Virus record (IMG/VR): IMGVR_UViG_3300011435_000001
Coordinates: 1-64,000 of that record
Strand: one strand, 5' to 3'
Length of the DNA: 64,000 bases
Source: a virus
Lineage: Duplodnaviria > Caudoviricetes
The notes under the pieces are model-generated. The model had not been told where the DNA came from. It did not search any database and saw only the letters and a program-made list of their open reading frames with translations. Each line of letters starts with the position of its first letter. Positions within the stretch are counted from its first letter, which is position 1. A program made the position numbers and the translations under genes. Positions 1 to 64,000 of this stretch are shown here, piece after piece.

Positions 1-1
1 C

Positions 2-397
2 ATTTGGATTACGATGACTTCGGACACTTCGTCAACCGCGAGCACGATGGCCAACAGCGACACTCCCGCCTTGAGCTACGTGGGTTTTCGCTACTCGACT
101 TCCGTTCCGGACGCCGGGTGGACCGCTATTTCTGACAACGGAAGCGGCACGCCCGAGACGACCCCAACGGGGGTTTCGCTCGACACAACGGCGTCCCAGA
201 TTTTCCGAATCGAGTGGGACTTGGGCGCAACGAGCGTTCGGTTCTACATTGACGGCGTCTTGGTTGCCGAACACAGCACCAAGATTCCAGCGTCAGGGAC
301 TCTCCTCGGCGTGGCTCACATTCTCCGCGAATTGGCGGGAGTGGTCAAAGCCTTCCGAATCACCATCGCCAAAACTCGGGCCTCCATCATCGCATAA
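2..397 (+). CDS. C-terminal part of a tail/virion protein with lectin (ConA/LamG)-like beta-sandwich; 5' truncated by window edge
   Basis: Frame is open upstream of the ATG at 14; 'FRIEWDLGATSVRFYIDGVLVAEH' resembles LamG/GH16-type strands; heads the tail cluster. Confidence 0.5.
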   Translation: MWITMTSDTSSTASTMANSDTPALSYVGFRYSTSVPDAGWTAISDNGSGTPETTPTGVSLDTTASQIFRIEWDLGATSVRFYIDGVLVAEHSTKIPASGTLLGVAHILRELAGVVKAFRITIAKTRASIIA

Positions 398-399
398 CT

Positions 400-723
400 A
401 TGCCACACTACCCAATCGACCTCGGAAAAAGCTACGGCAAGCCAGAAATGGCCACTATGCCCGCTCCTACCTCACCATCCGAAGACAAGCACTACCCGTG
501 CCTCTACTTGGACTGGGACGAGAAGTATGAGCTGCCCGACTCCGGCACCATGACGATTCGCTTCCGCAAGAAAAGCGAGACGAACCGCGAAGACGACCGA
601 GGCACGCACCAATCTGTTGAACTCGAAATCCGCGAAATCGTGGACGTCGAGGCCGATAAGAAATCGCGCAAGGAGAAATCCGGCAGCGAAGCTCTCGACG
701 AATACAAAAAGGAAGTTGAATAA
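400..723 (+). CDS. Hypothetical protein, tail module
   Basis: 107-aa ORF, TAATG-coupled to the next gene. Confidence 0.6.
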   Translation: MPHYPIDLGKSYGKPEMATMPAPTSPSEDKHYPCLYLDWDEKYELPDSGTMTIRFRKKSETNREDDRGTHQSVELEIREIVDVEADKKSRKEKSGSEALDEYKKEVE

Positions 724-1682
724 TGTTCCTCGTGCGCGAAATTTGGTCGGAGGCCAAGCGGATTTTCCGTCACTGCGATGAAACGCAGCTCTACGAGAAA
801 ATCAGCGACTCCGTTGAACTGCTCGCCAGCAAGGGCGAGATTGACGCGCTCACCGGCTACGTGGACATCTGCGTGGACTGTGCGCAGTGCATCACGCTCC
901 CGCGCGAGGTGGAGACGGTCCTCGCCTTGAACCTCGACGGGCACCCGACTCTCGGGCTGAACCCGCTGCACACTTTCCACCTGAACGGACCCGGAGATTT
1001 TCAGACGGTGTGGCGCTCTTGGACGGACGTCGGGAATTTTCCGACCTACCGTGACCTGCCGTGCCCCGGCAAGCTCGTGGCCTTCCTAGACAGCGAAGAG
1101 GACACCGGCAAAGAACTGCGCGTGTTCGGACACGACGACCAGAACCGACCGCTGCGCACGCAAGTTGGCGGCGTGTGGTCCGACGGCTATCTCGTCCCCA
1201 CGGTTTTCGGTTTCGCACTGCCGGACGTAAACGCTCCGACCATCAGCCGCATCAGCGCCATCGTCAAGGCGAACACGGTTGGCAACGTGAGGCTCTCCAG
1301 CTTCGACAACTCGAGCACGGTGAACAGCTCGACCGGCACGCTGCTCGGAATCTTCGAGCCTAATGAGACGAAGCCGATGTATCGGCGAATCAAACTTTGG
1401 CGCGGGGCCGACTGGGTCCGCATCATGTATCGCAAGCGGAGCTACCGGCTTTTCAGCCAGTATGACCGAATCAATCTGCACAGCCGCCTCTCGCTCGTTC
1501 TGGCGATGCGCGCCATCCGTTTCTACGACGACACGGACATCGCGAACGCCACGACCTACGAGGCGCACGCCGTTCGCATCCTGACGGAGAAAGAGGGCAG
1601 CCTCGAGGGGCCAGCGCTCACGCCGATTCAGGTCAACGACCGGAATAGCATCAAGAACAACGGCTACGACGAAGTTGAATAA
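723..1682 (+). CDS. Putative tail adaptor / tail tubular protein A-like
   Basis: 319 aa, directly before the nozzle-like gene as in podoviral tail order; call is positional. Confidence 0.45.
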   Translation: MFLVREIWSEAKRIFRHCDETQLYEKISDSVELLASKGEIDALTGYVDICVDCAQCITLPREVETVLALNLDGHPTLGLNPLHTFHLNGPGDFQTVWRSWTDVGNFPTYRDLPCPGKLVAFLDSEEDTGKELRVFGHDDQNRPLRTQVGGVWSDGYLVPTVFGFALPDVNAPTISRISAIVKANTVGNVRLSSFDNSSTVNSSTGTLLGIFEPNETKPMYRRIKLWRGADWVRIMYRKRSYRLFSQYDRINLHSRLSLVLAMRAIRFYDDTDIANATTYEAHAVRILTEKEGSLEGPALTPIQVNDRNSIKNNGYDEVE

Positions 1683-3673
1683 TGGCAACCGCGACTTTCC
1701 TTGAAGACGGCGACATCAGCTTCGAGGTGGGGATGGATTCCAACTCCCACCCGATTAAGCTGCCCGCTGGAAAATACGCGCGAGGCGAGAACATCGTCAA
1801 CCGCGGGGGAATCGTGCAGTGCCGTCCCGGCTATCGCTGCCTCACCGCACTCGCAGACGGGCGTCTCCAAGGCTTTGCAATTTTCAAACCGAAGGTCGGG
1901 GCTGAACAACTGGTATTCATGGTCGACGGCATCTTGTATGTCGCCGACTTTCCTTTTGACACCGCCCGGCCTCTCGGTGAAGTTACCTTCTCGTCCTCTG
2001 CCAAACAAGCCTACTTCGCCTTGGTGGAGCAGTCCGTCGAGTCACACTCCGACGGCTCCCTCGAAATCGTCACACCAAAAAACTTTCTGGTGATTCAAGA
2101 CGGCGGCTTCACGGTGCCCGCTGTCTACGACGGAACTCGCGTCACGCAGACTCGCGGGGCCGGAGCGATTCCGATGGGCGGCGCGATGCGCTGGGTTGGA
2201 GACCGACTCTGGGTGGCGCGGGGCGGAGAGCTTTTCGCCTCGGACATCAACAACCCGCTTTCCTTCATCGAGGACGTTTACCTCGCCACGGTGCGCGCCT
2301 TCACGTTGCCGGGAGAAATCACCGCGCTCGCGCGCAACCCGACCACCGACACGGGCGACCTGATTGTGTTCACGGAGACCAGCACCTCTCTCATTCAGGC
2401 GGGCATCCGCGACAGGACTCAGTGGCCAGTCACCCCTAACATGCAGCGGGAAGTTTTCCCCAAGCTCGGTTGCAAAAGCCAGCGGTCGGTGCTCGACCAG
2501 TCTGGTATGCTATGGTGGTATTCGGCGAGCGGGCTCGTGTCCCTCGACAGCGCCGTCAACACGAAGATTTCCAGCAAGCTCCCATATCGCGACAGCGAGA
2601 TGATTGAGAGCAAGAGCCGACTGTCCGAAGACCTCTCGGGCGTCGCGTGCGGCACGTTCGAGAATTACATCCTGTGCAGCGTGCCCTACGGTGACATTTT
2701 CAATCGGCACACTTGGGTCATGGACAATTCCGTCCGCCAGAACTATCTGGAGGACTCACCTCCGACGTGGAACAGCTTTTGGACAGGCACGCGCCCGGTC
2801 GAGTGGATTACCGCGGAAATTCACGGCAAGACCCGGGTGCTTTTCATCTCTCCAGACTACGACGGAGTCAACCGCCTGTGGGAGGCCTTCTGGCCCGACC
2901 GCCGGGACGAGGGCTGCCCGATTTCGTGGTGGGTGGAGTCACGCGGATACTTCGGCCCCGCGGGCGCCGTGCTCACGCGGAAAAACTTTCGCTACGCCGA
3001 CGTTCACCTGTCCGAGATGGTTGGGGACGTCGACATCGGGATTTTCTGGGCGGGTTCGCGCCGGGGAAAATACAAGCGCGTCTACACCAAGCGACTGAAG
3101 GCGACGGAGGGCTGTTTCCGGCCCGACATGGTCATCGACGCGAACACGAAGATTTTCTCGTTCAAGAAACAGTCGCGAGTTGTGCGAACCGAGGACGCGC
3201 TGGACACGAGTTCAAATCAGACGGAAAGTTCGTGCGGCATTGAGTCACCGTGGGAAGAGTTCCACGACGAGGCCTTCCAAATCATCGTCGCCGGAAGCGG
3301 CCCGTGCGCCGTGGACGCCATCAAAATTGTCTACGAGCCGCCCGTCTCCCGAAACGACTTGCTCAGACAAGACTCCTGCGAGAGCGAAACCGAAAGCAAC
3401 GTGGTCCGGTTCGACGGAGCAGCCGCCGAAGCCGACACGACCGCTGTCGCACAGGAAGCACTGTCGCATGACGTCCTCGAGTTCACCTCGCTGCGCTCCG
3501 TCTCCGTCACGAACCAAGGTTTCACGGAGGTAGCCGCGGGCGAGGGCCGCAGCATCATTTCGCAAGACGATGCGGACAAGGTGGCCTTGCGGGTTGCGGA
3601 GCGCCGGGCGTCCCACCGAATCGAGGACGACCTGCCTCTCATCGTGAGCCTCGGAGCTGCCGCCAATGAATAA
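1682..3673 (+). CDS. Putative tail nozzle / DNA stabilisation protein (P22 gp10 / T7 gp12-like)
   Basis: 663 aa, beta-rich; 'GDRLWVARGGELFASDINNPLSF' is typical of these beta-propeller proteins. Confidence 0.65.
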   Translation: MATATFLEDGDISFEVGMDSNSHPIKLPAGKYARGENIVNRGGIVQCRPGYRCLTALADGRLQGFAIFKPKVGAEQLVFMVDGILYVADFPFDTARPLGEVTFSSSAKQAYFALVEQSVESHSDGSLEIVTPKNFLVIQDGGFTVPAVYDGTRVTQTRGAGAIPMGGAMRWVGDRLWVARGGELFASDINNPLSFIEDVYLATVRAFTLPGEITALARNPTTDTGDLIVFTETSTSLIQAGIRDRTQWPVTPNMQREVFPKLGCKSQRSVLDQSGMLWWYSASGLVSLDSAVNTKISSKLPYRDSEMIESKSRLSEDLSGVACGTFENYILCSVPYGDIFNRHTWVMDNSVRQNYLEDSPPTWNSFWTGTRPVEWITAEIHGKTRVLFISPDYDGVNRLWEAFWPDRRDEGCPISWWVESRGYFGPAGAVLTRKNFRYADVHLSEMVGDVDIGIFWAGSRRGKYKRVYTKRLKATEGCFRPDMVIDANTKIFSFKKQSRVVRTEDALDTSSNQTESSCGIESPWEEFHDEAFQIIVAGSGPCAVDAIKIVYEPPVSRNDLLRQDSCESETESNVVRFDGAAAEADTTAVAQEALSHDVLEFTSLRSVSVTNQGFTEVAAGEGRSIISQDDADKVALRVAERRASHRIEDDLPLIVSLGAAANE

Positions 3674-4082
3674 TCTCAACTCGCTTCGCCCCGTCACGCG
3701 CCGCGCCATCCCGCTCTTCTACAAGAGCCCGGGAATCTGCGAGCTGCCCATCCCGGTAAGCGGGTCCGCCGTCGCGACGGAGACGAACATCGACATTGAG
3801 CCGGTGGAACGCCGGGAGGGCCCCGATAGCCTCGAGGCAATCTTGGTCGGCACGGATGTTGCCCTGAACTGGCCCTTGGTCAGCTACGTTTTCTCCTACG
3901 TGGTCTACCGCGCCACCAACCCAGAAGGACCTTTCACCCTTCTGACCAGCAATTTAAGCGAGAATTCCTACGTTGACGTGGGGCTGATTCCCGGAACTTC
4001 TTACTGGTATAAAGTAACCGGGCTGGAGCCCAACTTCGGGGAGACATTCCCGACGCCTCTAGCTCAGGTTGATGTGACATAA
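3666..4082 (+). CDS. Fibronectin type III-like virion protein
   Basis: 'LNWPLVSYVFSYVVYRATNPEGPF...YVDVGLIPGTSYWYKVTG' FN3 pattern. Confidence 0.7.
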   Translation: MNNLNSLRPVTRRAIPLFYKSPGICELPIPVSGSAVATETNIDIEPVERREGPDSLEAILVGTDVALNWPLVSYVFSYVVYRATNPEGPFTLLTSNLSENSYVDVGLIPGTSYWYKVTGLEPNFGETFPTPLAQVDVT

Positions 4083-4089
4083 ACGAAAT

Positions 4090-5145
4090 ATGAGTCTCTT
4101 CGCCACCAATCTAGTCATTGTCTCCGCGCAACTCCCGCCGGACTTCTCCGGCAACATTCAAGAGTTCTTCGAGGCGATGGTGGAGCGCATGGCAATCATG
4201 TCGCCGCAGGGCACGAGCTTTTTCGTCGTCGGCGACGTGGAGCCCACCTCGAACGTAGGCCCGTGGTTGAAAAACGGGACGCAGTGGTGGGTCTTCGACA
4301 TTGACCAAGGCGTATACGTCCCGCTCGACATCAGCGCGTCTCTGAATCTTTTCGTCATCGGTCCCGATGACCCGGGCACCCCTGAAACGGGCGACCCCAC
4401 GCTCTGGCTACGCACTTTCGAGTCGCGCGGCATCGGCTGGTATGGCTGGGACGGAACCCAGTGGCGCGCTCTGTCGAACCCGCCTCCAAGCGGCTCGACC
4501 GCTCAGCGACCGACCAACCCGGTTGACCTCGAGCCCTTTTTCGACACGGACATTCACGCGATGATTCACTGGGAGCGCGGAGCATGGCGAACGGTCTCCG
4601 GCACCCCCGGCGACATCAAGTTCGTGGCGCAGGCGATTCTTGAAGACGCGCTGGCTGCGAATCCCGGCTGGCAATACGTCGGACTGGACGACCAGAGCCT
4701 GCGCGGAAAAGGACTCGCCATCGCGACGCAGGACACCGGAGTCGGCGGCACCAGCAATTTTTCCACGGACTCAGGCATCACGCCTCGGGACGCGGGCGAC
4801 CAAGACGGTGCGGAAACCGTGGTCCTCACGTCCACGCAAATCGAGCAGCACACGCATTTAACGGGGCACCTCACCTCACTGGCTACAAACGGCAGGGTCC
4901 AGTTGCACCGCGGGAAAACTGCCGACACCATCGACATTCCCGCTGTAGTCCCCCCGAACTACACGGAACTCAGCAACCTCACCTCCACGGTGAACGAGGG
5001 CACGTCGGGAGACGGGTCCGCCGGAACACAGCTCATCACCAGCCGCCAGCTTTCGCTGACTGAGTGGGACGACTACACCGGGGCTGCCGAGGCTCACCCC
5101 AACGTGGCACCGACGGTCTGGCTGTGGGCACTCGTAAAGACATGA
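4090..5145 (+). CDS. Tail fibre / collar-domain protein
   Basis: 'GAETVVLTSTQIEQHTH' and terminal 'AHPNVAPTVWLWALVKT' resemble tail-collar / short-fibre C-termini. Confidence 0.6.
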   Translation: MSLFATNLVIVSAQLPPDFSGNIQEFFEAMVERMAIMSPQGTSFFVVGDVEPTSNVGPWLKNGTQWWVFDIDQGVYVPLDISASLNLFVIGPDDPGTPETGDPTLWLRTFESRGIGWYGWDGTQWRALSNPPPSGSTAQRPTNPVDLEPFFDTDIHAMIHWERGAWRTVSGTPGDIKFVAQAILEDALAANPGWQYVGLDDQSLRGKGLAIATQDTGVGGTSNFSTDSGITPRDAGDQDGAETVVLTSTQIEQHTHLTGHLTSLATNGRVQLHRGKTADTIDIPAVVPPNYTELSNLTSTVNEGTSGDGSAGTQLITSRQLSLTEWDDYTGAAEAHPNVAPTVWLWALVKT

Positions 5146-5720
5146 GTCAAATTTCCGTTCAAGCCATCGAGAATTTTCTTCCGAACCCGGAGGCATTCCG
5201 CGCCGACGCACTGACGCGCCGCTTCTACACCATCCGCGGCCCTGACGGCGAGCGGTATCCCAACGTCCACGTTCTCCCCAGCGACGAGTTCGAGCCGTCT
5301 CTGTCTGCCCACCTCGGACGAAAAGTCACCGTGGACCACTGCCTTCTCCGGCTCAATCCGCAGGGAGACAACCATCGCATCCACGCGGACATCGCGCACT
5401 CGCCCTACGCATTCGTGCTTTATCTAAACCCGCCAGAACAGTGTCACGGCGGCACAGCTTTTTGGCGCTACAAGAAGACGGGGTGGTGCTCCTTCCCGGA
5501 AATCACGAACGTGCAGAAGGCGACGCGCATCGCCGAAGAGATTCTCGTTCACCACGAGGACGTATCGAAGTGGGAGCAGGTGCATCTGGAAGAGATGAAG
5601 TTCAACAAAATCATCCTTTACCCGACAAAACAATTTCACAGCCGCTGGCCCCTTGAGGGCTGGGGCGACGGGGCCGCGGGCGCGCGTCTCGTGGCGGTAG
5701 GCTTTTTCGGAGTGGAATAA
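5142..5720 (+). CDS. 2OG-Fe(II) dioxygenase (DUF6445-like)
   Basis: HxD (IHADIAH), 'FVLYLNP...GGTAFW', distal H (QFHS) and R (RLVAVGF); ATG overlaps upstream TGA. Confidence 0.75.
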   Translation: MSQISVQAIENFLPNPEAFRADALTRRFYTIRGPDGERYPNVHVLPSDEFEPSLSAHLGRKVTVDHCLLRLNPQGDNHRIHADIAHSPYAFVLYLNPPEQCHGGTAFWRYKKTGWCSFPEITNVQKATRIAEEILVHHEDVSKWEQVHLEEMKFNKIILYPTKQFHSRWPLEGWGDGAAGARLVAVGFFGVE

Positions 5721-6178
5721 TGAAGCTCATCGAACTCAACGCCGCGAATCTGAACATCACGTTCCCGATTGGACACGCCTTCTCGAAAGAAGCGGAGCGC
5801 GGGGCTTTTCGCGACGACGTGTTCTCTCAATTGTGGTCGAACCTGCTCGAGAGCGGGCTCGGAAAAATCTACGCACTGGTGGAGCACGAGAGCGAGCATC
5901 ACGACTTTCGCGCCGTCGGTTTACTGGGAGCCACCTTCATTCCCGACCCGTTCTCGGGAAGAATGACGGCGGCGGAACACTTCTGGTTCGTCGTTCCGGA
6001 ACACCGCAAGAGCGGCGTCGGGCTGCAACTGTTGGACGTGTTCGAGGCTGACGCAAAAGAAAAAGGCTGCGAAGAAATCGTGATGCAGCACTTTCTCCAC
6101 ATGGGCCAAGGGCTCGCAAAACTTTACGAAGCTCGGGGCTATAAGGCACTCGAGCAAACATTCAAGAAAAAGATTTAA
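5720..6178 (+). CDS. GNAT acetyltransferase
   Basis: 'FWFVVPEHRKSGVGLQLL' acetyl-CoA motif A; 'LAKLYEARGY'. Confidence 0.85.
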   Translation: MKLIELNAANLNITFPIGHAFSKEAERGAFRDDVFSQLWSNLLESGLGKIYALVEHESEHHDFRAVGLLGATFIPDPFSGRMTAAEHFWFVVPEHRKSGVGLQLLDVFEADAKEKGCEEIVMQHFLHMGQGLAKLYEARGYKALEQTFKKKI

Positions 6179-6630
6179 TGCCGACCAAAGCTGAATACGC
6201 GGCGAACCCGGAGAAGTTCAAATCTGCCCGGAGGGCGCTTTATGCCCGAGACCCAGAGAAGGAGCGTGTGGCTCGTCGTGAGTCTTACGCAGAAAACTCG
6301 GGACGCGAGAAGGCGGCGCAATACCGCTCCACGCCGGAAGGGCGCTCTGCGAGCAACCTCGCCTGCAAGAAGTCTCGTGAGAAACTCCGAGCCAAATTAG
6401 ACCTGCTCAAGACAGAGCGGGGGTGCTATGATTGTGGAATTATGGGGCTGCCAGCGGCCTGCTATGACTGGGACCATCTCCCGGGCAAGGAAAAGCTGTT
6501 TAACATCGGAGCGGACCAGAGGTCACGCAGTCTCGTCGCGAACATCGCGGAGATTGAGAAGTGCCAATGCGTCTGTTCCAACTGTCATCGGATTCGTTCG
6601 ATGACGAGAAAGAAGGGAGAAGTTACGTAA
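6178..6630 (+). CDS. HNH endonuclease
   Basis: CxxC...DWDH...CxxVCSNCHR signature after a basic N-terminus. Confidence 0.8.
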   Translation: MPTKAEYAANPEKFKSARRALYARDPEKERVARRESYAENSGREKAAQYRSTPEGRSASNLACKKSREKLRAKLDLLKTERGCYDCGIMGLPAACYDWDHLPGKEKLFNIGADQRSRSLVANIAEIEKCQCVCSNCHRIRSMTRKKGEVT

Positions 6631-7587
6631 GTGGCTGTCATCACGGCAATTGTGGTTGCGGGGGTTGCGGCAGCGAGTGCTGTCGGAGCCGCCGCTGCTA
6701 AAAAGAAGGCTGCCGACAAGGCCGCGCACGCTCAGACCACCGCTCTCAAGGGCCAGAAGAAAATTCTCGCCAACGAACTCGGCTACGACAAGGTCCAGCA
6801 GGCCAGCGTCACCGCGGAACGCAATCGCGCGAAGGAGCGCATTCGGTTGCAGGAAGAGATTGACCCCGAGTTGGCGGAGATGCGGAAGCTCGGAAAGCAG
6901 CAGCTACTCGCCGAGGCGCAGAAGCCCAACGCGAGTCGCGAGTCCGTTCAGGTGGCGAAGCAGCTTTTCACGGAGAACATCAAGCCCGACGAAAATCTCG
7001 AGGCCCTCAAAGACCAAATCATCAAGAAGGCGCAGGCCAAGCTCGCCCAAGGAGCGACGCTGCCGCCCGAGTTTCAGGCGGAGCTGGTTCGCGCGGGCGT
7101 AAGCCAAGGCGCACAGGCCGGGCTCAAGCCGACCCCCAAAACCGTTGGCGGGCGACTCTACCAAGCGCTCGGCAGCGCAGGCGTGGCCCTCGAAGCGCAG
7201 CGGACGCAGGAAGCGCAGCAACTTGCGAACACGGCGTCGGGACTGCAAGAATCACGCGCGAAAATCCTTTCCAGTATTTTCCCGACTATTTCCACAAGCG
7301 AAGCCACGCAGCGGCAGATGGCTGCTGGCAACTTCGCCGTCGGTGACCAGTCCCTTCCACAAGCGGGCCTCACGGGCGCGGAAGCCGCAAACCTGCAAAT
7401 CAACCGGGGCAACACGCTCCTCAAGATTCGCGGGCAGAAGGGCCAAGTGCAGGCGCAGAAGGCCATCGCAGGCGGAGAAGCAAACGCAGCCTACATCAAG
7501 GCGGCTGGACAGTTCGCAACCAGTGCCCTCGGGGCCTACGGCGGCGGCGGAGCGGGCGCTCTTCCCACTACCGGACAAACCGCCTAA
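6631..7587 (+). CDS. Putative DNA ejection / internal virion protein
   Basis: GTG start; hydrophobic Ala/Gly N-terminus then Ala/Gln-rich helices, as in podoviral pilot proteins. Confidence 0.55.
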   Translation: MAVITAIVVAGVAAASAVGAAAAKKKAADKAAHAQTTALKGQKKILANELGYDKVQQASVTAERNRAKERIRLQEEIDPELAEMRKLGKQQLLAEAQKPNASRESVQVAKQLFTENIKPDENLEALKDQIIKKAQAKLAQGATLPPEFQAELVRAGVSQGAQAGLKPTPKTVGGRLYQALGSAGVALEAQRTQEAQQLANTASGLQESRAKILSSIFPTISTSEATQRQMAAGNFAVGDQSLPQAGLTGAEAANLQINRGNTLLKIRGQKGQVQAQKAIAGGEANAAYIKAAGQFATSALGAYGGGGAGALPTTGQTA

Positions 7588-7599
7588 CCAATCATTTTT

Positions 7600-9018
7600 A
7601 TGCCCGGCCTCGCCGACCTAGTCCCAGCACAAGTTCAAGCCAGCTCCGTCGGAGCTGTCACCAACCCGAACGTGGACGTGTCGTCCCTCGGGACGCTGCC
7701 CGAATTCAAAGACTTCATGGACGCCTACAAGCAGGGCGTCATCACCGCCGAAGACATCAAGAGGCGACAGGTCGTCGGGGATACCGGCTACCAAGCCGAG
7801 CGGGCGAAGAACGTGGCAGACACGGCAGTCGCCGAGCAGATTCAACTCGACGCCTCAGAGGTGCGGCCCCTCCAGCGCACGCTGGCAAAAGCACAGGCCG
7901 AGGGCGGAATCGAACAGCAGACGGTGCTGAACCAAATCAACAGCACGGACCCCGCCGTAGCCATCCCGGCGCAGCAATCTTTCTTCAAGCGGATGCGACA
8001 GAAAGAAGCCATCTCAGTTTTCGGGACGGCGGAGCCGAAACTCGAAGTCAATCAGGAAGTCAAGCCCGCGTCTTTCGAGGACTGGGCTGCTCAGCAGGTC
8101 AACAGCTATCGGCCCGGCGACAACTCACCCGAGGCGAGCGCAGACCGCGCCCGTTACTCCGAGAGCCTCGCGCGCACCGGCAAAGAGACGCCAGAGTATA
8201 AGCTTTACGTGAAGGAGACCAAGGCGCGCACCCGCCCTCTTCAGCCCGGCACGCCGGAGTATGACGACGAATTGCGCCGCGTGCTGCACGAAAAACTCAC
8301 GCACGAGAAGTTGCAGGAAATCCAACTCGAGACGCTGAAGGAATTCGGCAAGGCGCAAGCGAAAGCCGTGGGCGAGGCCCCGGTGAAACAGGCGGAGGCG
8401 CAGACCGTCGCCGCAAAAGATTTGCGGACCTCTTTCAACGGGGTCAAGGAAATCGACGACTTTGCGAAGGTGAACAACGCCTATCAGCAAATCGTCACGA
8501 TGACGGACCCGAACAGCAAGCCCGACCCAATCAAGGACCAAGGCATCGTTTTCGCGTGGATGAAAATCCTCGACCCGACGTCTGCGGTTCGCGAGACGGA
8601 ATATGCGAACGTCAAAAACGCCAAGGGTGTCCCGGACCAAATCCGGAACATGTGGAATCAGGTTGTGGACGGGCAAATTCTCACGCCCACACAGCGCCAG
8701 CAGTTGAGGGGCGCGTCCGAGTCCGTTCTAAAGGCACACACGCCCACGGAACGCATCAAGCAATATATCGAACTGGAAGAGCGCGCCGGTCTCTCACCCG
8801 GCACCGTGGTCCCCGTCGGATACCGGGAGCTGGTCTCCGGTGCGGCGCCTGCTCCTGCCGCTTCCGCTGCGGCTGTCTCCGTTTCCGTGTCTCGCCCGAC
8901 AGTCGAACAGAAGGCTGCCGCTCCGACGTATCCGAGCCTCGCCGCCGTTCCAGCCAACGTGCAGTTTTTCAAGGGAACTGACGGACAACTCCGTGTCAAT
9001 CCAAACTTCAAACCATAA
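7600..9018 (+). CDS. Putative second ejection / internal virion protein
   Basis: 472-aa helical protein between the pilot-like gene and the giant ORF. Confidence 0.45.
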   Translation: MPGLADLVPAQVQASSVGAVTNPNVDVSSLGTLPEFKDFMDAYKQGVITAEDIKRRQVVGDTGYQAERAKNVADTAVAEQIQLDASEVRPLQRTLAKAQAEGGIEQQTVLNQINSTDPAVAIPAQQSFFKRMRQKEAISVFGTAEPKLEVNQEVKPASFEDWAAQQVNSYRPGDNSPEASADRARYSESLARTGKETPEYKLYVKETKARTRPLQPGTPEYDDELRRVLHEKLTHEKLQEIQLETLKEFGKAQAKAVGEAPVKQAEAQTVAAKDLRTSFNGVKEIDDFAKVNNAYQQIVTMTDPNSKPDPIKDQGIVFAWMKILDPTSAVRETEYANVKNAKGVPDQIRNMWNQVVDGQILTPTQRQQLRGASESVLKAHTPTERIKQYIELEERAGLSPGTVVPVGYRELVSGAAPAPAASAAAVSVSVSRPTVEQKAAAPTYPSLAAVPANVQFFKGTDGQLRVNPNFKP

Positions 9019-12000
9019 TGGCAATTCCTACACTGCCGACGGTTCCCAACGACCCGTATGCGGGCGCCCCTCTTGCTGAGAGCGCTCTCGCACAGCAAGC
9101 CATCACGCCCGGCGCTCCGCTCCTTCCTCAGTATCAGGACGTCTACCTGAACAGGAACCAGCCTGCTCCTGAACCCGCGGTTGTGGAACCCGTCGAAGGC
9201 GAAGACCCTTACGCGGGCGCGACTGTAGTCGAGCCGGAGGCCGACCCTTACGCGGGCGCAGCTCCCGTCACCGCCGTCTACGGCTACGACATGGAGAAGC
9301 TGAGCGCGACGCCTGTCGAGGTGCTGAAGAAAGACAAGACGGAATTCAATCCGGTAGATTTCTACGCGAAGAACACGGACGCACTTCTAAGAGACCCCGA
9401 GGCGTTGAAGAAAGTGGAAGCCGTTTTCGAAGAGCGCGACAAAGAACGCATGACGCCCTTCGGGCTCGTCAAGGCTGCCGTTACCGCTCCTCTCAACGCA
9501 GTCCTACACCCAATCGAGACCGCTAAGAAAACTGTCGGGGTCGCGAAGGCCGGAGCCGAGTTTGTCGGAACGCTTCTCTCGGGCGCGAAGCAAGTCGTGG
9601 CCACCGGGGCGGAAGTCGCCGGGAATTTAGCCGAAGGCGATTTGCCGGGAGCGGCCAAAGGAATTTCTGAAGCCATCGCGGCGGCGGACCTCGCGCAACA
9701 GCGCTGGGTGACCATCGTCACGGACAAAGTCGGTCCATCTTTTGGCGTCATCCCGCGCGGGAAAACTGCACGCGAACGTCTGGCCTTCGACGCGGACTTC
9801 AAGCGCGCGGAACTCAAGGCCGCGGAAGGCAACGGTCAGCTCGCGAGCGACCTCGGCGCATCTCAAGACGAGCTGCGGTCTCTGGGAGTGAATCTCGACC
9901 CGGGCGCAATCGAAAGGTTGTCCGTCATCGAGGACCCGCTTTTCTTGGTGCCCGTTGGTTCTGCAATCGGCGTCACTGGCCGGGCCGGAAAATTTTTACT
10001 GGGCAAGGCCACCTCTCCCGCCACAGCGGAAGCCTTTGCCAAGGGCATCAACAGCGCGATGGAGCGAGCCGCCGCTTGGCCGATTGCGAAGACCGGCGCA
10101 GCAGTTGAAAAAGCCGGAGCGCTTGCGGAGAAAGCCCCCAAACTCTTGAAGGGCGGAGTAGCACAGGGCGCAACCGGCGGCATGATTGCGTCCGCGATGC
10201 ACGGGAACTTCATCCCTCTCGCCACCGCACTCGCCGCCCCGACCGCTTTGAAGTATGGCGGAAAAGCCGTCGCTGCCGTTGGCCGCGGAGTGCAGGCCGC
10301 CGCACCGGCTGTTGGTCGCGTCGCTGCGGAAACCGCAAAGGGCGCCGGAGAAGGCGCAGTTTTGTCCATGCCGCTTTTCCTCGGCTCGAACGAAGAGGAA
10401 CGCGAGGGCCTGCTCGGCATGATTGCTGGCTCGGGCTTTTTGCGAGGCAGTCTCGCTGCTACTGGCGTGGCCAAGGGACTCGCTGAACGCGGAGAGCGAC
10501 TCGCGGGACGCTCGGTCCAGAACAAGCTGGCCGCAAAGATTTTCGAAGCCGTCGACCAAGGCCCCGTCAAGGACTCCAAGGCATACGGCACCGACACCGC
10601 GCTGGATGCGGCGCACCAGCAGCACTCTGCCACGCTGTCTCGCGGGGAACAGTCCCTGCTGAGCACGGCGCGCGAGTTCTTCCGCGATGCTGGCGTTGAG
10701 ATTTACGGTCTGGACAAGAACACGTTCGTGGCCAACGTCCCGAACGTCGCCGGGGCATCCGCGGCAGAGGGCTTTTTCCTGTCCCGGGGCGAGAGGCTCA
10801 ATCCGGACGGCACACGCAGCCCGGTTTTGCAAGTTCTGTTGAACAAGGACACCAACGGACTCGGACATGAACTCTACCACGCCTTCAAAAGTCTTGACCC
10901 ACAAGGAGCTACAGCTCTCGAGGCCCACATCACCAAAACTTGGACCCCCGAGGAACAAGCTTGGCTCTCAGACTCTTACAACTCCGCAATCAACGGCGGA
11001 AAACCTAAGTCCCAGTGGACAGTGCATCTCAATGAAAAACAGATTCTCGAAGAGGCTGCCGCCGAAGTCTTTGGGCGTGTCGTCAACGCCACCGACCTCA
11101 GCGGCGTCCGTCCCAGCATCGTCAAGCGCGCCAGCACTTTTGCCTCCACCATCCTCGAAAAGATGGGCCATCCGCTTGCAGGGAAGGCCCTTCCGCAAGG
11201 ACCCGGTGTCTCAGCCCTTGGCGTCCGACCGGGAACCGCTGAAGTAAAGGTTTCGCAGGATTTCCTGACCGACATCACCCGCCGGGTGAAGGAAGGCTCT
11301 CTGGGCGTCCCCACGCCCGGTGCTCCGCTCGAGGTTGGGGCGGGCCCTGCTGCCATTTCTAGGCGCCCGAGTGCGCCCCAGCCGTCAGCACCCCCGAAAG
11401 CGGCTGAGGCTCCGGCTACCCCTAAGCCCGCTACGCCCGCACCCCTTCCAGAGGCTGCCGCGGAGGTTCCTGTGCCAGCCGCCCCCGCGGCCCCTACGGC
11501 AGAGAACATCCGGGTCACCCCGAAGGAACAGGCCGACTTTGCCGCCGAGCGGTCCAAGGTCACCAACGCCGACCAAGCCCTAGCCGCCGCCGTCAAAAGC
11601 GGGGACCCGGCGCAGGTCACCCACGTCACGGCCATCAACGACTCGATGGCGAACGGTCACGCCGTCGAGGTCGTCCACAAGGGCGTCATCCGCGAAGGCG
11701 GACCGACCCCCGAGAAGCCTGTGGGACGCGGTGAACGACGCGCCGAGCAGGCCGAAGCCTACGTCGCCGAGGCAATGGGCGCGGTGCCCGACTCAGTGCG
11801 CGAACTGCACCAGAAGCTTTTCTTCGGCACGCGCTGGCTCAAGGCTGGCAAACAGCTCACGGCGCGGAGTCTGGACAAGGCCCTCGCGAACGTGAAGAAC
11901 GCTGCGGACATGTCCGCTGGCAAAGTCACGCTGCCTTACGAGGTTGACGCGGCGGGAAAGCTGACGGAGGCGGGCTGGGCGGAAGTTGTGCAGGACTTGA

Positions 12001-15000
12001 AAGACTATTGGTCCAACCAAGACCGCGGCTTCCGCGGGGACGGCAAAGCGCTGACTCCCGAAACCCGCACGCGCGACGTCGGGCAGAGCATTCCTCCCGA
12101 GGACCCGCGCGGACCTGCGGCGCTGATTTCCACGGAGCGCACGGACTTTCTGAATCTGGTGCAGGGGCTCAACATTCCGGAGACGGTGCGGGGCCAGAAG
12201 AAGGGCGTGATTCCCGGCAACGTCAAGGGACAGCTATTGGCGGAAGCACAAGGCAAGAAGCCAGCGAAGCCCGCTGGTTTCACCGAAGCCGACGTGCAGG
12301 CGAAAACCTACAAGCCCATCGAGGGTGTAGGAGTGCGCAGCATCGCGGAAGTCAACCCTCTCCGAAACGATTTACGCGCCAAGGGAGCGCCCGTTGAAAA
12401 ACTCATCGAAGTCACCGAGAACATCAACGTCAAGAATATCGAGTCCGTCACTCCGCGCCCCGACGTCACCGGGCGGGGCGGCTCCACGGACATCACGCGC
12501 GCGGGTTTCTCAGCGAGACTGGCGGAGAGGTTTCCGGTCAAGGAGCCCCAGAGCAGCTTTTCTCCCGCAGCAGACTTTGAGAAAAGTCTGGACCCGGTCA
12601 AGATGGCGGCAATCCGCACCAAGGGTGGACAGATTTTCACGGGCGCGTTTCACGGAGAGGCGTATCTGAACCTCGCGGACGCCGTTGGGCGCGGAGAGTT
12701 CAAGGAAAAGTTGCCGGAGGGATTCAAGAGTCTGACTGACCTGCTCGACTCTGTGATGGGTGGAGAGAAGTTTGATTTCATCGAGGACGGCTTCGTGACC
12801 GAGAGCGGAAAATACCTGAACCGCAAAGAGGCCTTCGAGCACGGCAAGAAAATTGGCCAGCTCAAGGCGGGATACGGTGAGGCGACGCGCAAGGGGCAGT
12901 TCGAGAAGGAAGGCGTTCTCGAGTCTGACGAGTTCAACCGAGGGAAAAGTTTTTCTCCCGCCACCGAGAAGGGGAAAGAGTTCGCCAAGCAGGGCTACGA
13001 GTTCACCTTCGATGTGGACGAGCTGGGCGGACGACTGGTGCATGTCAACAAAGACGGCCAGCGGGTCGGGTTGGTGGAGTCCGTCCCGGAAGGCGACAAA
13101 AAAGCTGAAGTGTCGATGGCCTTCGTGACCCCCGAAGAGCGGGGCAAGGGCTTGGCTGAGGCGATGTATCGCGAGCTGCTCACCAAGCTGAAGGCTGACG
13201 GAATTGAACTGGTCAGCGGGCTCGCGGTGTCACCAGAGCCAATCGCAATTCGAAAGAAAATCTTCGGCAGCTTTGAGAGCCTCGCCACCAAGAAATCCGG
13301 TGAGAGCGTGGGACCTGTGTCCGTGGAGGAAGCACTCGCCGGTCTGACCAAGCTCCGGAAGGGCTTGTTTCCCCCGTTCCCCGCCGTCGACGTGGTTAAC
13401 AGAATCACGGAAGAGAGCAAGTTTTCCATCAGCCGGGAGAAAGAGAAAGAGGTCGCGCAGGGTCTATTTGATAGGGGGCTGTTGGCCCACGAGCCCGTAG
13501 GCCGACTGACCAAGTCGCCCGTGACGGGGGCATTGTGGATTTCACCCGACGGAGACCTTTTCCAAGCTGGGTCGATGGGTAACGGTCACGAGTCGTGGGC
13601 GATGGATTACATTGTCGGTGGGCTCACCGACAAACTAACGTCCCCGCTGGGGATTCTTCCGGGAGCCCGAAATGTCCTCGGAACCGCGCTGGCCAAACGA
13701 AAAGGATGGCTCCCGTCGTGGGTCGACCGCACCTCTTCGGCAGACTTGGGTATCTATATAGACGGGAAGCCGAACGCAAAACAGCGGGCGGCTCTTGAGG
13801 ACTTCGCGTTTGACAGCAAGCTCGCGGTGCTGAACCGCTCGAACGACAAGGTCGCCATCTCCAGCACCGAGGAGTTTCTGGAGAGGCGGAACTACGGCAA
13901 GGGGAAATTCTCCATCAGCGCGAGCCCAGAGGTCAAATCCTCCCTCGACAAGGTCCTCGCCGGAGAACAAGCTGGCGAGACATTCACGTTGAACGGCAGA
14001 CTTTTCAACCCGGGCGACCGCAAGCTGGACGTGGTCACGCTGGCCAGCGAAAACTTTCCTCCCGACAAAATCACGCCGGAGGCGATTCAAGCTTTCGTCG
14101 ACAAGTATCCCAACCTCGCACGCAACCCCGACGTTGTCGCCGGAGTGTTCAAGCTGGACAATGGTCTCGTCTCGGCGGACCTGAACGTGGTGGTGGACCA
14201 AGCCAAGCGCAAGGAATCCCTCGCGTTTGCCAAGGAAAACAATCAGGAAGCCATCTTCGATTTAGTCAAGGGTGAGGTCATCAACACGGGCGGAACCGGA
14301 GAGTCGAGGCTCAAGAGCCCCAAAGACGTGGCGGTTGCCGCAGCACTCCTGTCAGGTGAATTCAGCGGTGGACCTCCCGTTCGCCGCAAGGAGCCAAAGA
14401 CCGGCCCGGTAAAACAATTTCTCGGGTCCGCCAAAGAACTGTTTCAAGACCTGTCCGAAGACGTGACGGAATCTGCGAAAGATTTCTTCGAAGAGATTGC
14501 CGACTTCGGGCCGACAATCAAGGGGCGAGAAGCCGACCTCCAAAAGGAGCTTGCGGCAGCGATGGAGGCGAGGTATCCGAAACTGTCAGAGGTTCCGGAG
14601 CCGACGCTTACTCAGAAATCTGTCGAAGACGTGGACTGGAACGAGGTCCGACGGAAAATTCAGGACTTGCCGGAGGAAGAGTATCGGGCAATTTTCGGAG
14701 AACAGCCCCGGGTCACCGTGGAAGGCTTGGCGGAGTCGCTGATGCTGGACCCCGAGAAGGCTCCAAATTCTTATCCGGCGGAAGAGCGCTCGGTGCTTCG
14801 ACAGGTTTTTCAGATGGGTCGAGAACAGCTACAGGACCGGGGAGAGTCTCCGACCTCATTCTCCGTTCGCCGTAAAGAACCGAAGCGCGACAAGCAAGGC
14901 CGACCGTTGACCGAAGAGGGCCTCGTGGATTACGAGAGGCTATACAAGGAGAAGGTCGCGGCGGAGAGGGCAGCGGAGGCGAAAGAGGCCAAGGCGAAGC

Positions 15001-18000
15001 CCTCCAAAAAATATCTCGTGCCCGCGGCTCAGAAACCGCCCAAGGACAAGCCCACGGGTTGGATTCTCCCGGACGGAGAATACGTCCCGATTAACACAGA
15101 GTTTCACCAAGACTGGCTCGGGGAGAACCGAGAGCGAATCAACAAAGACTTTGGGACCAACTTTGGCGAGTTCGTTTTTACCGAAGACCGTCAGCAGGCT
15201 CTCAACAAGGGCTTCGTTCGCGTCCGAGACCGGGGGGGAGACCTCATCGTCGAGCTGCACAAGGACTTTTTCAAGGGGAAGACCAAGAACGCCGTCAAAG
15301 AACTTCTGGCGGAGCACGCGGGAGAGCTGAACCGAGTTTCTGTTTCTCTCCTGAGCGACGAGGGGCAAGTTGTGGACTCCGTTTCCGCACGCCTTTTCGA
15401 CTCTAAGAATCCAAGAGATGCCGCCCTTTCGATGTTGGACAAGCTGAACCCAACAGCAGGGGTTTCGAAGAAAGGCCCTTCTGCAATCCAACGCGCCCGA
15501 GCGATGGGCGGAGAGGAATCTTTCTCTCCCGCACTGGCTGGCTCCGAGCCCAGCCGGGCCTCGCGGGAAAAAGCCGCGAAGGCTTGGAAAGAGCTGGGCA
15601 CTGAGTCTCCCTACTTCCAAAAGTGGTTTGGCAAGTCGGAGGTCGTGGACCCCTACGCCCCCGACCAGCCGCTGGTTGTCTATCACGGCACCACGCACGA
15701 GTTCACGGAGTTTACCAAGGAGCGCTCCAACATCGAAAACGATTTCGGTCAGGGCTTCTATTTTTCCAGCGAGCCACAAGAGGTCAGCAAGAACTACGCG
15801 GGCGAAGGGCCGGACTTGACCTCGAGAATCGAGCGACGCGCGGAAGAGCTTTACAACCAAGACGGGGAACTGACCACAGAGGGAGCGCGGGCGCAGGCAG
15901 TCAAAGAAGTCAAGGGCACGCACGAGGGCGCGGTCAAGCCTGCCTACCTAGCCATCAAGCGGCCTTTCCGCGTCGGCGACAAAGTCAGCGGGCGGGGAGA
16001 AACTGTTCTAGAGATGAATGAGCGCGGCACAGGCACGCTTGACAAGTTTTTGGCGAACCTCGAGCGCAACGCCAACCGATACGACAACACCAAGGCGGCG
16101 GAAGGTGTGGCGGAGATTCAGGAGAAGGCGAATTATGAATCCATCGGAGCGAAAGAGCTGGTGGACGCCATTCGGGACAGCGAAAGCTTCAACGATGCGA
16201 ACGACGAAAGAGGAGATTTTGCCACGACGGAGATGATTCGGCAGACCATTGAGGACTCCGGGTTCGACGGCATCATCGACGAGACGGTGTCTGACAAGTT
16301 CCCGCACATGATTTCGCAGGGCGACACGATTCACTACATCGCCTTCAAGCCCGAGCAGATTAAATCCACGACGGGCAACGTCGGCACTTTCCGCAAGACT
16401 AATCCGGACATCCGTTTTTCGGCGAAACTCCCAACCGACAAGGAAGTGTCCGACGCACTCTTCGTGAACAAGCGCCCCTACGTCGGAGCGCATCGCGACC
16501 TCAAGCCCGGCACACCCGTCGGACTGCGCATCGACATTCCCGCCTTCACGCAGCACGGCGTCTACGTCATCACGGTTCACGAGAAGGCAAGCGGTGGTAG
16601 CGTGGGCAAGCGCATCGGCCACGACAGCGTCGCTACCGTCGACAACCCGACATTTTTCAGCAAGGAATCCGGCGCCATCAAAATCAAAGAGGGCGCCCCA
16701 AAGTTTCCGATTGCGACTGTCGAGGGAGAATTTAATCCCGCACGCGAAGTGCCGAAGGCGGGCGGAGAGTGGACCGAGGTCGGCTTCAATCCTGTCAAGC
16801 ACTCCTACTTCTACGAGAAGGGGACCGAGAAGCCTGTGGTGGGTGGCGAGCAGGCGGTGAGCGCGGGCAACAGCGTGTTCGTGAAGAACGCGGAGTTCGG
16901 AGACAAAAAAGATTTCGCTTTCAGCGCCGCCCCTAAAAAAGTCGAGCGCGAGACAGGCAAGGGCGGGCAGAAGTTTTTCCCGCAGGGCACGCCAGAGTTC
17001 AACGCCTACGCCGAGAACAAGATTGCCAAGAGCAAAGAATTTCCCGAGGCCTTCCCGCTCGAGTTCCGGAAGGATGAGAACGGAAATTATCTGGCGCAGT
17101 GGGACGGTGACGTGCTCCCTGCCGCGAAGCCATACAACCTGCTCAAGTCAGACCTCGCGGAGAAGTCCGGCTCGAAAGAAAAGTTCCTCGACGCTCTCGG
17201 AACGAAGTTGGTCAAGGAATACCGCGAAGCCAAGAAGAACCCGGAGATTGCTGTCGGCGAGCACTGGTATTCCATCTTCCGCGAGAAGGTCGGCAAGGTC
17301 CTCGGTGACGACACGAAACTTTTCGCTGAGCTGTTGGGAGCGACGTCGCCTCAGCAGGCCGTCGGGCCGAACTTCAAGGACGCGCTCGGTGCTTACAACC
17401 AATTTAAGCGCGGGGCCTACGACGCGATGATTGAGAAGTATCGCGAAGGCAAAAAGAAATTCTTCGACGGGGACCTCGCGGAGTTCACAGAGGCCACGGG
17501 CAAGAAGGGCAAGAAAGCAGACTACGCTGCGTTCATGAGCTGGTGGCAGAACAAGCACAACCTGCTACCGACAAAAGCTGACGGTAAAAAGTTTGGGATG
17601 AACTCCCGCGCTGTGATGAAGGTCCTTGACCGCTCGTGGCTCGAGGGAGTGCAGGGACCAAAGACTCCGAACTTCACGGGCAACCTGTCCGGGACAACCT
17701 TCAAGGCCACGATTGACGTTTGGGCCATGCGCGCCCTGTCGCGACTCGCCGGAGAAGATTCCGGTAAGCCGTGGCGGGTTCAAGCCGCAAACGAGTCCGG
17801 CGTGTCGGACCCGGATTTCTATTTCGGGCAGGACGCCTTCCAGAAGGCAGCCGACGAAATCGGCATCAAGGCCGACGCACTCCAAGCGATTCTCTGGTTC
17901 GCAGAAAAAGACCGATGGGAGAAGAACGGCTGGACCGGGGCGGCAGGCAAGGCGAAGTCCGACTACAACACGCTTTTGGACCGCACGACGAAGACGCCTG

Positions 18001-18113
18001 AGGGCTTTCTGGACCTTGCAGACATTGCACCCGACGAGGTGAAACCCAAGGCCAAGAAGGGTGCTGCAAAAGTGGCAGCCCAGCTCGAACTGAGCGACAT
18101 TAAGGGAAAATGA
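9018..18113 (+). CDS. Giant polyvalent (multi-domain, probably injected) protein
   Basis: 3031 aa; HELYH + EExxAE zincin; GNAT motif 'VTPEERGKGLA'; ART-like 'VVYHGT...GQGFYFS...GFDGII'; C-terminal 'GATSPQ...GPKTPNF...TIDVWA...LQAILW'. Confidence 0.85.
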   Translation: MAIPTLPTVPNDPYAGAPLAESALAQQAITPGAPLLPQYQDVYLNRNQPAPEPAVVEPVEGEDPYAGATVVEPEADPYAGAAPVTAVYGYDMEKLSATPVEVLKKDKTEFNPVDFYAKNTDALLRDPEALKKVEAVFEERDKERMTPFGLVKAAVTAPLNAVLHPIETAKKTVGVAKAGAEFVGTLLSGAKQVVATGAEVAGNLAEGDLPGAAKGISEAIAAADLAQQRWVTIVTDKVGPSFGVIPRGKTARERLAFDADFKRAELKAAEGNGQLASDLGASQDELRSLGVNLDPGAIERLSVIEDPLFLVPVGSAIGVTGRAGKFLLGKATSPATAEAFAKGINSAMERAAAWPIAKTGAAVEKAGALAEKAPKLLKGGVAQGATGGMIASAMHGNFIPLATALAAPTALKYGGKAVAAVGRGVQAAAPAVGRVAAETAKGAGEGAVLSMPLFLGSNEEEREGLLGMIAGSGFLRGSLAATGVAKGLAERGERLAGRSVQNKLAAKIFEAVDQGPVKDSKAYGTDTALDAAHQQHSATLSRGEQSLLSTAREFFRDAGVEIYGLDKNTFVANVPNVAGASAAEGFFLSRGERLNPDGTRSPVLQVLLNKDTNGLGHELYHAFKSLDPQGATALEAHITKTWTPEEQAWLSDSYNSAINGGKPKSQWTVHLNEKQILEEAAAEVFGRVVNATDLSGVRPSIVKRASTFASTILEKMGHPLAGKALPQGPGVSALGVRPGTAEVKVSQDFLTDITRRVKEGSLGVPTPGAPLEVGAGPAAISRRPSAPQPSAPPKAAEAPATPKPATPAPLPEAAAEVPVPAAPAAPTAENIRVTPKEQADFAAERSKVTNADQALAAAVKSGDPAQVTHVTAINDSMANGHAVEVVHKGVIREGGPTPEKPVGRGERRAEQAEAYVAEAMGAVPDSVRELHQKLFFGTRWLKAGKQLTARSLDKALANVKNAADMSAGKVTLPYEVDAAGKLTEAGWAEVVQDLKDYWSNQDRGFRGDGKALTPETRTRDVGQSIPPEDPRGPAALISTERTDFLNLVQGLNIPETVRGQKKGVIPGNVKGQLLAEAQGKKPAKPAGFTEADVQAKTYKPIEGVGVRSIAEVNPLRNDLRAKGAPVEKLIEVTENINVKNIESVTPRPDVTGRGGSTDITRAGFSARLAERFPVKEPQSSFSPAADFEKSLDPVKMAAIRTKGGQIFTGAFHGEAYLNLADAVGRGEFKEKLPEGFKSLTDLLDSVMGGEKFDFIEDGFVTESGKYLNRKEAFEHGKKIGQLKAGYGEATRKGQFEKEGVLESDEFNRGKSFSPATEKGKEFAKQGYEFTFDVDELGGRLVHVNKDGQRVGLVESVPEGDKKAEVSMAFVTPEERGKGLAEAMYRELLTKLKADGIELVSGLAVSPEPIAIRKKIFGSFESLATKKSGESVGPVSVEEALAGLTKLRKGLFPPFPAVDVVNRITEESKFSISREKEKEVAQGLFDRGLLAHEPVGRLTKSPVTGALWISPDGDLFQAGSMGNGHESWAMDYIVGGLTDKLTSPLGILPGARNVLGTALAKRKGWLPSWVDRTSSADLGIYIDGKPNAKQRAALEDFAFDSKLAVLNRSNDKVAISSTEEFLERRNYGKGKFSISASPEVKSSLDKVLAGEQAGETFTLNGRLFNPGDRKLDVVTLASENFPPDKITPEAIQAFVDKYPNLARNPDVVAGVFKLDNGLVSADLNVVVDQAKRKESLAFAKENNQEAIFDLVKGEVINTGGTGESRLKSPKDVAVAAALLSGEFSGGPPVRRKEPKTGPVKQFLGSAKELFQDLSEDVTESAKDFFEEIADFGPTIKGREADLQKELAAAMEARYPKLSEVPEPTLTQKSVEDVDWNEVRRKIQDLPEEEYRAIFGEQPRVTVEGLAESLMLDPEKAPNSYPAEERSVLRQVFQMGREQLQDRGESPTSFSVRRKEPKRDKQGRPLTEEGLVDYERLYKEKVAAERAAEAKEAKAKPSKKYLVPAAQKPPKDKPTGWILPDGEYVPINTEFHQDWLGENRERINKDFGTNFGEFVFTEDRQQALNKGFVRVRDRGGDLIVELHKDFFKGKTKNAVKELLAEHAGELNRVSVSLLSDEGQVVDSVSARLFDSKNPRDAALSMLDKLNPTAGVSKKGPSAIQRARAMGGEESFSPALAGSEPSRASREKAAKAWKELGTESPYFQKWFGKSEVVDPYAPDQPLVVYHGTTHEFTEFTKERSNIENDFGQGFYFSSEPQEVSKNYAGEGPDLTSRIERRAEELYNQDGELTTEGARAQAVKEVKGTHEGAVKPAYLAIKRPFRVGDKVSGRGETVLEMNERGTGTLDKFLANLERNANRYDNTKAAEGVAEIQEKANYESIGAKELVDAIRDSESFNDANDERGDFATTEMIRQTIEDSGFDGIIDETVSDKFPHMISQGDTIHYIAFKPEQIKSTTGNVGTFRKTNPDIRFSAKLPTDKEVSDALFVNKRPYVGAHRDLKPGTPVGLRIDIPAFTQHGVYVITVHEKASGGSVGKRIGHDSVATVDNPTFFSKESGAIKIKEGAPKFPIATVEGEFNPAREVPKAGGEWTEVGFNPVKHSYFYEKGTEKPVVGGEQAVSAGNSVFVKNAEFGDKKDFAFSAAPKKVERETGKGGQKFFPQGTPEFNAYAENKIAKSKEFPEAFPLEFRKDENGNYLAQWDGDVLPAAKPYNLLKSDLAEKSGSKEKFLDALGTKLVKEYREAKKNPEIAVGEHWYSIFREKVGKVLGDDTKLFAELLGATSPQQAVGPNFKDALGAYNQFKRGAYDAMIEKYREGKKKFFDGDLAEFTEATGKKGKKADYAAFMSWWQNKHNLLPTKADGKKFGMNSRAVMKVLDRSWLEGVQGPKTPNFTGNLSGTTFKATIDVWAMRALSRLAGEDSGKPWRVQAANESGVSDPDFYFGQDAFQKAADEIGIKADALQAILWFAEKDRWEKNGWTGAAGKAKSDYNTLLDRTTKTPEGFLDLADIAPDEVKPKAKKGAAKVAAQLELSDIKGK

Positions 18114-18286
18114 AATCGCCACACAAAGAAATCACTCTCGAAGACTTCGTACTGACCCCCGAGGAGATGAAGACCGTCGTGCAGGGCTCCCAGCGGTTCC
18201 TGCCCGCGCGCGAGGACGATGGCGCACTCGCCGACATCGCCCCAGACTCAAACATTGACAACACGCCCGAAAGGCGAACCTCTTAA
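18110..18286 (+). CDS. Small hypothetical protein (58 aa)
   Basis: ATGA overlap with giant ORF stop; MKSPHKEITLEDF... read by hand; below the ORF-track cutoff. Confidence 0.5.
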   Translation: MKSPHKEITLEDFVLTPEEMKTVVQGSQRFLPAREDDGALADIAPDSNIDNTPERRTS

Positions 18287-18293
18287 CCGTATT

Positions 18294-18914
18294 ATGCCTG
18301 AACAACCTCTCGCCCTCTCCCCCGCCGACATTCAACCAATGGGTGGAGCTGCACCCGCTGCGCCCGTCGTTCCCGAGGAAGCGGCCCCCGCCCCCTCCGG
18401 CATGTCCAGCAACCCCGCGGCCATGCTGGAAATGTTGCCCGCAGAGATGTTGGACAACGACCTGATTTTTGCCGTGGCCAAGGGACAGCCCGGCGCGGTG
18501 AGCGCCCCCAAGAAATCCAGTGACCCCGTGGTCAAGGCGGTCATCAAGCACGCTGAGCCGCTCGTCGCGGCTGGCTTCGGGATTTACGAGAGCATCGACA
18601 AAAAGAATGACGTGCTTTTCAACACCCAGACGGTGGATGTGGGAGACCTGCAAGAGGCGGACCAACAGGGACGACTTTTGGAGCTGGCTCCTTTGTTTTC
18701 TACCGTGAAGGGAAACGCAGCGCCAGCCGCTGGTGGTGAAGCCTCTGCTCCCCCCGCCCCGATGGGTGCCACTCCCGAAAGTCAGCCTGCCTCGAGCGTG
18801 CAAAACAAGCTCGCCGGTCAGCGCATTCGGAACCTCACGCCCCAAGGGCCAACGGGAGGCGCGGCCCCCGGCGCAGGCCAAATCCTCAATTCGATTCTGA
18901 AGCAGCCGATTTGA
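18294..18914 (+). CDS. Hypothetical Pro/Ala-rich protein
   Basis: ORF ends the + strand block; start placed at ATG 18294. Confidence 0.55.
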   Translation: MPEQPLALSPADIQPMGGAAPAAPVVPEEAAPAPSGMSSNPAAMLEMLPAEMLDNDLIFAVAKGQPGAVSAPKKSSDPVVKAVIKHAEPLVAAGFGIYESIDKKNDVLFNTQTVDVGDLQEADQQGRLLELAPLFSTVKGNAAPAAGGEASAPPAPMGATPESQPASSVQNKLAGQRIRNLTPQGPTGGAAPGAGQILNSILKQPI

Positions 18915-19059
18915 GCTTCTGCTTCTCGTGCTTGTGCTGCCGGTTCCCCTGACAGTGAGGGCACGAGCCCCCGGGACGACAGGTCTTGTCCTGCGCCTTC
19001 GACTTGTAGTAGGGCTTCCGTTTTTCCTTGCCGTGCTTGATTGATTTTTCGAGGCTCAT
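18886..19059 (-). CDS. Small basic Cys-containing phage protein
   Basis: MSLEKSIKHGKEKRKPY...DKTCRPGGSCPHCQGNR, a pattern I recognise from small phage ORFs. Confidence 0.6.
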   Translation of the reverse strand: MSLEKSIKHGKEKRKPYYKSKAQDKTCRPGGSCPHCQGNRQHKHEKQKLKSAASESN

Positions 19060-19099
19060 CGGTTTTTCTTTTTGCTGAGTCGCCAGTGGGCACACCCTC

Positions 19100-20749
19100 T
19101 CACAATCCGCGAATCAAAGTTTTCTTGGCGCGGGTCACGGCCACGTAGAAAATGTTGGCCTCCTCGTTGGCGGTGTCCGGCGTGTTGCGAAAGCTGCTAC
19201 TGACCAAGCAGACCGTGTTCCACTCGAGCCCCTTGGCCTTGTGGACGCTCGAGCAGACAACCGCCGGGGTCCTGTTGCCTTGGCTGTCTTGGAAAATCTC
19301 AGTGATGCGAGCCTCGACCTGCGAGACGTTCGCGCAGCCGTCGGAGAGCGCTTCGAGCGTCGCAACTTGGTCGTTGACCAGCTCGACCTTGTTCTGGACA
19401 TACTTGCCACCAGCAGCCTGCGCGCGGCGAACCTGCTTTTCTCCCCAGCGCGCCAGTTTCGACAGGAAGTCGGGGACCGACTTCGCCTTCAGCTTGCGGA
19501 CCATTCCGACGAGCTGCTGACCAATGTCGCGGCCCTCGACGCGCGCCGGGGTGCCCCTGCGCAGCAATCCGAGGCAAATGCTCATGAGCGGAGCGTTCAG
19601 GCGGCTCAGCACGGCGTCACCGACCACCAGCGACGCGACGGCGGCGGTCATCGTCATCTCGCGGACTTCGCCTTCGGGGGCGGACGGCGCCGCGGTGTAG
19701 TCGGCAACGATGCTGTTGGCGAGGGCCACAACCGACTTGGGGCAGCGGTAGGTCGTGGTGAGACCGAGCGTGCCCGCGTTCAAGCGCTGCTTCATCAGGT
19801 GCATTCCGTCCGACGCTGCACCGCGGAAGCCATAGATGGCCTGACGGTCGTCACCCACGACGCAAATCCTGCCACCGGGCTTGCAGGAGCGTTCCGCCAT
19901 CAGCAACTGGGGCATGTTCATGTCCTGCGCCTCGTCGATGACCACCAGAGAAAAGGTGGGCTTGACCCAGCCAGCCGCTACCGGCAACCAGACCATGTCG
20001 TTGAAGGAAATCCGGCCCATGCCGTCCTTTTCGAGGGAGCAGCGCAGAACGTCAATCGCAATCTGAGCCAGCTTGGCGACGGGGAAGGCCGCTTCCAGTT
20101 CGTCGGGCGCGCAGATGTCGCGGGAGTCAGCCAGCTCGAGGACCTCGTTCAGGCTGGGCACGCTCACGAAACTGTTCTTGCAAAATCCGACCAGCTTGAC
20201 AACCGGGGTGGTGATTTCTTCCGGAAGACCGGGGGCAACGGCCTCGATGCGGGCGAACTCGACGTTGTCCTCGGGCTTCGCGTCGGACCACACGCGCTTG
20301 ATGAAGCTGTAGCCGAGCCCGTGGAGGGTGCGGACTTCAACGCGGGCGTCGGTGATTTTTTCCTGCGCCTCGACTTGATTCTTCTTGTTGAACACGGCGT
20401 AGAGCAGCTTGCCGGACTCGGGGGCGTGGGAGAAGGCCTGCTTGATGGTGGTGGTCTTGCCGGTGCCCGCGCGCGCTTGAACGACCATGTTGCCGGTGCC
20501 AGTGGCGAACCACGAGAAAATCGCGGTCTGCTCGTCGGACCAATCCACGTTGCCGGTGATTTCCTTAAGGGTGGTGGGCTTGGGGGCGCGGTTGCCACCG
20601 TTCACCAGCGCGAGGGCGGCCTCGGCCTTCTCGGCGCGAACCGTCCAGCACTTCTTGACGCCATTCCACCGGGCGCCCATGCGCTTCAAGGCCTCTTTCA
20701 CCGGGTAGGTATTCCCGGTTATTTCCACGTAGGTCACTGTTTCGTTCAT
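19100..20749 (-). CDS. UvrD/REP-family SF1 helicase with extra N-terminal domain
   Basis: 'ARAGTGKTT', 'VVIDEAQD', 'VGDDRQAIYGFRGA', 'LTTTYRCP', 'VHKAKGLEW', 'YVAVTRAK'. Confidence 0.92.
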   Translation of the reverse strand: MNETVTYVEITGNTYPVKEALKRMGARWNGVKKCWTVRAEKAEAALALVNGGNRAPKPTTLKEITGNVDWSDEQTAIFSWFATGTGNMVVQARAGTGKTTTIKQAFSHAPESGKLLYAVFNKKNQVEAQEKITDARVEVRTLHGLGYSFIKRVWSDAKPEDNVEFARIEAVAPGLPEEITTPVVKLVGFCKNSFVSVPSLNEVLELADSRDICAPDELEAAFPVAKLAQIAIDVLRCSLEKDGMGRISFNDMVWLPVAAGWVKPTFSLVVIDEAQDMNMPQLLMAERSCKPGGRICVVGDDRQAIYGFRGAASDGMHLMKQRLNAGTLGLTTTYRCPKSVVALANSIVADYTAAPSAPEGEVREMTMTAAVASLVVGDAVLSRLNAPLMSICLGLLRRGTPARVEGRDIGQQLVGMVRKLKAKSVPDFLSKLARWGEKQVRRAQAAGGKYVQNKVELVNDQVATLEALSDGCANVSQVEARITEIFQDSQGNRTPAVVCSSVHKAKGLEWNTVCLVSSSFRNTPDTANEEANIFYVAVTRAKKTLIRGL

Positions 20750-20754
20750 GTGGT

Positions 20755-20782
20755 AAGTTACCACAGGACGGGAACCCGTCAA
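20755..20782 (-). promoter_or_regulatory. sigma70-type promoter, leaderless
   Basis: TTGACG-16-TAACTT-5 nt-ATG (20749). Confidence 0.7.
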
Positions 20783-20792
20783 GGGACTATTT

Positions 20793-21599
20793 TCACAGTG
20801 TTTTCAGCCATTTTTGCACTTTTCCGAAAAACTTTTGGTTGTCGACGCGGGCCTCGTGCAGTGCGGAAATATGGTGGATGCCTGCTGTGAACACTTGCCG
20901 CAGTTTTTCCACGTCCGCGAAATTCTTGGCTTCTGGCCACCCTTCCAGCGGTCCGTCCCAGAATCGGTTTCCCCAGTCGTATGGACGCCAGAGGACGACT
21001 TGTTTTTCGAGCAAGCAGGACCAATAGGCACCGTGGTAGGAGTTCGTGACGATGGTCGTGGCCCGGGAGATGAACTGAATCGCCTGCTGGAAGCTGTCCC
21101 CCTTGTTGGTGATGGCGGCGTAGCGGCTGCCCGCGAATCGCTTGTCGGCGTGCTCGTAGGCCCGTATCCCATGCGCTTCTCCCTGATACTTGAGGAAGTG
21201 AGTGAACACCCCAGACATGGCGGACGCGCAGGGCACATGCTCGAAACCGTGGTGCATCGCAAAGCCCGGGTTACGGACGCCAACGGGACCGTGACACTTC
21301 GACAGGGCCTTGGACAGCCTGCCGCATTCTGATGGCGGGAAAGCGTCGAGCTGGTAGTTCATGCCCGCACCCCAAATGGCTACGCGGAAGAATCCGTTCA
21401 ACTGTTCAAGGCGGTCGGGGAACCCGGGCATGAACATTCCACCCCCGCCGAGAACGATGGGCGTGCCTTCGGGCAAGTCGCGCGTGTCATTCCAGTCTCG
21501 CCTCTCGCAGTCGTCGAATTCGCTGAATCCGTCCGCCGGGCAGCAGGCAAGGTCGCCAAGGTTTCGCGTGTTGCGCATGTGAAGGAAAACAGGTCTCAT
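20793..21599 (-). CDS. Polysaccharide pyruvyl transferase-like protein
   Basis: 'IVLGGGGMF', 'AIWGAG', 'VGVRN', 'VPCAS', 'TIVTNSYHGAYWSCLL'. Confidence 0.7.
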   Translation of the reverse strand: MRPVFLHMRNTRNLGDLACCPADGFSEFDDCERRDWNDTRDLPEGTPIVLGGGGMFMPGFPDRLEQLNGFFRVAIWGAGMNYQLDAFPPSECGRLSKALSKCHGPVGVRNPGFAMHHGFEHVPCASAMSGVFTHFLKYQGEAHGIRAYEHADKRFAGSRYAAITNKGDSFQQAIQFISRATTIVTNSYHGAYWSCLLEKQVVLWRPYDWGNRFWDGPLEGWPEAKNFADVEKLRQVFTAGIHHISALHEARVDNQKFFGKVQKWLKTL

Positions 21600-21814
21600 A
21601 ATTCTTTAATTCTGCTCTGCAACTCCCGCACCCACTGCGTCAGCGTGAGTGCGTGCAGGCGGGTCACATAAACCCCCTGTTGGTAAAGCCGGTTAGCCAC
21701 GCCCCCGGAGAAGTAGAAGTAAATCCCCCTCGAGCTTCTGCGAAAGCGGCACAGTTCAACTTCCTTGTCGCCTGTCGCTTCCCGCAGGGCTGCTGTTATG
21801 CTCTTGAGGGTCAT
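21596..21814 (-). CDS. Hypothetical protein
   Basis: MTLKSITAALRE...; overlaps the next start. Confidence 0.45.
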   Translation of the reverse strand: MTLKSITAALREATGDKEVELCRFRRSSRGIYFYFSGGVANRLYQQGVYVTRLHALTLTQWVRELQSRIKEL

Positions 21815-21816
21815 GA

Positions 21817-22101
21817 TTAACCCCGGAGGCACGACCCGCACAGGCGGGACGGGTGGTTGTATGGTTGACCGCAGAGAATGCAGCCTCCGTTCTTCTCGTC
21901 CTCGAACAACAGCGGAATCTTGTCCGCCGCCGCACGCATCGCCTTGCGCTGCGCCTCTTCGCCCCTGAGCCACGCGGCGTGCAGGTCCGCGTCGTATTCG
22001 AAGCCGGAGGGCTTGAAGGTCTTGCCGTTCACTGCCGCCAGCCGACCCGCGTTGAACGCGATGTCGAGCTGCTCGGACTTTTTAATCTCAGAATTTGTCA
22101 T
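21817..22101 (-). CDS. Hypothetical early protein with C-terminal Cys motif
   Basis: ATG 5 nt after a -10 box; CxxC...CxxC tail. Confidence 0.6.
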   Translation of the reverse strand: MTNSEIKKSEQLDIAFNAGRLAAVNGKTFKPSGFEYDADLHAAWLRGEEAQRKAMRAAADKIPLLFEDEKNGGCILCGQPYNHPSRLCGSCLRG

Positions 22102-22106
22102 GGTGT

Positions 22107-22135
22107 AAGGTAACACGGGTCGGGGCGCCCGTCAA
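22107..22135 (-). promoter_or_regulatory. sigma70-type promoter, leaderless
   Basis: TTGACG-17-TACCTT-5 nt-ATG. Confidence 0.75.
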
Positions 22136-22152
22136 CCCCGTATTTCTACGGG

Positions 22153-22524
22153 TCAGAAAGGGCATTCGTCTGTGGTCGCCGGTGCGGGGGCCGCAACCGT
22201 GGCTGGGACGGGCGAGAGCACCGTGTAAAAGCTGTCGTCGTTGTTGTCGCGGGCCAGCTCATTCAAGACCGGGCCCGCGGCGTCTTCGTAGGTGTCTCCG
22301 ACCGAGACAATCTTCGATTCCTCACCGAGGATGGCATCCGTGCTGCGGCAGTAGACCGCCCAGCAGTGCAGCACGACAAACTTGCCAGCGGCGACCAGCT
22401 CCGCCGCCTTCTTGCGTTCACTCCTGCGCGGCGTCGTGGCCGAGGAGTGGGCGAAGGCCCGTTGAAGTTCGTTGCGGTAACCGTCGTTTTCCGCTTCCAG
22501 TTCCGCTCGTTCGTTTAAGTTCAT
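22153..22524 (-). CDS. Hypothetical early protein
   Basis: ORF with a promoter-proximal ATG. Confidence 0.6.
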   Translation of the reverse strand: MNLNERAELEAENDGYRNELQRAFAHSSATTPRRSERKKAAELVAAGKFVVLHCWAVYCRSTDAILGEESKIVSVGDTYEDAAGPVLNELARDNNDDSFYTVLSPVPATVAAPAPATTDECPF

Positions 22525-22529
22525 GGTGA

Positions 22530-22557
22530 AAGGTAGCACGGGCGCGGCGTAGCGCAA
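22530..22557 (-). promoter_or_regulatory. sigma70-type promoter, leaderless
   Basis: TTGCGC-16-TACCTT-5 nt-ATG. Confidence 0.65.
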
Positions 22558-22567
22558 GGCAGTATTT

Positions 22568-22843
22568 CTACTGTTTGGTGTCTAGGTTGGCGTAGTAGGC
22601 GTCCTGTTGCTCCTTGGTGTCGAGCCGGACCACGGAAGCGCGGGTCGAGGCCTTCGCGCCGATGCGCTTGTAAAGCTTCACCTCCGCGTCGGCGTCGGTG
22701 CGGGCGAACACGGAGAACTGGGGTCCTCCGTATTTCATGGTGAACACATACAGCGCGCGGGCGGGCTTCTGGCGCCGGAGGTCGCGCGGAGATTCGACGT
22801 TGCGGGTGCCCATGAGGGTGGTGGGGATTTTGTGCTCGCTCAT
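22568..22843 (-). CDS. Hypothetical early protein
   Basis: 91-aa ORF coupled to the upstream gene. Confidence 0.55.
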   Translation of the reverse strand: MSEHKIPTTLMGTRNVESPRDLRRQKPARALYVFTMKYGGPQFSVFARTDADAEVKLYKRIGAKASTRASVVRLDTKEQQDAYYANLDTKQ

Positions 22844-23094
22844 AGAACGTAAGTGGTGAGTTCGTAGGTGCCGCTGTCCAGACGGTAGAGGACGACCTGA
22901 AAGTGCTTGCGGGTGACCCGGCCCTTGTAGGTGAACACCGGCACCGACATGCGGCGGGTCTCACCGTAGTTCACTGGCTCGCGGGCGATGTCCGCTGTCC
23001 ACTGCAAGTCGTGAAAAACGACGCCCGCCTTAGCCGCGTTGGTCGCGGCGGCTTCGATGGCTCCGGCGAAGGTGTCGTGGTAGATGTTGCTCAT
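22840..23094 (-). CDS. Hypothetical early protein
   Basis: MSNIYHDTF...'QVVLYRLDSGTYELTTY'; promoter-proximal ATG. Confidence 0.65.
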   Translation of the reverse strand: MSNIYHDTFAGAIEAAATNAAKAGVVFHDLQWTADIAREPVNYGETRRMSVPVFTYKGRVTRKHFQVVLYRLDSGTYELTTYVL

Positions 23095-23099
23095 GGCGT

Positions 23100-23127
23100 A
23101 AGGTAGCACGGGTGCGGCTAAACGCAA
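23100..23127 (-). promoter_or_regulatory. sigma70-type promoter, leaderless
   Basis: TTGCGT-16-TACCTT-5 nt-ATG. Confidence 0.7.
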
Positions 23128-23131
23128 GGGC

Positions 23132-23584
23132 CTATTGTTCGGAAAGAATGGCGGCGTCGTTGACCTGCTTGTTGATGCGGGCAAGGTCGTGGGGGCAGTC
23201 GCAGGTGGGCTGCTTGCGGCCTTCCCACGCGTCGCTGTGGGCAGTCGTGACGGCTTCGAGGGCTCGGTCGCCATCGTTGGGGGCGTCGTAGGAGGAGATG
23301 GAGTAGTCGCAGACCAGCTCGCCCGGGCTGTTGCCGAGCACGAGGAAAAGCCAGCGTTTCTTGGTCTCGCCGCCCTTGCTGTAGGCCACGTAAAGGCGGG
23401 ACTCGTCGCAGGCGATGAGGTTGGAGATGAACGCGGAGCGCTTTCCGTCGTATTTGAACCCCTCCTCGCCGTTGTGGCCGGAGAGCAGCGCGAAGCCCGC
23501 CTTTTCGAGTGTGCGGAGGAGCGACGCGACTTCAGGGCGCCAGTTGTTGATTCGGCGGACAGTGAGCGATTCAGTATTTATCAT
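23132..23584 (-). CDS. Hypothetical early phage protein
   Basis: 'WLFLVLGNSPGELVCDYS' motif; promoter-proximal ATG. Confidence 0.65.
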   Translation of the reverse strand: MINTESLTVRRINNWRPEVASLLRTLEKAGFALLSGHNGEEGFKYDGKRSAFISNLIACDESRLYVAYSKGGETKKRWLFLVLGNSPGELVCDYSISSYDAPNDGDRALEAVTTAHSDAWEGRKQPTCDCPHDLARINKQVNDAAILSEQ

Positions 23585-23589
23585 GACGC

Positions 23590-23618
23590 AAGATGCCACG
23601 GAAGACTGCGTTCGTCAA
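23590..23618 (-). promoter_or_regulatory. sigma70-type promoter, leaderless
   Basis: TTGACG-17-CATCTT-5 nt-ATG. Confidence 0.65.
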
Positions 23619-23621
23619 CCC

Positions 23622-23960
23622 CTATCGTGGGATAGGGGATTTACAGTCGCACACGTCCCCCGCCCCGGTCGCGTGGCCGGGATAATAGTTGTTGCAACGT
23701 GGGCAGGTCACCTCATGGATAACCGAAGCCGCGTAGGCGTAGGTGACTCCGTTTTCCAGACACCACAGCTCCCGGAAAAACTTTGCGGCTTGCAGCCGGT
23801 GAGCTTGCCTGTCTTCCGAGGGCTGATTGAGGTCGAGCCCGAGCTGCCAGTGCTTGTGATATTCACTGAACACAAGACGGCTCTCCGGCGTCGTCGCTCC
23901 ACGCTTCGCGAGCTGAAACTGGTGGGCGGACATGGCGTGCTGAATCTCGGCGTCGCTCAT
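23622..23960 (-). CDS. Hypothetical protein with C-terminal Zn-ribbon
   Basis: MSDAEIQH...CPRC...CDC. Confidence 0.55.
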   Translation of the reverse strand: MSDAEIQHAMSAHQFQLAKRGATTPESRLVFSEYHKHWQLGLDLNQPSEDRQAHRLQAAKFFRELWCLENGVTYAYAASVIHEVTCPRCNNYYPGHATGAGDVCDCKSPIPR

Positions 23961-24064
23961 TTGAGTTTGGACAGAGCCCAGACCCAAGCGACGATGATAA
24001 CCACCGGCATCGCGAACACGATGGCGAGGGACCCGAGCACGAGAAGCAAGTCGAGGATGTTCAT
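23957..24064 (-). CDS. 35-aa single-pass membrane peptide
   Basis: MNILDLLLVLGSLAIVFAMPVVIIVAWVWALSKLK; ATGA overlaps at both ends. Confidence 0.55.
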   Translation of the reverse strand: MNILDLLLVLGSLAIVFAMPVVIIVAWVWALSKLK

Positions 24065-24156
24065 CGCATTAGTCGGCTGATGGTGTAGCCGATGAAGACG
24101 AGCACGCACACGACGTAGACCGCGAGCGTGACGAGTGTGTCAAACAGGTTGTTCAT
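24061..24156 (-). CDS. 31-aa single-pass membrane peptide
   Basis: MNNLFDTLVTLAVYVVCVLVFIGYTISRLMR. Confidence 0.5.
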   Translation of the reverse strand: MNNLFDTLVTLAVYVVCVLVFIGYTISRLMR

Positions 24157-24161
24157 ACGTT

Positions 24162-24332
24162 TTATTTCTCCGCAGTCAAGCAGCGGTTGCACAGAATCCT
24201 CACACCGTCCGGAGCCAGCGTGGCAGCGTCTCCGACGGAGTCCCAGTTGAAAATCAGCCGTCGGCAACAGTCGCAGCTCTCGACGATTCCCGACCTGTCG
24301 AAGGACAGGACCGTTTTGTTGAATTCGTTCAT
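24162..24332 (-). CDS. 56-aa Cys-rich (Zn-finger-like) protein
   Basis: MNEFNK...CDCC...CNRC. Confidence 0.5.
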   Translation of the reverse strand: MNEFNKTVLSFDRSGIVESCDCCRRLIFNWDSVGDAATLAPDGVRILCNRCLTAEK

Positions 24333-24333
24333 A

Positions 24334-24414
24334 TCACTTTCTCCACATTGACCACGACCAAGCCGCGAGCGGCAGGAACATCAGCACGACCAACAACATT
24401 GCGATTAGTATCAT
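24334..24414 (-). CDS. 26-aa hydrophobic peptide
   Basis: MILIAMLLVVLMFLPLAAWSWSMWRK; starts 7 nt after the tRNA-like RNA 3' end. Confidence 0.4.
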   Translation of the reverse strand: MILIAMLLVVLMFLPLAAWSWSMWRK

Positions 24415-24421
24415 AAAAAAT

Positions 24422-24543
24422 TGGTGGGGCCCCTCTGGATTTTCACCATCGTCTAGCCCCGAAGGGCACCCGAGTTACAATCCTCAGGCCGTCTCATCGC
24501 ACTCAGTGTGTGCAATCGCGAGTGTTTCGCAGACCGGAACCCC
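24422..24543 (-). ncRNA. 122-nt tRNA-like RNA (Tyr-like) with expanded D region and long variable arm
   Basis: GGGGTTCC/GGGGCCCC acceptor + A-CCA; CCTGAG/CTCGGG stem with loop GATTGTAA; GCCC-TTCG-GGGC variable arm; TGG-TGAAAAT-CCA T-like arm. Confidence 0.7.
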
Positions 24544-24551
24544 GTAAAAAT

Positions 24552-24624
24552 TGGTGGGTCGGGGAGGGCTTTAACCTCCGTTTCACCGTTAAAACCGGTG
24601 CGTCTTGAATGAAACGACCGACCC
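24552..24624 (-). tRNA. tRNA-Lys(UUU), non-canonical
   Basis: 73-nt cloverleaf: GGGTCGG/CCGACCC, GTTT/AGAC, CACCG-GTTTTAA-CGGTG, GGAGG-TTAAAGC-CCTCC, A-CCA. Confidence 0.85.
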
Positions 24625-24632
24625 ATATCGTT

Positions 24633-24706
24633 TGAAGGGGGCAGCCCACCCCCGAGGTTACCGCCTCTATGCCCGGAGGTCCCGCTCCGGATGGCTGCGC
24701 CCTTCA
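24633..24706 (-). ncRNA. Candidate three-way-junction small RNA
   Basis: Closing stem TGAAGGG-C-GCAGCC / GGCTGC-C-CCCTTCA enclosing hairpins CCGGAG/CTCCGG and GAGG/CCTC. Confidence 0.5.
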
Positions 24707-24718
24707 CCCGACACCAGT

Positions 24719-24746
24719 AAAGTATCACAACCCGGCATCTTGTCAA
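24719..24746 (-). promoter_or_regulatory. sigma70-type promoter for the RNA cluster
   Basis: TTGACA-16-TACTTT just upstream of the three structured RNAs. Confidence 0.7.
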
Positions 24747-24937
24747 ATGCCTCCGCGTCTTTTTCTGCGACGGGTCCCACGAGGGCGAGGAAGGTAAGCA
24801 GGGTGCCCACCGCTCTACGAAGCCGCTCCCGCGCGCATTGCGCCGCGATGGTCATGGGGTATTGAGTTTTCAAAAAGAAAGGGCAGGGTTCCTTCCCTGC
24901 CCCGTTTGGCGAGCATGTCCCGGACTCTCTTCCCAAA

Positions 24938-25351
24938 TCAGTCGTTGTGATGGATGGACCCGTTTTGGTGTCCCGCGCCTCCACCATTCGCAACTCCGCC
25001 ATTGCCGCCAGCTCCACCGTTGCCTCCCGTGCCCGAGACAGTCGTGGTCGTGTTGACGCTCGTCTTGGCCGGGCGCAGGAGAGCCGCGCCGCCGACGATG
25101 CCACCAGCCGTGGCCACTGCCGGAACGAATCCGGGTCCGCCGGTCTGGTTGAGGACGGCTTCAATCGTGCCGGGCTTCTTCGGGTCGAACGCGACGATGG
25201 TCGTCTGGCTCGGAGCGAAAAGGCTCGCGGTGCGAATGCGGACGATTTTCAGTCCGTTCACTTCGCCGATGATTTTGGTGCCCGCTTGCGCGGGAGTGAT
25301 AACCGCCAACAACAGTGTCAGCGCCAGTAGGGTTTTGATGTTGTATTTCAT
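24938..25351 (-). CDS. Exported / membrane Gly-rich protein
   Basis: Signal-peptide-like MKYNIKTLLALTLLLAVITPAQA; Gly/Asn-rich C-terminus; upstream TTGACG-18-TAACCT promoter (25362-25391). Confidence 0.6.
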   Translation of the reverse strand: MKYNIKTLLALTLLLAVITPAQAGTKIIGEVNGLKIVRIRTASLFAPSQTTIVAFDPKKPGTIEAVLNQTGGPGFVPAVATAGGIVGGAALLRPAKTSVNTTTTVSGTGGNGGAGGNGGVANGGGAGHQNGSIHHND

Positions 25352-25392
25352 CAGTGTTCGTAGGTTAGCACGAGGCACGTCGCCCCGTCAAA

Positions 25393-26376
25393 TCAGAGGG
25401 TGCCTTTCCATTCTTTGCGCGCCTTGTGCGCGTCCGCCTCCACCATCATTTTGACGAGCGCGGAAAAAGTGGTTGAGGCGTGCCAGCCCAATTTATCCCG
25501 CGTCTGCGTGTGGTCCCCGAGCAGCAGGTCCACTTCCGTTGGCCTTAACAGCCGTGGGTCGAAGACCACATATTCCTGCCAAGGCTTGGGCAGGTTCGCA
25601 TACTCGAAGGCGGTGTCGAGAAAATCCCGAACGCTCCAAGTCTGGCCGGTCGCGACGACGTAATCGCCGGGCTTCTCTTGTTGCAGCATCAGGTGCATGG
25701 CCTTGACGTAGTCGCCCGCAAAGCCCCAGTCGCGCTGAGCATCCAAGTTGCCGAGCGTCAGGTTGTCTTGCAGACCGTATAAGATGCGACCGATGGCGCG
25801 CGTGATTTTGCGGGTGACGAAGGTCTCACCCCGCCGGGGACTCTCGTGGTTGAAAAGGATTCCGTTGCTCGCGTGCATCCCGTGCGCCTCGCGGTAGTTC
25901 ACCGTCGCGAAGTGCGCCATCACCTTCGCGCAGCCGTAGGGGGAGCGCGGATAAAAGGGCGTGGTCACCTTCTGCGGGTTCTCGTGGACCTTGCCGAACA
26001 TTTCGCTCGAGCCCGCTTGGTAGTATCGCGCCTCGGGGCAGCAGGTCTTCACGGCCTCGAGCATTCGCAACGCACCTAGTCCCGTCACGTCTCCCGTGTA
26101 GATTGGCTGGTCAAACGAAACTCTGACGTGCGACTGTGCCGCCAGATTGTAAACCTCGGTCGGCTTCACCTTGAGCAGTATCGCGCAAATCGACGCGAGG
26201 TCCGTCAGGTCGCTGTAGTGCAGATGAAGCCGACTAAAAATGTGGTCAATCCGGCCCGTGTTGAAAGAGGAGGAACGGCGTATGGTGCCGTGGACTTCGT
26301 AGCCCAGCTCGAGCAGGTGCTCGGCGAGGTAGGAACCGTCCTGTCCGGTGATGCCGGTGATGAGTGCGGTTTTCAT
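25393..26376 (-). CDS. gmd: GDP-mannose 4,6-dehydratase
   Basis: '[21 protein letters not shown]', '[10 protein letters not shown]', 'PRSPYGCAK', '[17 protein letters not shown]', '[11 protein letters not shown]'. Confidence 0.97.
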
Positions 26377-26385
26377 TTTCCTTGG

Positions 26386-27468
26386 TTAGTGTCCTCCCGT
26401 GATGATGGTCTTGGTCACGCGCAGTTCTTTGTCCGACGGCAGGAACTTCTTGTAGAAGCCCCGGTCGAAAAACATGTTGAACTCCGGACGAATCCGCGTG
26501 ATGGCTCCCGTGACACTCGACATTTTGAACTCGAGGATGACGCCGCCGATTTCGCAGCGCAGGTGTTGCTTGCGCGTGAACATGTCTTGGTCCTTGAAGC
26601 CCGGCATCCCGACGATATGCACGTTGCGGTCGAAGCTGTAGCCGCTGACGTGGTAGTGGCCCTGCACGAGAATCGCGGGCTTCTCTCCGCCCTGAAAACT
26701 CTCAACCATCTTCTGGCCCTTGTAGCTTCGGGCGTAGGAGCTGCCCCCTCCCGGGTGCTGAATCTTCATGATGGCCTTGTGCTCGCCGCAGGTCAGCTCA
26801 ACGTCGCCCTCGACGTGGCCAATGTAGACCATGTCATTGCGGCCCGCGCGCTCGCAGACCATCTGCAAGTAAGCGCCGAAGTTGAATCCCTCTTTTTGCC
26901 ACCATCCTTCGTGGTCGTCGCCCGTGATGAAGTGCGTGGTGATTCCGTCCCTTTGCGGGTAGTTGCGCGCGCAGTAAAGGGCCTGCCCGTCGATTGAGGT
27001 CTCATAGACGCTGGCTCCGTTAATGCGGGGCACGTAGCCGTCGACGATGTTGCCCGCGTGAAATACGTCCTTGATGCCCTCGCGCAGGAAAAGGTCATAC
27101 TGCGCGTTGAGAGCGTCCAGCCGTTCCTCGCGGCAGCACAGATGCGTGTCTGATACCAGCCCGATTTTAGTCCAAGCGTCGCCGTCGAAAACGTCGAGCG
27201 GGATGGTTCCGAACTCCGTGGGCACCGTCTTGGCTTTTTCGATGAGAGGGCAACCGGCGGGCTTCTCTGTTGATGTGGGGGCGGGCACAGCCAGTGGCTT
27301 AGTGACGATGGCGCTCTCCCGCCTCTTCACACTGTCCGGCACGAACCGCTGGCGAGCCCGGCGAACGGCAGGCTCGCTCACGCCCCAGATGTGGGCTAGT
27401 TCTGCGTCGGTGTGTCCCGAGTCAACGTCGGCACAAAAGTTCGTGATGTCTTGCGGTGTCCACTTCAT
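26386..27468 (-). CDS. Calcineurin-like metallophosphoesterase with N-terminal HTH
   Basis: 'VSDTH', 'AGNIVDG', 'GDDHE', 'GHYH'; N-terminal 'DAELAHIWGVSEPAVRRAR'. Confidence 0.85.
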   Translation of the reverse strand: MKWTPQDITNFCADVDSGHTDAELAHIWGVSEPAVRRARQRFVPDSVKRRESAIVTKPLAVPAPTSTEKPAGCPLIEKAKTVPTEFGTIPLDVFDGDAWTKIGLVSDTHLCCREERLDALNAQYDLFLREGIKDVFHAGNIVDGYVPRINGASVYETSIDGQALYCARNYPQRDGITTHFITGDDHEGWWQKEGFNFGAYLQMVCERAGRNDMVYIGHVEGDVELTCGEHKAIMKIQHPGGGSSYARSYKGQKMVESFQGGEKPAILVQGHYHVSGYSFDRNVHIVGMPGFKDQDMFTRKQHLRCEIGGVILEFKMSSVTGAITRIRPEFNMFFDRGFYKKFLPSDKELRVTKTIITGGH

Positions 27469-28052
27469 ATTGCTGTCTTGGGTTTTCGTTTGGGTTTTTC
27501 TTCCACTACTAAAATTATTTGTTCCTGCGGCGCCTTGTCGAAGGCGAGGTCGAAGGCGAGCATGGCCTCGGTGGGCGTGTTGCCCATTCCGATGATGGCG
27601 TAGCCGGGCTTCGTGATGTCTCCGTAGTAACAGATGAAACGCGCGCCGTCGTTCGCGACGGTCGGTCGGAGCTGGACCGAGGGCTTGCTCAGGACCCGCT
27701 GGCCCTCCGTCTGCGCCTTCAGAAGCTCCACCTGCGCTGTCTGCACGGCATGAATCGAATCGTAGAGCCGGTCGTGCGTGGAGGTGTCCCAGCGCGTCTT
27801 GTCTTCTAGGAGTTCGTCGATGCGGTTGCACACGTTGGTAAACGTGACTGCCGCCGCTGCCGCTGCACCACCGTCAATTTTCCTCGGCGTGTCCTCCTCG
27901 GAGAGCTGGAAGATGGAGCGATGACCGAGGATGAAGGGGCTCAGGTTCTGGATGATGCTGTGCAGCGTCTCTAGCTGCGTGCGCGTCACCGACTCCCGCG
28001 TGGGGATAGTCGCGGGAGTCACTTTGTTCTGGCTGTTATGGTCACGGCCCAT
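27465..28052 (-). CDS. Hypothetical protein
   Basis: 195-aa ORF coupled to its neighbours. Confidence 0.55.
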   Translation of the reverse strand: MGRDHNSQNKVTPATIPTRESVTRTQLETLHSIIQNLSPFILGHRSIFQLSEEDTPRKIDGGAAAAAAVTFTNVCNRIDELLEDKTRWDTSTHDRLYDSIHAVQTAQVELLKAQTEGQRVLSKPSVQLRPTVANDGARFICYYGDITKPGYAIIGMGNTPTEAMLAFDLAFDKAPQEQIILVVEEKPKRKPKTAI

Positions 28053-28543
28053 TGTAGTAAATGTAAGGCATCTGCACAGTTATCGTCAACTAAAGGAACG
28101 GTCGGGAAAAGCTTGGCGGCAGCCCGCATCATGAAATCTTTGTCTGCCGCGCCGCTGCCCGTGGCGAACTTCTTCAGCGTGGTGACCGGGCAGCAGTCCG
28201 TCTGAATGTGGTTGGCGGCGGCGAAGAGCCACACGACTGCGCGCAGGCTGGACCAGAGTTGCGTTTGCAGAGTGTATTTGGAGAACTGGACGTCCTCGAA
28301 CACCATGAACTCGATGGCTTTTTCCGGCTCGTGGTGACCGAGGTTGTTTGCCCAAACCCCGGCTAGCTTTCGCTGAAGCGCAGGAATGCGAGGGTCGAGC
28401 CGACGGTCCAGACGCTGCTTCGCGGCCTTCTTACGCAGTTCCTCGCTGATGAGCGTCCACGTGCCTGCGGTAACCTTCCCGTCACGGGCACGGTAGGCCC
28501 AGCCACATTGCGAGCCAAGGTCGAGGGCGAGAAGGGTTTTCAC
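28019..28543 (-). CDS. RuvC-like Holliday junction resolvase
   Basis: 'LLALDLG', 'FEDV', 'LKKFATGSGAADK', 'DNCADAL'; GTG start. Confidence 0.8.
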   Translation of the reverse strand: MKTLLALDLGSQCGWAYRARDGKVTAGTWTLISEELRKKAAKQRLDRRLDPRIPALQRKLAGVWANNLGHHEPEKAIEFMVFEDVQFSKYTLQTQLWSSLRAVVWLFAAANHIQTDCCPVTTLKKFATGSGAADKDFMMRAAAKLFPTVPLVDDNCADALHLLQWAVTITARTK

Positions 28544-28935
28544 TTGAGAGACCCCGGCGGGACTTCCACCCACTTCCCGTCAGCGTCTAGGACCTCGACC
28601 TTCAAGAGCTCATCCTTGGTTTCGTTGATGACGGTTTGCTCTAGCGTCTCTTCCATCTCGATTTCATATTTTTTGAGCGCCAGCCAAAACCTCATTTTTG
28701 GCGTGGCCAGCAGTCGTTTGAATGCCGACGCCTTGTTGTCTGCTTGCGAACGGGAGTCGGAGGCCCGGCCCATCGCCCCGGACTCACGGTGAATAATCAG
28801 AACGCCTGAGGCCACCTTGTTCTTGGCCTGCCCGCCTTTGCCGCTGCCACAAAAGTAGGACACATCGAAATCTTTTCGCGTAGCGAGAGTGATTTTCTGG
28901 CGGGTGTCTTCTTTGGGCTGGTTGATGATTTTCAT
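28540..28935 (-). CDS. Release-factor (RF-1 domain) GGQ peptidyl-tRNA hydrolase-like protein
   Basis: 'FCGSGKGGQAKNKVASGVLIIHRESG...DSRSQADNK' matches the GGQ domain of ArfB/PrfH-like proteins; 131 aa. Confidence 0.85.
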   Translation of the reverse strand: MKIINQPKEDTRQKITLATRKDFDVSYFCGSGKGGQAKNKVASGVLIIHRESGAMGRASDSRSQADNKASAFKRLLATPKMRFWLALKKYEIEMEETLEQTVINETKDELLKVEVLDADGKWVEVPPGSLK

Positions 28936-29639
28936 TTGGCGGCGTTCTTCTTGAAGCTCGCGCGCAGCTTCGCGATGATTTGGACGTGCGCTGCGTGGAC
29001 TGCCTGACGCGAGACGCCCCGGGCCCGCGCAATGTCGGCCATGCTGATTTTGTCGTTGTAGATTTTCCGGAGCAGCACCTTCTCTGCCGTGGTCAACTCG
29101 CAGCGGCACTTCTTGAGAGCCTCGAGGTTCAGGCCCAGCTCTTCCTTCTCCATCACGACTTCATCGGTGGAGGGCGCGGAGTCCACGGCGGGCGTGAACT
29201 TCTGCGGCGCGCGGGTGCTTTCGCCATCGTGCGTCGTGACCGTTTCCTCCGCGTATTGCGTGTAGGTCGGAAAAACATCCGCGTGCGAGGAGGGCTCGAC
29301 GGTGTTCTTCGATTTCCACAGGCCCGCGAGCGCCCCCTTCAAAAAGGGCATCAGGTAGCGGGTGAAACGGTTGCCGCGCTCCGGGTCAAACCTGTCTATC
29401 GCATTCATCAGCGCAGAATTCGCGGCTGAAATCACTTCGTCGTCCGGAAGACGCCCACGATTTTGACGCCGGGCGAATCGGGCAGCGAATAGCAAATGGT
29501 TTCGAATGAGAAACTCCCGAGACTCAGCGTTGCCCTTTTTCGCTTTGGTGAAGAGTTCTTTTTCTTCTTCCGGCGTGGTGAGTTTGAATCGCAGGTCTTC
29601 ATTTGCCCGGTAGTAGTTGCTGTTGGTCCCGTCGCTCAT
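28932..29639 (-). CDS. sigma70-family RNA polymerase sigma factor
   Basis: 'LTTPEEEKELF', 'FLIRNHLLFAARFARR', 'LMNAIDRFDPERGNRFTRY', C-terminal HTH 'SMADIARARGVSRQAV'. Confidence 0.85.
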   Translation of the reverse strand: MSDGTNSNYYRANEDLRFKLTTPEEEKELFTKAKKGNAESREFLIRNHLLFAARFARRQNRGRLPDDEVISAANSALMNAIDRFDPERGNRFTRYLMPFLKGALAGLWKSKNTVEPSSHADVFPTYTQYAEETVTTHDGESTRAPQKFTPAVDSAPSTDEVVMEKEELGLNLEALKKCRCELTTAEKVLLRKIYNDKISMADIARARGVSRQAVHAAHVQIIAKLRASFKKNAAK

Positions 29640-31897
29640 TTGGTTTTCTGGTAGTTGCTGTCAGTCCGTTGTTCAGGCACTTCCAGAACCGTCATGTTCT
29701 TCGGATAATGTGTGCAGCGGTCAATCTCGTAAATGCGGAACCCCGTCGTCACGCCTTCCTTCTCAGTAATCTTGAAAAGGTTTCCCTTGCTCAGCGTGAG
29801 CAGGTCGCGGTTGAATTTCTCGAAGGGCATTTGGCGCAGAATGTCCGTGATGCCCGGCACCTGTTGGAACTGTTGGTAGAGGTCGAGCGCGCAGCCCACC
29901 CACACGTTGGCGTCGGGCTCAATTTTCGTGAAGTATTCGCGCATCCACACGTTGATGACTTGAGCGAGCCCTGAGGTCTTGCTGGACTGCTGAGCGCTCA
30001 CCACCATCTCGGGATTGTGATACGCCTTGATGCCGCCGAAGCGGGCCTCTTCCTGAGTCGTGCCGACGCACTGGGGCGGAATCACGTAGTCTAAAAGGTA
30101 ACGGCAGAACCACGGCAGCTCGCGCGAGAGGATTGCTTGCAGCTCCTCCTGCGGCGGGAAAACTTCCTTCGGCAACTGCGCGAGGAACATCATCACCTTG
30201 TCCTTCATGCTGGCGTCAAGGTCGGGGTAAACGACGCTGTCGCTGTCCATGTTGCAGGTGATGGCGTACCTCGCCCGGCACCCAATGACGTTGCCAACGC
30301 GGAACTTTTCGTTGCACTCCCGCTCGTTGTTGGCGACGCTTTTCTTGACGCCCTCACAGAATTTTCTGTAGAGCTGCGAGTTGCCAGTGACCGAGGTGTC
30401 GTCCACCAAGTGGAGTGCGAAGTCGAAAAGCTGGGAGTTGAAAGTGGTCTCACCGAGCAGGTGCGAGGCGGCCTCCGCGAACCCGCCGACAATCTTGCCG
30501 AGAATTTCGCGGTTGCCGAAGGTCTTGCCGCAGGCGACCGGACCAGCGATGTAGATGGCGTGGCCGAGAGTCAGCTTGCGATAATAGCAGCCCTTGTAGA
30601 AGTAGCTGGCCCAGCTCAGATAGTAAGGGAGCTGGTCGGGCGTCGTGAAAAAGTTGTCGTAGTATTTTGAAATCCACGGGAACTGTCCGTCGGGTCCCCA
30701 GACGGCGTCGCCGTTCGCGGGGGGCATCGCGTCGATGTTGTGGGTGTTCAGGTATTGGTGACCGTTGAAAAGAATCCTGCCCTTCGGGAAGAACGCGAAG
30801 CTGGCCATGCCCTTCACGCGTTGCTGACTGTGAACGTGCGCGATAGCCGCCTCCACTTCGGAAAAGTTGTCTCCCTTTTTCTTGCTGACCTCGCGGGTGA
30901 GCCCGCGCATCACGACCAGCTCGTTGATGACGTTGTCCTTGTTGAGGACGTCCCAGCGACCGCACTCGCGCTTCACGGTGTAGTCTTTTCCGTCGAAGTA
31001 AATGTCCTTGACGGCGTTCCCGATTCGGCCTTCCTCGAAGCGCTTCACCCAGTCGGCACCGAGCAGCTCAGCCCAGCTCCACCAGCCCTTGCCGGTTTGG
31101 CGCGCGTGATTCGAAAAGGAATACATTCCGTTGGCCCCGACGATGGCGGAGTTCTCTGACTTGGAACCGTCCACCCAGAAGGTCGGCCCCTGCGCGCCTT
31201 CGGTGAAGTCGACGGTCCACTCCTTGAAGCGTGGGTATTTGTCCTTCAGCTCGCGAAATCTTTCGGCGACGATGTGATACGGAATGGTGATGCCCGGCTC
31301 GTTGTCCTTCCACGCGTAGCTCCGCACCAGCTTCAGCATCCAACCGCAGATGCTGCCCCAAGGCACCGGAGTCGGGTGAATCTGTTTCCACTCGCAGCCG
31401 TTCATGTAGTAGCGCGAAGGCTCGAGGTAGCCCGCGTCCAAGTTGCTCAGCTCTTGGATGGGCAGGAACTCGTGGAGATGCTTCAGGATGAAGTTGGCAA
31501 AGTTGCGGGAGGAGAGCATGATGGGCCGCTCGAAAATCCAGACGAGCCGCCAGTTGCCGGAGAGGGACCGCTCCACCCAGTTCGGCTTGATGTCCATGCG
31601 GGCGAAGGCCCGCTCGAGTTCTTCCCAAGTGAACTTGGCGTCGTAGTCGCCCGTGAAACTATTCATCTCGCGGGGCGCGTTCGCGTTTTCTTTTCCGCCC
31701 TTCTCGCTCACGCGCCCGTTCTCGTTCACGCCCACGAACGAGGAGTAGAACATGTAGTCAGTCGCGGGGGCGTTCCCCCACGCAATGCGCGCCGCCTTGT
31801 CGGCGATGCAGTTTTCGGGGATGAGGGATTTCTTGTCGAACTCCCACGGATTGCCCTCAAAGGTGGTTTGGGAGGAGAGATTCTTTAAATATCGCAC
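29636..31897 (-). CDS. Primase-helicase (AEP-like N-terminus, DUF5906/SF3-like ATPase)
   Basis: 'GDYD' and 'SLSG' in the N-terminus; Walker A 'AGPVACGKT'; 'HLVDD'; 'AITCN'. Confidence 0.75.
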   Translation of the reverse strand: MRYLKNLSSQTTFEGNPWEFDKKSLIPENCIADKAARIAWGNAPATDYMFYSSFVGVNENGRVSEKGGKENANAPREMNSFTGDYDAKFTWEELERAFARMDIKPNWVERSLSGNWRLVWIFERPIMLSSRNFANFILKHLHEFLPIQELSNLDAGYLEPSRYYMNGCEWKQIHPTPVPWGSICGWMLKLVRSYAWKDNEPGITIPYHIVAERFRELKDKYPRFKEWTVDFTEGAQGPTFWVDGSKSENSAIVGANGMYSFSNHARQTGKGWWSWAELLGADWVKRFEEGRIGNAVKDIYFDGKDYTVKRECGRWDVLNKDNVINELVVMRGLTREVSKKKGDNFSEVEAAIAHVHSQQRVKGMASFAFFPKGRILFNGHQYLNTHNIDAMPPANGDAVWGPDGQFPWISKYYDNFFTTPDQLPYYLSWASYFYKGCYYRKLTLGHAIYIAGPVACGKTFGNREILGKIVGGFAEAASHLLGETTFNSQLFDFALHLVDDTSVTGNSQLYRKFCEGVKKSVANNERECNEKFRVGNVIGCRARYAITCNMDSDSVVYPDLDASMKDKVMMFLAQLPKEVFPPQEELQAILSRELPWFCRYLLDYVIPPQCVGTTQEEARFGGIKAYHNPEMVVSAQQSSKTSGLAQVINVWMREYFTKIEPDANVWVGCALDLYQQFQQVPGITDILRQMPFEKFNRDLLTLSKGNLFKITEKEGVTTGFRIYEIDRCTHYPKNMTVLEVPEQRTDSNYQKTK

Positions 31898-31915
31898 TGG
31901 AAAGAGTATCCCGGA

Positions 31916-32104
31916 TTAGGGCGTGTTGTCAACTGACGGAGTCTCAGGTGGTCCAGTCAGAGCCCCCATGAAGGCGTCCTCGTTTGAAAGCTTAGAGTCG
32001 CAGGCGGGTCGGCATTCCCAGACGCCTACGACGCCCAGCTCGTTTACCCGGTGCAGGTATCCGCCGCACTCAAAGACCGTTCGGTTGCAAAGACGACATT
32101 TCAT
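31916..32104 (-). CDS. Small Cys-rich hypothetical protein
   Basis: MKCRLC...ECRPAC; overlaps the polymerase stop. Confidence 0.5.
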   Translation of the reverse strand: MKCRLCNRTVFECGGYLHRVNELGVVGVWECRPACDSKLSNEDAFMGALTGPPETPSVDNTP

Positions 32105-34116
32105 TATTTCAAATAATGAGGCACTTCTTTCGCCTCCGCGGCGAGCGGGCAGCCCGGGAGCCACTCAGGGGTTTGCGACATGACGTGCTCAACGTCCTTC
32201 GCCTGCACGGACTGGTCAACCTCGTTGATGGCTTCGTCGTGCGCCGTCCACAGCACCGTGCCGTCTCCGAAGGTCTCGTCGAGAGCAAGGCAGTGTGCGG
32301 CGAACACGTCCCGGGAGATGGCTTGAATCATGTTCTCTGTGAGCATTCCTCCGTAGAAGGCCACGCGCATCAGCCGCCCGTTCTTGATGGCTTCCGCACG
32401 CACCTGCAAGCGGTTTCTCCACTGGTCCTTTTCTTCGTCGTAAATCTTGGTCCACTCCTGCGCCACCTTGCGGTAGTAGAGTGAGCGACCCGACGGCAGC
32501 TCAATGGAAAATTCTCCGTCGAGCAGGCTGGCCTTGTATTCCTTGTCGAGGTGTTTCCACAGCCCGACAATCTTCTGGTTGTTGGCGCGAAAGTTTTTCA
32601 CGCACTCCTTGGAAAAAGTGCCGTAGCCGGAGACCAGCTTCGGCGAGCCGTCCTTGTTCAGGATGGGTTGGCCCTCTTCGTTCAGCATCGGAAGGAACTC
32701 CGGGTCGTCCTTGGTGATGTCGAGGCCCGCGTGCGTCTGAGCCATCGCGATGAACTTTTCCCAAGCGGCTTGGTAACCCAAGCTGAGGACCTGCGCCTTG
32801 CTCAGCGCGTAGCGGGCCTTGTCTTCTTTCTTCATGTCTCCGCCGGTCCAGCCCATTTGCTGGCGGGCAAAAGCCTCGTAAGGAGACTGGCCCGCAGCCA
32901 TCAGGTCAAGCAGCTCTTGATTGCCGGTCACCCAAGCGAGCACTCGCGGCTCGATTTGGGAAAGGTCGCTGACAATCATCTTCTTGCCCGCGCGCGGGAT
33001 GAAAAGTGAGCGCATGTCGAGCACGGCAGTGACCCAGCCGGGCAACTTTTTCTCTTGGTAGAGCGACCGCTCGACTTCTTTCAGCCGGGCGGGCTCGTTC
33101 ACCAGAAAACCCTTGTCGTCCCGATACAGCGGCTCCTTGCGGAGGTTCTGCATGTTGAGGCCACCGTCGCCTGCCCAGCGTCCCGTGTGCGCTCCGAAAT
33201 ACTTCAGGCGAAATTGCAGGATTCCTTCCGGCGTGAGACGTTCCTTGATGGTCTCGAGCGAGCCGAGGAACATCCGGATGGAGCGCAGCTTGGCGACATT
33301 CGCCACCCACGCGAAGCGGGGGGAATAGGCGTTCTCCCAAGCGTCGAAGGCTTCCTCTCCGTCGTTCGAGATAACCGGCGGAGATGGTATGCCCTCCTTG
33401 CGGCAATAGTTGGCAATGCCGACCGGCGACGTGGGCGCAAAGCCCTCGGGAATCCAAGGCAGCGTGGACTCGCAGTCCTTCAGCATGGTGTGCGCCGTGG
33501 AGATGTATTCCCTCAGGCGCTCCTCGTTGATTTGCACGCCGCGCTTACCTTGGCGGCTTGTCTGGTCGGCGAGGCGCCGCTCGAACTCAGGCCACTTGTG
33601 CCCGTGCTTCACGAAAAGTTCTCGCGTGGTGACGGCGTCGCGCCTGCCGTATTTCACCATCTCGTCCCACCAGCCCTCGGCCTTTATTTGGTCCGCCGTC
33701 TTGCCATTCGCCTTCTCACGCGCGTGCTTGTCCAGCTCGACGCCGAGCAGGAACTTCGCAGCCTCCTCGAGGCTCCGGCGGTTGCACAGAAAAGCTGACA
33801 TGTTCGCCGTGCAGAACCAAGCGGCGGGCTTAATGGCGGGAGCAATGCCCAGTTCCACGAGCCGGTCATGCACTCCGCTGTCGAAGTGCGCGTTGTGGCT
33901 GACAAGAGTCTGCCCATTCAACGCGTCGAAGTTGAAGTCGCGAGGGTGTCCGGCCCAAGTCTCCGTATCATCGGCCACCGTGAGCAAGTAGGCGTCAAAA
34001 CGCGGGCTGTGCGTGTAAGCGTAGTCGCCCATTTGTGTGATGGAGTAACCACCACCTTTCTTGCTTTTGTGATAGAAGGTCTCAAAGTCGAAACCGATGA
34101 TGCGGGACTCGGGCAT
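32104..34116 (-). CDS. polA: Family A DNA polymerase with 3'-5' exonuclease
   Basis: Exo 'FDFET', 'HNAHFD', 'YGRRD'; 'HTGRWAG', 'NMQNL'; motif A 'DLSQIEPR'; motif B 'KAQVLSLGY'; motif C 'HDE'. Confidence 0.93.
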   Translation of the reverse strand: MPESRIIGFDFETFYHKSKKGGGYSITQMGDYAYTHSPRFDAYLLTVADDTETWAGHPRDFNFDALNGQTLVSHNAHFDSGVHDRLVELGIAPAIKPAAWFCTANMSAFLCNRRSLEEAAKFLLGVELDKHAREKANGKTADQIKAEGWWDEMVKYGRRDAVTTRELFVKHGHKWPEFERRLADQTSRQGKRGVQINEERLREYISTAHTMLKDCESTLPWIPEGFAPTSPVGIANYCRKEGIPSPPVISNDGEEAFDAWENAYSPRFAWVANVAKLRSIRMFLGSLETIKERLTPEGILQFRLKYFGAHTGRWAGDGGLNMQNLRKEPLYRDDKGFLVNEPARLKEVERSLYQEKKLPGWVTAVLDMRSLFIPRAGKKMIVSDLSQIEPRVLAWVTGNQELLDLMAAGQSPYEAFARQQMGWTGGDMKKEDKARYALSKAQVLSLGYQAAWEKFIAMAQTHAGLDITKDDPEFLPMLNEEGQPILNKDGSPKLVSGYGTFSKECVKNFRANNQKIVGLWKHLDKEYKASLLDGEFSIELPSGRSLYYRKVAQEWTKIYDEEKDQWRNRLQVRAEAIKNGRLMRVAFYGGMLTENMIQAISRDVFAAHCLALDETFGDGTVLWTAHDEAINEVDQSVQAKDVEHVMSQTPEWLPGCPLAAEAKEVPHYLK

Positions 34117-34119
34117 GGT

Positions 34120-34458
34120 TCAGAGAGTGATTCCGCACGACGGCGTGCTTTGGACTTTGTTGCGGACGATTTTGCGGATGGCTGCCTCAAGTCGCAGGTG
34201 GGCGCACTCCAAAGCGCGTCCGGTGATTTGACGTTTCCACGGCTCGTCTATTGAAATTTCCGGGTGCAGCGGCTCGCGGACCTTGCTCTCAATCTGACGA
34301 ATCAGACAATCGACTTCGGCCTCCACGTCGTCGAGAAACTCTTGAGACACACGTTTGAATTTTCCGGCACGGTTGGCTTTGCTGCAAGCCAGCGCGTATT
34401 CTTTCACGCTGCTTGCCACGGTGAGGTTGGTCCGTTGGTTGCTTTGTTCACTACTCAT
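34120..34458 (-). CDS. Small basic protein, possible histone-fold DNA-binding protein
   Basis: 'VASSVKEYAL...KFKRVSQEFLDDVEAEVDCLIRQI...PSCGITL' resembles the alpha1-L1-alpha2 pattern of prokaryotic histones. Confidence 0.4.
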   Translation of the reverse strand: MSSEQSNQRTNLTVASSVKEYALACSKANRAGKFKRVSQEFLDDVEAEVDCLIRQIESKVREPLHPEISIDEPWKRQITGRALECAHLRLEAAIRKIVRNKVQSTPSCGITL

Positions 34459-34794
34459 CTGTTTTTGGTTTCTTGGTTGGTGTCTCGGGGAAACTGGACG
34501 CTGGAAAAGACCGCCACGCTCGGGTTTATAAGCCTCCGCGCGGATTTCTGTGTCGTGTTACTGGCTACACTGTTTAGAATTCGGTGGCAGCCACAGCGAT
34601 AAATAGGCCCCGCGGATGGTATGCCGGGTGCGACTCGGTCGAATCGCTGGCCAGCCACATTTTCCTTTGATGCGGGGAAAGTCATTGTTGGACGGTATCA
34701 GGTCCGAGGGTTGAAGTCAACTAAAGAGCAAGAAAAGGCGCGAGAGTGGTGGGCCATTTCAAAAATCCACTCCCGCGCCTGAGGCGAACAGGTG

Positions 34795-35634
34795 TTAGCT
34801 GCCCGTGATTTGCTTGACGAACGCGCGGAGCGCTTCAGGCGTCTTCGAGACCGCCTTGATGACCGGCACGTAGGCAGTGTTGCCCGTCGAGTAGGTCTTC
34901 AGCCGGGTGCCGAAGGTGTGCAGGAACGACGAGTAGCCGCCCGCGGTGAGGTAGCCCGCCTGCTTTTCCTGACGGAAAACAGAGGCGCACTCGGTGAACA
35001 GTCCGCCCTTCATGTCGAGCGTGGCCAGCGCGTATTGCTGGTCCTCGAACAGGAACGGGAACAGGATGCGGTCGGCGTCTTGCACGTCCGCCGGTTTGCG
35101 GATGAGGAACAAAGCCGTGGCCAGAGTCTGAAACTCGCGGCTCGGGATTTTGTTCGCAAGCTTCTGCTTGTGCTCGCGCTGATTGAGCGTGCCGTTCGCC
35201 TTCGCCACTTCGGCGAGGGAAAAGCACAGCAGGCCCTGCTCGTCGGTCCCATACGGGACCTTCTCGACGTATCGGTCCTTGCGGAATCCGATGCAGACCA
35301 CCGTGAGCAGCTCGCTGCCCGCTTTGATGAGAGAGCCATCACGCACCACTGGCGGCGTGTAAATGGCAATCTGGTCCTTCAGGACCACTTCACCCAGAGC
35401 GAAGGCGACAGCAAGTCCACTGGACTTCTGGACCACCTTCAGCTTGGGGAACTTGATTTCCGAGAAGCCGACGTTGTCCTCGTTGAAGGGACAAGCCGGG
35501 GCGGGGGCCGCGACCTCATACGACACGGGGTCACCGTTCTCGTCGCAGGGCTGCGCTTCGGTTTGAGTTTCCGGGGCGATTGGTTCCGTCGCGTCGACGG
35601 GCACACCGGGCTTGGAGAACGAGCACTTACTCAT
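34795..35634 (-). CDS. Putative ssDNA-binding protein
   Basis: 'IKFPKLKVVQKSS'; position between PolA and Cas4-like nuclease as in APSE-type replication modules. Confidence 0.5.
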   Translation of the reverse strand: MSKCSFSKPGVPVDATEPIAPETQTEAQPCDENGDPVSYEVAAPAPACPFNEDNVGFSEIKFPKLKVVQKSSGLAVAFALGEVVLKDQIAIYTPPVVRDGSLIKAGSELLTVVCIGFRKDRYVEKVPYGTDEQGLLCFSLAEVAKANGTLNQREHKQKLANKIPSREFQTLATALFLIRKPADVQDADRILFPFLFEDQQYALATLDMKGGLFTECASVFRQEKQAGYLTAGGYSSFLHTFGTRLKTYSTGNTAYVPVIKAVSKTPEALRAFVKQITGS

Positions 35635-35658
35635 TGGTTGTTCTTTCGTTTTTGGTTG

Positions 35659-36849
35659 TTAACTCGTGGCGTGTTTGCCAGAGTCTTTGTCTGTTGCCAT
35701 TCGCAACACTGAAAAGGATTGTCCCATAGCCGCCGCACCTTCGTCAACTAATGCGGCGCGAAAATCTTCGACGGCCTTGGTCTTCTTGCCGCGCGGTGAC
35801 GTCAGCTCAATCAGCTCGTCGAGCGAGGTGATGGCGACGTCGTAGAGGGAGTCGACTTTGTCGGCGTGCTCCGGCGCGATGAAGCGCTTGGCGATTTCGC
35901 CGGTCTTCCGCGCGTGCAGAATTTTGATGTTGCGCTTCGGATAGAGCACGTAGCCCTCGGGAATAAAATCTTCGTCGTTCGCCGCTTTCGTGGTGGCGTT
36001 CTTGCGGAAAGACTCAGCCCAGAGTTTCACCACCTGCGCCAGCTTCATCCCTTCGGCCACCTGCTTCGGGTCTTCGAGGGACACCGTGTTTATGTCTTCG
36101 GGCACCGCGAGCGGCGCATATTTCTTGCCCACTTGAATCACCAGCTCCGCGACTTTCGGACAAACACCAACCAGCGAACAGAAAAGACAAGTGCCAACCG
36201 TGGCCCGCGCCAGAGAGAAATCCGCAGGATTCTTGCCTGCCTCGACGGCCCGAGCAACCACGGTCCGCACTCTAAGGTAAAACGAGTCGGGAACCGAGAC
36301 GTCAAAAAGGTGGTCAGATTCATGGTCAATGTGGGGTTGGAAAAACAGCACGCGACAGGTCCGCAGCTTCGGGAACATTTTCTTGATGCCAAGCATATAG
36401 GAAATCCCCTGCAAGTTGTCCTTGGCGTCGGTCACTGCATTTCTTCCGAACTTCCAGTCGATGATTTCCGCGTGGGTCTCTTCGGCGTTGATGATGCCGA
36501 GGTCGAGGTAGCCGCCGGTGGTGCCCTCCCAAAGTCCTCCTTCGCGTTCTTGGATTACGGCATCGTCCACGGGCAGATAAATCTCGCGCAGCACCTTGGC
36601 TCCCGGGCCAAAGGAGGCAATTCTCTCAAGCGCCAGCTCCTTGCACTGAGCCACCACAAGGGCCTTGTAGTCGGGGATTCGGTTGTCGTCGAGGTCAGAC
36701 TCCACTGCGTTGTGCTGAAGCGTGCCCATGATGGAAGCCTCATTTTCCGACTGCGTGGGCTGATACTTCGGGCAGGCCTCGCGTGCTTGAAGAGTAGACG
36801 GAGAGTAGGGGTGATGCTTGCGTTCTGTCTTGTCTGCTTGTTCGGTCAT
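35659..36849 (-). CDS. Cas4-like PD-(D/E)XK exonuclease (DUF2800-like)
   Basis: 'YSPSTL...ACP', 'GTLQH', 'GYLDL...IIDWKFG', 'QGISY', 'CLFC...CP'. Confidence 0.8.
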   Translation of the reverse strand: MTEQADKTERKHHPYSPSTLQAREACPKYQPTQSENEASIMGTLQHNAVESDLDDNRIPDYKALVVAQCKELALERIASFGPGAKVLREIYLPVDDAVIQEREGGLWEGTTGGYLDLGIINAEETHAEIIDWKFGRNAVTDAKDNLQGISYMLGIKKMFPKLRTCRVLFFQPHIDHESDHLFDVSVPDSFYLRVRTVVARAVEAGKNPADFSLARATVGTCLFCSLVGVCPKVAELVIQVGKKYAPLAVPEDINTVSLEDPKQVAEGMKLAQVVKLWAESFRKNATTKAANDEDFIPEGYVLYPKRNIKILHARKTGEIAKRFIAPEHADKVDSLYDVAITSLDELIELTSPRGKKTKAVEDFRAALVDEGAAAMGQSFSVLRMATDKDSGKHATS

Positions 36850-36900
36850 ACTGGTTACTTGCTCAAAAGGTGCGCGGAAAACGGAAAAGTCAAACAGCTT

Positions 36901-37152
36901 TCATCGACGGCGGCTCTCCCTGCGGATTGCCTCTGCGTAGCGCTGGCACGCGGCGGCGATTTTTTCTTGCGGCGTCCGGGGGCGGGCCAAGAAGAGGAGG
37001 GCCTTGCTGACGACTACGCCCACGGCGGGAATAAAGAGGGGTGCCGCGACCCACCACCAAGACCAAGCAATCTGCCCGGTGAGCTTGAGCGTCAGGAAAA
37101 TCAGAAACAGCATCCCGGTGAGGCCGATTCCTTGTGCTGGTCTTTCGTTCAT
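36901..37152 (-). CDS. Phage membrane protein
   Basis: 'GIGLTGMLFLIFLTLKLTGQIAWSWWWVAAPL', a common phage transmembrane family. Confidence 0.75.
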   Translation of the reverse strand: MNERPAQGIGLTGMLFLIFLTLKLTGQIAWSWWWVAAPLFIPAVGVVVSKALLFLARPRTPQEKIAAACQRYAEAIRRESRRR

Positions 37153-37153
37153 G

Positions 37154-37315
37154 TCAGTGTTTGTAGAGGAACGTGACTGTCGCGGTGATGGCGAGCGCGC
37201 AAAGCCAGTAGCACACGTCCGCCGGTTTCTTCTCGATGCCCCAGCGCAGTGCGTTCAGCAGATACAGGGACATGATGACGTAGTTGAAGATTTTGGGGTC
37301 GAGCAAGAATTTCAC
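37154..37315 (-). CDS. Small two-TM membrane protein
   Basis: GTG start; hydrophobic KFLLDPKIFNYVIMSLYLL...WLCALAITATV. Confidence 0.5.
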   Translation of the reverse strand: MKFLLDPKIFNYVIMSLYLLNALRWGIEKKPADVCYWLCALAITATVTFLYKH

Positions 37316-37484
37316 CTCGGGCCTTTCTCTTTCTCGGGCAACCGCGGAGCGCGGACCACGTCGCTCTTCAGGCCGCGCCGGTCGCATTCCGCGATATACG
37401 CTTCCGTCTCGGGACGACCGTCTCTCCACAGGGCCTTGGCGATTTCCCGACCGCTCGTCCCGACCTTGCCTCGTTTCTCTTTGC

Positions 37485-38420
37485 TCATTGCACAGACTCT
37501 ACTTCAGTGGTTGCCGGTTGTCCAATCATCGCGGACTGAGCGAGGGTGCCCTTGTAGAATTCGGGGAAGCCGCCGCACACTCCGCGCTTGATTTGCTTGA
37601 TGAAGTGCTCGTAGAGGTGGTCGCGGATGAAGTCGCCCTCTTCGCGCTCGAGGTCCTTTTGCAGCTCGCACATGAGGGGGCCGATGTCCTCGGGCCCACC
37701 GACCAACGTGCCGTTGTCTCGCAGGTGCTGGACCGCCTTGCGCCAGCGCGCCTCTGTCTTAAGTTGCGTGACGAGATTCTGCACCACGTCATTCGTGCCG
37801 GGGTTCGCCTTCTTCCACTCGCCGCCGTGACGCTCCTTGAACTCGGGGCTCACGAACTTGCCGATGAGAATCTTTTTGTCGATTCCGAATCGGTTGTAGT
37901 TCTTGATGACGAACCCCTCCACCTTGCAGCCGCCGAGGATGGAGTCGTGGTCCAAGAAGTCCCGGATTTGGTCATCAGAGATTCCCGGCAACGCGCCGAC
38001 GTAAAAAGTGGGGACAACCTCGAGGCCGAGTCTCTCAGCCTCCGCACACTTGTCGTCATATTGGAGATACGTCTCCGGCCCGGTCATCACGTCGAAAAGG
38101 ATGATGTGTTGCTTCGGGATGCGCGCGTAGGCTTGCACGTTGTGCTTCGGCTTGCTCAGATACTCTCCGCGATACACCCAGCCGGGGCGCAAGTCGAGAG
38201 AGGCGGCGGTGTCGACAGCGTGGTTGAAAAGCTGCGGCACTGCACCGATGTGAATGTCTTGTCCCTTGGAGCGGACTGAGAGCGAGCCGTCGTGGTTGCG
38301 GCACATGCTGAACTGTGACCCGTCAACTTTCTCTTCGACGACGACGGGGCCGCACAGCAGCTCGTTTAGGTAGCGGTGTCCGAGCGTGTAGATGCTCGGG
38401 TAGGATGATAAGTTGCTCAT
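37485..38420 (-). CDS. ATP-dependent RNA ligase (Rnl2-like)
   Basis: Motif I 'EEKVDGSQ', 'YRGEY', 'LFDV', 'EGFVIK', 'GKFVSPEFKE'. Confidence 0.85.
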   Translation of the reverse strand: MSNLSSYPSIYTLGHRYLNELLCGPVVVEEKVDGSQFSMCRNHDGSLSVRSKGQDIHIGAVPQLFNHAVDTAASLDLRPGWVYRGEYLSKPKHNVQAYARIPKQHIILFDVMTGPETYLQYDDKCAEAERLGLEVVPTFYVGALPGISDDQIRDFLDHDSILGGCKVEGFVIKNYNRFGIDKKILIGKFVSPEFKERHGGEWKKANPGTNDVVQNLVTQLKTEARWRKAVQHLRDNGTLVGGPEDIGPLMCELQKDLEREEGDFIRDHLYEHFIKQIKRGVCGGFPEFYKGTLAQSAMIGQPATTEVESVQ

Positions 38421-38540
38421 TGCACGCTGGGGGTTGGTCAGTATTTCTTGCGGGGGTTGTGTTTGATGGCGGCCAGAAGTTGCTTATGGTCTTCGGCGTT
38501 TGCTTTGGTGGTGGCGGCCTTGCGCGGGCTCTTCTTCACT

Positions 38541-38828
38541 TTACGAGTTGAGTATGATGGCATTGGTTTGTGTGGGGTTGTGGGTGGGCACGAGCCAGCC
38601 CGTCTTGAGTCGGTCCACGGCAGCTCCGGCCTGCCAGCCTTCGCGCCACACCTTGCGGATTTTACCCGCGCGGGAGTGGAACTCGGGGCAGTCCTTCAAC
38701 TGTTCGCCTCGGCCTTGGGCGTCGAAGCCCATCTCCCAGTGCGCGAAGAGTTGTTGCTGGCCTTTTGTCAGGGCCAGCTCGGGGTTGTCGGAAACGCAGA
38801 TGCGTAGGTTTTCGGAGCTTATTTTCAT
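38541..38828 (-). CDS. Hypothetical protein
   Basis: 95-aa ORF in the operon. Confidence 0.5.
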   Translation of the reverse strand: MKISSENLRICVSDNPELALTKGQQQLFAHWEMGFDAQGRGEQLKDCPEFHSRAGKIRKVWREGWQAGAAVDRLKTGWLVPTHNPTQTNAIILNS

Positions 38829-39040
38829 TGGTTGTTTTGGTGATTAGCTGCGCTGGATTCCCTCGCCGCGTCGAGCCCGGTCCTTGGCGTCCTGCGCGCT
38901 GGTCGCTCGCACGTCAACCCAGCGGTCGATGCGGAGCCCTCTGCGGGAAAAGCCGTTAGGCCGGACCACGCAAAACTTGAACTTCAGGTAGTCCCGGCTG
39001 TGGACGTCTTCTTCGCGATATTTGGCGACAGAGAACCATT

Positions 39041-40531
39041 TCATAACATCGAGAAGATGCCACTCAACTCGTGCTCTGTCAAATGGAGATTTGAAGCCAG
39101 CAGGTCCCCGTCGTTGAAGGCGTCCTGCTGGTTCAGGCGTGTCACCAAGCGGCGATGCACGTGCTCCTGCCGCGTGCCCGCGGCCAGAACTACCCGGTAG
39201 AGGGACTTGCTCTTGGCCCCGATGCGCGGGAGTCTCCCGAAAACTTGGCGGATGTTGACCGCCGAGTTGCAAGGCGAAACGTGGCCAACACGAGGAAAAG
39301 AGCCGTCGAAGTCAGCAAGAGTAATACAGATGCCGCCAGCAGCAGAGTTGCAGTTGATAACACGGTGGCTGTTATTTTGAAAAGCGTCGATGTTGTCATC
39401 GCGGCGTGCCTTGCCTTTTGCGCCCACTTGGCTACCGTCGATGCGACAGTCGGTTTTGAGTCGCGTGCAGAGTTCATCCAGTGTTTGAGTGAACGTCACG
39501 AAGTTAGCCACGCTGTAGCCCTGCTCGTTCGCGTCCTCGGTTAGCTGCACGAATACGGGAACCATCAGTAGCTCGATTTCTTGTAGCGAGCGGATGATGA
39601 CGGTGAGATGTGATTCCTTGTCCGTCGCCGCCTTGTCGCGGAGCGCGCGGATGGAGTCGTCCATCTGTTCGTAAAGCTTGTCAATCGCGCGGCCCTCGGC
39701 GAGGTCATACAACTCCGCGGAAATACTGCACTCAGGAAAGTCGGGTAGGTCTTTGATGCGAACGCGAGTGCCGTGGTCTGGAAAAATTTCTTCGTTGAGC
39801 CGCGCCATCGTGCGCTTGCGGTCGTCCTCCTTCCCTGCGAAATAAAATCCTCCGTGCGGAGACGGTCGGCAGTTCCACTTGCGCACCCAAGTCCAGAAGC
39901 GCAGACCGGCGTCCAGCTCGTGGAGTCCCAGCACATAGCCCAGCGCTTTGAAGTCAAGCGGGCTGTCGCCAGCGGTGGCTGAGAGTCCGAGAGTTTTCAG
40001 GCCCTGTCGCTTCGCCGCAATCAGCATCTCTGCGTTGAGTGAGTCCGTGGCCTTGCAGCGGTGAACCTCGTCGAACACAGCCGCCTTTACCTCAGGATGA
40101 AAAAGAAATCTCCCGTAATTGTGAGGGATGGTTTTTGTTTCAACGCAGTGACACGCACCGTAAGGACACTTCGGGGTGGTGTCGTCTTCCACCCAGCACT
40201 GGCACACGGTGCATTTGAGTCGCGACTTGAGTGGCCCGGTCTTCGGAAATTGCCAGCGACCAAAGGGAGTCTTCCCGGTCCGAAGCTTCTCGTAGCCAAC
40301 AACATCGAACTCCACGCCGAGATGCTCACCGGCACGCAGCCAGCCAGTTTTTGCGACGTCGGGGCAGACTACTAACGTGGGAAGATTTAGTTCTCGCAAC
40401 ACCGCACCGGCGACGTAGGTCTTGCCGGTGCCCATGTCTGAACCATCGAGGGCCGCGCCATCGCGCCGAAGGCAAGCGAGCAAGTGCCGCGCTGCGTCAG
40501 GTTGATGGGGCTTCAGACCCTCTACGTTCAT
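39041..40531 (-). CDS. SF2 (SNF2/DEAH-like) helicase
   Basis: 'DMGTGKT', 'FDEVHRCK', 'GLSAT', 'QVFGRLPR'. Confidence 0.85.
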   Translation of the reverse strand: MNVEGLKPHQPDAARHLLACLRRDGAALDGSDMGTGKTYVAGAVLRELNLPTLVVCPDVAKTGWLRAGEHLGVEFDVVGYEKLRTGKTPFGRWQFPKTGPLKSRLKCTVCQCWVEDDTTPKCPYGACHCVETKTIPHNYGRFLFHPEVKAAVFDEVHRCKATDSLNAEMLIAAKRQGLKTLGLSATAGDSPLDFKALGYVLGLHELDAGLRFWTWVRKWNCRPSPHGGFYFAGKEDDRKRTMARLNEEIFPDHGTRVRIKDLPDFPECSISAELYDLAEGRAIDKLYEQMDDSIRALRDKAATDKESHLTVIIRSLQEIELLMVPVFVQLTEDANEQGYSVANFVTFTQTLDELCTRLKTDCRIDGSQVGAKGKARRDDNIDAFQNNSHRVINCNSAAGGICITLADFDGSFPRVGHVSPCNSAVNIRQVFGRLPRIGAKSKSLYRVVLAAGTRQEHVHRRLVTRLNQQDAFNDGDLLASNLHLTEHELSGIFSML

Positions 40532-41073
40532 CAGAGCGTGACCTTAAGGATGACCACCGTCCCGTTGGCCAGCGGTCCGTCGACGGGAACCACAACCCCA
40601 TTTTGCGGCTCGAGGAAAAACCATTGACCATCATTGCGGCGTATGACGTTCATCACGTGGTAACCGAGAATTAAACCGTCCTCGGTTGAGATGCGGACGT
40701 AGGCCATGCCGACGGCCACGGCGGCGCGGGAATTTTTGTAGTGCCGCAATGCCCACACGTCCATCCAGTGCTTGGCCTCGCGTGCGAAGTTGTCACAGTC
40801 CCAAGACTCCTCAGTATATTTCGTCCACTCTTTGTGGGACATGGCGAAGGCGACCATCTCTTCGATGTCAGACTGCGTGGGAGAAATGTAAAACGCATCT
40901 TCGGGCCCCGTGACGATGCCCAGCTCAGAGCTGTCTCTCGGCATCTTCCATTGCAGGCACTGCTCGATGGTGGCAGCGATTTCATTCCAGTCGAGGATGG
41001 AGTAGCGTTCAGTGGGTTCAGCTTGCGCTGCTAGGGTGACTGCGAGCAGCAGGCTCGCAACGATTTTTTTCAA
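40531..41073 (-). CDS. Exported papain/transglutaminase-fold protein
   Basis: Signal peptide MKKIVASLLLAVTLAAQA; 'WDCDNFA', 'YHVMN', 'WFFLEPQ' give a putative C-H-E triad. Confidence 0.6.
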   Translation of the reverse strand: MKKIVASLLLAVTLAAQAEPTERYSILDWNEIAATIEQCLQWKMPRDSSELGIVTGPEDAFYISPTQSDIEEMVAFAMSHKEWTKYTEESWDCDNFAREAKHWMDVWALRHYKNSRAAVAVGMAYVRISTEDGLILGYHVMNVIRRNDGQWFFLEPQNGVVVPVDGPLANGTVVILKVTL

Positions 41074-41698
41074 TGTGCTGTTTCCGTTTCAGCGCGCTGG
41101 GGTTATGTGTTCGCAGAAGATGTTCACGCACGGGAGAGTTGTCTTGCAGCAGGTCGTGGATTTCGGGAGTCGCGAGGACCTTCTCGCGATACCAGCGGTG
41201 CCACTGAAGACTGGTTGTGCCCTCTGGCAGGTGTCCGGACGTTATGGCGTTCTGAGCAAACTCCTTCGCCTCACCGGAGAGCCACGTGCGGAAAAGATAG
41301 AACCATTCGGGCTCAATGCAGACAACATACTTGTCGGCCCAGCAAATATCCGACGGGGCCATATTGTTTTCGATGGCGACGCTGCGACTGTGCAGCACGC
41401 AACGCAGGGCGGCATCTATTCCACATGTCCGGGAATAAAACCAACGGTGACCGCGCAGGCGGTTCAGACCGTGCATGAGCGTGCCCACAAAATGCGCGCC
41501 GGGCAATGGGTGGAGCTTGCCCTCCTTGCCGTCGATGTCCGCGCAACCCCAGTATCCGATGTCGTGAAAGAGAATGCACAGCCAGCCTTCGAGGTCCGGC
41601 CAGCAGCGAAAGAGCTTGCGGTAGGCAAGAGCCACGGTGAAGGGGTGCCAGAGAAACTGGTGGCAGCCGAACAGGAGAGAGCGAGTGCCGATTTTCAT
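41018..41698 (-). CDS. HD-domain phosphohydrolase-like protein
   Basis: 'HQFLWHP', 'LFHDIG', 'LHS', 'WADK'. Confidence 0.7.
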   Translation of the reverse strand: MKIGTRSLLFGCHQFLWHPFTVALAYRKLFRCWPDLEGWLCILFHDIGYWGCADIDGKEGKLHPLPGAHFVGTLMHGLNRLRGHRWFYSRTCGIDAALRCVLHSRSVAIENNMAPSDICWADKYVVCIEPEWFYLFRTWLSGEAKEFAQNAITSGHLPEGTTSLQWHRWYREKVLATPEIHDLLQDNSPVREHLLRTHNPSALKRKQHIEKNRCEPAARSHPSSAS

Positions 41699-41970
41699 AG
41701 CCAAGGTCCGAGCTTGAGTTTCAACCAGACGAGTCGTCCCCTCAGGTGAACCGCTTTGAAGAACTCGCGCCTCTCAACGGGACCGTGCTTACGGTTGCGG
41801 GATTCCCAACAGAGCACTTGACCGGCCACGAGAGGCGGCGGGGCGCCGACATAGCCCTCGGTGTCTACCAGCCCAAATGGGTCGTCTCGACGGTCGAGTT
41901 GAGCGTGTATTTGCCCGCAGTCAGCGAGCGTGTTGTTCTCCTCTTCGATTGAAGGAATGTCCCAGCTCAT
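41695..41970 (-). CDS. Hypothetical protein
   Basis: MSWDIPSIEE...; ATGA coupling. Confidence 0.5.
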   Translation of the reverse strand: MSWDIPSIEEENNTLADCGQIHAQLDRRDDPFGLVDTEGYVGAPPPLVAGQVLCWESRNRKHGPVERREFFKAVHLRGRLVWLKLKLGPWL

Positions 41971-42503
41971 GTCAGTCTTCGTTCTAGGGTGACAAAGCGA
42001 AGCGTCTCGTTGTTGATTCGCATCGGCAGATTGTTGTCCAGAGCCCAAGCACAAAGCGTGGTGTGATACTGGTCGAGCGTGCCGTCGTTCACAATTACTT
42101 CGTCGCAGTCCTCGGGGCCGAAGGTCACCGTCGGGTCCACCGCATTGCCGGGTCGGTCAATCCACACAATGCGGTCGAAAAGTTTCTCCGCCTTCACCGC
42201 ATTGATTTCCTTGATGTCCCGCAGTCCCGCGCCGATGTCTCCGCTCCGCACCACGAGCCGGGCGAGATAGCATTGGTCCGTGAGGCGCAGCTTGTCCAGC
42301 TCGTCCTTCCAGAACTGACGGTCCCGGTGGCGCTCTTCCCAAGCTTGGCAGGGGTGCTTGTCCAGCACGCGCGCCATGTGTGGCAGGCCCGCCCAAGAGA
42401 ACGAGCCCGCGTATCGCAGCTTCGTGATGAAGCCTAGATAGATGGCGGCTTCGTCTTTGCCCGCTCGCCCGTATCCGCAGAATAAAATTTTCTTATAGTG
42501 CAT
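41967..42503 (-). CDS. Deoxynucleoside monophosphate kinase-like P-loop protein
   Basis: 'ILFCGYGRAGKDEAA', 'GLRDIKEI', 'IVWIDRPG'. Confidence 0.7.
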   Translation of the reverse strand: MHYKKILFCGYGRAGKDEAAIYLGFITKLRYAGSFSWAGLPHMARVLDKHPCQAWEERHRDRQFWKDELDKLRLTDQCYLARLVVRSGDIGAGLRDIKEINAVKAEKLFDRIVWIDRPGNAVDPTVTFGPEDCDEVIVNDGTLDQYHTTLCAWALDNNLPMRINNETLRFVTLERRLT

Positions 42504-42907
42504 AGGAGATGTGGTTTGTAGTGTGCAAGTGCAAGCCATGTCAGGAACCATTCGGTGTCATACCAAGCCGCCTCTTGGGCGGGCCGAGGGTGACCCCCGA
42601 AGGGTTCTGACCCCGGGGCGATTTCTTTCCGCATTCGAGCGGCAAACGATGTGGTAGATTCCATTCGATGCTGAGGTCGTGCTCGCTCGCCACGGTCCGG
42701 AAAAATGCAGCCCGGTAGGCTCTGAGCTGTGGAGAAGAGGTCACGATGGGTTTTGAGGTTGAGCTAGACTTTCGAGCCGGGCTTGCGCCAGCAGAAAAAT
42801 CTCGTGGAGTTGATTTCCCGTGACTCCGTGGACAACGATTGCGCCACCCATGAACATGGTGTTCTGAACTTTGGTGGTGCGGATGATTTCTTTGAGCTGT
42901 TCGAGCG

Positions 42908-43279
42908 TCATTCGGCCCTCCCCTTCGTGCGGAATTCAATTTCTGTGTCCAGTCGTGCGAAGCACATCAACGCGTAATCCTGCATCGGGCGATACAGCCT
43001 CTCCGCGTAGCTGCCGGAGCGGGCAATCAGGTGCTTGTAGTGCGAGGCCTCGCGCGCAGCCTGATGCAGGCGGCGAATCAACTGGCGCATCGTCAGCGTC
43101 CCAATCTTCGCGATGTATTTCTCGTCGCGATTTTTCGGCGGGCGTCCGTAGACTCTGGTCTCGCGTTCACGCATCGCTCGCTTGCGTTGGCGCGCAGTGT
43201 GCTTGGCCTTGGGGTTGAAGAGGTCCACCTCCAGCTTGTGCGAGAGGTTCGGAGAGATGTCTTTGTCGGTGTCGTTCAT
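42908..43279 (-). CDS. Hypothetical basic protein
   Basis: 123-aa ORF with upstream AGGAAG. Confidence 0.55.
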   Translation of the reverse strand: MNDTDKDISPNLSHKLEVDLFNPKAKHTARQRKRAMRERETRVYGRPPKNRDEKYIAKIGTLTMRQLIRRLHQAAREASHYKHLIARSGSYAERLYRPMQDYALMCFARLDTEIEFRTKGRAE

Positions 43280-43485
43280 GTCTTCCTACTATGTATCATG
43301 CTCACAGCGTAAGCGCAAATGTCACAGAGGGCCCACGTCTCTTTTCTCTCAGGGTCCGAGATGATGAAGCGCTTTGCGCGCACCTTGTTGCCGTTCGCCT
43401 CTACATAGTCAACGACGTTGAACTCCGGCCCCTCTATCTCGACGGAATGAAGGCGGCAGAGGGGATTGTCACAGAAGGGGACCAT
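43276..43485 (-). CDS. Small Cys-containing hypothetical protein
   Basis: CxxxxC...CDIC. Confidence 0.5.
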   Translation of the reverse strand: MVPFCDNPLCRLHSVEIEGPEFNVVDYVEANGNKVRAKRFIISDPERKETWALCDICAYAVSMIHSRKT

Positions 43486-43590
43486 AGAGAGAGGCTTGCA
43501 TGTTGAAGAAAAACGGGTCTCTGAAGTGCGGAACGGGGACCCACTTTGGGTGCGCCTTCCTGATTTTCTTTTTGCGTCTCGTTCGGGGCT

Positions 43591-44223
43591 TCACTTCACA
43601 GCGGGATTCGGAGTTTTCGGTGCGGGCAGGTGTTCGGGTGGAGTGAACACAGGTGCCGCACTCAAGCGCTGCTTGGTGGGCGACTTACGAGGGCCCTGCG
43701 GCAGTTCCGTGGGGTGCTGCTTGAGACGCAGGCTCAGCTCGCGGCCTTCGCTGCCGAGAATCTCCTGCACGATGGCGGGAAGGTTCTCCACGGGCAGACT
43801 GGCGTTGACCTGATTGGAAAACCTCGTTGCGTTCCGCGTCATGCGGTCCTTGAGCGTGAGCCCGACCATGCCTTTGTCTTGCAGGTATCGCAGCAGCACG
43901 TCCTGCGCGGCGCCCTCGAAGAACACCGTGCCGACCTCGCGGAAGCACTCGGCACCCGTGCCGTCTGCCGTCGCGTTGTCGATGAACAACTGTCGCAGAG
44001 TCATGCCGGGGTAAGGGTTGATGAACTGCGGGGCGTCCTCGCGCGTCTCGATGGTGCTGCCCATGCGCTTGGCCTCGCCGGGCGCCAGCTTCGGGTGAAT
44101 CTTCTTCAGCTCGAGGTAAAGGTTGTCGTAGTCAATCTTGGCAACGCCAGTGAGGGGGGCCTCGACGGTGACGGCGTCTTTCACGCCCGGGACACGAAAA
44201 GTTCCAATAATGTAGGATGGCAT
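43591..44223 (-). CDS. Hypothetical protein
   Basis: Long ORF; start placed at ATG 44223 to avoid overlap. Confidence 0.55.
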   Translation of the reverse strand: MPSYIIGTFRVPGVKDAVTVEAPLTGVAKIDYDNLYLELKKIHPKLAPGEAKRMGSTIETREDAPQFINPYPGMTLRQLFIDNATADGTGAECFREVGTVFFEGAAQDVLLRYLQDKGMVGLTLKDRMTRNATRFSNQVNASLPVENLPAIVQEILGSEGRELSLRLKQHPTELPQGPRKSPTKQRLSAAPVFTPPEHLPAPKTPNPAVK

Positions 44224-44254
44224 ACAATGAAAAGGTTTCCCTTTCGGGATGATG

Positions 44255-44488
44255 TCAACCCTCGATTCGCGCCTTCTCGCGGGCACTATTGCCGGGCCGG
44301 TCTTCAATCTGCGCCAGCTTCTCGTCGCGGGTCAGGGCGTTGTAAGACCTCTGCCGAGACTGGGCTTCCGTCCACTTGCGGCCACGCTTGGCGTGCAGCG
44401 TGGCGTTGCTATAGCCAGCGGTCTTTTTCTTTCCCCCGGTGATGAGGGCGGCGGTTCCGTGTGTCTGCGGGTATTTCTGTTTGCTCAT
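44255..44488 (-). CDS. Small basic hypothetical protein
   Basis: 77-aa ORF. Confidence 0.5.
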   Translation of the reverse strand: MSKQKYPQTHGTAALITGGKKKTAGYSNATLHAKRGRKWTEAQSRQRSYNALTRDEKLAQIEDRPGNSAREKARIEG

Positions 44489-44726
44489 ATTGGTTTCAGT
44501 GTGTCGATGTTTACCTTGCGGGTTCCGTAAACTTGTCGCGTCCCCCGATTGTCCACTATCAAAAGCTCGCCGTCAAGGAATCGGCGCTGGTTCGCCCTGA
44601 ATCGCTCTGCCTCCGCGGGAAGACCAGCCACGGATTTTCCGTGGAGCACGGAGTCGAGCATCACCGGAGAGGTGGGAAACTCCATCTCCACGTAGCGCGC
44701 GAGAATGTCTCTCATCAGGTGCGGGT

Positions 44727-45023
44727 TCATGGCAGGTCTTTCCAGATGTAGGTGTTCGGCGCTTGAGGCAGAGCCATCCAGTGTGTCCAGATTGTTCCTC
44801 GGTCGTGGGGTATTTCGTCCCATGCTTGCTCACTACATCGCCAGTATTTGATTTGCCACATTCTCCGTTTTGAGTTCCACGCGAGATAGTTCCCGTCTTC
44901 GCTGGGTCGCGCCGAACAAAGTCGCTGGAGCGAATGAGTGCTCCCGTCTTTGTCGCAGAACGCGGTTGGGCAGTCTGAGTAGGTGCAGGCGTCCGGGTCT
45001 GGGCAGTATTTCGGCGCACTCAT
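44727..45023 (-). CDS. DUF551-like phage protein
   Basis: 'EDGNYLAW...IWTHWMALPQAP'. Confidence 0.65.
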   Translation of the reverse strand: MSAPKYCPDPDACTYSDCPTAFCDKDGSTHSLQRLCSARPSEDGNYLAWNSKRRMWQIKYWRCSEQAWDEIPHDRGTIWTHWMALPQAPNTYIWKDLP

Positions 45024-45451
45024 CGCTCACCTCCATCGTTCGGCCACTCCAGTTGGATGCCAAACTCCATCAGATGACCTTCGCGGATTTTTCCAGTCAG
45101 ATAGCGGATTGTGTCGTTCAGGTCGGTTGTGCAGCCGTGCTTTCTCGCCTCTGTCAGTTCGCGCAGTTGCATCGCGAGGTGAGCGAAGGCTGTGTAGTGC
45201 GCGGCGATTCGTTCCTCCTGAGCTTCCACGCTTTGCGCGAGAGTCCACCGCTGGCGCTCTGCTCTGGCCTCGTCGCTGTAGGAAATCTTGACGCGCTCCT
45301 GAATCTTCGCGGTTACGTTCCTGTTGGTGATTTCCCCCGCCGCGTATTCGTCGAGGTCGTCGAGCTGTCTGTCCAGACATCGGCGAATGGCCTTCTCGGA
45401 CGTGGACTCGGCACCCTTGATGGTGTAGACAATGCGGAATCGTTTTTTCAT
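45020..45451 (-). CDS. Hypothetical coiled-coil protein
   Basis: MKKRFRIVY...; ATGA coupling. Confidence 0.5.
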   Translation of the reverse strand: MKKRFRIVYTIKGAESTSEKAIRRCLDRQLDDLDEYAAGEITNRNVTAKIQERVKISYSDEARAERQRWTLAQSVEAQEERIAAHYTAFAHLAMQLRELTEARKHGCTTDLNDTIRYLTGKIREGHLMEFGIQLEWPNDGGER

Positions 45452-45452
45452 G

Positions 45453-45827
45453 TTAGGCATACCAAGAGCTGTAGGTTGAACTGTCCGCCGAAACGCGGCG
45501 TGCGTAGTAGCGGCTCTCGAAGGAAAAGCTCGCGCCACCCTTGCCGTTGTAGTTAACCTTGCGAAAGGTCTCAGGATTGCCGCTGCTGTAGCCACCGCAC
45601 CACTGGGACTTCGCGAGGAAGTTGCCGGGCGTGGGCTTGACGGTCTCGCACATGAATCCTGCGGTGCCGGGCACTGAAGAGGCGCCAATCTCGCGGACGT
45701 AGCAGCCCTTCGGCGTGATGCGCGTGACCTGAAAGTAGTTGACGTTGGTCTGGTCGTAGCCCCAAGACATTTCGAAAATGTCGCCGACGGCTACAGGTTT
45801 CACGGGAATTGTGGGTGTTTCGTTCAT
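45453..45827 (-). CDS. Conserved early phage protein
   Basis: 'VGDIFEMSWGYDQTNVNYFQV' motif. Confidence 0.7.
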   Translation of the reverse strand: MNETPTIPVKPVAVGDIFEMSWGYDQTNVNYFQVTRITPKGCYVREIGASSVPGTAGFMCETVKPTPGNFLAKSQWCGGYSSGNPETFRKVNYNGKGGASFSFESRYYARRVSADSSTYSSWYA

Positions 45828-45831
45828 GGGA

Positions 45832-46050
45832 TTAGAGGGAGAGGAAAAGGGAGTTGCCGAACGGCGTGAGGCGCGCGAGGTCGGCGACCAGCACGTATGC
45901 CACGCTGCGCTGCGCGTAGGACGCGAACCACTCGATGTGAACCCCTCCTCGGTCCACGCTGTAGACCTTGGCGCTGATGCTGTCGCCGTTGGGGGCGCTG
46001 AAGACCACACACTCTCCGACTTTGAAGGACCGGGACTTGTTTTTTGTCAT
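45832..46050 (-). CDS. Hypothetical early protein
   Basis: MTKNKSRSFKVGE...; promoter-proximal ATG. Confidence 0.55.
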   Translation of the reverse strand: MTKNKSRSFKVGECVVFSAPNGDSISAKVYSVDRGGVHIEWFASYAQRSVAYVLVADLARLTPFGNSLFLSL

Positions 46051-46055
46051 GCCGT

Positions 46056-46083
46056 AAACTACCACGGCGCGCGAAGAACGCAA
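46056..46083 (-). promoter_or_regulatory. sigma70-type promoter, leaderless
   Basis: TTGCGT-16-TAGTTT-5 nt-ATG. Confidence 0.6.
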
Positions 46084-46637
46084 GAAGGAAGAACTACTGA
46101 TTGGTAGACCGGGGATTCTCGGGTATCGTGTTGGCGAGGGCCTCTTCAATCGCGGCCCTGATTGCCCGCTGGTTCTCCCCGTCAATGCTGTCCCACCACT
46201 CGTCAAAACCTGCGTGGCCCTCGAGCACCTTCAACACCAGCTTGGTCAGTCTCTTGGCTTCGGTCATAACAGCAACTCCCTCACGTCCCCGTTCCAATAC
46301 ACCTTCTCGAACTCGGGGCAATCTTTGTTCGCACACCACAGGGCCTTGTCGCCGTCCCACCAGACGTGGGGCTTCCGGCACTTCTCGCACTTGAGCAGGC
46401 CGCAGTGTCGGGCGCGTGGCTCAGTGTCCTCGTCAGGTCCCAGTGGTGGTGGAGGAGGTGTCGGAGTTTCCATTTTCCTTTTTGGGTTTGGGTTTGGGTT
46501 TACCCCAGTCAATGGCGTCGTAGTTCTCGTGGAATTTTTTGTTGTCAGACACACGCGTCTTGCTGCCCTTGCCGGGTCCTCCCTGCATTCCGAAGTCGCG
46601 CTGTCTTCCCATCATGCCAGTGTTGGGCGGTGCCATA

Positions 46638-46844
46638 TCAAATGTCGTCTCCGTCGTAGTAGTCGTAAGGGTCGAGGTCGTCCGCGTTACGACCGTCCTT
46701 GCCGTCCTTACCCGGGACTCCCACTTGTCCGGGAAGTCCCATAGGCCCCGTGTCACCCTTCTCTCCCTTCGGACCACGACGACACAGCAGTCCTCCGGCA
46801 ATCAAGCCCAACAGAAAATTGCAGATGAATCCTTCGATGCTCAT
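46638..46844 (-). CDS. Membrane-anchored collagen-like peptide
   Basis: N-terminal TM, then about 10 Gly-X-Y triplets ([30 protein letters not shown]), then an acidic tail. Confidence 0.65.
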
Positions 46845-47329
46845 GATTTTGTTGCGTCGATGTCCTTCTGAGTCACCACCACGGGCGCGAAGACCGTCGG
46901 TGCCACCGCTTCACCAGCGAGGCCGGCTTCTTCCATTTGCTTCTGGCACTTGAAAAGGAAGTTGATGCCATCGCACACCATCTGTGCCGTCTCGGGCTGA
47001 CGGGTCGTGGCCAAGAAACCGGGCCGAGGTTCCTTGGTGGCATCGGGTTCAATGTTCACGCACACCACATACACTCCCGGGCGCGTGGGCTGGCTCACCC
47101 ACTCGCAGATAAGCCCGCTTGAAGGGAACGGGTAAAACTTCATGCCCTCCGCTTCCTTGTGTTGTTGTTCCGGAGAAACTTCAGTCTCCGTCTTCTTGTA
47201 GTCCGCTCCTTGCACCACCACCTTGTTGCTGGCGTGCTGCACGAACTGTGCCTTGATGTTGTCGATGTTCGCCGCAGTGGGGTGCAGCGGACGGTGTTTT
47301 CCGTTGTGGGTGTTGTTGGTGTTGCTCAT
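46841..47329 (-). CDS. Hypothetical protein
   Basis: 162-aa ORF, coupled. Confidence 0.55.
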
Positions 47330-47498
47330 GGTTTTGTGATGAGGGCTCTTTGGTTTTCTGCTGCGATGTCCCCGCATTGCGCGAGTCTATATTTTCTGAG
47401 CGAGGCGAGGGCTGCCTTCTCTCCCGGAGTCAGGCCAAGCCTCTCCACCCTTCGCTCATTGGCTTCCTCTTTCGCCTTGATGCTGCGTGACATTGCGC

Positions 47499-48428
47499 TC
47501 ACAGTGATGGTGGTCTTTCGTTGGTGAGTTTCTCAAGCGCAGCAGTGAGGCGCGCGCGTTCCTTCTCAATCTCCTGAATGAGTTTCTCCCCCTTGTCCCG
47601 AACGCTGACCACCGCGACTGCAACGGCGTTGTTGTATTCGTTCAAGCGTGCTGCGAACGGAGAGCCACTACGGCATTGAGGCACACGGGCCGAGGCGGCG
47701 CTACAAAAGTATTTGTGAGTAGTCTCAATCCTCTCCACCAAGCTGCCCGGTGTGGACCTATTGAATTGCTCGAGGTCCTTCTGCGCCTCACGCACACCCT
47801 CCACCCACGAGCGTAGACGCCAGTCATCCTTCTCCCTCGCGTGCTTCTCGAAGGCGTCCAAGTCCAGCTCGGGCTTGTTTAGGTCACGGTGCTGCCACAA
47901 TTGAGCGCGGTGTTGCTCTATGAAGTCGTGCAGCTCAGCTCCCCAAGCGTCATCATTCTCGAGGCGCTCGAGTGGTGTTTGCTGCGCCATCTCTGCTGCG
48001 CTGAGGTATTCCTCGACTGAACCGTGCGAGAATGGAATGGACAGGAAAAACTTTTTGAGCAGCACCAGCTTCCAGAAGTCACACTCCAAGGCGCACTCTT
48101 CCTTGGTCGTGAATGAGGTGGACACAGGAAAACGTGATGCCGTGTTGGGCCCGGAGTCTTCGTTGACGCAGTGCTGTAGCCCACGCTTGGCCAGTTGCTC
48201 CTTCACCTCCGACGGTATCGTGTAGCCCCAGCAGTCCGCCTTGAACACACTGACTGGGCGGCCCTGCCGCATTGGCTCCTTGAAGGCATTGGAGCTTACA
48301 GAAAAGCGGAAGTGGAAGGGCGTCGCCTTGCTCGGATGAGAGTAGATATGTCGGTAACTTTGCACGCACTGAACATATGCGACGTAATGACCTCGCGTCA
48401 ACTTAGAGAGTTCTTTTTGTTGGTGCAA
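47499..48428 (-). CDS. Hypothetical protein (first gene of the - strand block)
   Basis: 309-aa ORF; start uncertain. Confidence 0.5.
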   Translation of the reverse strand: MHQQKELSKLTRGHYVAYVQCVQSYRHIYSHPSKATPFHFRFSVSSNAFKEPMRQGRPVSVFKADCWGYTIPSEVKEQLAKRGLQHCVNEDSGPNTASRFPVSTSFTTKEECALECDFWKLVLLKKFFLSIPFSHGSVEEYLSAAEMAQQTPLERLENDDAWGAELHDFIEQHRAQLWQHRDLNKPELDLDAFEKHAREKDDWRLRSWVEGVREAQKDLEQFNRSTPGSLVERIETTHKYFCSAASARVPQCRSGSPFAARLNEYNNAVAVAVVSVRDKGEKLIQEIEKERARLTAALEKLTNERPPSL

Positions 48429-48919
48429 GGCATGTCGCAGACACTGCTTGGAGAAGGAGGGTTTATTTTCCGGGGGAAAGGGCGTTGGTATTCGATGATT
48501 ATCTTTTTACATATATCTTTATACACGAGTTAGTATATGTGTGTGTGTATAGGTGAACAGTGACGCCCAAATCCCCGGAAAATCTAGGGGCCTTGGGGCG
48601 CACAGACACAGGGGCGCGAAGATGGGGCTATGCCCCCTTTTAATTTTGGGGTGGCGTGTGAGACCCAAAAGGCGCAAAGGCGAACTGGATTGACATTCGC
48701 CGCTCACGCGGACCTATTGTGTGTGCCACTCGACACAAACGAACCGATGGACCCCGAGCAGCCCACCAGTGCTGCGGGCTCACCAGCCGAACAGGACAAG
48801 GAGGCCGCACTTTTCGAAGCGGCTCCAGCAATTGCCAAGCTGCTCTATCAGGAGAGCAAGAGGGTGCGGCGAATGGTGGCACGAAAGTTGTGGTGGCAGA
48901 ACAACAAGGGCCCCAAGAC

Positions 48920-49162
48920 ATGAGCGTGGAACCAATCCAGTGGGTCTTACTGTGCAAGATGAACGACGACCCCGCTGACCAATGGGAGGAATCAGTTCAC
49001 TCGCCCAAGGACGGATTTACAGACCGGTCTGTGGCGCTGAGAGCGTGCGCGAAGCTCAGGAAATACACTGAACAGTTTTTCTACTGCGTGGCGCCGCGAC
49101 ACAATTGCGAGACTTACCCGAAGACTGGGCTGCTCCGACTCAAGGCAGGATTTGAATCGTGA
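48920..49162 (+). CDS. Hypothetical protein
   Basis: MSVEPIQWVLL...; coupled to the next gene. Confidence 0.45.
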   Translation: MSVEPIQWVLLCKMNDDPADQWEESVHSPKDGFTDRSVALRACAKLRKYTEQFFYCVAPRHNCETYPKTGLLRLKAGFES

Positions 49163-49803
49163 AGCCAATCGACAAGAATAAGATTGACGTGGCTCAGGCT
49201 TTTCTCGTTTACATGGCCTGCGTCGGTGACACCGACAAGACAGCCGTGGCGCTCGACCTCGAGCCAGAGCAGGTGCGATTGCTTGCGGAGTCTGAGGGCT
49301 GGACAGATAAGATTCGGCGCGTGTCCCTCATGTCCAAGAGCGGCAAGCCCGGCGACTTCGAACGTGCAACCAATCGCGCGCTTGCGTTCGTGCAGGCTCA
49401 GTGTATCCGTGAGCAAGTCAATCGACTGTTGCGCGAGGTCACGAAGATGACCGACGACGAGCTGCTGAGCCGTGCGTGCGTTCGCACTCGCGATGGTGGA
49501 CAGCAAATCTCAGCCAAGTTTTTGGTGGACCTTGCGGGCGCAGCCGAGGCTTGCCATCGCATGGCTTACATGGCCTTGGGCGACACTGTGACTGAGCGAG
49601 CAGAGCGCGAAGGCGGAGGCACAGGCGGACCGAACAGCAACGACATGCACAGTGCAATTATTGCGCACCTAAGCAATCCCGGGCTCAACCCTGAGCCAGT
49701 AACGCAACGCCTTATCAACGAGGCAAATGCGGAGATACAGCGTAGGTCTACAGTAGAATCCCCACTCGATAAGTCGGGGATTGCTGAAGCAGAGGACCAG
49801 TGA
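49159..49803 (+). CDS. Possible terminase small subunit
   Basis: N-terminal HTH-like 'DKTAVALDLEPEQVRLLAESEGW' followed by helices; head of the late block; weak evidence. Confidence 0.35.
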   Translation: MKPIDKNKIDVAQAFLVYMACVGDTDKTAVALDLEPEQVRLLAESEGWTDKIRRVSLMSKSGKPGDFERATNRALAFVQAQCIREQVNRLLREVTKMTDDELLSRACVRTRDGGQQISAKFLVDLAGAAEACHRMAYMALGDTVTERAEREGGGTGGPNSNDMHSAIIAHLSNPGLNPEPVTQRLINEANAEIQRRSTVESPLDKSGIAEAEDQ

Positions 49804-50187
49804 GCGAACATCGAGCGCCTTAACTCGGCGCGTCGGTGCGCCAAAATGGCACAGTGCGTGATTCTCACGCATCCAGATTGGGTGAATACACCCAACTCCA
49901 GTTGGTCCGTTGGACCTCGCGTCCGTAAGGCACACAGGACCAGCAGCTTGCGGGCGCAAGAAGAGTGCCCACACTCGCAACAGAGGCTCTCGGCAAGATT
50001 TGCCTATCGGTTTCGAGGTCGCGAGGACCCCACCCGGCCCGGGGGAATCCGGGGGGAGGGGGTCGGCTCAGCAGTCGCCGCGCCATGAAAAAATATGCCT
50101 TCTCGTGACCTCTACGTCTTGACGCTACCGGAGTTCTACGACATGGGGGAAATCCCCCCTTTGACTCGACGTCTTCCCGCCCCACTC

Positions 50188-50215
50188 TTGACAACTTTCC
50201 GACCTGTGCGACATT
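50188..50215 (+). promoter_or_regulatory. sigma70-type promoter, leaderless
   Basis: TTGACA-16-(TGC)GACATT-5 nt-ATG (50221). Confidence 0.6.
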
Positions 50216-50220
50216 ACGTC

Positions 50221-50688
50221 ATGATAGAAAACTTCACCTACACCGACGGTGGCCGCCGGGCCGATAATTTTCACTTCGAGCGAAAAGACTGCACGGTCCG
50301 CGCTCTTGCCATCGCCTCAGACCAGCCCTATTCGTGGGCTCACGGAATTCTCAAATCTCTGGGTCGACCGACCGGCAAGGGCTTTCGCTTCTCCACCGCT
50401 GCCACTCACTTGGCCCTCACCGAGCACGCCCAACCGAAGCGCGGCTGTGGTCGCAGCCGTGTGAAAACAGCCATCAGGAAATACGCCAAGGGCCGTTTCA
50501 TCTTCCGCATCCGCGGCCACGTTTTCGCAGTGGTCGACGGAGTCATCCACGACAGTAGCGAACCCCGCACTCTCCTCAACTGCACGGTCACCGCTGTGTG
50601 GGAGTGGAATGGACTCGCGACTCCCCCAGTTGACACCGCGAAGGTTTCGTGCGACACTCTGCCATTGTTCACTGTGCCCGCAATATGA
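50221..50688 (+). CDS. Papain-fold (C39-like) peptidase-like phage protein
   Basis: 'DCTVRALAIA', 'RGHVFAVVDGVIHD' give a C-H-D triad. Confidence 0.65.
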   Translation: MIENFTYTDGGRRADNFHFERKDCTVRALAIASDQPYSWAHGILKSLGRPTGKGFRFSTAATHLALTEHAQPKRGCGRSRVKTAIRKYAKGRFIFRIRGHVFAVVDGVIHDSSEPRTLLNCTVTAVWEWNGLATPPVDTAKVSCDTLPLFTVPAI

Positions 50689-50945
50689 AAAAACTTTTCC
50701 TCACTCTTGCCCTCGCCCTCGCCGCATCGAGTGCGCCCGCCCTCCACGTGGAGTGGGACTTCGACGCGCGGTATCTTGACACACTGATTTACTGGAACGA
50801 CGAACACCGCAGGTGGGACCCGGTGCCGGGACCCTACGAGGTGCGCAACGGCAAGTATTTCATCCCGATTGTCGCCGACCAACCGTCGCGGCTCTATCGC
50901 GTGGCACGCGTCGACGGAACTCCGCAAGTAATCACATCTCCATGA
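50685..50945 (+). CDS. Small exported protein
   Basis: Signal peptide MKKLFLTLALALAASSAPA. Confidence 0.6.
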   Translation: MKKLFLTLALALAASSAPALHVEWDFDARYLDTLIYWNDEHRRWDPVPGPYEVRNGKYFIPIVADQPSRLYRVARVDGTPQVITSP

Positions 50946-51379
50946 AACTCCTCCCCCTCTCACTGCTTTTCGTTTGTCTGACTACGTGTGTGCTGTCGGC
51001 TGACGAGTCGTTGCCGGAGTTTAAGCGGCTCCCGCACTGGCGGCAGCACGAGAAGTGCCTGCCCTTTTCCTACGAGTGCTTGGAAGCGCTCCACGCCAAG
51101 GGGATTCCGGCAACGCAAATTTTTTACAAGTGGCAGCAGGCCGGGGAACACGGAGAAGATTCCGGGTTCCACGCCGCCGTGCTTTTCCAGCACAAGGGAA
51201 AGTTCTGGTTCATGGACAACACGCGCTTCGCTCCGCGCGAGGTCACGGCGAAGACGGACCACGGCTGCATTATGCAGACGCAACCGTCGAAGCTGGTGTT
51301 CATCACCCTCGTCGACCGTTGGGGGAACAAGCAACCAACGCGGCTGTTATCAGACCGATTCAGGAAGGCGGGAATATGA
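50942..51379 (+). CDS. Exported papain/transglutaminase-like protein
   Basis: Signal peptide; 'KCLPFS', 'FHAAVLF', 'FWFMDN'. Confidence 0.5.
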   Translation: MKLLPLSLLFVCLTTCVLSADESLPEFKRLPHWRQHEKCLPFSYECLEALHAKGIPATQIFYKWQQAGEHGEDSGFHAAVLFQHKGKFWFMDNTRFAPREVTAKTDHGCIMQTQPSKLVFITLVDRWGNKQPTRLLSDRFRKAGI

Positions 51380-51663
51380 CCAGCAAATCCATCATCCAAT
51401 CCTACGTCTATCCAGAGGGCAAGCCCGACACCGAGTGCTACATGGTCTCGACCATAGAGCGCGACAGCTCCGCTGCCGCACATGCGGGCACCTATTTCGA
51501 GACCATCGTTTGGAAGTGGGACACCAAGACGCGTCAGCGCGAGGACAAAATCTTGCTGGTGGAAAACAGCGTGAAAACGCTCACGCACCATCAGGTCATT
51601 TGTGAAACGATTTTCCTGCACGGTATTGAAAGGCTTTGCAGCCCCGAACTTGACAACCGCTGA
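51376..51663 (+). CDS. Hypothetical protein
   Basis: 'YMVSTIERD...YFETIVWKWD'. Confidence 0.55.
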   Translation: MTSKSIIQSYVYPEGKPDTECYMVSTIERDSSAAAHAGTYFETIVWKWDTKTRQREDKILLVENSVKTLTHHQVICETIFLHGIERLCSPELDNR

Positions 51664-51820
51664 ATCTGTGGCACCTTTCCTGCCAGATGAAAAAGCTGAA
51701 ACCCATCAAGGTGCGAAGACACTGGGGCACGCTCTCACCTGTGACCCGGGTCAAGCCGTCGGCGAAAATCTACAACCGAAAATCAACCAAGAATCAAAAC
51801 CAGTGAGAACACCAGACGAA

Positions 51821-52162
51821 ATGAGTGCGCGACTAGCGGCGCAGGAGGCCCACCGTGACTCCGCAGTAGAGACCCGCGTAAAAGAGCTGGCCCTCCAGTG
51901 GGTTGCCGCCCTCAACGACAGCGTGGAGAAGGCCTTCAACTCGGAGTGGCCTGTGGAGTCCGTCTCCGTCGCATCCAACCAGCTTGAGGTCGGCTCAACA
52001 AAGACGCCCTTTGAGGACGTGATAACGCTGGCTGCGGACCGTGTGACGTCGCACTTCCTAACCCAAAAGGGGACCCCCGGGTTCAACGCTTGGAAGCATG
52101 TAAGCAAATATGGCTGGGTTTCCGTTGAAGTGGTTTGGGGCACCCCGCCGAAAGCAACATGA
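51821..52162 (+). CDS. Hypothetical protein
   Basis: ORF coupled to the recombinase. Confidence 0.45.
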   Translation: MSARLAAQEAHRDSAVETRVKELALQWVAALNDSVEKAFNSEWPVESVSVASNQLEVGSTKTPFEDVITLAADRVTSHFLTQKGTPGFNAWKHVSKYGWVSVEVVWGTPPKAT

Positions 52163-52875
52163 AAGTTTTCGCCTACCTTCGCGTCAGCACCAAGGAACAA
52201 CTGGACGGCGGCGGATTTGAACGCCAGCTCGAGACCATCAAGTCACTCTGCGCGCACCGCGGCTGGACCATCGCCCGAGCCCCCTTCCGCGACCAGCAAA
52301 GTGGCGGGACGGAATTCGAAGGACGCGCCGGGCTGCAAGAAATTCTCGCCCTCGCTGGCGGGGACAACGCCCTCGGCATTGATACCGTCGTGGTGGAAAA
52401 CGCCTCTCGCATTGCGCGCGACCTGATGGTGCAGGAGATTTTTCTGAGTGAGTGCCGCAAGAGACAAATCAAAGTCGTAGCCGCCGACTGCGGCGAGGAA
52501 CTCGTCATGGCGGGTGCGGACCCCACGCGGGTTCTGATTCGACAGATTCTCGGTGCCTTGGCCCAGTGGGAAAAATCCCAGACCGTCTTGAAGCTGCAAG
52601 CGGGGCGGCGCAAGAAGGCGCGCGAGACTGGGGTGCCCTGCGGTGGTCCCGTGCCCTACGGAAAGAACCCCGGAGAACTGGCGGTCATTGCTGACATTTG
52701 GAAACTCCGCAAGGCGGGCAAGTCGATGCGAGACATCGCGAATAAAATGCAGGAACTCGGTTACCCGGCGCCCGCGGGAAAAAACTGGTATGGCGTCACG
52801 GTGCTACAGATTTTACGGCGCGAAGAGAACCGGCGCTCCGCTGAACTCAGGTTCTCAATGGACAACGACCAATGA
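52159..52875 (+). CDS. Serine recombinase (resolvase catalytic domain plus short recombinase-type C-terminus)
   Basis: 'AYLRVSTKEQ', 'RQL', 'SG...RAGL', 'VVENASRIARDL'. Confidence 0.9.
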   Translation: MKVFAYLRVSTKEQLDGGGFERQLETIKSLCAHRGWTIARAPFRDQQSGGTEFEGRAGLQEILALAGGDNALGIDTVVVENASRIARDLMVQEIFLSECRKRQIKVVAADCGEELVMAGADPTRVLIRQILGALAQWEKSQTVLKLQAGRRKKARETGVPCGGPVPYGKNPGELAVIADIWKLRKAGKSMRDIANKMQELGYPAPAGKNWYGVTVLQILRREENRRSAELRFSMDNDQ

Positions 52876-53038
52876 AGCCAGAGAACACCAAGACTGGTCC
52901 AGTGGAGTGGCCCGATGACCCGCTGGAAGTGGAGACGCCGCCGAACAAGAAGCGCTACCGCCGCGTGAAGAAGTCTGTGAAGAAGGGTGTGGTAGTGGTG
53001 CAGCCGCCGAAGACTGAGAAGTCTGACGAGATACTTTT

Positions 53039-53266
53039 ATGAGCCACGACGCCGCAAAACAAATCGTGCGCGAATACGACAGGCTGTGCAAGTCGAACGC
53101 GGCTTTCCGAGAGTTCGTGGAGTTCTGCCCGAGCGCCTCGATGGAGGAGAGTCTGGAAAGCTGGAAGTGGGTTTCCGCACTCATCGAGAAAGCGATTCAC
53201 CGGACGATTCGTGATTTGACGCAGCCGCCCGCGCCGCCTACACTGGGCAAACAGAAAGACCGATAG
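53039..53266 (+). CDS. Hypothetical protein
   Basis: 75-aa ORF. Confidence 0.45.
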   Translation: MSHDAAKQIVREYDRLCKSNAAFREFVEFCPSASMEESLESWKWVSALIEKAIHRTIRDLTQPPAPPTLGKQKDR

Positions 53267-53267
53267 C

Positions 53268-53546
53268 ATGAACGCAAAAATACTCACCGCTCCCAATGGC
53301 GTGCTCATTCGCGCCGACCACATCATCTCGGTGTCTCCGATTATACAGTCATCCGAACTGGGCACAGACGGCTTCGAGGTTTACGTCATCGGCTCGGAAG
53401 CACCTTACGTGTTCGCGGCGGAGTGGGCCCCGGATTGCATCAGCGAAAAGAAGCGCAAGGAGAAAACGGTGAATCTGCGGCAGGAGTTCGTGGATGCGTG
53501 GGCGGCGGCACTCGGCTGGGGGACCTTACCTTTTTCCAACAACTGA
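53268..53546 (+). CDS. Hypothetical protein
   Basis: 92-aa ORF. Confidence 0.5.
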   Translation: MNAKILTAPNGVLIRADHIISVSPIIQSSELGTDGFEVYVIGSEAPYVFAAEWAPDCISEKKRKEKTVNLRQEFVDAWAAALGWGTLPFSNN

Positions 53547-53550
53547 CGTC

Positions 53551-53790
53551 ATGTTTTCCCTCTCTGGAATCAAGCTAGCTAACCGCCCCAAGCAGGTCGC
53601 CAAGGCGCGACGCCTCGCCCGCGCGCTCAACGCGAGGGACAAGAAGCACCCGAAGAATTTTGAGAAGACGGGACGAGCAATCTGCGACGAACTGAACAGG
53701 AACGCGTCCCGGCGCGCGAAGGTTGTGTTCTACGCGGACACCCCAAAGCCCTACGACATCGAGGAGCTGAGGAAGACAAATTTTTCCTGA
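53551..53790 (+). CDS. Small basic hypothetical protein
   Basis: MFSLSGIKLANRPKQ... Confidence 0.45.
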   Translation: MFSLSGIKLANRPKQVAKARRLARALNARDKKHPKNFEKTGRAICDELNRNASRRAKVVFYADTPKPYDIEELRKTNFS

Positions 53791-53791
53791 G

Positions 53792-53821
53792 TTGACAGCG
53801 CACCAGTTCGCGCGATATGTT
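53792..53821 (+). promoter_or_regulatory. sigma70-type promoter for tRNA and ncRNA
   Basis: TTGACA-18-TATGTT, 24 nt upstream of the tRNA. Confidence 0.65.
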
Positions 53822-53844
53822 CAGGTGTAGTAGCTCTTTGAAAT

Positions 53845-53917
53845 TGCGGGGAGAATGGGATTCAAGTCAGTCTCATAAGCTGACCTCTGGTGGTTCGACT
53901 CCACCCCGCCGCAACCA
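53845..53917 (+). tRNA. tRNA with CAU anticodon (elongator Met or Ile2), atypical
   Basis: TCAGT-CTCATAA-GCTGA; GGTGG-TTCGACT-CCACC; A-CCA; acceptor with bulged G; shortened D arm. Confidence 0.8.
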
Positions 53918-53920
53918 ATT

Positions 53921-54224
53921 TGTCGGCGGAACCAGCAGCCTTTTCGGCAGCAATGGACTGCCGACAGAACAGTAGTCGAGACGGGGAGCGCGAAGTCGCG
54001 GACATCCCGCGCCCGAAAGGACGCATGGCCCCGAACCACCTCGGCAATCGCAGACGGCTCCTGCGTAATGAGAGCCGTGCAATTTTGACGCAACTCCAGC
54101 CAAAAGAGCCGACGCATCGCAACGCGAAGACCGGCAAGCGGGGAAGGTTAAGGAAGCGTTGACGGAAGATGGCTCAGCCGAGGGCTCGCGAAACCTGCGA
54201 TAGTGCGTCTCAAAAACCCCGCTT
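53921..54224 (+). ncRNA. Candidate ~300-nt structured non-coding RNA
   Basis: Several nested stems read by eye (see findings); no credible ORF. Confidence 0.55.
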
Positions 54225-54236
54225 ACTTTTGCACGC

Positions 54237-54863
54237 TTGATGTCAAGGGACCACGAGAGTCTCCAAAACTTTCCAGCCGGGCGCGATACCCGGAGCGTGT
54301 GCCAATTTATGGAAAACGAGTTTTGCAAAACTCTGGTCCCAACGGAGTGCATCTCCTATCCGCGCTCCGGTCACCACGCTCTGGTGGACCTGCTGCGTGT
54401 TTACTTCGAGGACTCCTTCGTCTACGGCGAAATCTACCGCGACCCCGCGGCCACGCTGGGCAATCTTCTCCCTCCGGTCAACTACCAGAAGAACCACGAC
54501 TTCGGCCTGCTCACTCCCGTTCTGCCCGAGCGGCAGTATCTCGTGCAGGTCCGCAACCCGCTCGAGTCCATCGAGAGCTGGGAAGTTTTCGACCGGCGTG
54601 TCGGGCACATCCCCGAGACGCACGAGGCCCGCTTGGACTTCTGGACAGCGTTTGTCAAGAAGTGGGTGTTCGCAGACATCCCGAACCGTCTTGTGGTCTG
54701 TTACGAGGACCTCGTTGGAGCCCCGCTGGAAACCTGCACGGCAGTTATCCAGTTCTTGACGAAGACGCAGAACGTCGACACAACCCATCTGTCGCGCTGC
54801 CTAGAACGCAGCCCGCTCAAGCGCCGCCGCCCGCACGTCCCGCGCCTCTACTTAAAGGCTTGA
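54237..54863 (+). CDS. Sulfotransferase-domain protein
   Basis: 5'-PSB 'ISYPRSGHH', 3'-PB 'QVRNPLESIES', 'VVCYEDLV'. Confidence 0.75.
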   Translation: MMSRDHESLQNFPAGRDTRSVCQFMENEFCKTLVPTECISYPRSGHHALVDLLRVYFEDSFVYGEIYRDPAATLGNLLPPVNYQKNHDFGLLTPVLPERQYLVQVRNPLESIESWEVFDRRVGHIPETHEARLDFWTAFVKKWVFADIPNRLVVCYEDLVGAPLETCTAVIQFLTKTQNVDTTHLSRCLERSPLKRRRPHVPRLYLKA

Positions 54864-54897
54864 CTTTTCCCGCCGACGGGGACTTCTTTCGGTAGTT

Positions 54898-55089
54898 ATG
54901 CCGAAAGAAATCACTGCACACGACCCTCGTAGTTTCAACGACGAAGAGGACTACCGCAACGCCGAAATGGGCAAGGGTGCCTCCTGCAACCCGAGCGGCC
55001 CCGACCCGTCGACCAAGCCAAAGGGCAAGTTCAACGAGAGCTACGACAGCGGAGCCCGTCCGGGCCCCTCGACCAACACCAAGGTCTAA
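54898..55089 (+). CDS. Small hydrophilic hypothetical protein
   Basis: 63-aa ORF. Confidence 0.45.
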   Translation: MPKEITAHDPRSFNDEEDYRNAEMGKGASCNPSGPDPSTKPKGKFNESYDSGARPGPSTNTKV

Positions 55090-55096
55090 GTCCCCC

Positions 55097-56047
55097 ATGC
55101 GTGCAACTGTTGCTGGCGCCACCGGCTTTGTTGGCCGCGCCTTGGTCAAGCACCTGCGAGAGCACGGCTCGTATGTCCGGCCCGTGAGCCGTAGTCTGGG
55201 CTTCGACCTCCGAAACCCCGACGAGGCTTACCTCGCCACGGACGACGTCGACCACGTCTTCAACCTCGCCGCGCAGGTGGGCGGCATCGGCTTCATCGAA
55301 GCGAACGACGCCGACTGCATTTTCTCTTCGGTCATAAACGCGAACCTGCTCCGCGCGTGCGCCGCATCCCGCAATCCGCCGCGCTACTTCTACGCCAGCT
55401 CGAGCTGTGTATACCCCGGAGGGCCTTACCCGATGCAGGAGCAGCAGGCGCTCCCCGCGATGCCCCACACCGGCTACGGTTGGGACAAGATTTTTTCTGA
55501 GCAAATGTGCTGGGCCTTCGAGAAGGACAAGAATGTTCCCGTGGTCGTCGCGCGATTCCACACGCTTTACGGACCCGGAGACTCGAGGCCAACGGGACGC
55601 GAGCACGTCATCGAAGCGCTGTGCAAAAAGTTTGTAGTCGCCAAGTTGAGCGGGACACGCGAAATCGAAATCTGGGGCGACGGAACGCAGACGCGCAGCT
55701 TTCTTTACATCGACGATTGCGTGGAAGGGATTTTGCGAATGGCTGACGTTCGCGGCTACGTTCGACATCTCCCCGCGCTGAACCTCGCGCACCCGAAGCC
55801 GTATTCCGTCAATGAGATTGTGGACCTGCTCGAGGAAATTTCTGGCATCCACCCCTTGCGGCACTATCAAGCGAACGCGCCGACCGGAATCCTCCACAAG
55901 ACCTCCGACAACGCGGCGCTTCGCGCCGCTCTAAACTGGGAGCCACCGACGCTTCTCCCCTACGGGCTCGAAAAGACCTACCGGGACCTTTTTGACCGGG
56001 CGCTGAGAAACGACGTGTGGCAAACTTCCCATCTCGACACCCGATGA
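55097..56047 (+). CDS. NAD-dependent epimerase, GDP-mannose 3,5-epimerase-like
   Basis: 'GATGFVG', 'NLAAQVGGIGFI', 'YASSSCVY', 'YGWDK', 'RFHTLYGP', 'IWGDGTQTRSFLYIDDCVEG'. Confidence 0.85.
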   Translation: MRATVAGATGFVGRALVKHLREHGSYVRPVSRSLGFDLRNPDEAYLATDDVDHVFNLAAQVGGIGFIEANDADCIFSSVINANLLRACAASRNPPRYFYASSSCVYPGGPYPMQEQQALPAMPHTGYGWDKIFSEQMCWAFEKDKNVPVVVARFHTLYGPGDSRPTGREHVIEALCKKFVVAKLSGTREIEIWGDGTQTRSFLYIDDCVEGILRMADVRGYVRHLPALNLAHPKPYSVNEIVDLLEEISGIHPLRHYQANAPTGILHKTSDNAALRAALNWEPPTLLPYGLEKTYRDLFDRALRNDVWQTSHLDTR

Positions 56048-56805
56048 AGCAGACAGCCGAGCAAGAAACGACGAGAATGCAATCGAAAACATTAAATCCG
56101 TTCACTCTCGTGTCGGTGCATGGTTATTATGGTGACTCCGCGCAGATTCGGCAGATGCTCCGCTATCAGGAGCACCACCAGTGCCCGCTCATCGTTGTCT
56201 CACCCGTCGACTCGCGCATCGACAGGATGGGGCCGCACATCTGCCGCTTCGCGGGCAAGCGCGCCTACATCGGCGACCTTTCTCTGGAGAGACAGTTCGC
56301 ACAGATGCGCGTGCTGTTGGAATACCCGTTCGAGTATTTCCTCGCCAACGACTCCGACTCACTCTGCATCTCCCCGCGCATACCCGAGTATCTCTACAGC
56401 GACCCGCACAACTTCTGGTCGAATGAGGTCAGCGACATGATGCACCAACGCAAGCCCGGCTACCGGTGGCCTCGGCAAGCTTTTCAGCCGCCCTACTTTT
56501 TCTCCCGCCGAATCCTCGAGGCGATGATAAAGACCGAGGGCACGTTTGAATATGACCAGCAGACCCCTTTCATCGACTGGCTGATGATGGCGATTTGCTT
56601 CGCTGGAGAAATCCCGCACAAGAATTTTCGTGACGGAGTGAGCTGCCCGACTTCGGACCACCACAGCCGCCGCCACATGTGCAATCACATCACCCATCGC
56701 GGAGCGGTGATGTTGCATTCTGTCAAGACTCCGACGGCCCTTCAGGATATTGTCTCGGCGCGGCACCAGTTCAATCGAGTGAGGGGCAATGGAATCAAGC
56801 TGTGA
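56044..56805 (+). CDS. Putative glycosyltransferase (DxD)
   Basis: 'FEYFLANDSDSL' after a GT-A-like beta strand; next to the epimerase. Confidence 0.45.
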   Translation: MKQTAEQETTRMQSKTLNPFTLVSVHGYYGDSAQIRQMLRYQEHHQCPLIVVSPVDSRIDRMGPHICRFAGKRAYIGDLSLERQFAQMRVLLEYPFEYFLANDSDSLCISPRIPEYLYSDPHNFWSNEVSDMMHQRKPGYRWPRQAFQPPYFFSRRILEAMIKTEGTFEYDQQTPFIDWLMMAICFAGEIPHKNFRDGVSCPTSDHHSRRHMCNHITHRGAVMLHSVKTPTALQDIVSARHQFNRVRGNGIKL

Positions 56806-58697
56806 TTCCCGAGTCGACAAAGGCTCTCATCGAGAAGCTTTCGGTCCTCCTGCATAAGGAGCAGCCCATCGAGGCCGCTCGTCTGCTACTCAAGGACGCG
56901 GGCCGCGAGGACAAGGTCGAAACCAAGACGGAGGCCTACGCGGTGCTCACCCCCCTGCTGCACTACTGCCTCAACAACGGCGGGCACGCAGAGGCGGCGC
57001 AACTGTGCTGGGGCTCGACGCTTTTCACCCCGAAGCCCGAGTCCACGCAGCGAGTCTGGCGCGCGTTCGACACGGACAGCTTCATCCTGCTCATGGGCGC
57101 GGCGTCCATGTCGAAGTCCTACTCAATGGGCGTTCGCCTGATGCTCGAGTGGATTCGCGACCCGGAGTTCACCACCGTCCAAGTCCTCGGCCCATCAGAG
57201 AACCATCTTGAAGACAACCTTTTCTCCCACCTCGTCGAACTCCACCGCAGCTCCACCATCCCGCTGCCCGGGGTGGTCGGGAAACTTTTTATCGGCCTTG
57301 ACTCCCGAAAGCGCCGCGGCGCAATTCGGGGAGTTGTGGTTCCACTGGGAAAAAAAGCCGCAGGACGGGTCCAAGGAACAAAGCGGTTCAACCGAAAGAA
57401 ACCCCACCCCATTTTCGGTGCTCTTAGCCGGATGTTCGTCTTCCTTGATGAAATGGTGAACATCCCGAAAGGGATTTGGAAAGACATCGACAACTTGCTG
57501 GCGAACGCGCAGGGCGACGACGGTCTGAAAATCATCGGGGCCTTCAACCCGACGGACCCGCAGGACGAAGTCGGCAAGCGCTGCGAGCCGAGCGGCGGAT
57601 GGGCCGGATTCGACGCAGACCGAGACTTCGATTGGAAGTCCGTCCGCGGTTGGCGCGTAGTCCGACTCGACGCAAAGTTTTCCGAGAACGTCCAGACGGG
57701 CAAGATGATTTACTCTGGCCTCCAGACCAAGGAGGGCTTCGACTTCATCATCGCCAACGCGGGCGGCACGGACTCGCCCGGCTACTGGACGATGGCGCGC
57801 GGCTGTTTCCCTCCCACGGGTGTCTGCATGGCTGTCATCCCCGGCGGGATGCTCAACAAGTTCAAGGGTGAGTTCATCTGGCTCGAGACGCCGAACGAGT
57901 GCGCGGGCTTCGACCCGGCGCTTCAGGGCAAAGACGCGGCGTATTTCGCCAAGGGAAAATTCGGAGTCGCCTCCGGCATCAAGCTTCCGCCCACGGTGGA
58001 CGCGCCGAACGGGGTGACAATCTTTTTCAAGAATCGCGTAGGCCACAACGCCCCCCGTTGGGCGCTCCAACTCGAGGCTCTGTTCAAGATGCCGAAGCCG
58101 CAGGGGGACTCACCAAGCCAAGAGATGGCGGAGGCGGTCGTCAAGATTTGCCGACAGCTTTACGTCAAGCCCGGGTGGCTGTGCATGGACCGCACGGGCA
58201 ACGGGCAGGGAGTCTACGACATCGTCAAATACATTTGGTCCACCGAAGTCCAAGGCGTGAACTACTCCGAGGGCGCCACTGACCGAAAAATCATGGCGGA
58301 GGACACGAAGACGCCAGACGAACTCTACGACCGGGTGCAGACGGAGCTGTGGTTTCTGATGCGGAAGTTAATCGAGTTCGACTACGCGAAGGTGCTGCCC
58401 TCCGCGGACACCTCCGACCTCATCTCGCAGCTCGGCACCCGCTGGTTCCGCGCCACAGGAAAAATTTCCAAGGTTGAGTCGAAGGACGACTACAAGCTCC
58501 GCAACCAAGCGAACTCCCCGGACGAAGCGGACGCCGTGTCTCTGCTTTTCTACGGCGCGCGCAACGCGGCGCAGGTCACGTTCGGCATGACCCCGGAGAA
58601 CACTTCCGCCGAAGGCTTCGACGACGACTACAATTCCCCCGACTATCGCGTCGACGTCACTAACCAATTTGAGTCGTTACCCGACGACAACTTTTGA
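56802..58697 (+). CDS. terL: Terminase large subunit
   Basis: Walker A-like 'MGAASMSKS', Walker B 'VFLDE', 'GAFNP', RNase H-like 'FDPA...DAAYF', 'MDRTGNG', 'SPDEADA'; GTG start overlapping upstream TGA. Confidence 0.85.
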   Translation: MIPESTKALIEKLSVLLHKEQPIEAARLLLKDAGREDKVETKTEAYAVLTPLLHYCLNNGGHAEAAQLCWGSTLFTPKPESTQRVWRAFDTDSFILLMGAASMSKSYSMGVRLMLEWIRDPEFTTVQVLGPSENHLEDNLFSHLVELHRSSTIPLPGVVGKLFIGLDSRKRRGAIRGVVVPLGKKAAGRVQGTKRFNRKKPHPIFGALSRMFVFLDEMVNIPKGIWKDIDNLLANAQGDDGLKIIGAFNPTDPQDEVGKRCEPSGGWAGFDADRDFDWKSVRGWRVVRLDAKFSENVQTGKMIYSGLQTKEGFDFIIANAGGTDSPGYWTMARGCFPPTGVCMAVIPGGMLNKFKGEFIWLETPNECAGFDPALQGKDAAYFAKGKFGVASGIKLPPTVDAPNGVTIFFKNRVGHNAPRWALQLEALFKMPKPQGDSPSQEMAEAVVKICRQLYVKPGWLCMDRTGNGQGVYDIVKYIWSTEVQGVNYSEGATDRKIMAEDTKTPDELYDRVQTELWFLMRKLIEFDYAKVLPSADTSDLISQLGTRWFRATGKISKVESKDDYKLRNQANSPDEADAVSLLFYGARNAAQVTFGMTPENTSAEGFDDDYNSPDYRVDVTNQFESLPDDNF

Positions 58698-58698
58698 T

Positions 58699-59274
58699 AT
58701 GCTGACAATGAATCCCAACATTTGGCCGGACGGCGGATGGTTTTTCAAGGACGCCGAAGGGACCAAACACCGGGCCAGCAGTTTCCCCGCGCTGGTGAAA
58801 CTCGTCATTGAGTATCGGCAACGTCGCAGGCAGGACGTCGGAAACCCCACGCTCGAAATCATGACGCAACTTTGCGGGCGCAACCAAGGCTTCTGCAAAG
58901 ACACCAACGGGCCGGGTCCGATACCCGAGTCTCCCGACGGTAACATGATGGCGAAAGTCCTCAACTTCATGAACTGGCTCATTCAGGAAAAGCGGCTCGG
59001 GCACGTGCGACTCATCGACCGCAACGTCGCGCTCGCGCGTGCGAACATCTGCGCGCGATGCCCGCGTCAGCGCAGCCTCCCGACAACGTGCGGAAGCTGC
59101 AAGGCCAGCGTCGCCACGAGCCGCCGGGGCATCCTCGACGGCAACGACCCGGTCCACCAAGGCATCTCTGTGTGCGGAGCGCTCAACGAAGACGTCTGCA
59201 CCGTCGTCCACCTCGCCGTTCCGAGACGCAGCGATGAAACTTTGCCCGCGGAATGCTGGCGGAGGAACTGTTAA
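58699..59274 (+). CDS. Cys-rich hypothetical protein
   Basis: Multiple CxxC motifs (CARC, CGSC) and C-terminal 'PAECW'. Confidence 0.65.
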   Translation: MLTMNPNIWPDGGWFFKDAEGTKHRASSFPALVKLVIEYRQRRRQDVGNPTLEIMTQLCGRNQGFCKDTNGPGPIPESPDGNMMAKVLNFMNWLIQEKRLGHVRLIDRNVALARANICARCPRQRSLPTTCGSCKASVATSRRGILDGNDPVHQGISVCGALNEDVCTVVHLAVPRRSDETLPAECWRRNC

Positions 59275-59504
59275 TGGTTTTTCCCAACCCCTTTCAGGCA
59301 ATCCGGTCCTTTCACCGTTTGGTGAAAGCCTACTTTCGGGGCGACGCCTTCTTCGTCTCGGGCCGGGTGCTGAAAAAACGACGCAGAAAATGCAACACCT
59401 GCTTCCACCGAGACCCGCAGAGCGACCAGTGCCGCCTGTGCTCCTGCTTTTTGAGCGTAAAAACCCAGTTGACGACCGAGCGATGCCCAGTTGACAGGTG
59501 GTAA
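59274..59504 (+). CDS. DUF6171-like Cys-rich protein
   Basis: 'KCNTC...QCRLCSCFLSVK...RCPVDRW'. Confidence 0.7.
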   Translation: MVFPNPFQAIRSFHRLVKAYFRGDAFFVSGRVLKKRRRKCNTCFHRDPQSDQCRLCSCFLSVKTQLTTERCPVDRW

Positions 59505-59532
59505 AACCGCAAACCTCTTACTTGTGCCAGAA

Positions 59533-61656
59533 ATGACCAATCTCAACACCAACACCAGCGGCTATACTGGCGACACGCAGGGCGCCGTCTCCCCTCCCGA
59601 CATCTCATCGAGCCTCAAACCCCGCGCACGCGCCATCAAGGACGCCCGGCAGGCCGAAAATATCATCAAGTCGATGGAGGTGAACAACCGACACCGGAAT
59701 ATCAAGAACGCCAGAATCATGGCGAAGTATAATTCGGAGCGGCCTTACACTCACGACGCTCTGAAGCAGGACGGGCTGGACTGGAAAAGCAATTTCACGA
59801 CCAAGCCGCTCCCGATGCTCATCGACAAAGTGGCCCCGCGCTTCGTTTTGTCGGTTCAGTCGATGAAATACCTCACCAACGCGCATTTTCCGGACGACTT
59901 GCCGGGCGCGGATAAGAAAACCGAGGCTTTTCGTCGCGAGCTGACCAACTTGGTCCGCCAGAAGGCCGGTTGGAGCAATTTGCTGACCGAAGTCGCGCAG
60001 GAAAACGCACTTTTCGGCTTCTGCGCCGTCGGTTGGCTCAATCGCTTCGAGTGGTTCCCGAAATTCGTCCGACAAGACGAGTTTTTCGTCCCGACGGGCA
60101 CCAAACAGCACTCGGACAGCGCGCAAATCGTCGTCCTCAAGGAGCGCTACCTCATCCACGAGCTTTTCGGGCTGATTTCCGACAAAGATGCCGCGCAGGC
60201 CACCGGCTGGGACATCAAGGAGACGGTCACCGCCATCAACAACGCAGTCCCCGAGGACCGTCGCGCCCAATACTCGAATTGGGAGCGTCTTTACGAGGAT
60301 TTGATTCGCGAGAGCAACGTCGGCATCTCGCACGAGCAAGGCGCACGAATCATCGAGACGTGGCACTTGCTGGCGCGCGAAACTTCCGGAAAAGTCACTC
60401 ACTACATCTACACGGCACTCGGCTTCAAGGAAATTTACTGCAAGGAAGACAAGTTCGAGAACATGTCGGACGCCTGCGCGTTCTTTTCCTTCCAGCACGG
60501 CAACGGAAACATCCACGGCTCGAAGGGAATTGGCCGCGAGATTTATTCTCTCGCCGCGATGCTCGACCGCACACGCAACGAAGTGGCTGACCGCCTGAAT
60601 CTCAGCGGCAAGCTGGTCATCCAAGCGGACGACAAGGCGCTCAAGAAATTTAGAATGAGTGTGGTCGGCAATACCATCCTCATCGGCAAGGGCTACGAGG
60701 TCCTCGACCGAAAAATCGAAGCCGAGGTCGAACCGTTCCTCCAGCTCGACCAGTTCCTCACCGCCCTGCTCGACCAAATTGCCGGAGCGACCACGCCCCG
60801 CGTGTTCGAGGGCGAACGCGTCACCAAGGCGCAGGTAGACTTTTTCGCGCAACGCGAGGGCGAGTCGAAGGACAACATCATCGGTAGGTTCCTGAATCAG
60901 TTCGTCGACATGATGACGACCATTCAGAAACGCGCCTGTGACCCGAACACCAACGAAGCCGACGCGCTCGACATGCAGCGACGACTCCTGTTGATTATGT
61001 CCCGGGAAGAACTCGACTATATCGCCAACCAGCGTGTGGCCGAAACCGTCCGCGACTACACTGACCTCGAGCGGCAGCAGGTTATTCTCATCGCGCAGGA
61101 AGGTCGGGGTAACCCGCTCTATAACGCGAAGGAACTTGAACGCCGCAAGCTCACCGCGCAGGTTGACGAAGAGTTCGCCAACGCCGTGTTGCTCCCTGAC
61201 AACGACCCGACGGAACAGGCCGAGCAGAGCCGCCAGCAGATGATTGAGCTGGACTTGCTCACGCGTCACGCAACGCAGATTCCGGTGTCCCCGCGGGACA
61301 GCCACATGATTCACTTGCAGCTCTTGGTGCCCGCGCTCGAGTCCACGGCTCAGGCGATTGTCCAAGACCCTTCACAGGTGGAGACCCTGAAAGCGATGCT
61401 CGCGCACGCGACCGCACATTTTCAGATGGCGGTGCAGGCGGGAGTGGACAAGAACGAACTCGCCCCCATCAGCGAACTGTTGAACCAGCTCACCAAAGCC
61501 CTTCCGGAACTCGAGGCCAACGCTCAGCAGAACGCCGAGCAGCAGCAGATGGCGGAGGGCAACCAGATTCAGTCGAGCATTGACCAGACCGGCGCGCTCC
61601 CAGCGGTTGCAGCGGGCGCGCCTCAGATGGCCTCCCCGTTGACCCCCACGCTATGA
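59533..61656 (+). CDS. Portal protein (podoviral head-tail connector type)
   Basis: About 700 aa after TerL; helical, with a Gln-rich C-terminal barrel-like tail. Confidence 0.7.
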   Translation: MTNLNTNTSGYTGDTQGAVSPPDISSSLKPRARAIKDARQAENIIKSMEVNNRHRNIKNARIMAKYNSERPYTHDALKQDGLDWKSNFTTKPLPMLIDKVAPRFVLSVQSMKYLTNAHFPDDLPGADKKTEAFRRELTNLVRQKAGWSNLLTEVAQENALFGFCAVGWLNRFEWFPKFVRQDEFFVPTGTKQHSDSAQIVVLKERYLIHELFGLISDKDAAQATGWDIKETVTAINNAVPEDRRAQYSNWERLYEDLIRESNVGISHEQGARIIETWHLLARETSGKVTHYIYTALGFKEIYCKEDKFENMSDACAFFSFQHGNGNIHGSKGIGREIYSLAAMLDRTRNEVADRLNLSGKLVIQADDKALKKFRMSVVGNTILIGKGYEVLDRKIEAEVEPFLQLDQFLTALLDQIAGATTPRVFEGERVTKAQVDFFAQREGESKDNIIGRFLNQFVDMMTTIQKRACDPNTNEADALDMQRRLLLIMSREELDYIANQRVAETVRDYTDLERQQVILIAQEGRGNPLYNAKELERRKLTAQVDEEFANAVLLPDNDPTEQAEQSRQQMIELDLLTRHATQIPVSPRDSHMIHLQLLVPALESTAQAIVQDPSQVETLKAMLAHATAHFQMAVQAGVDKNELAPISELLNQLTKALPELEANAQQNAEQQQMAEGNQIQSSIDQTGALPAVAAGAPQMASPLTPTL

Positions 61657-62000
61657 TAATCTTCGCGCCGAAAACCGTCGAGTGGACATCAGACGACGCC
61701 GCTCGTCTCAAAGAGTTTTTGAACTCGCCGACCGGCACTCGCATGTTGGAGGTCCTTGACATCGCTTCGCCCGAAATCACAGACGGCGCGCACGCCCACA
61801 AAGCGCTCGTCATGTCTGGCCGAGTGGCGCAGCACAAGGAAACCCTCGAGACCATTTTCCGCCTGACCTACGAGAACCCGAACGAGCCCGTCGTTCAGGA
61901 CACGCCGAGCACAAACTACAAGTCGCTCGATGACGACGACGCGTGGGCGGAAGAAGACAAAGCGGCGCTTGACAAAAGCAAGAATCCGACAACCTCTTGA
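61653..62000 (+). CDS. Hypothetical head-associated protein
   Basis: Small ORF between portal and scaffold. Confidence 0.55.
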   Translation: MIIFAPKTVEWTSDDAARLKEFLNSPTGTRMLEVLDIASPEITDGAHAHKALVMSGRVAQHKETLETIFRLTYENPNEPVVQDTPSTNYKSLDDDDAWAEEDKAALDKSKNPTTS

Positions 62001-62028
62001 GTGCAGTTAAAATACGAACCGTGTGCCT

Positions 62029-63363
62029 ATGCCCGACATCACTACTCCGCCCGCTCCTGACCTAGCCTCCATCCCACCCGGGGTGAGCCTCAACCCAGAC
62101 CCCGCCGCCGTCGCCGATACCGGCGCCGCGCTGGACGCCCTTTTCAAGCCCATCGACGTTCCCGAGACCCCGGAACCCAGACCAATTGTGCCCACGCCCG
62201 CGGCGCCTCCGGCTGAACCGCCGAAGCCCGTGGCCGGAGCACCCGTCGTCCCCGAGCTGCGACCCGGAGTTCCAGCCCTGCCCGGGCTGCCCGTCGCCCC
62301 TGCCGCTCCCGTCGTCACTCCCGCCGCGCCGGTCGTCCCTGAGCCGGTGAAGGACGAGTTCGATGCCGTGCAGCTCCCGCCGCACACCAAGTCGGAAGTT
62401 GCTCAGTCTTTCGACAAGTTGAAGCAGACCTCTCGCGACCGCCTCGCCGCGCTTGCCAAGGAGCGCGACGAAGCCGCGGCCCGCGCCAAGGAACTCGAAA
62501 GCCGACCGGCTGTCGACCCGAAGGTCGAGGCTGAGCTGAAAGAGCTGCGCGAGTTTCGCCAGAAGATGGACGTGGAAGCTGACCCGACTTTCAAGGAATA
62601 CATCCAAGAGAGTCAGGCCAACGACACCGCCATCTGGACCAAGCTGAAAGAGGCCGGAGCGAACGACGCGACGCTCGAGAAGATGAAGTCCATCGGGACG
62701 AAGGAACTCGACTGGGAAATCATCCTCGAGAAACTTCCGCCGGTCACCCGGCGCTACGTCGAGAATAAGCTCGCCGTGAACGAGGACCTGCACGACCAGC
62801 GCGCTCGCGCCATCGAGGCCGCGAAAAGCAACGCGTCCGAATTCCTCGCCGAGCGCGAGAAGTCGCAGACGCAGGACGAGCTGGCCCACTACGCGCGCGC
62901 GGAGGAACACTTCGGCAAGGTGTCCACGCAGTTGCCGTGGTTCCAAATCCAGAAGGTCGAAGCGACTGCGACGCCCGAACAGCGCGCCGCCATCGAAGCG
63001 GAGAACAAGTTTTACCTCGCCACCCGTGACCAAGTCACGAAGATGTTGAAGGACCCGTCTCCCGAGATGCGCTCCATCGCCGCCCTCGGCTACGCACAGA
63101 TGCTGCGGTTGCAGGAAGAGATTCCCGCGCTCCAAGCGGAGCACGCCGCCGAGAAGAAAGGGCTGGCCGACGAAGTCGCGAAGCTCACGGCGCAAATCAA
63201 GGAGAAGGACGAGTTCATCGCCCGACTCAAGGGGGCCTCTCGCACCGTTCTTCGCGAGGGCACCGCGCCCGCTCCCGGCGGCGCAGCCGCTCAGCCCACG
63301 ATTCACGAACACGGCTCAGTCGCTATTGACCGGCTTCGAGCCGAACAAACGGCGGGCGCGTGA
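62029..63363 (+). CDS. Putative capsid scaffolding protein
   Basis: Pro-rich N-terminus then acidic coiled coil, downstream of portal. Confidence 0.6.
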   Translation: MPDITTPPAPDLASIPPGVSLNPDPAAVADTGAALDALFKPIDVPETPEPRPIVPTPAAPPAEPPKPVAGAPVVPELRPGVPALPGLPVAPAAPVVTPAAPVVPEPVKDEFDAVQLPPHTKSEVAQSFDKLKQTSRDRLAALAKERDEAAARAKELESRPAVDPKVEAELKELREFRQKMDVEADPTFKEYIQESQANDTAIWTKLKEAGANDATLEKMKSIGTKELDWEIILEKLPPVTRRYVENKLAVNEDLHDQRARAIEAAKSNASEFLAEREKSQTQDELAHYARAEEHFGKVSTQLPWFQIQKVEATATPEQRAAIEAENKFYLATRDQVTKMLKDPSPEMRSIAALGYAQMLRLQEEIPALQAEHAAEKKGLADEVAKLTAQIKEKDEFIARLKGASRTVLREGTAPAPGGAAAQPTIHEHGSVAIDRLRAEQTAGA

Positions 63364-63824
63364 AATTTCCAAGCGTGCCGTTGTGGAGGGTGCAGTGGTT
63401 CATCACTGACATCCGCAGAGCCCTCTCCAACTTTTTCAACCCCGACCGCAAGTATCACTTGGAGCGCGTGGGCCGCGCCTCCGAAGACCCGAACTTCAAG
63501 TTCGAGATGCTCGATGGGTGCCTCAACGCTCTCATCAGCAAAGAAACAGGGTGCATAGTCTTCGAGCGGAAGACCGGTGGGCTATCCCCGATGAACATGG
63601 TGTTCATCCTGCTGTTCCTCGAACAGAACCCGAAGGCAAAGGCGTTTCTCGCAGACGCCCTGATTCCTTTCCAGCACCACGGCATCGCGCCGCGCACCTT
63701 CCAAGAGGCGAAGGACGGCAAGACGTGGACGCAGCTTCTCGAAGAGTCGAAAGCCGGGACGCGCGGGACCCCGTTGAGACGGTGGTCTGAAATCACCGCA
63801 GAACTAGAAAAACAACCAAAGTGA
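63360..63824 (+). CDS. Hypothetical protein
   Basis: 154-aa ORF, GTGA coupling. Confidence 0.55.
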   Translation: MKFPSVPLWRVQWFITDIRRALSNFFNPDRKYHLERVGRASEDPNFKFEMLDGCLNALISKETGCIVFERKTGGLSPMNMVFILLFLEQNPKAKAFLADALIPFQHHGIAPRTFQEAKDGKTWTQLLEESKAGTRGTPLRRWSEITAELEKQPK

Positions 63825-64000
63825 ACACTACGCTTCACGAAGGCAAGCAAGTTGAAATTCTTCTCCCGTGGTATCGCGAGGTCGCGCCTCAAGTTGCTTT
63901 CAGTGTCATGCGTCTCATGGACAAGGGGCGCATTGGTGTCCGCGCTCGTTGGGGTGACGCGTGCATTTATCACGTTCGCAACGTGCTGGCGGAGGAGTTT
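63821..64000 (+). CDS. N-terminus of a putative GT2-like glycosyltransferase (truncated)
   Basis: 'VEILLPWYREV...DACIYHVRNVLAEEF' resembles phage GT-A N-termini; runs off the window. Confidence 0.4.
   Translation, partial: MNTTLHEGKQVEILLPWYREVAPQVAFSVMRLMDKGRIGVRARWGDACIYHVRNVLAEEF

Follow-up and report, generated by a model that had tools for sequence, protein, structure and literature searches.

The window analysed here is a stretch of 64,000 nucleotides that opens a complete IMG/VR virus record of 72,647 bp, one bounded by direct terminal repeats, and belongs to a phage genome with a G+C content of approximately 59%. All genes near the element under study, a CCA-ending RNA of 122 nt, are carried on the minus strand, and the features on which our analysis draws are listed below from the upstream side.

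37485-38420, minus strand: gene for an RNA ligase domain protein (Pfam match)
28932-29639, minus strand: gene for a sigma-70-like protein (Pfam match)
28540-29109, minus strand: gene for an RF-1/GGQ domain protein (Pfam match)
26386-27831, minus strand: gene for a conserved 481-aa neighbour, metallophosphoesterase-like (weak Pfam match)
25393-26376, minus strand: GDP-mannose 4,6-dehydratase (Gmd) gene
24938-25351, minus strand: gene for a secreted Gly-rich protein
24880-24903, minus strand: terminator-like hairpin and T-run that closes the Gly-rich protein gene, upstream of the RNA cassette
24667-24855, minus strand: 62-aa ORF (MTIAAQCAR...), the marker of the syntenic slot, kept in two relatives (67% identity in G001, 64% in G003)
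24719-24746, minus strand: promoter-like site, read by eye within the 3' end of the 62-aa ORF (TTGACA, a 16-nt spacer ending in TGa, and TACTTT; an extended -10)
24552-24624, minus strand: tRNA-Lys(UUU) with encoded CCA and an altered elbow (T-loop UUAAAGC, D-loop without GG), RF00005 score 42.7 bits
24544-24551, minus strand: 8-nt spacer AUUUUUAC, from the CCA of tRNA-Lys to the 5' G of the 122-nt RNA
24422-24543, minus strand: the 122-nt CCA-ending tRNA-like RNA, whole element (sequence and RNAfold)
24415-24421, minus strand: AUUUUUU trailer of the 122-nt RNA, of the same kind as those after tRNA-Lys and after the inspected tRNAs of relatives
24334-24414, minus strand: first downstream ORF, a 26-aa hydrophobic peptide, whose ATG lies 8 nt past the CCA and has no Shine-Dalgarno sequence

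The two RNAs exactly fill a 253-nt stretch between two ORFs that itself contains no plausible ORF, and they share the ending ...CCC-ACCA-AUUUUU. The same signature recurs in related phages, in which CCA-(A)UUU follows all 8 tRNA-model matches whose flanks were examined. The tRNA-Lys gene was missed both by ARAGORN and by the whole-window Rfam gathering scan, and is seen only when a short stretch is scanned permissively, which implies that tRNA counts obtained for this phage clade with standard pipelines are too low. Given that the terminator-like hairpin ends the Gly-rich protein gene, the RNA cassette needs a promoter of its own. The promoter-like arrangement at 24719-24746 is kept in a relative (locus L002, TTGACA-16-TAAAAT), while a stricter consensus promoter scan made no call at this site. 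No terminator is found between the 122-nt RNA and the downstream 26-aa ORF. That ORF is the first of a series of very small hydrophobic ORFs (26, 56, 31 and 35 aa) that directly follows the cassette in the window (24414-23957, minus strand). On the upstream side, the RF-1/GGQ, sigma-70-like, RNA ligase and metallophosphoesterase-like proteins could, from their domain matches, form a set for tRNA repair or ribosome rescue. The Gmd protein is 65% identical to proteins from PVC, cyanobacterial and other lineages, and is uninformative as to the host.

A preliminary description of the 122-nt RNA had set out its letters and helices, and the letters quoted match the minus strand from 24543 to 24422. 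RNAfold reproduces the overall fold described, with a minimum free energy of -50.5 kcal/mol and z = -2.8; 0 of 200 dinucleotide shuffles reach this folding energy, and a prediction for the entire 340-nt precursor region retains the same fold. The predicted parts of the fold, with their pair probabilities, are as follows.

24536-24543, minus strand: acceptor 5' strand GGGGUUCC, paired with GGGGCCCC at 24426-24433 (0.96-1.0)
24422-24433, minus strand: acceptor 3' strand GGGGCCCC, discriminator A and encoded CCA
24491-24534, minus strand: D-like stem, GUCU (24531-24534) with AGAC (24491-24494), around both extra hairpins (0.42)
24518-24530, minus strand: extra hairpin 1, GCGA-AACAC-UCGC (approximately 0.8)
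24496-24516, minus strand: extra hairpin 2, AUUGCAC-ACACUGA-GUGCGAU (0.9-1.0)
24468-24489, minus strand: anticodon-like arm, 7-bp stem GCCUGAG/CUCGGGU with the 8-nt loop GAUUGUAA at 24475-24482 (0.93-0.99)
24456-24467, minus strand: variable-arm-like hairpin GCCC-UUCG-GGGC with a cUUCGg tetraloop (0.99)
24434-24450, minus strand: T-like arm UGG-UGAAAAU-CCA, 3 bp (0.5-0.6)

The 8-bp acceptor followed by A-CCA (which includes two U.G pairs), the two extra hairpins in the D region and the UUCG-capped variable arm are thus recovered as they had been described. The anticodon-like arm carries the 8-nt loop originally noted, on a stem of 7 bp rather than the 6 bp claimed, and the 3-bp T-like arm is present in the fold at moderate probability. 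The enclosure of the two hairpins by GUCU and AGAC belongs to the favoured fold, yet its probability is moderate and it competes with a second AGAC located 40 nt downstream (24451-24454, RNA positions 90-93, probability 0.22), the two pairings being nearly isoenergetic (-50.5 versus -50.1 kcal/mol). Five helices are both robust and free of mismatches (the acceptor, hairpins 1 and 2, the anticodon-like stem and the cUUCGg hairpin). Furthermore, tandem G.A/A.G pairs can be proposed, with which the T-like arm (GAUGG/CCAGA) would reach directly up to the acceptor, in an 8/5 arrangement as in bacterial tRNA-Sec. Acceptor-like 7-bp closures before NCCA number around 190 in the window and are common by chance in this GC-rich genome, so that the case for the 122-nt RNA rests on the combination of features and not on the acceptor alone. 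Complementarity between the RNA and the phage genome is at chance level (11 nt or less). The combination of an acceptor closure, a CCA end, multiple hairpins and a position within a tRNA operon supports the interpretation of this element as an RNA gene.

Searches with models of known RNAs were performed at two levels of stringency, a gathering scan of the whole window with Rfam and a permissive cmscan of positions 23500-26000 at E<=10 with its 4227 families. The gathering scan returned no family for the 122-nt RNA, and in the permissive scan the tRNA model (RF00005, gathering score 29 bits), tRNA-Sec, tmRNA and the other models gave nothing at 24422-24543 at E<=10, while tRNA-Lys was detected in the same scan. 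ARAGORN made no call anywhere in the window, and none on the RNA with relaxed thresholds, in intron mode or in tmRNA mode, nor on six in-silico constructs from which hairpin 1, hairpin 2 and/or the extra arm had been deleted. The earlier suggestion that this is neither a plain tRNA nor a tRNA with an intron is consequently upheld, as both the Rfam scan at E<=10 and the intron mode of ARAGORN are negative for it.

The fold can also be compared with tRNA features one by one. As in a tRNA, an acceptor helix is followed by a single-stranded NCCA at the 3' end. The anticodon-like loop departs from the standard 7 nt with U33 and a purine at 37: it has the 8 nt GAUUGUAA, in which either UGU or GUA needs an irregular register. 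The T-like loop UGAAAAU allows U54 and A58, yet positions 55 and 56 are G and A, such that the conserved U55 and C56 are missing. No G18/G19 partner is evident, two hairpins (loops AACAC and ACACUGA) replacing the D-loop, and the canonical elbow (U54-U55-C56-R57-A58 with G18-G19) is accordingly absent. Nor do we find the 12-bp acceptor/T branch of allo-tRNAs (8+4 or 9+3): 2 unpaired bases separate the 8 pairs of the acceptor from the 3 Watson-Crick pairs of the T-like arm, and counting the tandem G.A pairs makes this 8 + 5. The long variable arm and long stems of allo-tRNAs do have counterparts (8-bp acceptor, 7-bp anticodon-like stem, 12-nt extra hairpin). A D arm like that of tRNA-Sec and serine identity are both lacking, as the 122-nt RNA has a 4-bp stem around two hairpins and an A discriminator, a G discriminator being typical of Ser and Sec tRNAs (PMC7609411). 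With a core that lies outside cloverleaf models, the RNA is probably not an ordinary elongator or decoder tRNA, to judge from its sequence.

We found no homologue of the 122-nt RNA. Fourteen related phages were gathered through the 481-aa metallophosphoesterase-like protein and their whole sequences compared; nhmmer and blastn-short gave no homologue, either in the loci of these first 14 relatives or in 15 whole genomes. A single-sequence covariance model of the RNA (R1) likewise found none in the relatives' loci, whole records and tRNA neighbourhoods, the last of these scanned with filters off (best score 14.5 bits, E = 2.3), none in the loci of further relatives reached via the Gly-rich protein in a collection of 15 billion proteins, and none in 453 bacterial genomes sampled from three phyla via Acidobacteriota, Verrucomicrobiota and Planctomycetota MAGs. 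The lone R1 match from the genome search (24 bits) lies within an ORF and has many broken pairs, and was discarded as noise. Exact-pattern scans were also without a homologue, both in IMG/VR (T arm with ACCA; three loops with ACCA; the 20-mer of the anticodon arm) and in JGI metagenomes (the same 20-mer), as was blastn against GenBank phages at E<=10. The 28 matches to a pattern made for the variant tRNA-Lys beside it are all chance occurrences in AT-rich coding DNA. A protein-guided metagenome scan with the Gly-rich neighbour and a viral scan with the downstream 112-aa protein yielded nothing. The exact neighbouring protein is encoded on just one more contig (Logan SRR6448217), whose 351 aligned nt show no difference, so that it carries no information on micro-diversity. 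To judge by these comparisons, the RNA is an orphan among everything searched. The preliminary description had proposed a new class of tRNA mimic, naming a lack of covarying homologues as the outcome that would count against it, and that lack is what we find in all data searched: no covarying homologue came to light in any genome set or database. The claim of a new class is consequently unsupported so far.

The distribution of the locus among related phages nevertheless places the element in a wider pattern. In the closest relative sampled (L004/G003, 88% identity in the neighbouring protein), the small ORF runs straight to the next protein gene, indicating that the 122-nt RNA is dispensable for this type of phage, and the syntenic slot is empty in G003, G004 and five further relatives. 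The slot of G001 (L002:13976-14379, equivalent to G001 47787-48190) lies behind the same promoter and holds three other irregular CCA-ended RNAs, as follows.

G001 slot, RNA 1: 188 nt, tRNA-like, with a canonical T arm
G001 slot, RNA 2: approximately 104 nt, with a 6-bp acceptor
G001 slot, RNA 3: 99 nt, a tRNA whose anticodon/variable region carries 36 inserted nt (RF00005, 43 bits)

Yet another structured RNA occupies the slot of G002. Oversized tRNA-like RNAs of 91-188 nt with a CCA-AUUU end are present in G001, G007, G009, G011 and G012, and those found beyond the slot include RNAs of 142 nt (G009), 110 nt (G001) and 91 nt (G012), together with several irregular RNAs of 74-81 nt.

Most similar in kind to the 122-nt RNA are two RNAs of 118 and 119 nt, each the last unit of its tRNA polycistron, in G007 and G011 (L017:1665-1782, L024:1756-1874), with weaker matches to the same family in G001 and G003 (L044:13631-13730, minus strand, and L052:19295-19406). 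The family has no match in Rfam, and shows four compensatory pairs, from two members only. In common with the 122-nt RNA, it comes from the same clade and from a tRNA polycistron; a single base separates its 8-bp acceptor from a short second stem, two small hairpins on the 5' side precede a long one in the middle and a short T-like one, and the NACCA end runs into AUUUU. It differs in that all four of its hairpins lie inside the second stem. Moreover, the covariance model of the 118-nt family (R2) scores nothing on the 122-nt RNA, and R1 scores nothing on the family, so that on present sequences the two appear analogous and not demonstrably homologous.

A further structured locus lies elsewhere in the window (53843-54305, plus strand), in which a promoter-like site (TTGACA...GATATGT) precedes a weak tRNA(CAU) (23 bits) and approximately 390 nt of structured non-coding RNA with a CCA-AUUU end. 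It has no Rfam match at the gathering threshold; G002 and G003 both keep its core (…AGUAGUCGAGACGGGG…CCGAAAGGACGCAUGGCCCCG…), and a similar RNA cluster in G001 also begins with a tRNA(CAU). Beside the tRNA(CAU) cluster of several relatives, there is a recurring 3' module, (G/C)GGCC(A/G)CGAUA(G/C)(G/U)GUCCA-CCA-AUUU, at the following sites.

G003 38370-38443 and 38530-38616: 3' module
G002 approximately 35940-36003: 3' module
G010 approximately 57200-57247: 3' module
G006 approximately 24700-24669, minus strand: 3' module

The closest published kind is found in the work of Mukai et al. (2017), who described allo-tRNAs with 8/4 and 9/3 branches and reported 'polycistrons of irregular tRNAs', from soil metagenomes, metatranscriptomes (forest and peat soil) and phages (PMC5389517; PMC7609411). 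Set beside each other by published description, these irregular tRNAs and the 122-nt RNA share an 8-bp acceptor, a longer anticodon stem, a long extra arm, extra structure between the acceptor and D stems (the 'E-loop' of Mukai et al.), possible five-stem junctions and a place in polycistrons with other odd tRNAs; theirs occur in both phages and bacteria. Unlike the 122-nt RNA, allo-tRNAs have a 12-bp acceptor/T branch and a long D stem with a tetraloop resembling that of tRNA-Sec, whereas our element has a T-like stem of 3 bp (5 with G.A pairs), a D region of two full hairpins (36 nt) and an 8-nt anticodon loop. In E. coli, several of the irregular tRNAs of Mukai et al. could not be charged or took no part in translation (PMC5389517). 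Another parallel is provided by RNAC and RNAD of phage T4, small stable RNAs of the phage tRNA region whose role is still unknown (PMC3014915). These too are structured RNAs other than tRNAs, of approximately 120-140 nt, co-transcribed and processed with phage tRNAs, as the 122-nt RNA may also be. They are however kept among T4-like phages, whereas the 122-nt RNA is an orphan, and there is no sequence relationship (blastn, E<=10).

Phage tRNAs are reportedly a counter-measure to PARIS. They also counter tRNA-cutting defences including PrrC and retron Eco7 (PMC10264068, PMC11555353). Bacterial tRNA-Tyr and the phage tRNA-Tyr that acts against retron Eco7 resemble the 122-nt RNA in A73, G1-C72, a long extra arm and a UGUAA loop; the 122-nt RNA differs in having the wrong register for GUA and non-canonical D and T arms, and in going unrecognised by tRNA models. 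In addition, rescue from retron Eco7 by phage tRNA-Tyr needed decoding ability (PMC11555353), which a mimic would be without.

Our best explanation of the locus, to which we give about an even chance of being correct, is that the 122-nt RNA is a real phage tRNA mimic, co-transcribed with and sitting beside tRNA-Lys and processed as a tRNA, as part of a cassette for counter-defence or translation takeover. Transcription would start from the promoter-like site at approximately 24746-24719 and run through tRNA-Lys(UUU), the 122-nt RNA and the small membrane-peptide genes in that order. In bacterial tRNA maturation, RNase P acts at the 5' end and RNase E or exonucleases on the 3' side. With a tRNA-type acceptor, A73-CCA and an A/U-rich trailer, the 122-nt RNA is most likely cut out by the tRNA-processing enzymes of the host, in which case RNase P would cut at the 5' G and the side after the CCA would fall to RNase E or exonucleases; and as there is no terminator after it and an ATG lies 8 nt past its CCA, an mRNA precursor would release the RNAs from its 5' part. 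The mimic would then accompany tRNA-Lys and might, for example, engage or divert a tRNA-binding or tRNA-cutting factor of the host. It may be one occupant of fast-turning-over slots behind conserved promoters, and thus akin to the other RNAs of the clade in kind and not by homology. In favour of this reading are the z-score of -2.8, the trailer and spacing shared with tRNA-Lys, the upstream terminator and the promoter kept in L002, and the phage offers a counter-defence context in its RNA ligase domain, its RF-1/GGQ domain and its metallophosphoesterase-like neighbour. Nothing links the 122-nt RNA directly to any defence system, and a decoy or counter-defence role is no more than a possibility suggested by its context. 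Further points against the same reading are the negative homologue searches, a closest sampled relative that does without the cassette, a promoter that the consensus scan passed over, and D-like and T-like helices predicted to be only moderately favoured.

A less probable alternative, which we doubt without finding it far-fetched, is that a tRNA gene was duplicated and the copy decayed or was rearranged, leaving an element without a job of its own, or at most a processing ('punctuation') signal that frees a nearly leaderless downstream mRNA. An orphan that relatives dispense with would fit such a history, as would the position of the downstream ATG 8 nt past the CCA, with neither a Shine-Dalgarno sequence nor an intervening terminator. 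AGACG is present twice in the RNA, and its 3' part (AGACG-A-UGGUGAAA...GAGG...CCCACCA) aligns with the D-3'/anticodon-3' part of tRNA-Lys. However, the alignment score is reached by 24 of 500 shuffles and is statistically unconvincing, such that origin by duplication and rearrangement of tRNA-Lys is only a hint from the sequence. Moreover, decay should leave mismatches, whereas five helices are perfect and one of them carries the stabilising cUUCGg, and 122 nt of useless sequence would be unusual in so tightly packed a genome.

It is unlikely, in our estimation, that the RNA is a functional decoder tRNA, aminoacylated and enlarged in its D region, whether for tyrosine (GUA), for threonine (UGU with an extra loop base) or as a four-base or frameshift reader. 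Elements of the tRNA-Tyr type can be read in it, namely A73, G1-C72, a long extra arm and UGUAA in the loop, and the CCA is encoded. Tyrosine identity, as put forward in the preliminary description, is weak all the same: with GUA as the anticodon, three bases precede U33 on the 5' side and position 38 is vacant, and the linkers of the extra arm are irregular, as the arm abuts the anticodon stem without a 5' linker and has 5-7 unpaired bases on its 3' side, unlike bacterial tRNA-Tyr. Alignment of GAUUGUAA with the tRNA-Lys anticodon loop (GUUUUAA), which it resembles with one base inserted, instead gives UGU with one extra base 5' of U33, and on the letters of the loop the UGU reading seems at least as natural as GUA. 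Acceptor/T arrangements of 8/5 and 8/4 are functional in tRNA-Sec and allo-tRNAs (PMC5389517, PMC7609411), and with the tandem G.A pairs the T arm would have 5 'bp' and abut the 8-bp acceptor. Against a decoder stand the rejection of the RNA by all tRNA models and detectors, even with the insertions deleted, a T-loop without U55/C56 and with no evident G18/G19 partner, and its absence from all relatives examined. The idea of a quadruplet or frameshift reader fares no better: tblastn of the ORFs of G001-G003 against the phage genome gave only adjacent-gene or shadow-ORF artefacts and no convincing +1-shifted gene, and codon usage for Lys, Tyr, Thr and Ile equals that of G003, which is without the cassette. 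These two screens do not count decisively against decoding, yet nothing in them favours it.

A more ambitious version of the mimic reading appears to us more doubtful still. Under this proposal, the 122-nt RNA would be a functional and possibly aminoacylated six-helix tRNA mimic, which an expanded D region and an altered elbow would render blind to, or a trap for, a host tRNA-cutting defence. This clade of approximately 72-kb phages would keep fast-evolving cassettes of oversized 91-188-nt mimics behind conserved early promoters as an arms-race toolkit, which could be the so far unrecognised source of the soil 'polycistrons of irregular tRNAs'. Finally, we consider it very unlikely that there is no RNA gene here and that the structure arose by chance in a GC-rich intergenic spacer, since, for all that acceptor-like closures before NCCA are frequent by chance in the window and the searches above gave no homologue, none of the 200 shuffles folds as well (z = -2.8), and the exact register with tRNA-Lys, the common ACCA-AUUUUU trailer and the clade-wide habit of such RNAs also stand against it.

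On balance, the 122-nt RNA should be regarded as a further irregular tRNA look-alike in a phage group that carries many, and not yet as a proven new class. As a kind of element, oversized CCA-ended tRNA-like RNAs are real in this phage clade, and they resemble the polycistrons of Mukai et al. (PMC5389517). This clade-wide pattern is of greater interest than the single RNA, whose value lies mainly in pointing to it. Irregular tRNAs from soil were reported before without an explanation, and it is by now established that phage tRNAs can overcome tRNA-cutting defences. If the RNAs of the clade are stable and active, they would provide concrete, cloneable candidates for decoys or unusual decoders, and the unit of adaptation would be an exchangeable slot for tRNA mimics rather than any one conserved gene.

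Follow-up and report, generated by a model that had tools for sequence, protein, structure and literature searches.

PARIS and PrrC target tRNA-Lys (PMC11464382), and tRNA-Tyr is the target of PtuAB and Septu (PMC11555353, PMC13096335). It was shown that the tRNA-Lys and tRNA-Tyr encoded by phage T5 neutralise PARIS and retron Ec78 PtuAB, respectively (PMC11464382, PMC11555353). A concept that combines RNA repair with tRNA provisioning was already published for jumbo phages (PMC7824862). A gene for a stand-alone RF-1 domain belongs to the core genes of certain mycobacterial tRNA arrays (PMC5966550), and PrfH and RtcB2 form a rescue and repair module in which a GGQ hydrolase is paired with an RNA ligase (PMC9304027; PMC6514570).

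The window analysed here, a stretch of 64,000 nucleotides, covers most of a complete phage record with terminal repeats (72,647 bp). An earlier note had proposed that three tRNAs or tRNA-like RNAs, a stand-alone GGQ protein, an RNA ligase, a metallophosphoesterase and an HD protein constitute one kit that counters tRNA cleavage by replacing, repairing and rescuing. The phage was compared with 14 relatives of ~70 kb each (15 genomes in total), a set of metagenomic contigs, part of them incomplete, so that absences are soft. The parts do not occur together: the GGQ gene is found in none of the 14 relatives, the ligase exceeds its family cut-off in seven and persists as a remnant in another, tRNA-family (RF00005) matches are present in seven and homologues of the HD-like gene in four; including this phage, ligase and RF00005 matches are each found in 8 of 15 genomes. 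As the parts were gained and lost independently in related phages, they seem to be distinct accessory genes of an already known type. With a probability of about 0.6, they are independent accessory genes touching translation to differing degrees in a mid-sized uncultured phage, and not one system. They are spread over at least four loci with differing transcription contexts (Table 1), and insertions at the tRNA slot and at the GGQ slot are visible in the gene-order table. The observation behind the note was thereby partly confirmed, and its interpretation is partly supported, namely for tRNA supply and ribosome release and not for repair.

Table 1. Features discussed in the text and their coordinates in the window.
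Feature	Position	Strand	Basis
125-nt CCA-ending tRNA-like RNA	24422..24546	(-)	fold; ORF-free gap
tRNA-Lys(UUU), encoded CCA	24552..24624	(-)	Rfam RF00005 match and cloverleaf fold
Metallophosphoesterase, N-terminal helical HTH-like domain, ~360 aa	26386..27468	(-)	Metallophos_2, fold
Bare GGQ protein (release-factor domain 3), 131 aa	28540..28935	(-)	PF00472, phrog_3122
Rnl2-type ATP-dependent RNA ligase, 311 aa	37485..38420	(-)	PF09414, phrog_548, model
Candidate divergent HD-domain protein, 228 aa	41018..41704	(-)	H..HD motif, ESM-Atlas lead
Predicted sigma-70-like promoter upstream of CAU tRNA	53792..53821	(+)	TTGACA, 18 nt, TATGTT
tRNA(CAU)	53845..53917	(+)	ARAGORN tRNA-Met(CAU); covarying homologues

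All three CCA-encoded, non-canonical RNAs described from the sequence are real. The tRNA-Lys matches RF00005 with 42.7 bits (cut-off 29, E = 1.6e-7), carries the anticodon UUU and an A73 followed by the encoded CCA, and its cloverleaf has a minimum free energy (MFE) z-score of -3.7, with an equal fold in 0 of 200 shuffles. Its elbow is non-canonical, with the D-loop CAUUCA lacking GG and the T-loop UUAAAGC, and position 32 is a G. This tRNA was called neither by ARAGORN nor by either Rfam run over the whole window. It was found in none of the 14 relatives and is unique to this genome, an absence that is soft, since odd tRNAs are missed by ARAGORN and Rfam. The anticodons among the RF00005 matches in the 15 genomes are CAU, Pro, Ala, Gly and Lys.

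The 125-nt RNA begins 5 nt past the 3' end of tRNA-Lys, and both are located in a hypervariable slot reaching from a small ORF to a helicase gene, which in relatives contains different tRNA-like RNAs or is empty. It folds (MFE -50.3 kcal/mol, z = -2.4; equal fold in 5 of 200 shuffles) with an acceptor stem of 8 bp, two additional hairpins in the D region, an anticodon loop of 8 nt (GAUUGUAA), a variable arm capped by UUCG, a T stem of 3 bp and an ACCA terminus. It matches no Rfam family, and searching the 14 relatives and contigs L047-L050 with a model derived from it yielded no homologue. The fold described earlier was thus confirmed and the RNA is probably an RNA gene; its Tyr identity, suggested by A73, G1-C72, GUA and the long variable arm, is unproven. 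As in T5, Lys- and Tyr-type tRNAs are phage-encoded here and altered in features of the anticodon arm, whereas the Tyr-like RNA departs strongly from a canonical tRNA and the nuclease resistance of these RNAs is putative.

The CAU tRNA is common to the lineage and shows covariation. Its Rfam score is below the cut-off (23.4 bits), but its cloverleaf is kept in the homologues of G001 and L047, with eight pairs altered on both sides, and in the covariation alignment 95.5% of cells are paired compared to at most 58% in slid controls; related CAU tRNAs are also found in G003, G005 and G007. Being lineage-wide, it was not specially acquired by this phage. The promoter scan matched 10 of 12 positions upstream of it (chance expectation 0.1), and a TTGAC...GATATGTT element is kept upstream in G001 and G002, so the tRNA appears to be driven by a predicted sigma-70-like promoter of its own. 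The CAU tRNA shares GCGGGG at positions 2-7, the 3' terminus CCGCA-A-CCA and the anticodon loop CUCAUAA with initiator tRNA-fMet of bacteria (E. coli metZWV); alignment with the E. coli metW tRNA places UGCGGGG...CCGCA-A-CCA in an initiator-like acceptor stem. Initiators are unpaired at 1:72, and the weak U1:A72 pair, which is an A1xC72 mismatch in L047, is reminiscent of this. In contrast to tRNA-fMet, the CAU tRNA does not have the three G:C pairs in its anticodon stem, its D arm is cut to a 4-bp stem and a 3-nt loop, and this copy has one bulged G, in the acceptor stem.

The stand-alone GGQ protein was likewise borne out (PF00472, 49.6 bits; phrog_3122, E = 2.5e-19). Its GSGKGGQ loop is intact, SYFCGSGxGGQ is invariant across 225 homologues, and domain 3 of PrfH, RF1 and RF2 gives the top PDB matches. 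It is a bare release-factor catalytic domain from a widespread phage family that is mobile between genome positions. Here, the gene is flanked by a sigma-factor gene and a RuvC-like gene, an order shared only by L048, a close relative in which ligase, GGQ gene and tRNA-like RNA are all kept in unchanged order. It follows resolvase, tmRNA and CAU tRNA in L047 and the gene for a 2493-aa protein in L050, and in other contigs it has DnaB or ERF genes nearby; among the 15 genomes, an RF-1 match was found only in this phage. Apart from this phage, just one close relative has a ligase within 10 kb of the GGQ gene. In L047, the tmRNA (71 bits) and the CAU tRNA homologue (98 bits) are at most 1.3 kb away from the GGQ gene, and in Mycobacterium phage prophi86-1 the family gene, RF-1, lies within a tRNA array together with tmRNA, more than 20 tRNAs, RtcB and Pth. 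This neighbourhood and the phage's own tRNAs render the replacing and rescuing arms of the proposed kit plausible, and within this kit, comparative support is confined to the putative link of tRNA supply with ribosome release.

The closest described proteins are stand-alone RF-1 proteins of phrog_3122 such as ScottMcG gp204 and prophi86-1 gp136, which are also ~130 aa long with an intact GGQ motif and share an identity of 37-42% across 84-89% of the length. Comparable to its RuvC-like neighbour here, the gene in the cluster C Mycobacterium phage ScottMcG has a recombinase and a Holliday-junction resolvase next to it. Unlike the mycobacterial phage arrays, this phage has three tRNA-like genes instead of 20-35 and no tmRNA, RtcB or Pth. 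The GGQ protein and ligase recall the PrfH-RtcB2 module, and among PDB sequences PrfH matches the GGQ loop region best. However, PrfH has kept its recognition domain and shares an operon with RtcB, whereas the GGQ protein consists of domain 3 alone (36 bits, with the NCBIfam cut-off for PrfH at 167), and the ligase is ATP-dependent and Rnl2-type, lies 8.6 kb away and varies independently of the GGQ gene. With ArfB (YaeJ) and ICT1, codon-independent rescue factors, the GGQ protein shares the small size and the lack of a codon-reading domain. In contrast to these, it has no basic C-terminal tail, its last 56 residues having a net charge of about -4 within the conserved domain; its ArfB score is far below the NCBIfam cut-off (19.9 against 100), and neither ArfB nor ICT1 was found among its PDB matches.

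The assignment of the ligase as Rnl2-type held (PF09414, 58 bits; phrog_548 match). Across 33 homologues, neither Lys31 in KVDGS nor the EGxVxK motif varies, and the model (pLDDT 89) best matches full-length T4 Rnl2, followed by NgrRnl and REL1, with DNA ligases far lower. As in T4 Rnl2 (gp24.1), a nucleotidyltransferase domain is joined to an alpha-helical C-terminal domain. It is the sole polynucleotide ligase detected in the genome, and a search for PF01068 found no match. Across relatives the gene is present, absent or decayed, as in G003, where 42 aa with stops remain. Rnl2-type ligases seal 3'-OH/5'-phosphate ends without end healing. No polynucleotide kinase (AAA_33) was detected, and Pfam scans revealed neither a kinase or phosphatase of the Pnkp type nor an RlaP, 2H or HAD enzyme for end healing. 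Therefore, breaks with 2',3'-cyclic-phosphate/5'-OH ends could not be healed and the ligase would seal only 3'-OH/5'-phosphate nicks. The phage resembles the jumbo-phage sets in having ligase, tRNAs and a release-factor domain in one genome, and differs from them in the lack of end-healing enzymes in the Pfam scans and in its genome size of just 72.6 kb (PMC7824862).

The metallophosphoesterase is present as described, but its membership in an RNA kit did not hold up. Its ORF is open up to 27831, and the start in relatives is at M122. Metallophos_2 scores 22.4 bits, below the cut-off of 27; the gene is found in 14 of 14 relatives with the metal-binding DxH, GNxxDG, DDHE and GHYH motifs all invariant, and its fold matches PolD DP1 exonuclease, Mre11 and SbcD. 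It is a core gene with a DNA-nuclease fold and probably acts as a DNA nuclease within the recombination block, outside any RNA kit. The HD protein of the earlier note is probably the candidate at 41018-41704, for which an ESM-Atlas lead to HD clusters (score 0.93, TM 0.44-0.49) was obtained. PF01966 (HD) has no match anywhere in the genome, the protein matches neither Pfam nor NCBIfam, and the HD assignment is only a weak lead. Homologues are confined to G001, G002, G003 and G005, which are among the closer relatives.

If the genes are independent accessories, the phage tRNAs would keep decoding and initiation running when host tRNAs become limiting or are cut. On ribosomes that have stalled with no stop codon, the GGQ protein may hydrolyse peptidyl-tRNA; lacking both a codon-reading domain and an ArfB-type tail, it probably needs another route onto the ribosome. 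A role of the tRNAs in ordinary translational economy instead of defence evasion, with GGQ protein and ligase as unrelated housekeeping add-ons, is unlikely. The CAU tRNA would then boost initiation, perhaps of leaderless early mRNAs, or decode AUG/AUA, and tRNA-Lys would supplement AAA/AAG decoding in a host of different codon bias. Phages usually carry variable tRNA sets, Lys is abundant (59 codons per 1000, 32% of them AAA) and the CAU tRNA is conserved with its own promoter and initiator-like acceptor stem, all in line with economy; yet ATA codons are rare (36), the initiators' G:C pairs are missing, and plain supplementation would not need remodelled elbow and anticodon loops.

One counter-defence kit, in which variant tRNAs replace, phosphoesterase or HD protein and ligase repair, and the GGQ protein frees stalled ribosomes, seems quite improbable. 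All parts exist except a firm HD protein, L048 retains three of them, and the concept has the jumbo-phage precedent. Published tRNase targets match all three anticodons (Lys, CAU and the loop that contains GUA), which speaks to some extent for selection by defence systems, and we infer that metal-dependent tRNases would leave 3'-OH/5'-phosphate ends that an Rnl2-type ligase could seal unaided. Against this stand the missing co-occurrence, the separate loci and transcription units, the mobility of the GGQ gene, with a nearby ligase missing in 5 of 7 other contexts, and the lineage-wide CAU tRNA. The repair arm fails on the undetected kinase and on the phosphoesterase being a core Mre11/DP1-like gene. 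Very unlikely is a non-decoding role of some of the tRNA-like RNAs, chiefly the 125-nt one, as decoys, as handles for processing or as parts of larger non-coding RNAs with incidental tRNA-like ends. An anticodon loop of 8 nt, a T stem of 3 bp and an enlarged D region poorly fit a translating tRNA, but its Tyr-like features and the lack of homologues and covariation speak against such a role. In favour of it, relatives encode promoter-driven non-coding RNAs of 300-450 nt with tRNA-like modules inside that end in CCAAUUU; likewise, AUUU directly follows the encoded CCA in all three RNAs of this phage.

The earlier note had proposed that three CCA-encoded tRNA-like RNAs, a GGQ protein, an RNA ligase, a metallophosphoesterase and an HD protein constitute one kit that counters abortive tRNA cleavage by replacing, repairing and rescuing, and it had named co-occurrence across related phages as its own criterion; in 14 relatives and in the surroundings of the GGQ gene in further phages, this co-occurrence was not found. 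The comparative frame is formed by the related IMG/VR contigs G001-G014 (mostly 47-75 kb), which were collected by a phosphoesterase search and which therefore all contain the phosphoesterase by construction. The RF-1 domain is present in 0/14 relatives, and a 12.7-bit RF-1 match in G001 was rejected as noise. An RNA ligase scores above the cut-off in seven of the 14, with an additional 42-aa remnant containing three stops in G003, and RF00005 matches (anticodons CAU, Pro, Ala, Gly and others) are likewise found in seven, while an HD-like gene is confined to G001, G002, G003 and G005. The parts are found separated from each other, i.e., the HD-like gene without a ligase in G002 and G003, a ligase without a tRNA in G009 and tRNAs without a ligase in G007 and G010. 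Rfam runs on the whole window returned 0 tRNAs at both gathering and E-value thresholds, and the tRNAs were detected in short slices or by profile search of the genomes; as the whole-window runs missed real tRNAs, Rfam and ARAGORN negatives in the relatives have to be read as soft. Suggestive genes listed from a single genome do not make a system, and most of the parts listed here assort independently.

Positions of the features discussed (window coordinates)
Feature	Position	Strand	Characteristics
polyvalent protein, 3031 aa	9018-18113	+	ART-PolyVal, GNAT, DUF7178 and L5 gp82-like domains
scattered sugar-metabolism genes	20793-21599, 25393-26376, 54977-56047		pyruvyl-transferase-like, GDP-mannose 4,6-dehydratase (gmd), NAD-dependent epimerase
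125-nt RNA	24422-24546	-	begins 5 bases past the tRNA-Lys 3' end
tRNA-Lys	24555-24624	-	cloverleaf; anticodon UUU, A73, CCA encoded
phosphoesterase	26386-27468	-	~360 aa
GGQ protein	28540-28935	-	131 aa, GSGKGGQ present
RNA ligase	37485-38420	-	Rnl2-like
180-aa protein	40531-41073	-	weak agglutinin / ricin-type beta-trefoil lectin C-terminal matches, 27.6 bits; inside replication block
HD candidate	41018-41704	-	H..HD motif, only such ORF
serine recombinase, 246 aa	52135-52875	+	Resolvase and partial Recombinase domain; ~1 kb upstream of CAU tRNA
CAU tRNA	53845-53917	+	CCA encoded

The stand-alone GGQ protein was confirmed by its matches to PF00472 (49.6 bits, cut-off 35) and, end to end, to phrog_3122 (E = 2.5e-19), with the GGQ motif intact. 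Its 225 homologues have ~130 aa and 57-80% identity; in 21 aligned homologues the GGQ motif is invariant, and a C-terminal segment (W84, E114, W122, E124, V125) is conserved as strongly as the GGQ loop. In PDB sequence searches it is matched best by domain 3 of PrfH, RF1 and RF2 and by the mitochondrial C12orf65; ArfB and ICT1 are not among these best matches, and the NCBIfam scores are far under the cut-offs for RF1, RF2, PrfH and ArfB. ArfB senses an empty mRNA channel with its basic C-terminal tail, whereas the C-terminus of the window protein is acidic and part of the conserved domain; with no basic tail and a score of 19.9 versus 100 on NF006718, an identity as ArfB was rejected. PrfH consists of a recognition and a GGQ domain, comprises about 200 aa and is operonic with RtcB, in contrast to the shorter window protein. 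This identity was also rejected, as TIGR03072 gives 36.3 versus 166.65, RtcB is missing and the sole ligase is of the Rnl2 type and located 8.6 kb off. The GGQ protein is a bare catalytic domain without a codon reader and without an ArfB tail. If it acts as a release factor that is codon-independent and has no tail, this would constitute a new route to recruit a GGQ domain to stalled ribosomes.

Co-occurrence around the GGQ gene was read in windows of +/-10 kb on GGQ-bearing ENA/Logan contigs. The contig L048 (50 kb) shows the gene order of the window phage; its ligase gene precedes the GGQ gene by 10 kb, and only in these two does a ligase lie <=10 kb from the GGQ gene. The ENA contig L047 (72,513 bp) encodes a resolvase, as does the window with its serine recombinase, followed by a tmRNA, a CAU tRNA and then the GGQ gene. 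Its tmRNA is full (3127-3447, +; Rfam RF00023 71.1 bits, cut-off 47; ARAGORN tag ALNLPRGRRLPA*), and both the tmRNA and the CAU tRNA homologue (98 bits, custom model) precede the GGQ gene by <=1.3 kb; no tmRNA was found in the window phage's own genome. In the contig L050 the GGQ gene follows that of a 2493-aa homologue of the polyvalent protein, and in four further contigs it is near DnaB, ERF or integrase genes. In the relatives G001, G002 and G003 the sigma-factor gene directly adjoins the RuvC-like gene, which leaves no space for a GGQ gene. In the Mycobacterium phage prophi86-1 an RF-1 gene, 39% identical, is placed inside an array with a tmRNA and >20 tRNAs, followed by RtcB and peptidyl-tRNA hydrolase, and in a survey an RF-1-domain gene was reported as core element of one mycobacterial tRNA array type (PMC5966550). 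A link of the GGQ domain to tRNA/tmRNA genes thus recurs in unrelated phages. Its link to the window's ligase, phosphoesterase or HD protein is not recurrent. The repeated position of the phrog_3122 family beside tmRNA/tRNA genes is worth keeping, as it offers a testable role for the family. The GGQ homologue of ScottMcG, a cluster C mycobacteriophage of 154 kb, adjoins a recombinase and a Holliday-junction resolvase, much like the window neighbourhood. The GGQ gene is near a Holliday-junction resolvase both in the window (28019-28935; RuvC-like, phrog_159) and in ScottMcG (L040, 115553-117374); in cluster C mycobacteriophages one recombinase gene separates the two, and the proximity may be coincidental or reflect a conserved association.

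For the ligase and the phosphoesterase, PDB sequence searches gave nothing useful and fold searches were therefore used. The Rnl2-like assignment of the ligase was borne out by PF09414 (58 bits), phrog_548 and the fold of its model. The residues K31, D33, G34, E86, E168, G169, K173 and K188, including the lysine of the KxDG motif, are invariant in 33 homologues, and the AlphaFold model (pLDDT 89) contains an alpha-helical C-terminal domain (residues 192-298). Full-length T4 Rnl2 occupies ranks 1-3 of the fold matches, followed by the Naegleria RNA ligase and by trypanosome REL1. With a single exception, an Aquifex entry that is a 'putative DNA ligase' according to its depositors, every match in the top 40 is an RNA ligase. 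Characterised DNA ligases are far behind (E >= 1.6e-4), and the genome contains no PF01068 DNA ligase. We know of no biological role of T4 Rnl2. In T4-type tRNA repair, in which Pnkp acts with a ligase, the ends are healed by a 5'-OH kinase and a 2',3'-phosphoesterase, neither of which was detected in the window phage: PF13671 (AAA_33-type polynucleotide kinase) is absent from the whole genome, and Pfam scans of 40 ORFs revealed no kinase, HAD or 2H family. As the ligase is ATP-dependent and has no kinase partner, it would reseal only 3'-OH/5'-phosphate breaks. Such breaks are made, e.g., by metal-dependent nucleases; PrrC-type enzymes produce 2',3'-cyclic phosphate/5'-OH ends, and these it could not reseal.

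Two of the listed parts belong to DNA metabolism or are unconfirmed. The metallophosphoesterase, which had been read as part of the RNA repair branch, is present; its motifs DxH, GNxxDG, DDHE, H and GHYH are all invariant and fit the calcineurin-like nucleases of the Mre11/SbcD/PolD-DP1 type. The Pfam score of 22.4 is below the cut-off of 27. Its ORF has 481 codons, of which the initial 121 are an arginine-rich overlap, M122 being the start in the relatives, and the protein is composed of a helical HTH-like N-terminus and the invariant core, with no P-loop domain. Foldseek paired the model (pLDDT 73) with the proofreading exonuclease PolD DP1 (E = 1e-8), with Mre11 (E = 2e-6) and with SbcD, and the gene adjoins a RuvC-like resolvase. 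The predicted DNA-nuclease fold and this neighbour thus point to a role in DNA recombination or repair and not in RNA end healing. For the HD protein, an H..HD motif was found in one ORF, for which HMM support is missing, as PF01966 has no match anywhere in the genome; the ESM-Atlas leads to HD clusters, which is a lead only. In the fragmentary relative G013 an RNA-ligase domain (32262-32672, L036) is placed within a 752-aa open frame, possibly a fusion, and the same contig carries the sole PF01966 HD match of the set.

The CAU RNA, with 23.4 bits on RF00005 (cut-off 29), is the sole tRNA that ARAGORN called in the genome. It has homologues in G001 and in L047, and in the alignment of these three copies 8/22 pairs of the cloverleaf are altered on both sides and 95.5% of cells are paired, compared to <=58% in slid controls. 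Applying a model built from the three copies and the Rfam tRNA model, CAU-type tRNAs were found in G001, G003, G005, G007, G010 and G012; the CAU tRNA is thus a feature of the clade and not a special acquisition by the window phage. A promoter, TTGACA-18-TATGTT, lies upstream and is kept in G001 and G002. In an alignment to one tRNA-Met gene of E. coli, from the initiator array metZWV, the phage copies agree in positions 2-7 (GCGG(G/A)G), in a 3' end reading CCGCA-A-CCA and in a CUCAUAA loop. The first pair is the weak U1:A72 in G000 (the window phage), G001, G003 and G007, and position 1 is A in L047, where A1xC72 are mismatched; the GCGG...CCGC pairs, comprising G2:C71 and C3:G70, and A73 are kept across the copies. 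The anticodon stem of initiator tRNA-fMet holds three G:C pairs in a row (29-31:39-41); these are missing from the phage copies, whose stems read GUCAGU/GCUGAC, UUUUGU/GCAAAA and ACGAGC/GCUUGU. In blastn the window CAU tRNA had no match in E. coli; the tRNA of the relative G005 did match the E. coli initiator tRNA genes, the three-gene tandem tRNA-Met array metZWV. The ORF-free stretch downstream (53921-54224) shows partial conservation in G001 (54162-54230, 79% identity) and no Rfam match, and the following gene (54237-54863) is missing from G001.

The tRNA-Lys matches RF00005 with 42.7 bits (1-kb search; gathering cut-off 29), and the oddities described for it, a D-loop without GG, the T-loop UUAAAGC and G at position 32, were confirmed. 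The neighbouring 125-nt RNA folds into the shape that had been proposed, with an 8-bp acceptor stem, a 3-bp T stem, a UUCG-capped variable arm and a terminal ACCA (z-score -2.4); two additional hairpins are placed within a GUCU/AGAC stem, and GAUUGUAA forms an 8-nt loop. The 1-kb Rfam search gave no tRNA or tRNA-Sec match at E up to 10 and ARAGORN made no call; a single-sequence model found no homologue in the 14 relatives or in L047-L050, and 18 nt of the Tyr-like anticodon arm, scanned as an exact pattern, gave 0 matches among IMG/VR viral contigs. The reality of this RNA is argued by its fold, its position and a common CCA-AUUU 3' end; its tyrosine identity is a guess. As the gene-order table places the homologue of the small ORF 24667-24864 directly beside the helicase in G003, ~3.9 kb including both tRNA-like genes are extra in the window phage. 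In G001 the equivalent slot is filled by a 99-nt tRNA-like RNA (L020, 48092-48190, +; 43 bits on the Rfam tRNA model). Its D arm and T arm are canonical and no CCA is encoded, but two hairpins with 5-nt loops (CACAA, CAUAA) replace the single anticodon arm. Non-coding stretches of 100-450 nt in further related contigs (L048:13800-14250; L044:1480-1740; L043:1380-1520, minus strand) have upstream promoters (TTGAC, ~17 nt, GATAGT or GATATG), embedded tRNA-like T arms (GGUUCGAG/ACC) and the 3' ends CCAATTTC. They are unreported by ARAGORN and the Rfam tRNA model, and one has a weak mascRNA-like (tRNA-like) match of 23.5 bits.

Phage tRNAs directed against tRNA-cutting defences and phage genes for RNA repair or ribosome rescue are an active topic, and the window case limits such readings. 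In jumbo phages, tRNA provisioning, Rnl1, Rnl2 or RtcB ligases and end-healing enzymes were described as a counter-defence complement (PMC7824862), a GGQ hydrolase coupled to RNA repair is known from PrfH-RtcB2 (PMC9304027, PMC6514570), and phage Lys and Tyr tRNAs defeat PARIS and PtuAB (PMC11464382, PMC11555353). In view of these precedents, the gene set of the window is a smaller, incomplete case of something known. The new details are the family of initiator-like tRNAs with a miniature D arm and the 125-nt RNA; the covarying tRNA(CAU), conserved in a clade of uncultured phages, and the orphan tRNA-like RNA are worth keeping. Mechanistically, the phage tRNAs would keep initiation and Lys decoding going, perhaps Tyr decoding too, and the GGQ domain would free the peptides on ribosomes that have stalled because a tRNA or mRNA is missing or broken. 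A possible wider reading, to which we give a probability of roughly 20%, is that non-canonical tRNA-like RNAs with encoded CCA form a family maintained by this clade of ~70-kb uncultured phages, several of them behind sigma-70-like promoters. The family would comprise the initiator-like tRNA(CAU), whose D-loop has 3 nt, RNAs of 99-125 nt expanded by hairpins and, in a single phage of the clade, a tmRNA, and the bare GGQ domain would travel with it. Together these could form a phage-owned layer of initiation and ribosome release that functions once host tRNAs have been cleaved, and the unusual elbows and anticodon loops would have been selected to escape host tRNases.

The record, of which the window covers bases 1-64000, has 72,647 bp with direct terminal repeats, is rated 100% complete and has a G+C content of 59%; codon usage shows nothing striking. 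Of the sequencing runs listed for it, none is of RNA, and the single DNA run, a freshwater sediment metagenome, may be its source. Megablast of 20 kb gave no match to known phages, and the DNA polymerase shares <=27% identity with its counterparts in isolated phages. A CCAATTT tail as genome-wide signal was rejected (8 matches versus 6.5 expected). The gmd product is 60-66% identical to proteins of many bacterial phyla (Planctomycetota, Cyanobacteria, Verrucomicrobiota and others) and thus gives no host clue. A leftward block at ~19-48.5 kb encodes a UvrD-like helicase, sugar genes, a sigma factor, a primase-like gene, a family A DNA polymerase, a PD-(D/E)XK nuclease, a second helicase and many small ORFs. 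An N4-like genome was rejected, as the 3031-aa product, a polyvalent protein with ART and GNAT domains, is no virion RNA polymerase; homologues of this protein are encoded in most relatives.

What the first reader, a model, noticed from the sequence alone, without database searches (positions are those of the whole stretch)
53921..54224. Unannotated ~300-nt structured RNA directly downstream of a phage tRNA
Seen: long hairpin TGTCGGC (53921) / GCCGACA (53960); multibranch GTCGAG (53975) / CTCGGC (54040) and CGGGG (53982) / CCCCG (54029) holding two small hairpins, one with a GAAA loop; ACGGCTC (54054) / GAGCCGT (54072); AAGCGGGG (54136) / CCCCGCTT (54217) crossing GACGCA (54111) / TGCGTC (54204), a possible pseudoknot. 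There is no credible ORF and it sits behind the tRNA promoter. Known: large phage ncRNAs such as GOLLD and ROOL lie next to tRNAs. Inference: this is shorter and lacks signatures I recognise, so it may be a new motif.
Basis: partly seen in the sequence, partly recalled or inferred. Interest (0 to 1): 0.8.

Follow-up and report, generated by a model that had tools for sequence, protein, structure and literature searches.

The report
Phage tRNA-operon structured RNA modules
The stretch is non-coding and holds real, conserved folded RNAs, but it is a string of separate small RNA modules lying between two odd tRNA genes of an uncultured 72-kb phage, not one 300-nt RNA, and what the modules do is untested.

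Summary
Rfam has no match and no reading frame is conserved. The stretch is not one RNA. In 9-10 related phage contigs it splits into modules that recur separately, sometimes in another order, within 0.5-1.4 kb non-coding arrays. These arrays follow a conserved sigma70-like promoter and usually begin with a tRNA-Met(CAU)-like gene.

- **M1 (53975-54045):** a 71-nt three-way-junction RNA, single copy per genome, 9 distinct sequences. 90.8% of cells pair against 30-46% when the partners are slid, and five pairs show compensatory changes. RNAalifold finds the same fold independently.
- **MC (54087-54230):** its closing helix AAGCGGGG/CCCCGCTT is in all 10 arrays. The longer form in relatives has 12 compensatory pairs. 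The window's short form is mostly invariant.
- **Hairpin 53921-53966:** very stable (z -5.5).
- **M2 (54054-54078):** conserved, without covariation.
- **Proposed pseudoknot:** not conserved.
- **54231-54304:** an unannotated tRNA-Trp(CCA)-like cloverleaf follows the stretch.

Most likely this is a polycistronic precursor cut by host tRNA-processing enzymes into stable small RNAs. The closest known parallel is T4 RNAC/RNAD. M1 looks like a tRNA acceptor-end mimic. Function and transcript ends are untested. Earlier notes of this scan describe comparable arrays in other phages.

The parts
53792..53821 (+). Sigma70-like promoter TTGACA-18 nt-TATGTT that heads the non-coding array
   Evidence: 10 of 12 matches, 1 site found against 0.2 expected. 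The same TTGACA...GATATGTT is at the head of the arrays in L018, L028, L014, L026 and L023.
53833..53843 (+). Conserved leader motif GCTCTTTGAAA just 5' of the first tRNA-like gene
   Evidence: Read directly. YTCTTTGA(A/C)A precedes the first unit in all nine arrays printed. Its role is unknown.
53843..53917 (+). tRNA-Met(CAU)-like gene with a 3-bp D stem and short D loop, and an encoded ACCA
   Evidence: ARAGORN. Rfam tRNA 23.4 bits, below the 29-bit gathering score. Cloverleaf kept in 9 relatives with 13 pairs changed on both sides (A10).
53921..53966 (+). M0: stable nested hairpin (outer stem GUCGGC/GCCGAC)
   Evidence: MFE -26.2 kcal/mol, z -5.49, 0 of 200 shuffles. L019 has the same architecture at the same place with other stem sequences: UCCGGA/UCCGGA outer, GGGCUU/AAGCCC inner (read). 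It is not present in the other relatives.
53975..54045 (+). M1: 71-nt three-way-junction RNA. Helices: P1 53975-80/54040-45; P1b 53982-86/54029-33; P2 53990-92/54022-24; H2 53997-54001/54007-11; H3 CCC-GAAA-GGA 54012-21. An invariant A-CCA lies at 54035-38.
   Evidence: A2 and A8, 9 distinct sequences: 90.8% of cells paired against 30-46% when slid, 5 pairs with changes on both sides, 0 of 500 shuffles reach the covariation score. RNAalifold gives the same fold, as does the single-sequence MFE. One copy in each of four complete or near-complete genomes.
54049..54086 (+). M2: hairpin ACGGCUC/GAGCCGU (54054-60/54072-78) followed by GCAAUUUU. The 5' flank CGCAG can alternatively pair with CUGCG in the loop.
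   Evidence: 94-97% identical in L019, L018 and L015, with no covariation. In L018 and L015 it sits in a different, larger unit downstream of MC. In five relatives another covarying hairpin (GGGNNC/GNNCCC) plus a U-run holds this place after M1.
54087..54230 (+). MC: multi-branched module. A 5' extension starts with GACGCA. Helix Px is GCCG 54108-11/CGGC 54132-35. Closing helix P1 is AAGCGGGG 54136-43/CCCCGCUU 54217-24. The tail is ACUUUU.
   Evidence: P1, Px and the tail are present in all 10 arrays. Short form (window type, A3): 93% of cells paired against 36-45% when slid, but covariation is not above shuffles. Long form in relatives (A4): 92.9% paired, 12 pairs changed on both sides, 0 of 500 shuffles.
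54111..54209 (+).
   Evidence: Not conserved. L019 reads TGTGTC and has no GACACA at the matching place. L015 and L025 lack the 5' partner. G54111 also belongs to the conserved helix Px.
54231..54304 (+). Unannotated tRNA-Trp(CCA)-like gene: acceptor GCACGCU/AGCGUGU, 3-bp D stem, anticodon loop CUCCAAA, T arm with the odd loop CGCGAUA, discriminator G, and CCA at 54302-04
   Evidence: The MFE is a complete cloverleaf. Homologues L028:7432-7506 and L023:2144-2218 have a canonical T loop, with 7 pairs changed on both sides (A9). ARAGORN finds it only at an 80% threshold and parses it differently. The Rfam tRNA model gives no match at E up to 10.
54309..54863 (+). First protein gene after the array (184 aa, no Pfam match). 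Its ATG lies 4 nt after the CCA of the last tRNA-like unit.
   Evidence: 75% identical protein in L002, 60% in L004-L007.

Best explanation
Region 53921-54224 is the middle of a non-coding RNA operon of about 520 nt (53792-54308) in a complete 72.6-kb phage genome with direct terminal repeats.

The proposed layout is as follows. A sigma70-type promoter drives a precursor that reads, in order:
1. a tRNA-Met(CAU)-like unit;
2. hairpin M0;
3. module M1;
4. hairpin M2 plus a U-run;
5. module MC;
6. a tRNA-Trp(CCA)-like unit;
7. the first protein gene, 4 nt further on.

The modules are independent folding units. Each recurs on its own in related phages, and the units are separated by short A/U-rich spacers (CCA-AUUU, GCA-AUUUU, GCUU-ACUUUU).

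I infer that host tRNA-processing nucleases cut the precursor into stable small RNAs: RNase P at the 5' ends of acceptor-like helices, and RNase E, RNase Z or exonucleases at the A/U spacers. This parallels the RNAC and RNAD species of the phage T4 tRNA region.

M1 most likely works as a mimic of the tRNA acceptor end. It has a 7-layer acceptor-like helix that opens with a mismatch and is followed by an invariant A-CCA. This helix stacks on P2, giving roughly the 12-13 layers of a tRNA acceptor/T minihelix, capped by two hairpins. Such an RNA could bind, and perhaps titrate, an enzyme that handles tRNA 3' ends.

Shown here: the stretch is non-coding; the modules are conserved and reshuffled; M1, the long form of MC and both flanking tRNA-like genes covary; the strand is +; the promoter is conserved.

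Inferred only: transcription, the cleavage sites, the stability of the products, and any function.
For: - **Complete phage genome:**
- **No Rfam family:**
- **No conserved frame:**
- **Modules conserved separately and in different order:**
- **M1 structure:** (90.8% paired against 30-46% when slid; compensatory CGCGG/CCGCG to UGCAG/CUGCA, CCC/GGA to UGC/GCA, U-A to C-G in P1). M1 is single copy in four genomes.
- **M1 range:** confined to this TerL-defined clade. All true matches to two pattern scans of IMG/VR lie in contigs of this clade. The 40 matches in 185,579 species genomes are chance, since none has the partner strand.
- **MC:** the closing helix is in all 10 arrays and the long form covaries.
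- **Strand:** G-U pairs are kept in M1 and MC. These would be A-C mismatches on the other strand, so the RNA is read from the + strand, the strand of the promoter and the tRNAs.
- **Promoter:** conserved.
- **Flanking units:** both are covarying cloverleaves ending in an encoded CCA.
- **M1 acceptor-like end, read from A2:** column 10 is always A, facing C or A. CGGGG/CCCCG is invariant. U-G pairs at columns 16-59 and 17-58 are kept in 8 of 9. A-C-C-A is invariant, and conservation stops right after it.
- **Precedent:** small RNAs of unknown role come from the T4 tRNA region (PMC3014915, PMC9697503).
Against: - No transcript, RNA end or processing data could be obtained.
- The whole stretch folds no better than shuffles (z -1.08). 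The window's MC folds worse than shuffles on its own (z +1.12), and its short form shows no covariation above shuffle controls.
- Unit boundaries are inferred from U-rich spacers and from where conservation ends. No canonical intrinsic terminator was found.
- In M1 the ACCA lies inside an internal loop of the covarying helix P1. M1 could therefore function as an intact long hairpin that is never trimmed to a CCA end.
- M1 has only 9 distinct sequences from one phage clade, so several helices (P1b, P2) never vary and are untested.
- The host is unknown.
Confidence: 0.6

Rival explanations
1. The modules act in cis as a structured leader of the downstream operon (sulfotransferase-like gene, epimerase, TerL). 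M1 would be a ligand- or protein-binding aptamer, or a put-like antitermination RNA, that controls read-through of the hairpin-plus-U-run elements that follow it.
For: In the window there is no separate promoter between the array and ATG 54309. In every relative M1 is followed by a GC-rich hairpin and a U-run, and the window has M2 there. M1 has the look of an aptamer: invariant junction nucleotides, variable covarying peripheral stems and a GNRA loop. The array always lies upstream of the epimerase-TerL block.
Against: The U-run lies 3-7 nt after the hairpin stem, not adjacent to it, and the terminator scan finds none. I found no alternative pairing between M1 and the hairpin that is conserved. 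In L018, L015, L020 and L025 the array is followed by its own promoter-like GGTTGAC motif and a different first gene, yet M1 and/or MC are kept. L025 keeps MC and the same downstream genes without M1. No riboswitch or antiterminator family matches.
Confidence: 0.17
2. One reading: one large (~300 nt) structured RNA with a pseudoknot, a shorter analogue of GOLLD or ROOL.
For: All listed helices exist. The pieces are contiguous and co-oriented behind one promoter. In the window and in L019 the order M0-M1-M2-MC is the same.
Against: The whole-region fold is no better than shuffles. The blocks are separated by unalignable sequence, a 68-nt insertion and CCA+AUUUU boundaries, and M2 lies after MC in L018 and L015. 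No long-range pairing between modules is conserved. The pseudoknot pair is not kept. GOLLD and ROOL models give no match.
Confidence: 0.06
3. M1 (or MC) is a self-cleaving ribozyme of a new class that cuts the polycistronic transcript.
For: M1 is small, has a multi-helix junction with invariant unpaired nucleotides (UUUCGCG, ACGCAUGG, ACCA) and sits between units that must be separated.
Against: There is no match to hammerhead, twister, twister-sister, pistol, hatchet or HDV-like models at E up to 10. No CUGANGA core is present. Nothing marks a cleavage site. The A/U spacers and tRNA-like ends already offer host nuclease sites.
Confidence: 0.06
4. Not an RNA at all: a short protein gene, DNA-level protein-binding sites (for example for the serine recombinase at 52135-52875), or chance complementarity in GC-rich DNA.
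For: Stop-free stretches of 43-104 codons exist in all six frames. A resolvase-family gene lies 1 kb upstream. GC content is about 60%.
Against: Frames are broken by +1, +2 and 68-nt indels, and similarity is frame-independent. Neither candidate ORF has a Pfam match. Compensatory changes and kept G-U pairs point to single-stranded RNA of the + strand. The L002/L008 flank shown carries no resolvase-like ORF, yet the modules are kept.
Confidence: 0.04

Closest known systems
Phage T4 RNAC and RNAD (small stable RNAs of the T4 tRNA region)
   Same: Small non-tRNA RNAs encoded among phage tRNA genes. Their roles remain unknown (PMC3014915, PMC9697503).
   Different: No sequence or structure relation was tested or is claimed. 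M1 and MC belong to an unrelated, uncultured phage clade of about 72 kb. Their existence as separate RNA species is inferred, not shown.
tRNA acceptor-end mimics: tmRNA tRNA-like domain, plant-virus tRNA-like structures, acceptor/T-arm minihelices (my own knowledge)
   Same: M1 has an acceptor-like helix followed by an invariant A-CCA, and a coaxial stack of about the length of the acceptor/T-arm minihelix.
   Different: M1 has no T loop, no G3-U70 and no tag reading frame. ARAGORN finds no tmRNA. In the DNA the CCA is followed by a covarying trailer strand (P1), so a free CCA end is only a hypothesis.
GOLLD and ROOL
   Same: Non-coding, structured, and next to tRNA genes in a phage.
   Different: No match to their Rfam models. 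The region is much shorter and is made of separable modules rather than one large fold.
Comparable arrays noted earlier in this scan (e1-5688424, e1-5714854 and others)
   Same: Head-to-tail small structured RNAs, some ending in CCA, embedded in phage tRNA operons and reshuffled between relatives.
   Different: Those are other phages and other modules. They are AI notes that I did not check, so they are leads only.

Membership tests
Any Rfam 15 family (including GOLLD, ROOL, RNase P RNA, tmRNA, SRP RNA, 6S, Y RNA-like, riboswitches, small ribozymes) | Covariance-model score at or above the family's gathering score | tested here: not met
   No match at gathering thresholds in the 64-kb window. 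At E up to 10 in 53700-54400 there are only the tRNA (23.4 bits) and four chance-level matches. Relatives' arrays give nothing except a tRNA-Phe and chance-level hits.
Canonical tRNA (for the unit upstream, 53843-53917) | Cloverleaf with a standard D and T arm; Rfam RF00005 score of at least 29 bits | tested here: inconclusive
   ARAGORN calls tRNA-Met(CAU). Rfam gives 23.4 bits, below 29. The D stem has 3 bp and the D loop is short. The cloverleaf covaries in 9 relatives.
Canonical tRNA (for 54231-54304) | Cloverleaf, 7-nt anticodon loop with U33, T loop of the UUCRANY type, NCCA end | tested here: inconclusive
   Cloverleaf, loop CUCCAAA and G-CCA are met, and covariation with L028 and L023 is present. 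The T loop reads CGCGAUA, there is no Rfam match at E up to 10, and ARAGORN finds it only at an 80% threshold.
Single large structured ncRNA (GOLLD/ROOL-like) | One conserved architecture with collinear helices and long-range pairings across the whole element | tested here: not met
   Module order differs and modules are separated by unrelated inserts. No inter-module pairing is conserved. Whole-region z is -1.08.
Phage tRNA-region stable small RNAs (T4 RNAC/RNAD type) | Encoded in a tRNA gene cluster, co-transcribed, and accumulating as discrete stable RNAs | not testable with these tools
   Location between two tRNA-like genes behind one promoter is met. Co-transcription and accumulation need RNA data, which could not be obtained.
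Intrinsic (Rho-independent) terminator (for M2 and for the MC closing helix plus ACUUUU) | GC-rich hairpin with a short loop, directly followed by a U-run | tested here: not met
   The scan finds 0 sites in 53400-54700. M2 has an 11-nt loop and 3-4 nt before its four U residues. The MC closing helix encloses 73 nt.
tmRNA / tRNA-like acceptor mimic (for M1) | Acceptor helix ending in a free NCCA 3' end, T arm, G3-U70 (for tmRNA), tag ORF | tested here: not met
   There is an acceptor-like helix plus an invariant A-CCA, but no T arm, no G3-U70 and no tag. ARAGORN finds no tmRNA. A free 3' end cannot be tested with these tools. So M1 may work like an acceptor mimic but is not a member of these families.

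The most novel reading that the evidence does not exclude
M1 is a new class of phage-encoded tRNA acceptor-end mimic. It would be cut out by RNase P and trimmed to its invariant A-CCA. It would then occupy or be modified by an enzyme that acts on tRNA 3' ends: a host tRNA-targeting defence toxin, the CCA-adding enzyme, a formyltransferase or a synthetase. That would protect or redirect translation during infection. MC would be a second, unrelated new structured RNA class with its own protein or ligand partner.
Probability: 0.15. Interest if true: 0.8.

Novelty: new variant of a known kind. Interest (0 to 1): 0.55.

Why it matters
Phage tRNA clusters have been known since T4 to encode extra small RNAs whose roles are still unknown. 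This clade adds two well-defined, uncatalogued structured RNA motifs. M1 has clear covariation. MC has a conserved closing helix and a covarying interior in its long form. The clade also carries several tRNA-like genes that standard finders miss, so its tRNA content is under-counted. If M1 proves to be an acceptor-end decoy or a regulator, it would give a handle on what such operon-embedded RNAs do. It would also bear on how phages deal with host enzymes and defences that act on tRNA. M1 is small (71 nt), single copy and comes with a ready covariance model, which makes it easy to test.

Tried and rejected
1. **Rfam:** at gathering and at E up to 10 on the window and on two relatives' arrays, nothing beyond tRNAs. 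The 15-bit 'Transposase-2' hit inside M1 (E 2.6) is chance level.
2. **RNase P RNA:** the 3' side of MC (A-rich, then CCCCGCUUA) and AGAAACCCGGCG in a relative's unit recalled the P4 strand ACAGAACCCGGCUUA (my own knowledge). No RNase P model matched, so I dropped it.
3. **tmRNA or permuted tmRNA:** none found by ARAGORN.
4. **M1 as an antisense regulator of the epimerase start:** ACGCAUGG is complementary to CCAUGCGU at 55095, and also in L018, L020 and L025. However, L019 lacks the CC, L025 lacks M1, and the segment is mostly paired within M1.
5. **phi29 pRNA-like loop-loop pairing between the M1 H2 loop and MC:** only 4-nt matches, not consistent across relatives (read).
6. **Alternative pseudoknot:** the 4-5 nt just 5' of GGCAAGCGGGG could pair with ..GUGNGUC.. 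(L019 GACAC/GUGUC, L025 CCUC/GAGG, window AGAC/GUCU in a shifted register, L015 weak). Inconclusive with 5 sequences.
7. **Motif CCAATTT:** not enriched in the window (8 found, 6.5 expected). It simply marks CCA ends followed by AUUU.
8. **Wider searches for M1:** the metagenome scan found only the same contigs. The genome scans found none or chance hits. A relaxed pattern that let P1b vary found only chance hits.
9. **Relatives through the upstream 92-aa protein:** none.
10. **L004-L007:** these have coding genes, not an array, upstream of the homologous gene.
11. **Host inference from the GDP-mannose dehydratase:** uninformative.
13. **Literature search for the invariant strings:** nothing relevant.

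Full report
**Setting.** The window is the first 64 kb of a complete 72,647-bp IMG/VR virus record with direct terminal repeats. It encodes a family A-type DNA polymerase and a helicase. It also encodes a sigma70-like factor, an RF-1/GGQ-domain protein, an RNA-ligase-family protein and a GDP-mannose dehydratase. The stretch in question lies between a weak tRNA-Met(CAU) call and the first gene of a block that runs into the large terminase. The tRNA is at 53843-53913 by ARAGORN; the Rfam tRNA model gives only 23.4 bits against a gathering score of 29. The block starts at ATG 54309 with a 184-aa protein without a Pfam match, followed by an NAD-dependent epimerase.

**The observation.** A sigma70-like promoter, TTGACA-18-TATGTT, is at 53792-53821 (10 of 12 matches; 1 site found where shuffles give 0.2).

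As a single 322-nt piece the region folds no better than dinucleotide shuffles, with z -1.08 on the + strand and -0.69 on the - strand. Piece by piece the picture differs:
- The first hairpin (53918-53970) has z -5.49, with 0 of 200 shuffles as stable.
- The MFE of 53972-54049 is the fold later supported by comparison.

**Not coding.** The closest relative (L002/L008/L019, a 71.9-kb DTR genome) differs from the window by indels of +1, +2 and 68 nt inside the conserved part. Candidate ORFs on both strands therefore change frame between the two. Stop-free stretches of 40 or more codons exist in all six frames in every relative. Peptide similarity between relatives appears in all six frames over only about 20-30 codons, which is what nucleotide-level conservation gives. 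The two longest ORFs have no Pfam match.

**Relatives.** I obtained loci from 12 further viral contigs, some of them identical over this region. They came from three sources: the downstream protein, the terminase and exact-pattern scans.

All of them carry, upstream of the epimerase-terminase block, a non-coding array of 0.5-1.4 kb. In most it is headed by the same promoter, the conserved leader YTCTTTGAAA, and a tRNA-Met(CAU)-like gene with a 3-bp D stem. That cloverleaf has 13 pairs changed on both sides across nine sequences.

Units inside the arrays very often end in CCA followed by AUUU(U). Some are canonical tRNAs: Phe in L018, Arg in L032 and Glu in L024. Many are not.

**The stretch is modular.** BLAST between arrays shows separately conserved blocks:
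- M1 (window 53968-54050) is 82-92% identical to the relatives.
- M2 (54049-54085) is 90-97% identical.
- The ends of MC (54132-54237) are also shared.

Between the blocks, the sequences do not align. L019 has a 68-nt insertion between M1 and M2. In L018/L011, M1 and MC are about 240 nt apart with a CCA+AUUUU boundary between them, and M2 lies downstream of MC inside another, larger unit. L015 has the same arrangement. This rules out one collinear 300-nt architecture.

**M1 (53975-54045).** Nine distinct sequences were aligned with MAFFT (A2). The structure consists of:
- P1, 6 bp;
- a bulged A;
- P1b, 5 bp;
- an internal loop;
- P2, 3 bp;
- hairpin H2;
- hairpin H3, closed by a GAAA loop.

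It forms a standard pair in 90.8% of cells, against 30-46% when the 3' partners are slid by 1-3 columns. Five pairs show changes on both sides, and none of 500 shuffles reaches the observed covariation score.

RNAalifold, given only the alignment, returns the same helices. A model-based realignment gives the same counts.

The compensatory changes are plain to read:
- H2 is CGCGG/CCGCG in the window, UGCAG/CUGCA in L014, L023 and L032, and GCGGG/CCCGC in L020 and L027.
- H3 is CCC/GGA or UGC/GCA.
- P1 has U-G, U-A and C-G at one position.
- By my reading, L020 and L027 form P1 as GCCGGA/UUCGGC in a register shifted by one. This accounts for most of the 'unpaired' cells.

So the second inner hairpin is CGCGG/CCGCG (53997-54001/54007-54011), not the competing CGCG-AAGU-CGCG.

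G-U pairs are kept, which fits an RNA of the + strand only.

M1 is single copy in four complete or near-complete genomes and absent from one 81%-complete relative. Two pattern scans of IMG/VR, a metagenome scan and a scan of 185,579 species genomes found it only in this clade. All other matches lack the partner strand or fail the model.

**M1 as an acceptor-like end.** This is my reading of A2. The nucleotide before CGGGG is always A and faces C (A in the window), so it is always a mismatch. CGGGG/CCCCG is invariant. Two U-G pairs follow in eight of nine sequences. After the 3' strand come one variable nucleotide and then an invariant A-C-C-A. The next one or two positions vary, and only then does the covarying 3' strand of P1 begin.

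Counted from the mismatch, this is a 7-layer helix followed by A73-like A plus CCA. With the U-G pairs and P2 it makes a stack of about 12-13 layers. That is about the length of a tRNA acceptor/T-arm minihelix (established knowledge). It is a resemblance, not membership: there is no T arm, and a free CCA end is unproven.

**MC (54087-54230).** The helix AAGCGGGG/CCCCGCUU, the tail A(C/U)UUU and a helix GCCG/CGGC just 5' of it are present in all 10 arrays. The interior comes in two forms.

*Long form* (L018, L028, L023, L020, L027; a 110-119-nt interior): a multi-branch fold with GNRA-capped hairpins. It has 92.9% of cells paired against 37-52% when slid. Twelve pairs changed on both sides, and 0 of 500 shuffles reach any measure.

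*Short form* (window, L019, L015, L025, L032; a 72-75-nt interior): 93% of cells paired against 36-45% when slid. It varies too little for covariation to exceed shuffles. Alone, the window's copy folds no better than shuffles (z +1.12).

So MC is a conserved module whose closing helix is universal. The interior of the window's copy is only provisionally drawn.

**M0, M2 and the pseudoknot.** M0 (53921-53966) is thermodynamically outstanding. In L019 it has a counterpart of the same nested architecture with different stem sequences. Other relatives have other hairpins there.

M2's hairpin ACGGCUC/GAGCCGU is almost invariant where present, so it is untested by covariation. L018 weakens that pairing (CCGCG).

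In five relatives a different, covarying hairpin (GGGNNC/GNNCCC with an (A/U)AGGA(C/U) loop) plus a U-run follows M1. The window has M2 in that slot.

L019 reads TGTGTC without a matching partner at that place, and L015 and L025 lack the 5' half. Other crossing pairings are possible (54087-92 or 54126-29 with 54204-10) but are inconsistent across five sequences.

**Flanking tRNA-like genes.** 54231-54304 has a 7-bp acceptor, a 3-bp D stem, the anticodon loop CUCCAAA (anticodon CCA, Trp), a 5-bp T stem with the odd loop CGCGAUA, a discriminator G and CCA. Homologues in L028 and L023 carry a canonical UUCAAUC T loop and differ by compensatory changes at 7 pairs.

ARAGORN at default settings and Rfam both miss it. 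The start codon of the next gene lies 4 nt after its CCA.

**Explanation.** The shown facts fit a promoter-driven polycistronic precursor of independent structured RNAs, bracketed and punctuated by tRNA-like units and A/U-rich spacers. I infer that host tRNA-processing enzymes release them as stable small RNAs.

The nearest described case is T4, whose tRNA region yields RNAC and RNAD, with roles still unknown (PMC3014915, PMC9697503). Earlier notes of this scan describe comparable arrays in other phages; I treat those as leads only.

For M1 I favour an acceptor-end mimic. A cis-acting aptamer or antitermination role, a new self-cleaving ribozyme and the single-large-RNA view are the rivals, in that order. 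No RNA data could be obtained, so transcription, ends and function remain untested.

**Verdict.** These are real, uncatalogued structured RNAs, but they are separate modules of a phage tRNA operon and not one GOLLD-like RNA. I rate this a new variant of a known kind, of moderate interest.

Noticed in passing
window 24552-24624 (- strand): A 73-nt perfect cloverleaf missed by ARAGORN and by Rfam at gathering thresholds. Features: acceptor GGGUCGG/CCGACCC, anticodon loop GUUUUAA (UUU, Lys-like), T loop UUAAAGC, and A-CCA followed by AUUUUU. z is -3.73, with 0 of 200 shuffles as stable.
   Followed up: partly
It folds with z -2.82, 0 of 200 shuffles. So this phage has at least four tRNA-like genes where ARAGORN reports one.
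   Followed up: partly
window 54302-54311: The ATG of the 184-aa gene lies 4 nt after the CCA of the tRNA-Trp-like unit (CCA-AUUU-AUG), with no Shine-Dalgarno sequence. L019, L023 and L028 show the same layout. If the tRNA-like unit is cut out, the mRNA would be almost leaderless.
   Followed up: no
L011:5439-5459; L023 about 1538-1560; L019 about 6835-6863 and 7010-7036: Relatives carry a unit ending in a hairpin GGGCC-GCGAUAG-GGUCC followed by A-CCA. Read as an acceptor microhelix, this gives G1-C72, G2-C71, G3-U70 and A73, the alanine identity set of tRNA-Ala and tmRNA (my own knowledge). The window lacks this unit, but GCGAUA recurs in its MC module and in the T loop of its Trp-like unit.
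   Followed up: no
L018 about 7613-7870; L015 about 7800-8110; L032 about 3730-4085: A conserved unit of about 290 nt that contains M2 and ends ...CCGGUAGAAACCCGGCGUGUAGGGUCCCGAAAGCAUCCACCA. The AGAAACCCGGCG segment recalls the P4 3' strand of RNase P RNA (my own knowledge), but no Rfam RNase P model matches. Unexplained.
   Followed up: partly
window 37485-38420 (-), 26386-27831 (-), 28540-29109 (-), 28932-29639 (-): The phage encodes four proteins that may connect with its unusual tRNA-like RNAs. They are an RNA-ligase-family protein (PF09414, E 1.7e-15), a weak metallophosphoesterase match, a stand-alone RF-1/GGQ-domain protein (E 4.5e-13) and a sigma70-like factor.
   Followed up: no
window 55095-55102: The epimerase start region CCAUGCGU is the exact complement of M1's invariant ACGCAUGG. 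The same holds in L018, L020, L027 and L025, but not in L019, and L025 has no M1. Probably coincidence.
   Followed up: yes
L018 about 8095-8145; L015, L020 and L025 at the ends of their arrays: A second conserved promoter-like motif GGTTGAC(T/A)T...TTCTTTC precedes a small acidic protein gene (MPKEITAHDP...) downstream of the arrays. It may be read by the phage's own sigma factor. It is absent between the array and the next gene in the window.
   Followed up: no
window 52135-52875: A 246-aa ORF with a resolvase N-terminal domain and the start of a Recombinase domain. This is short for a large serine integrase, and the phage otherwise looks lytic.
   Followed up: no
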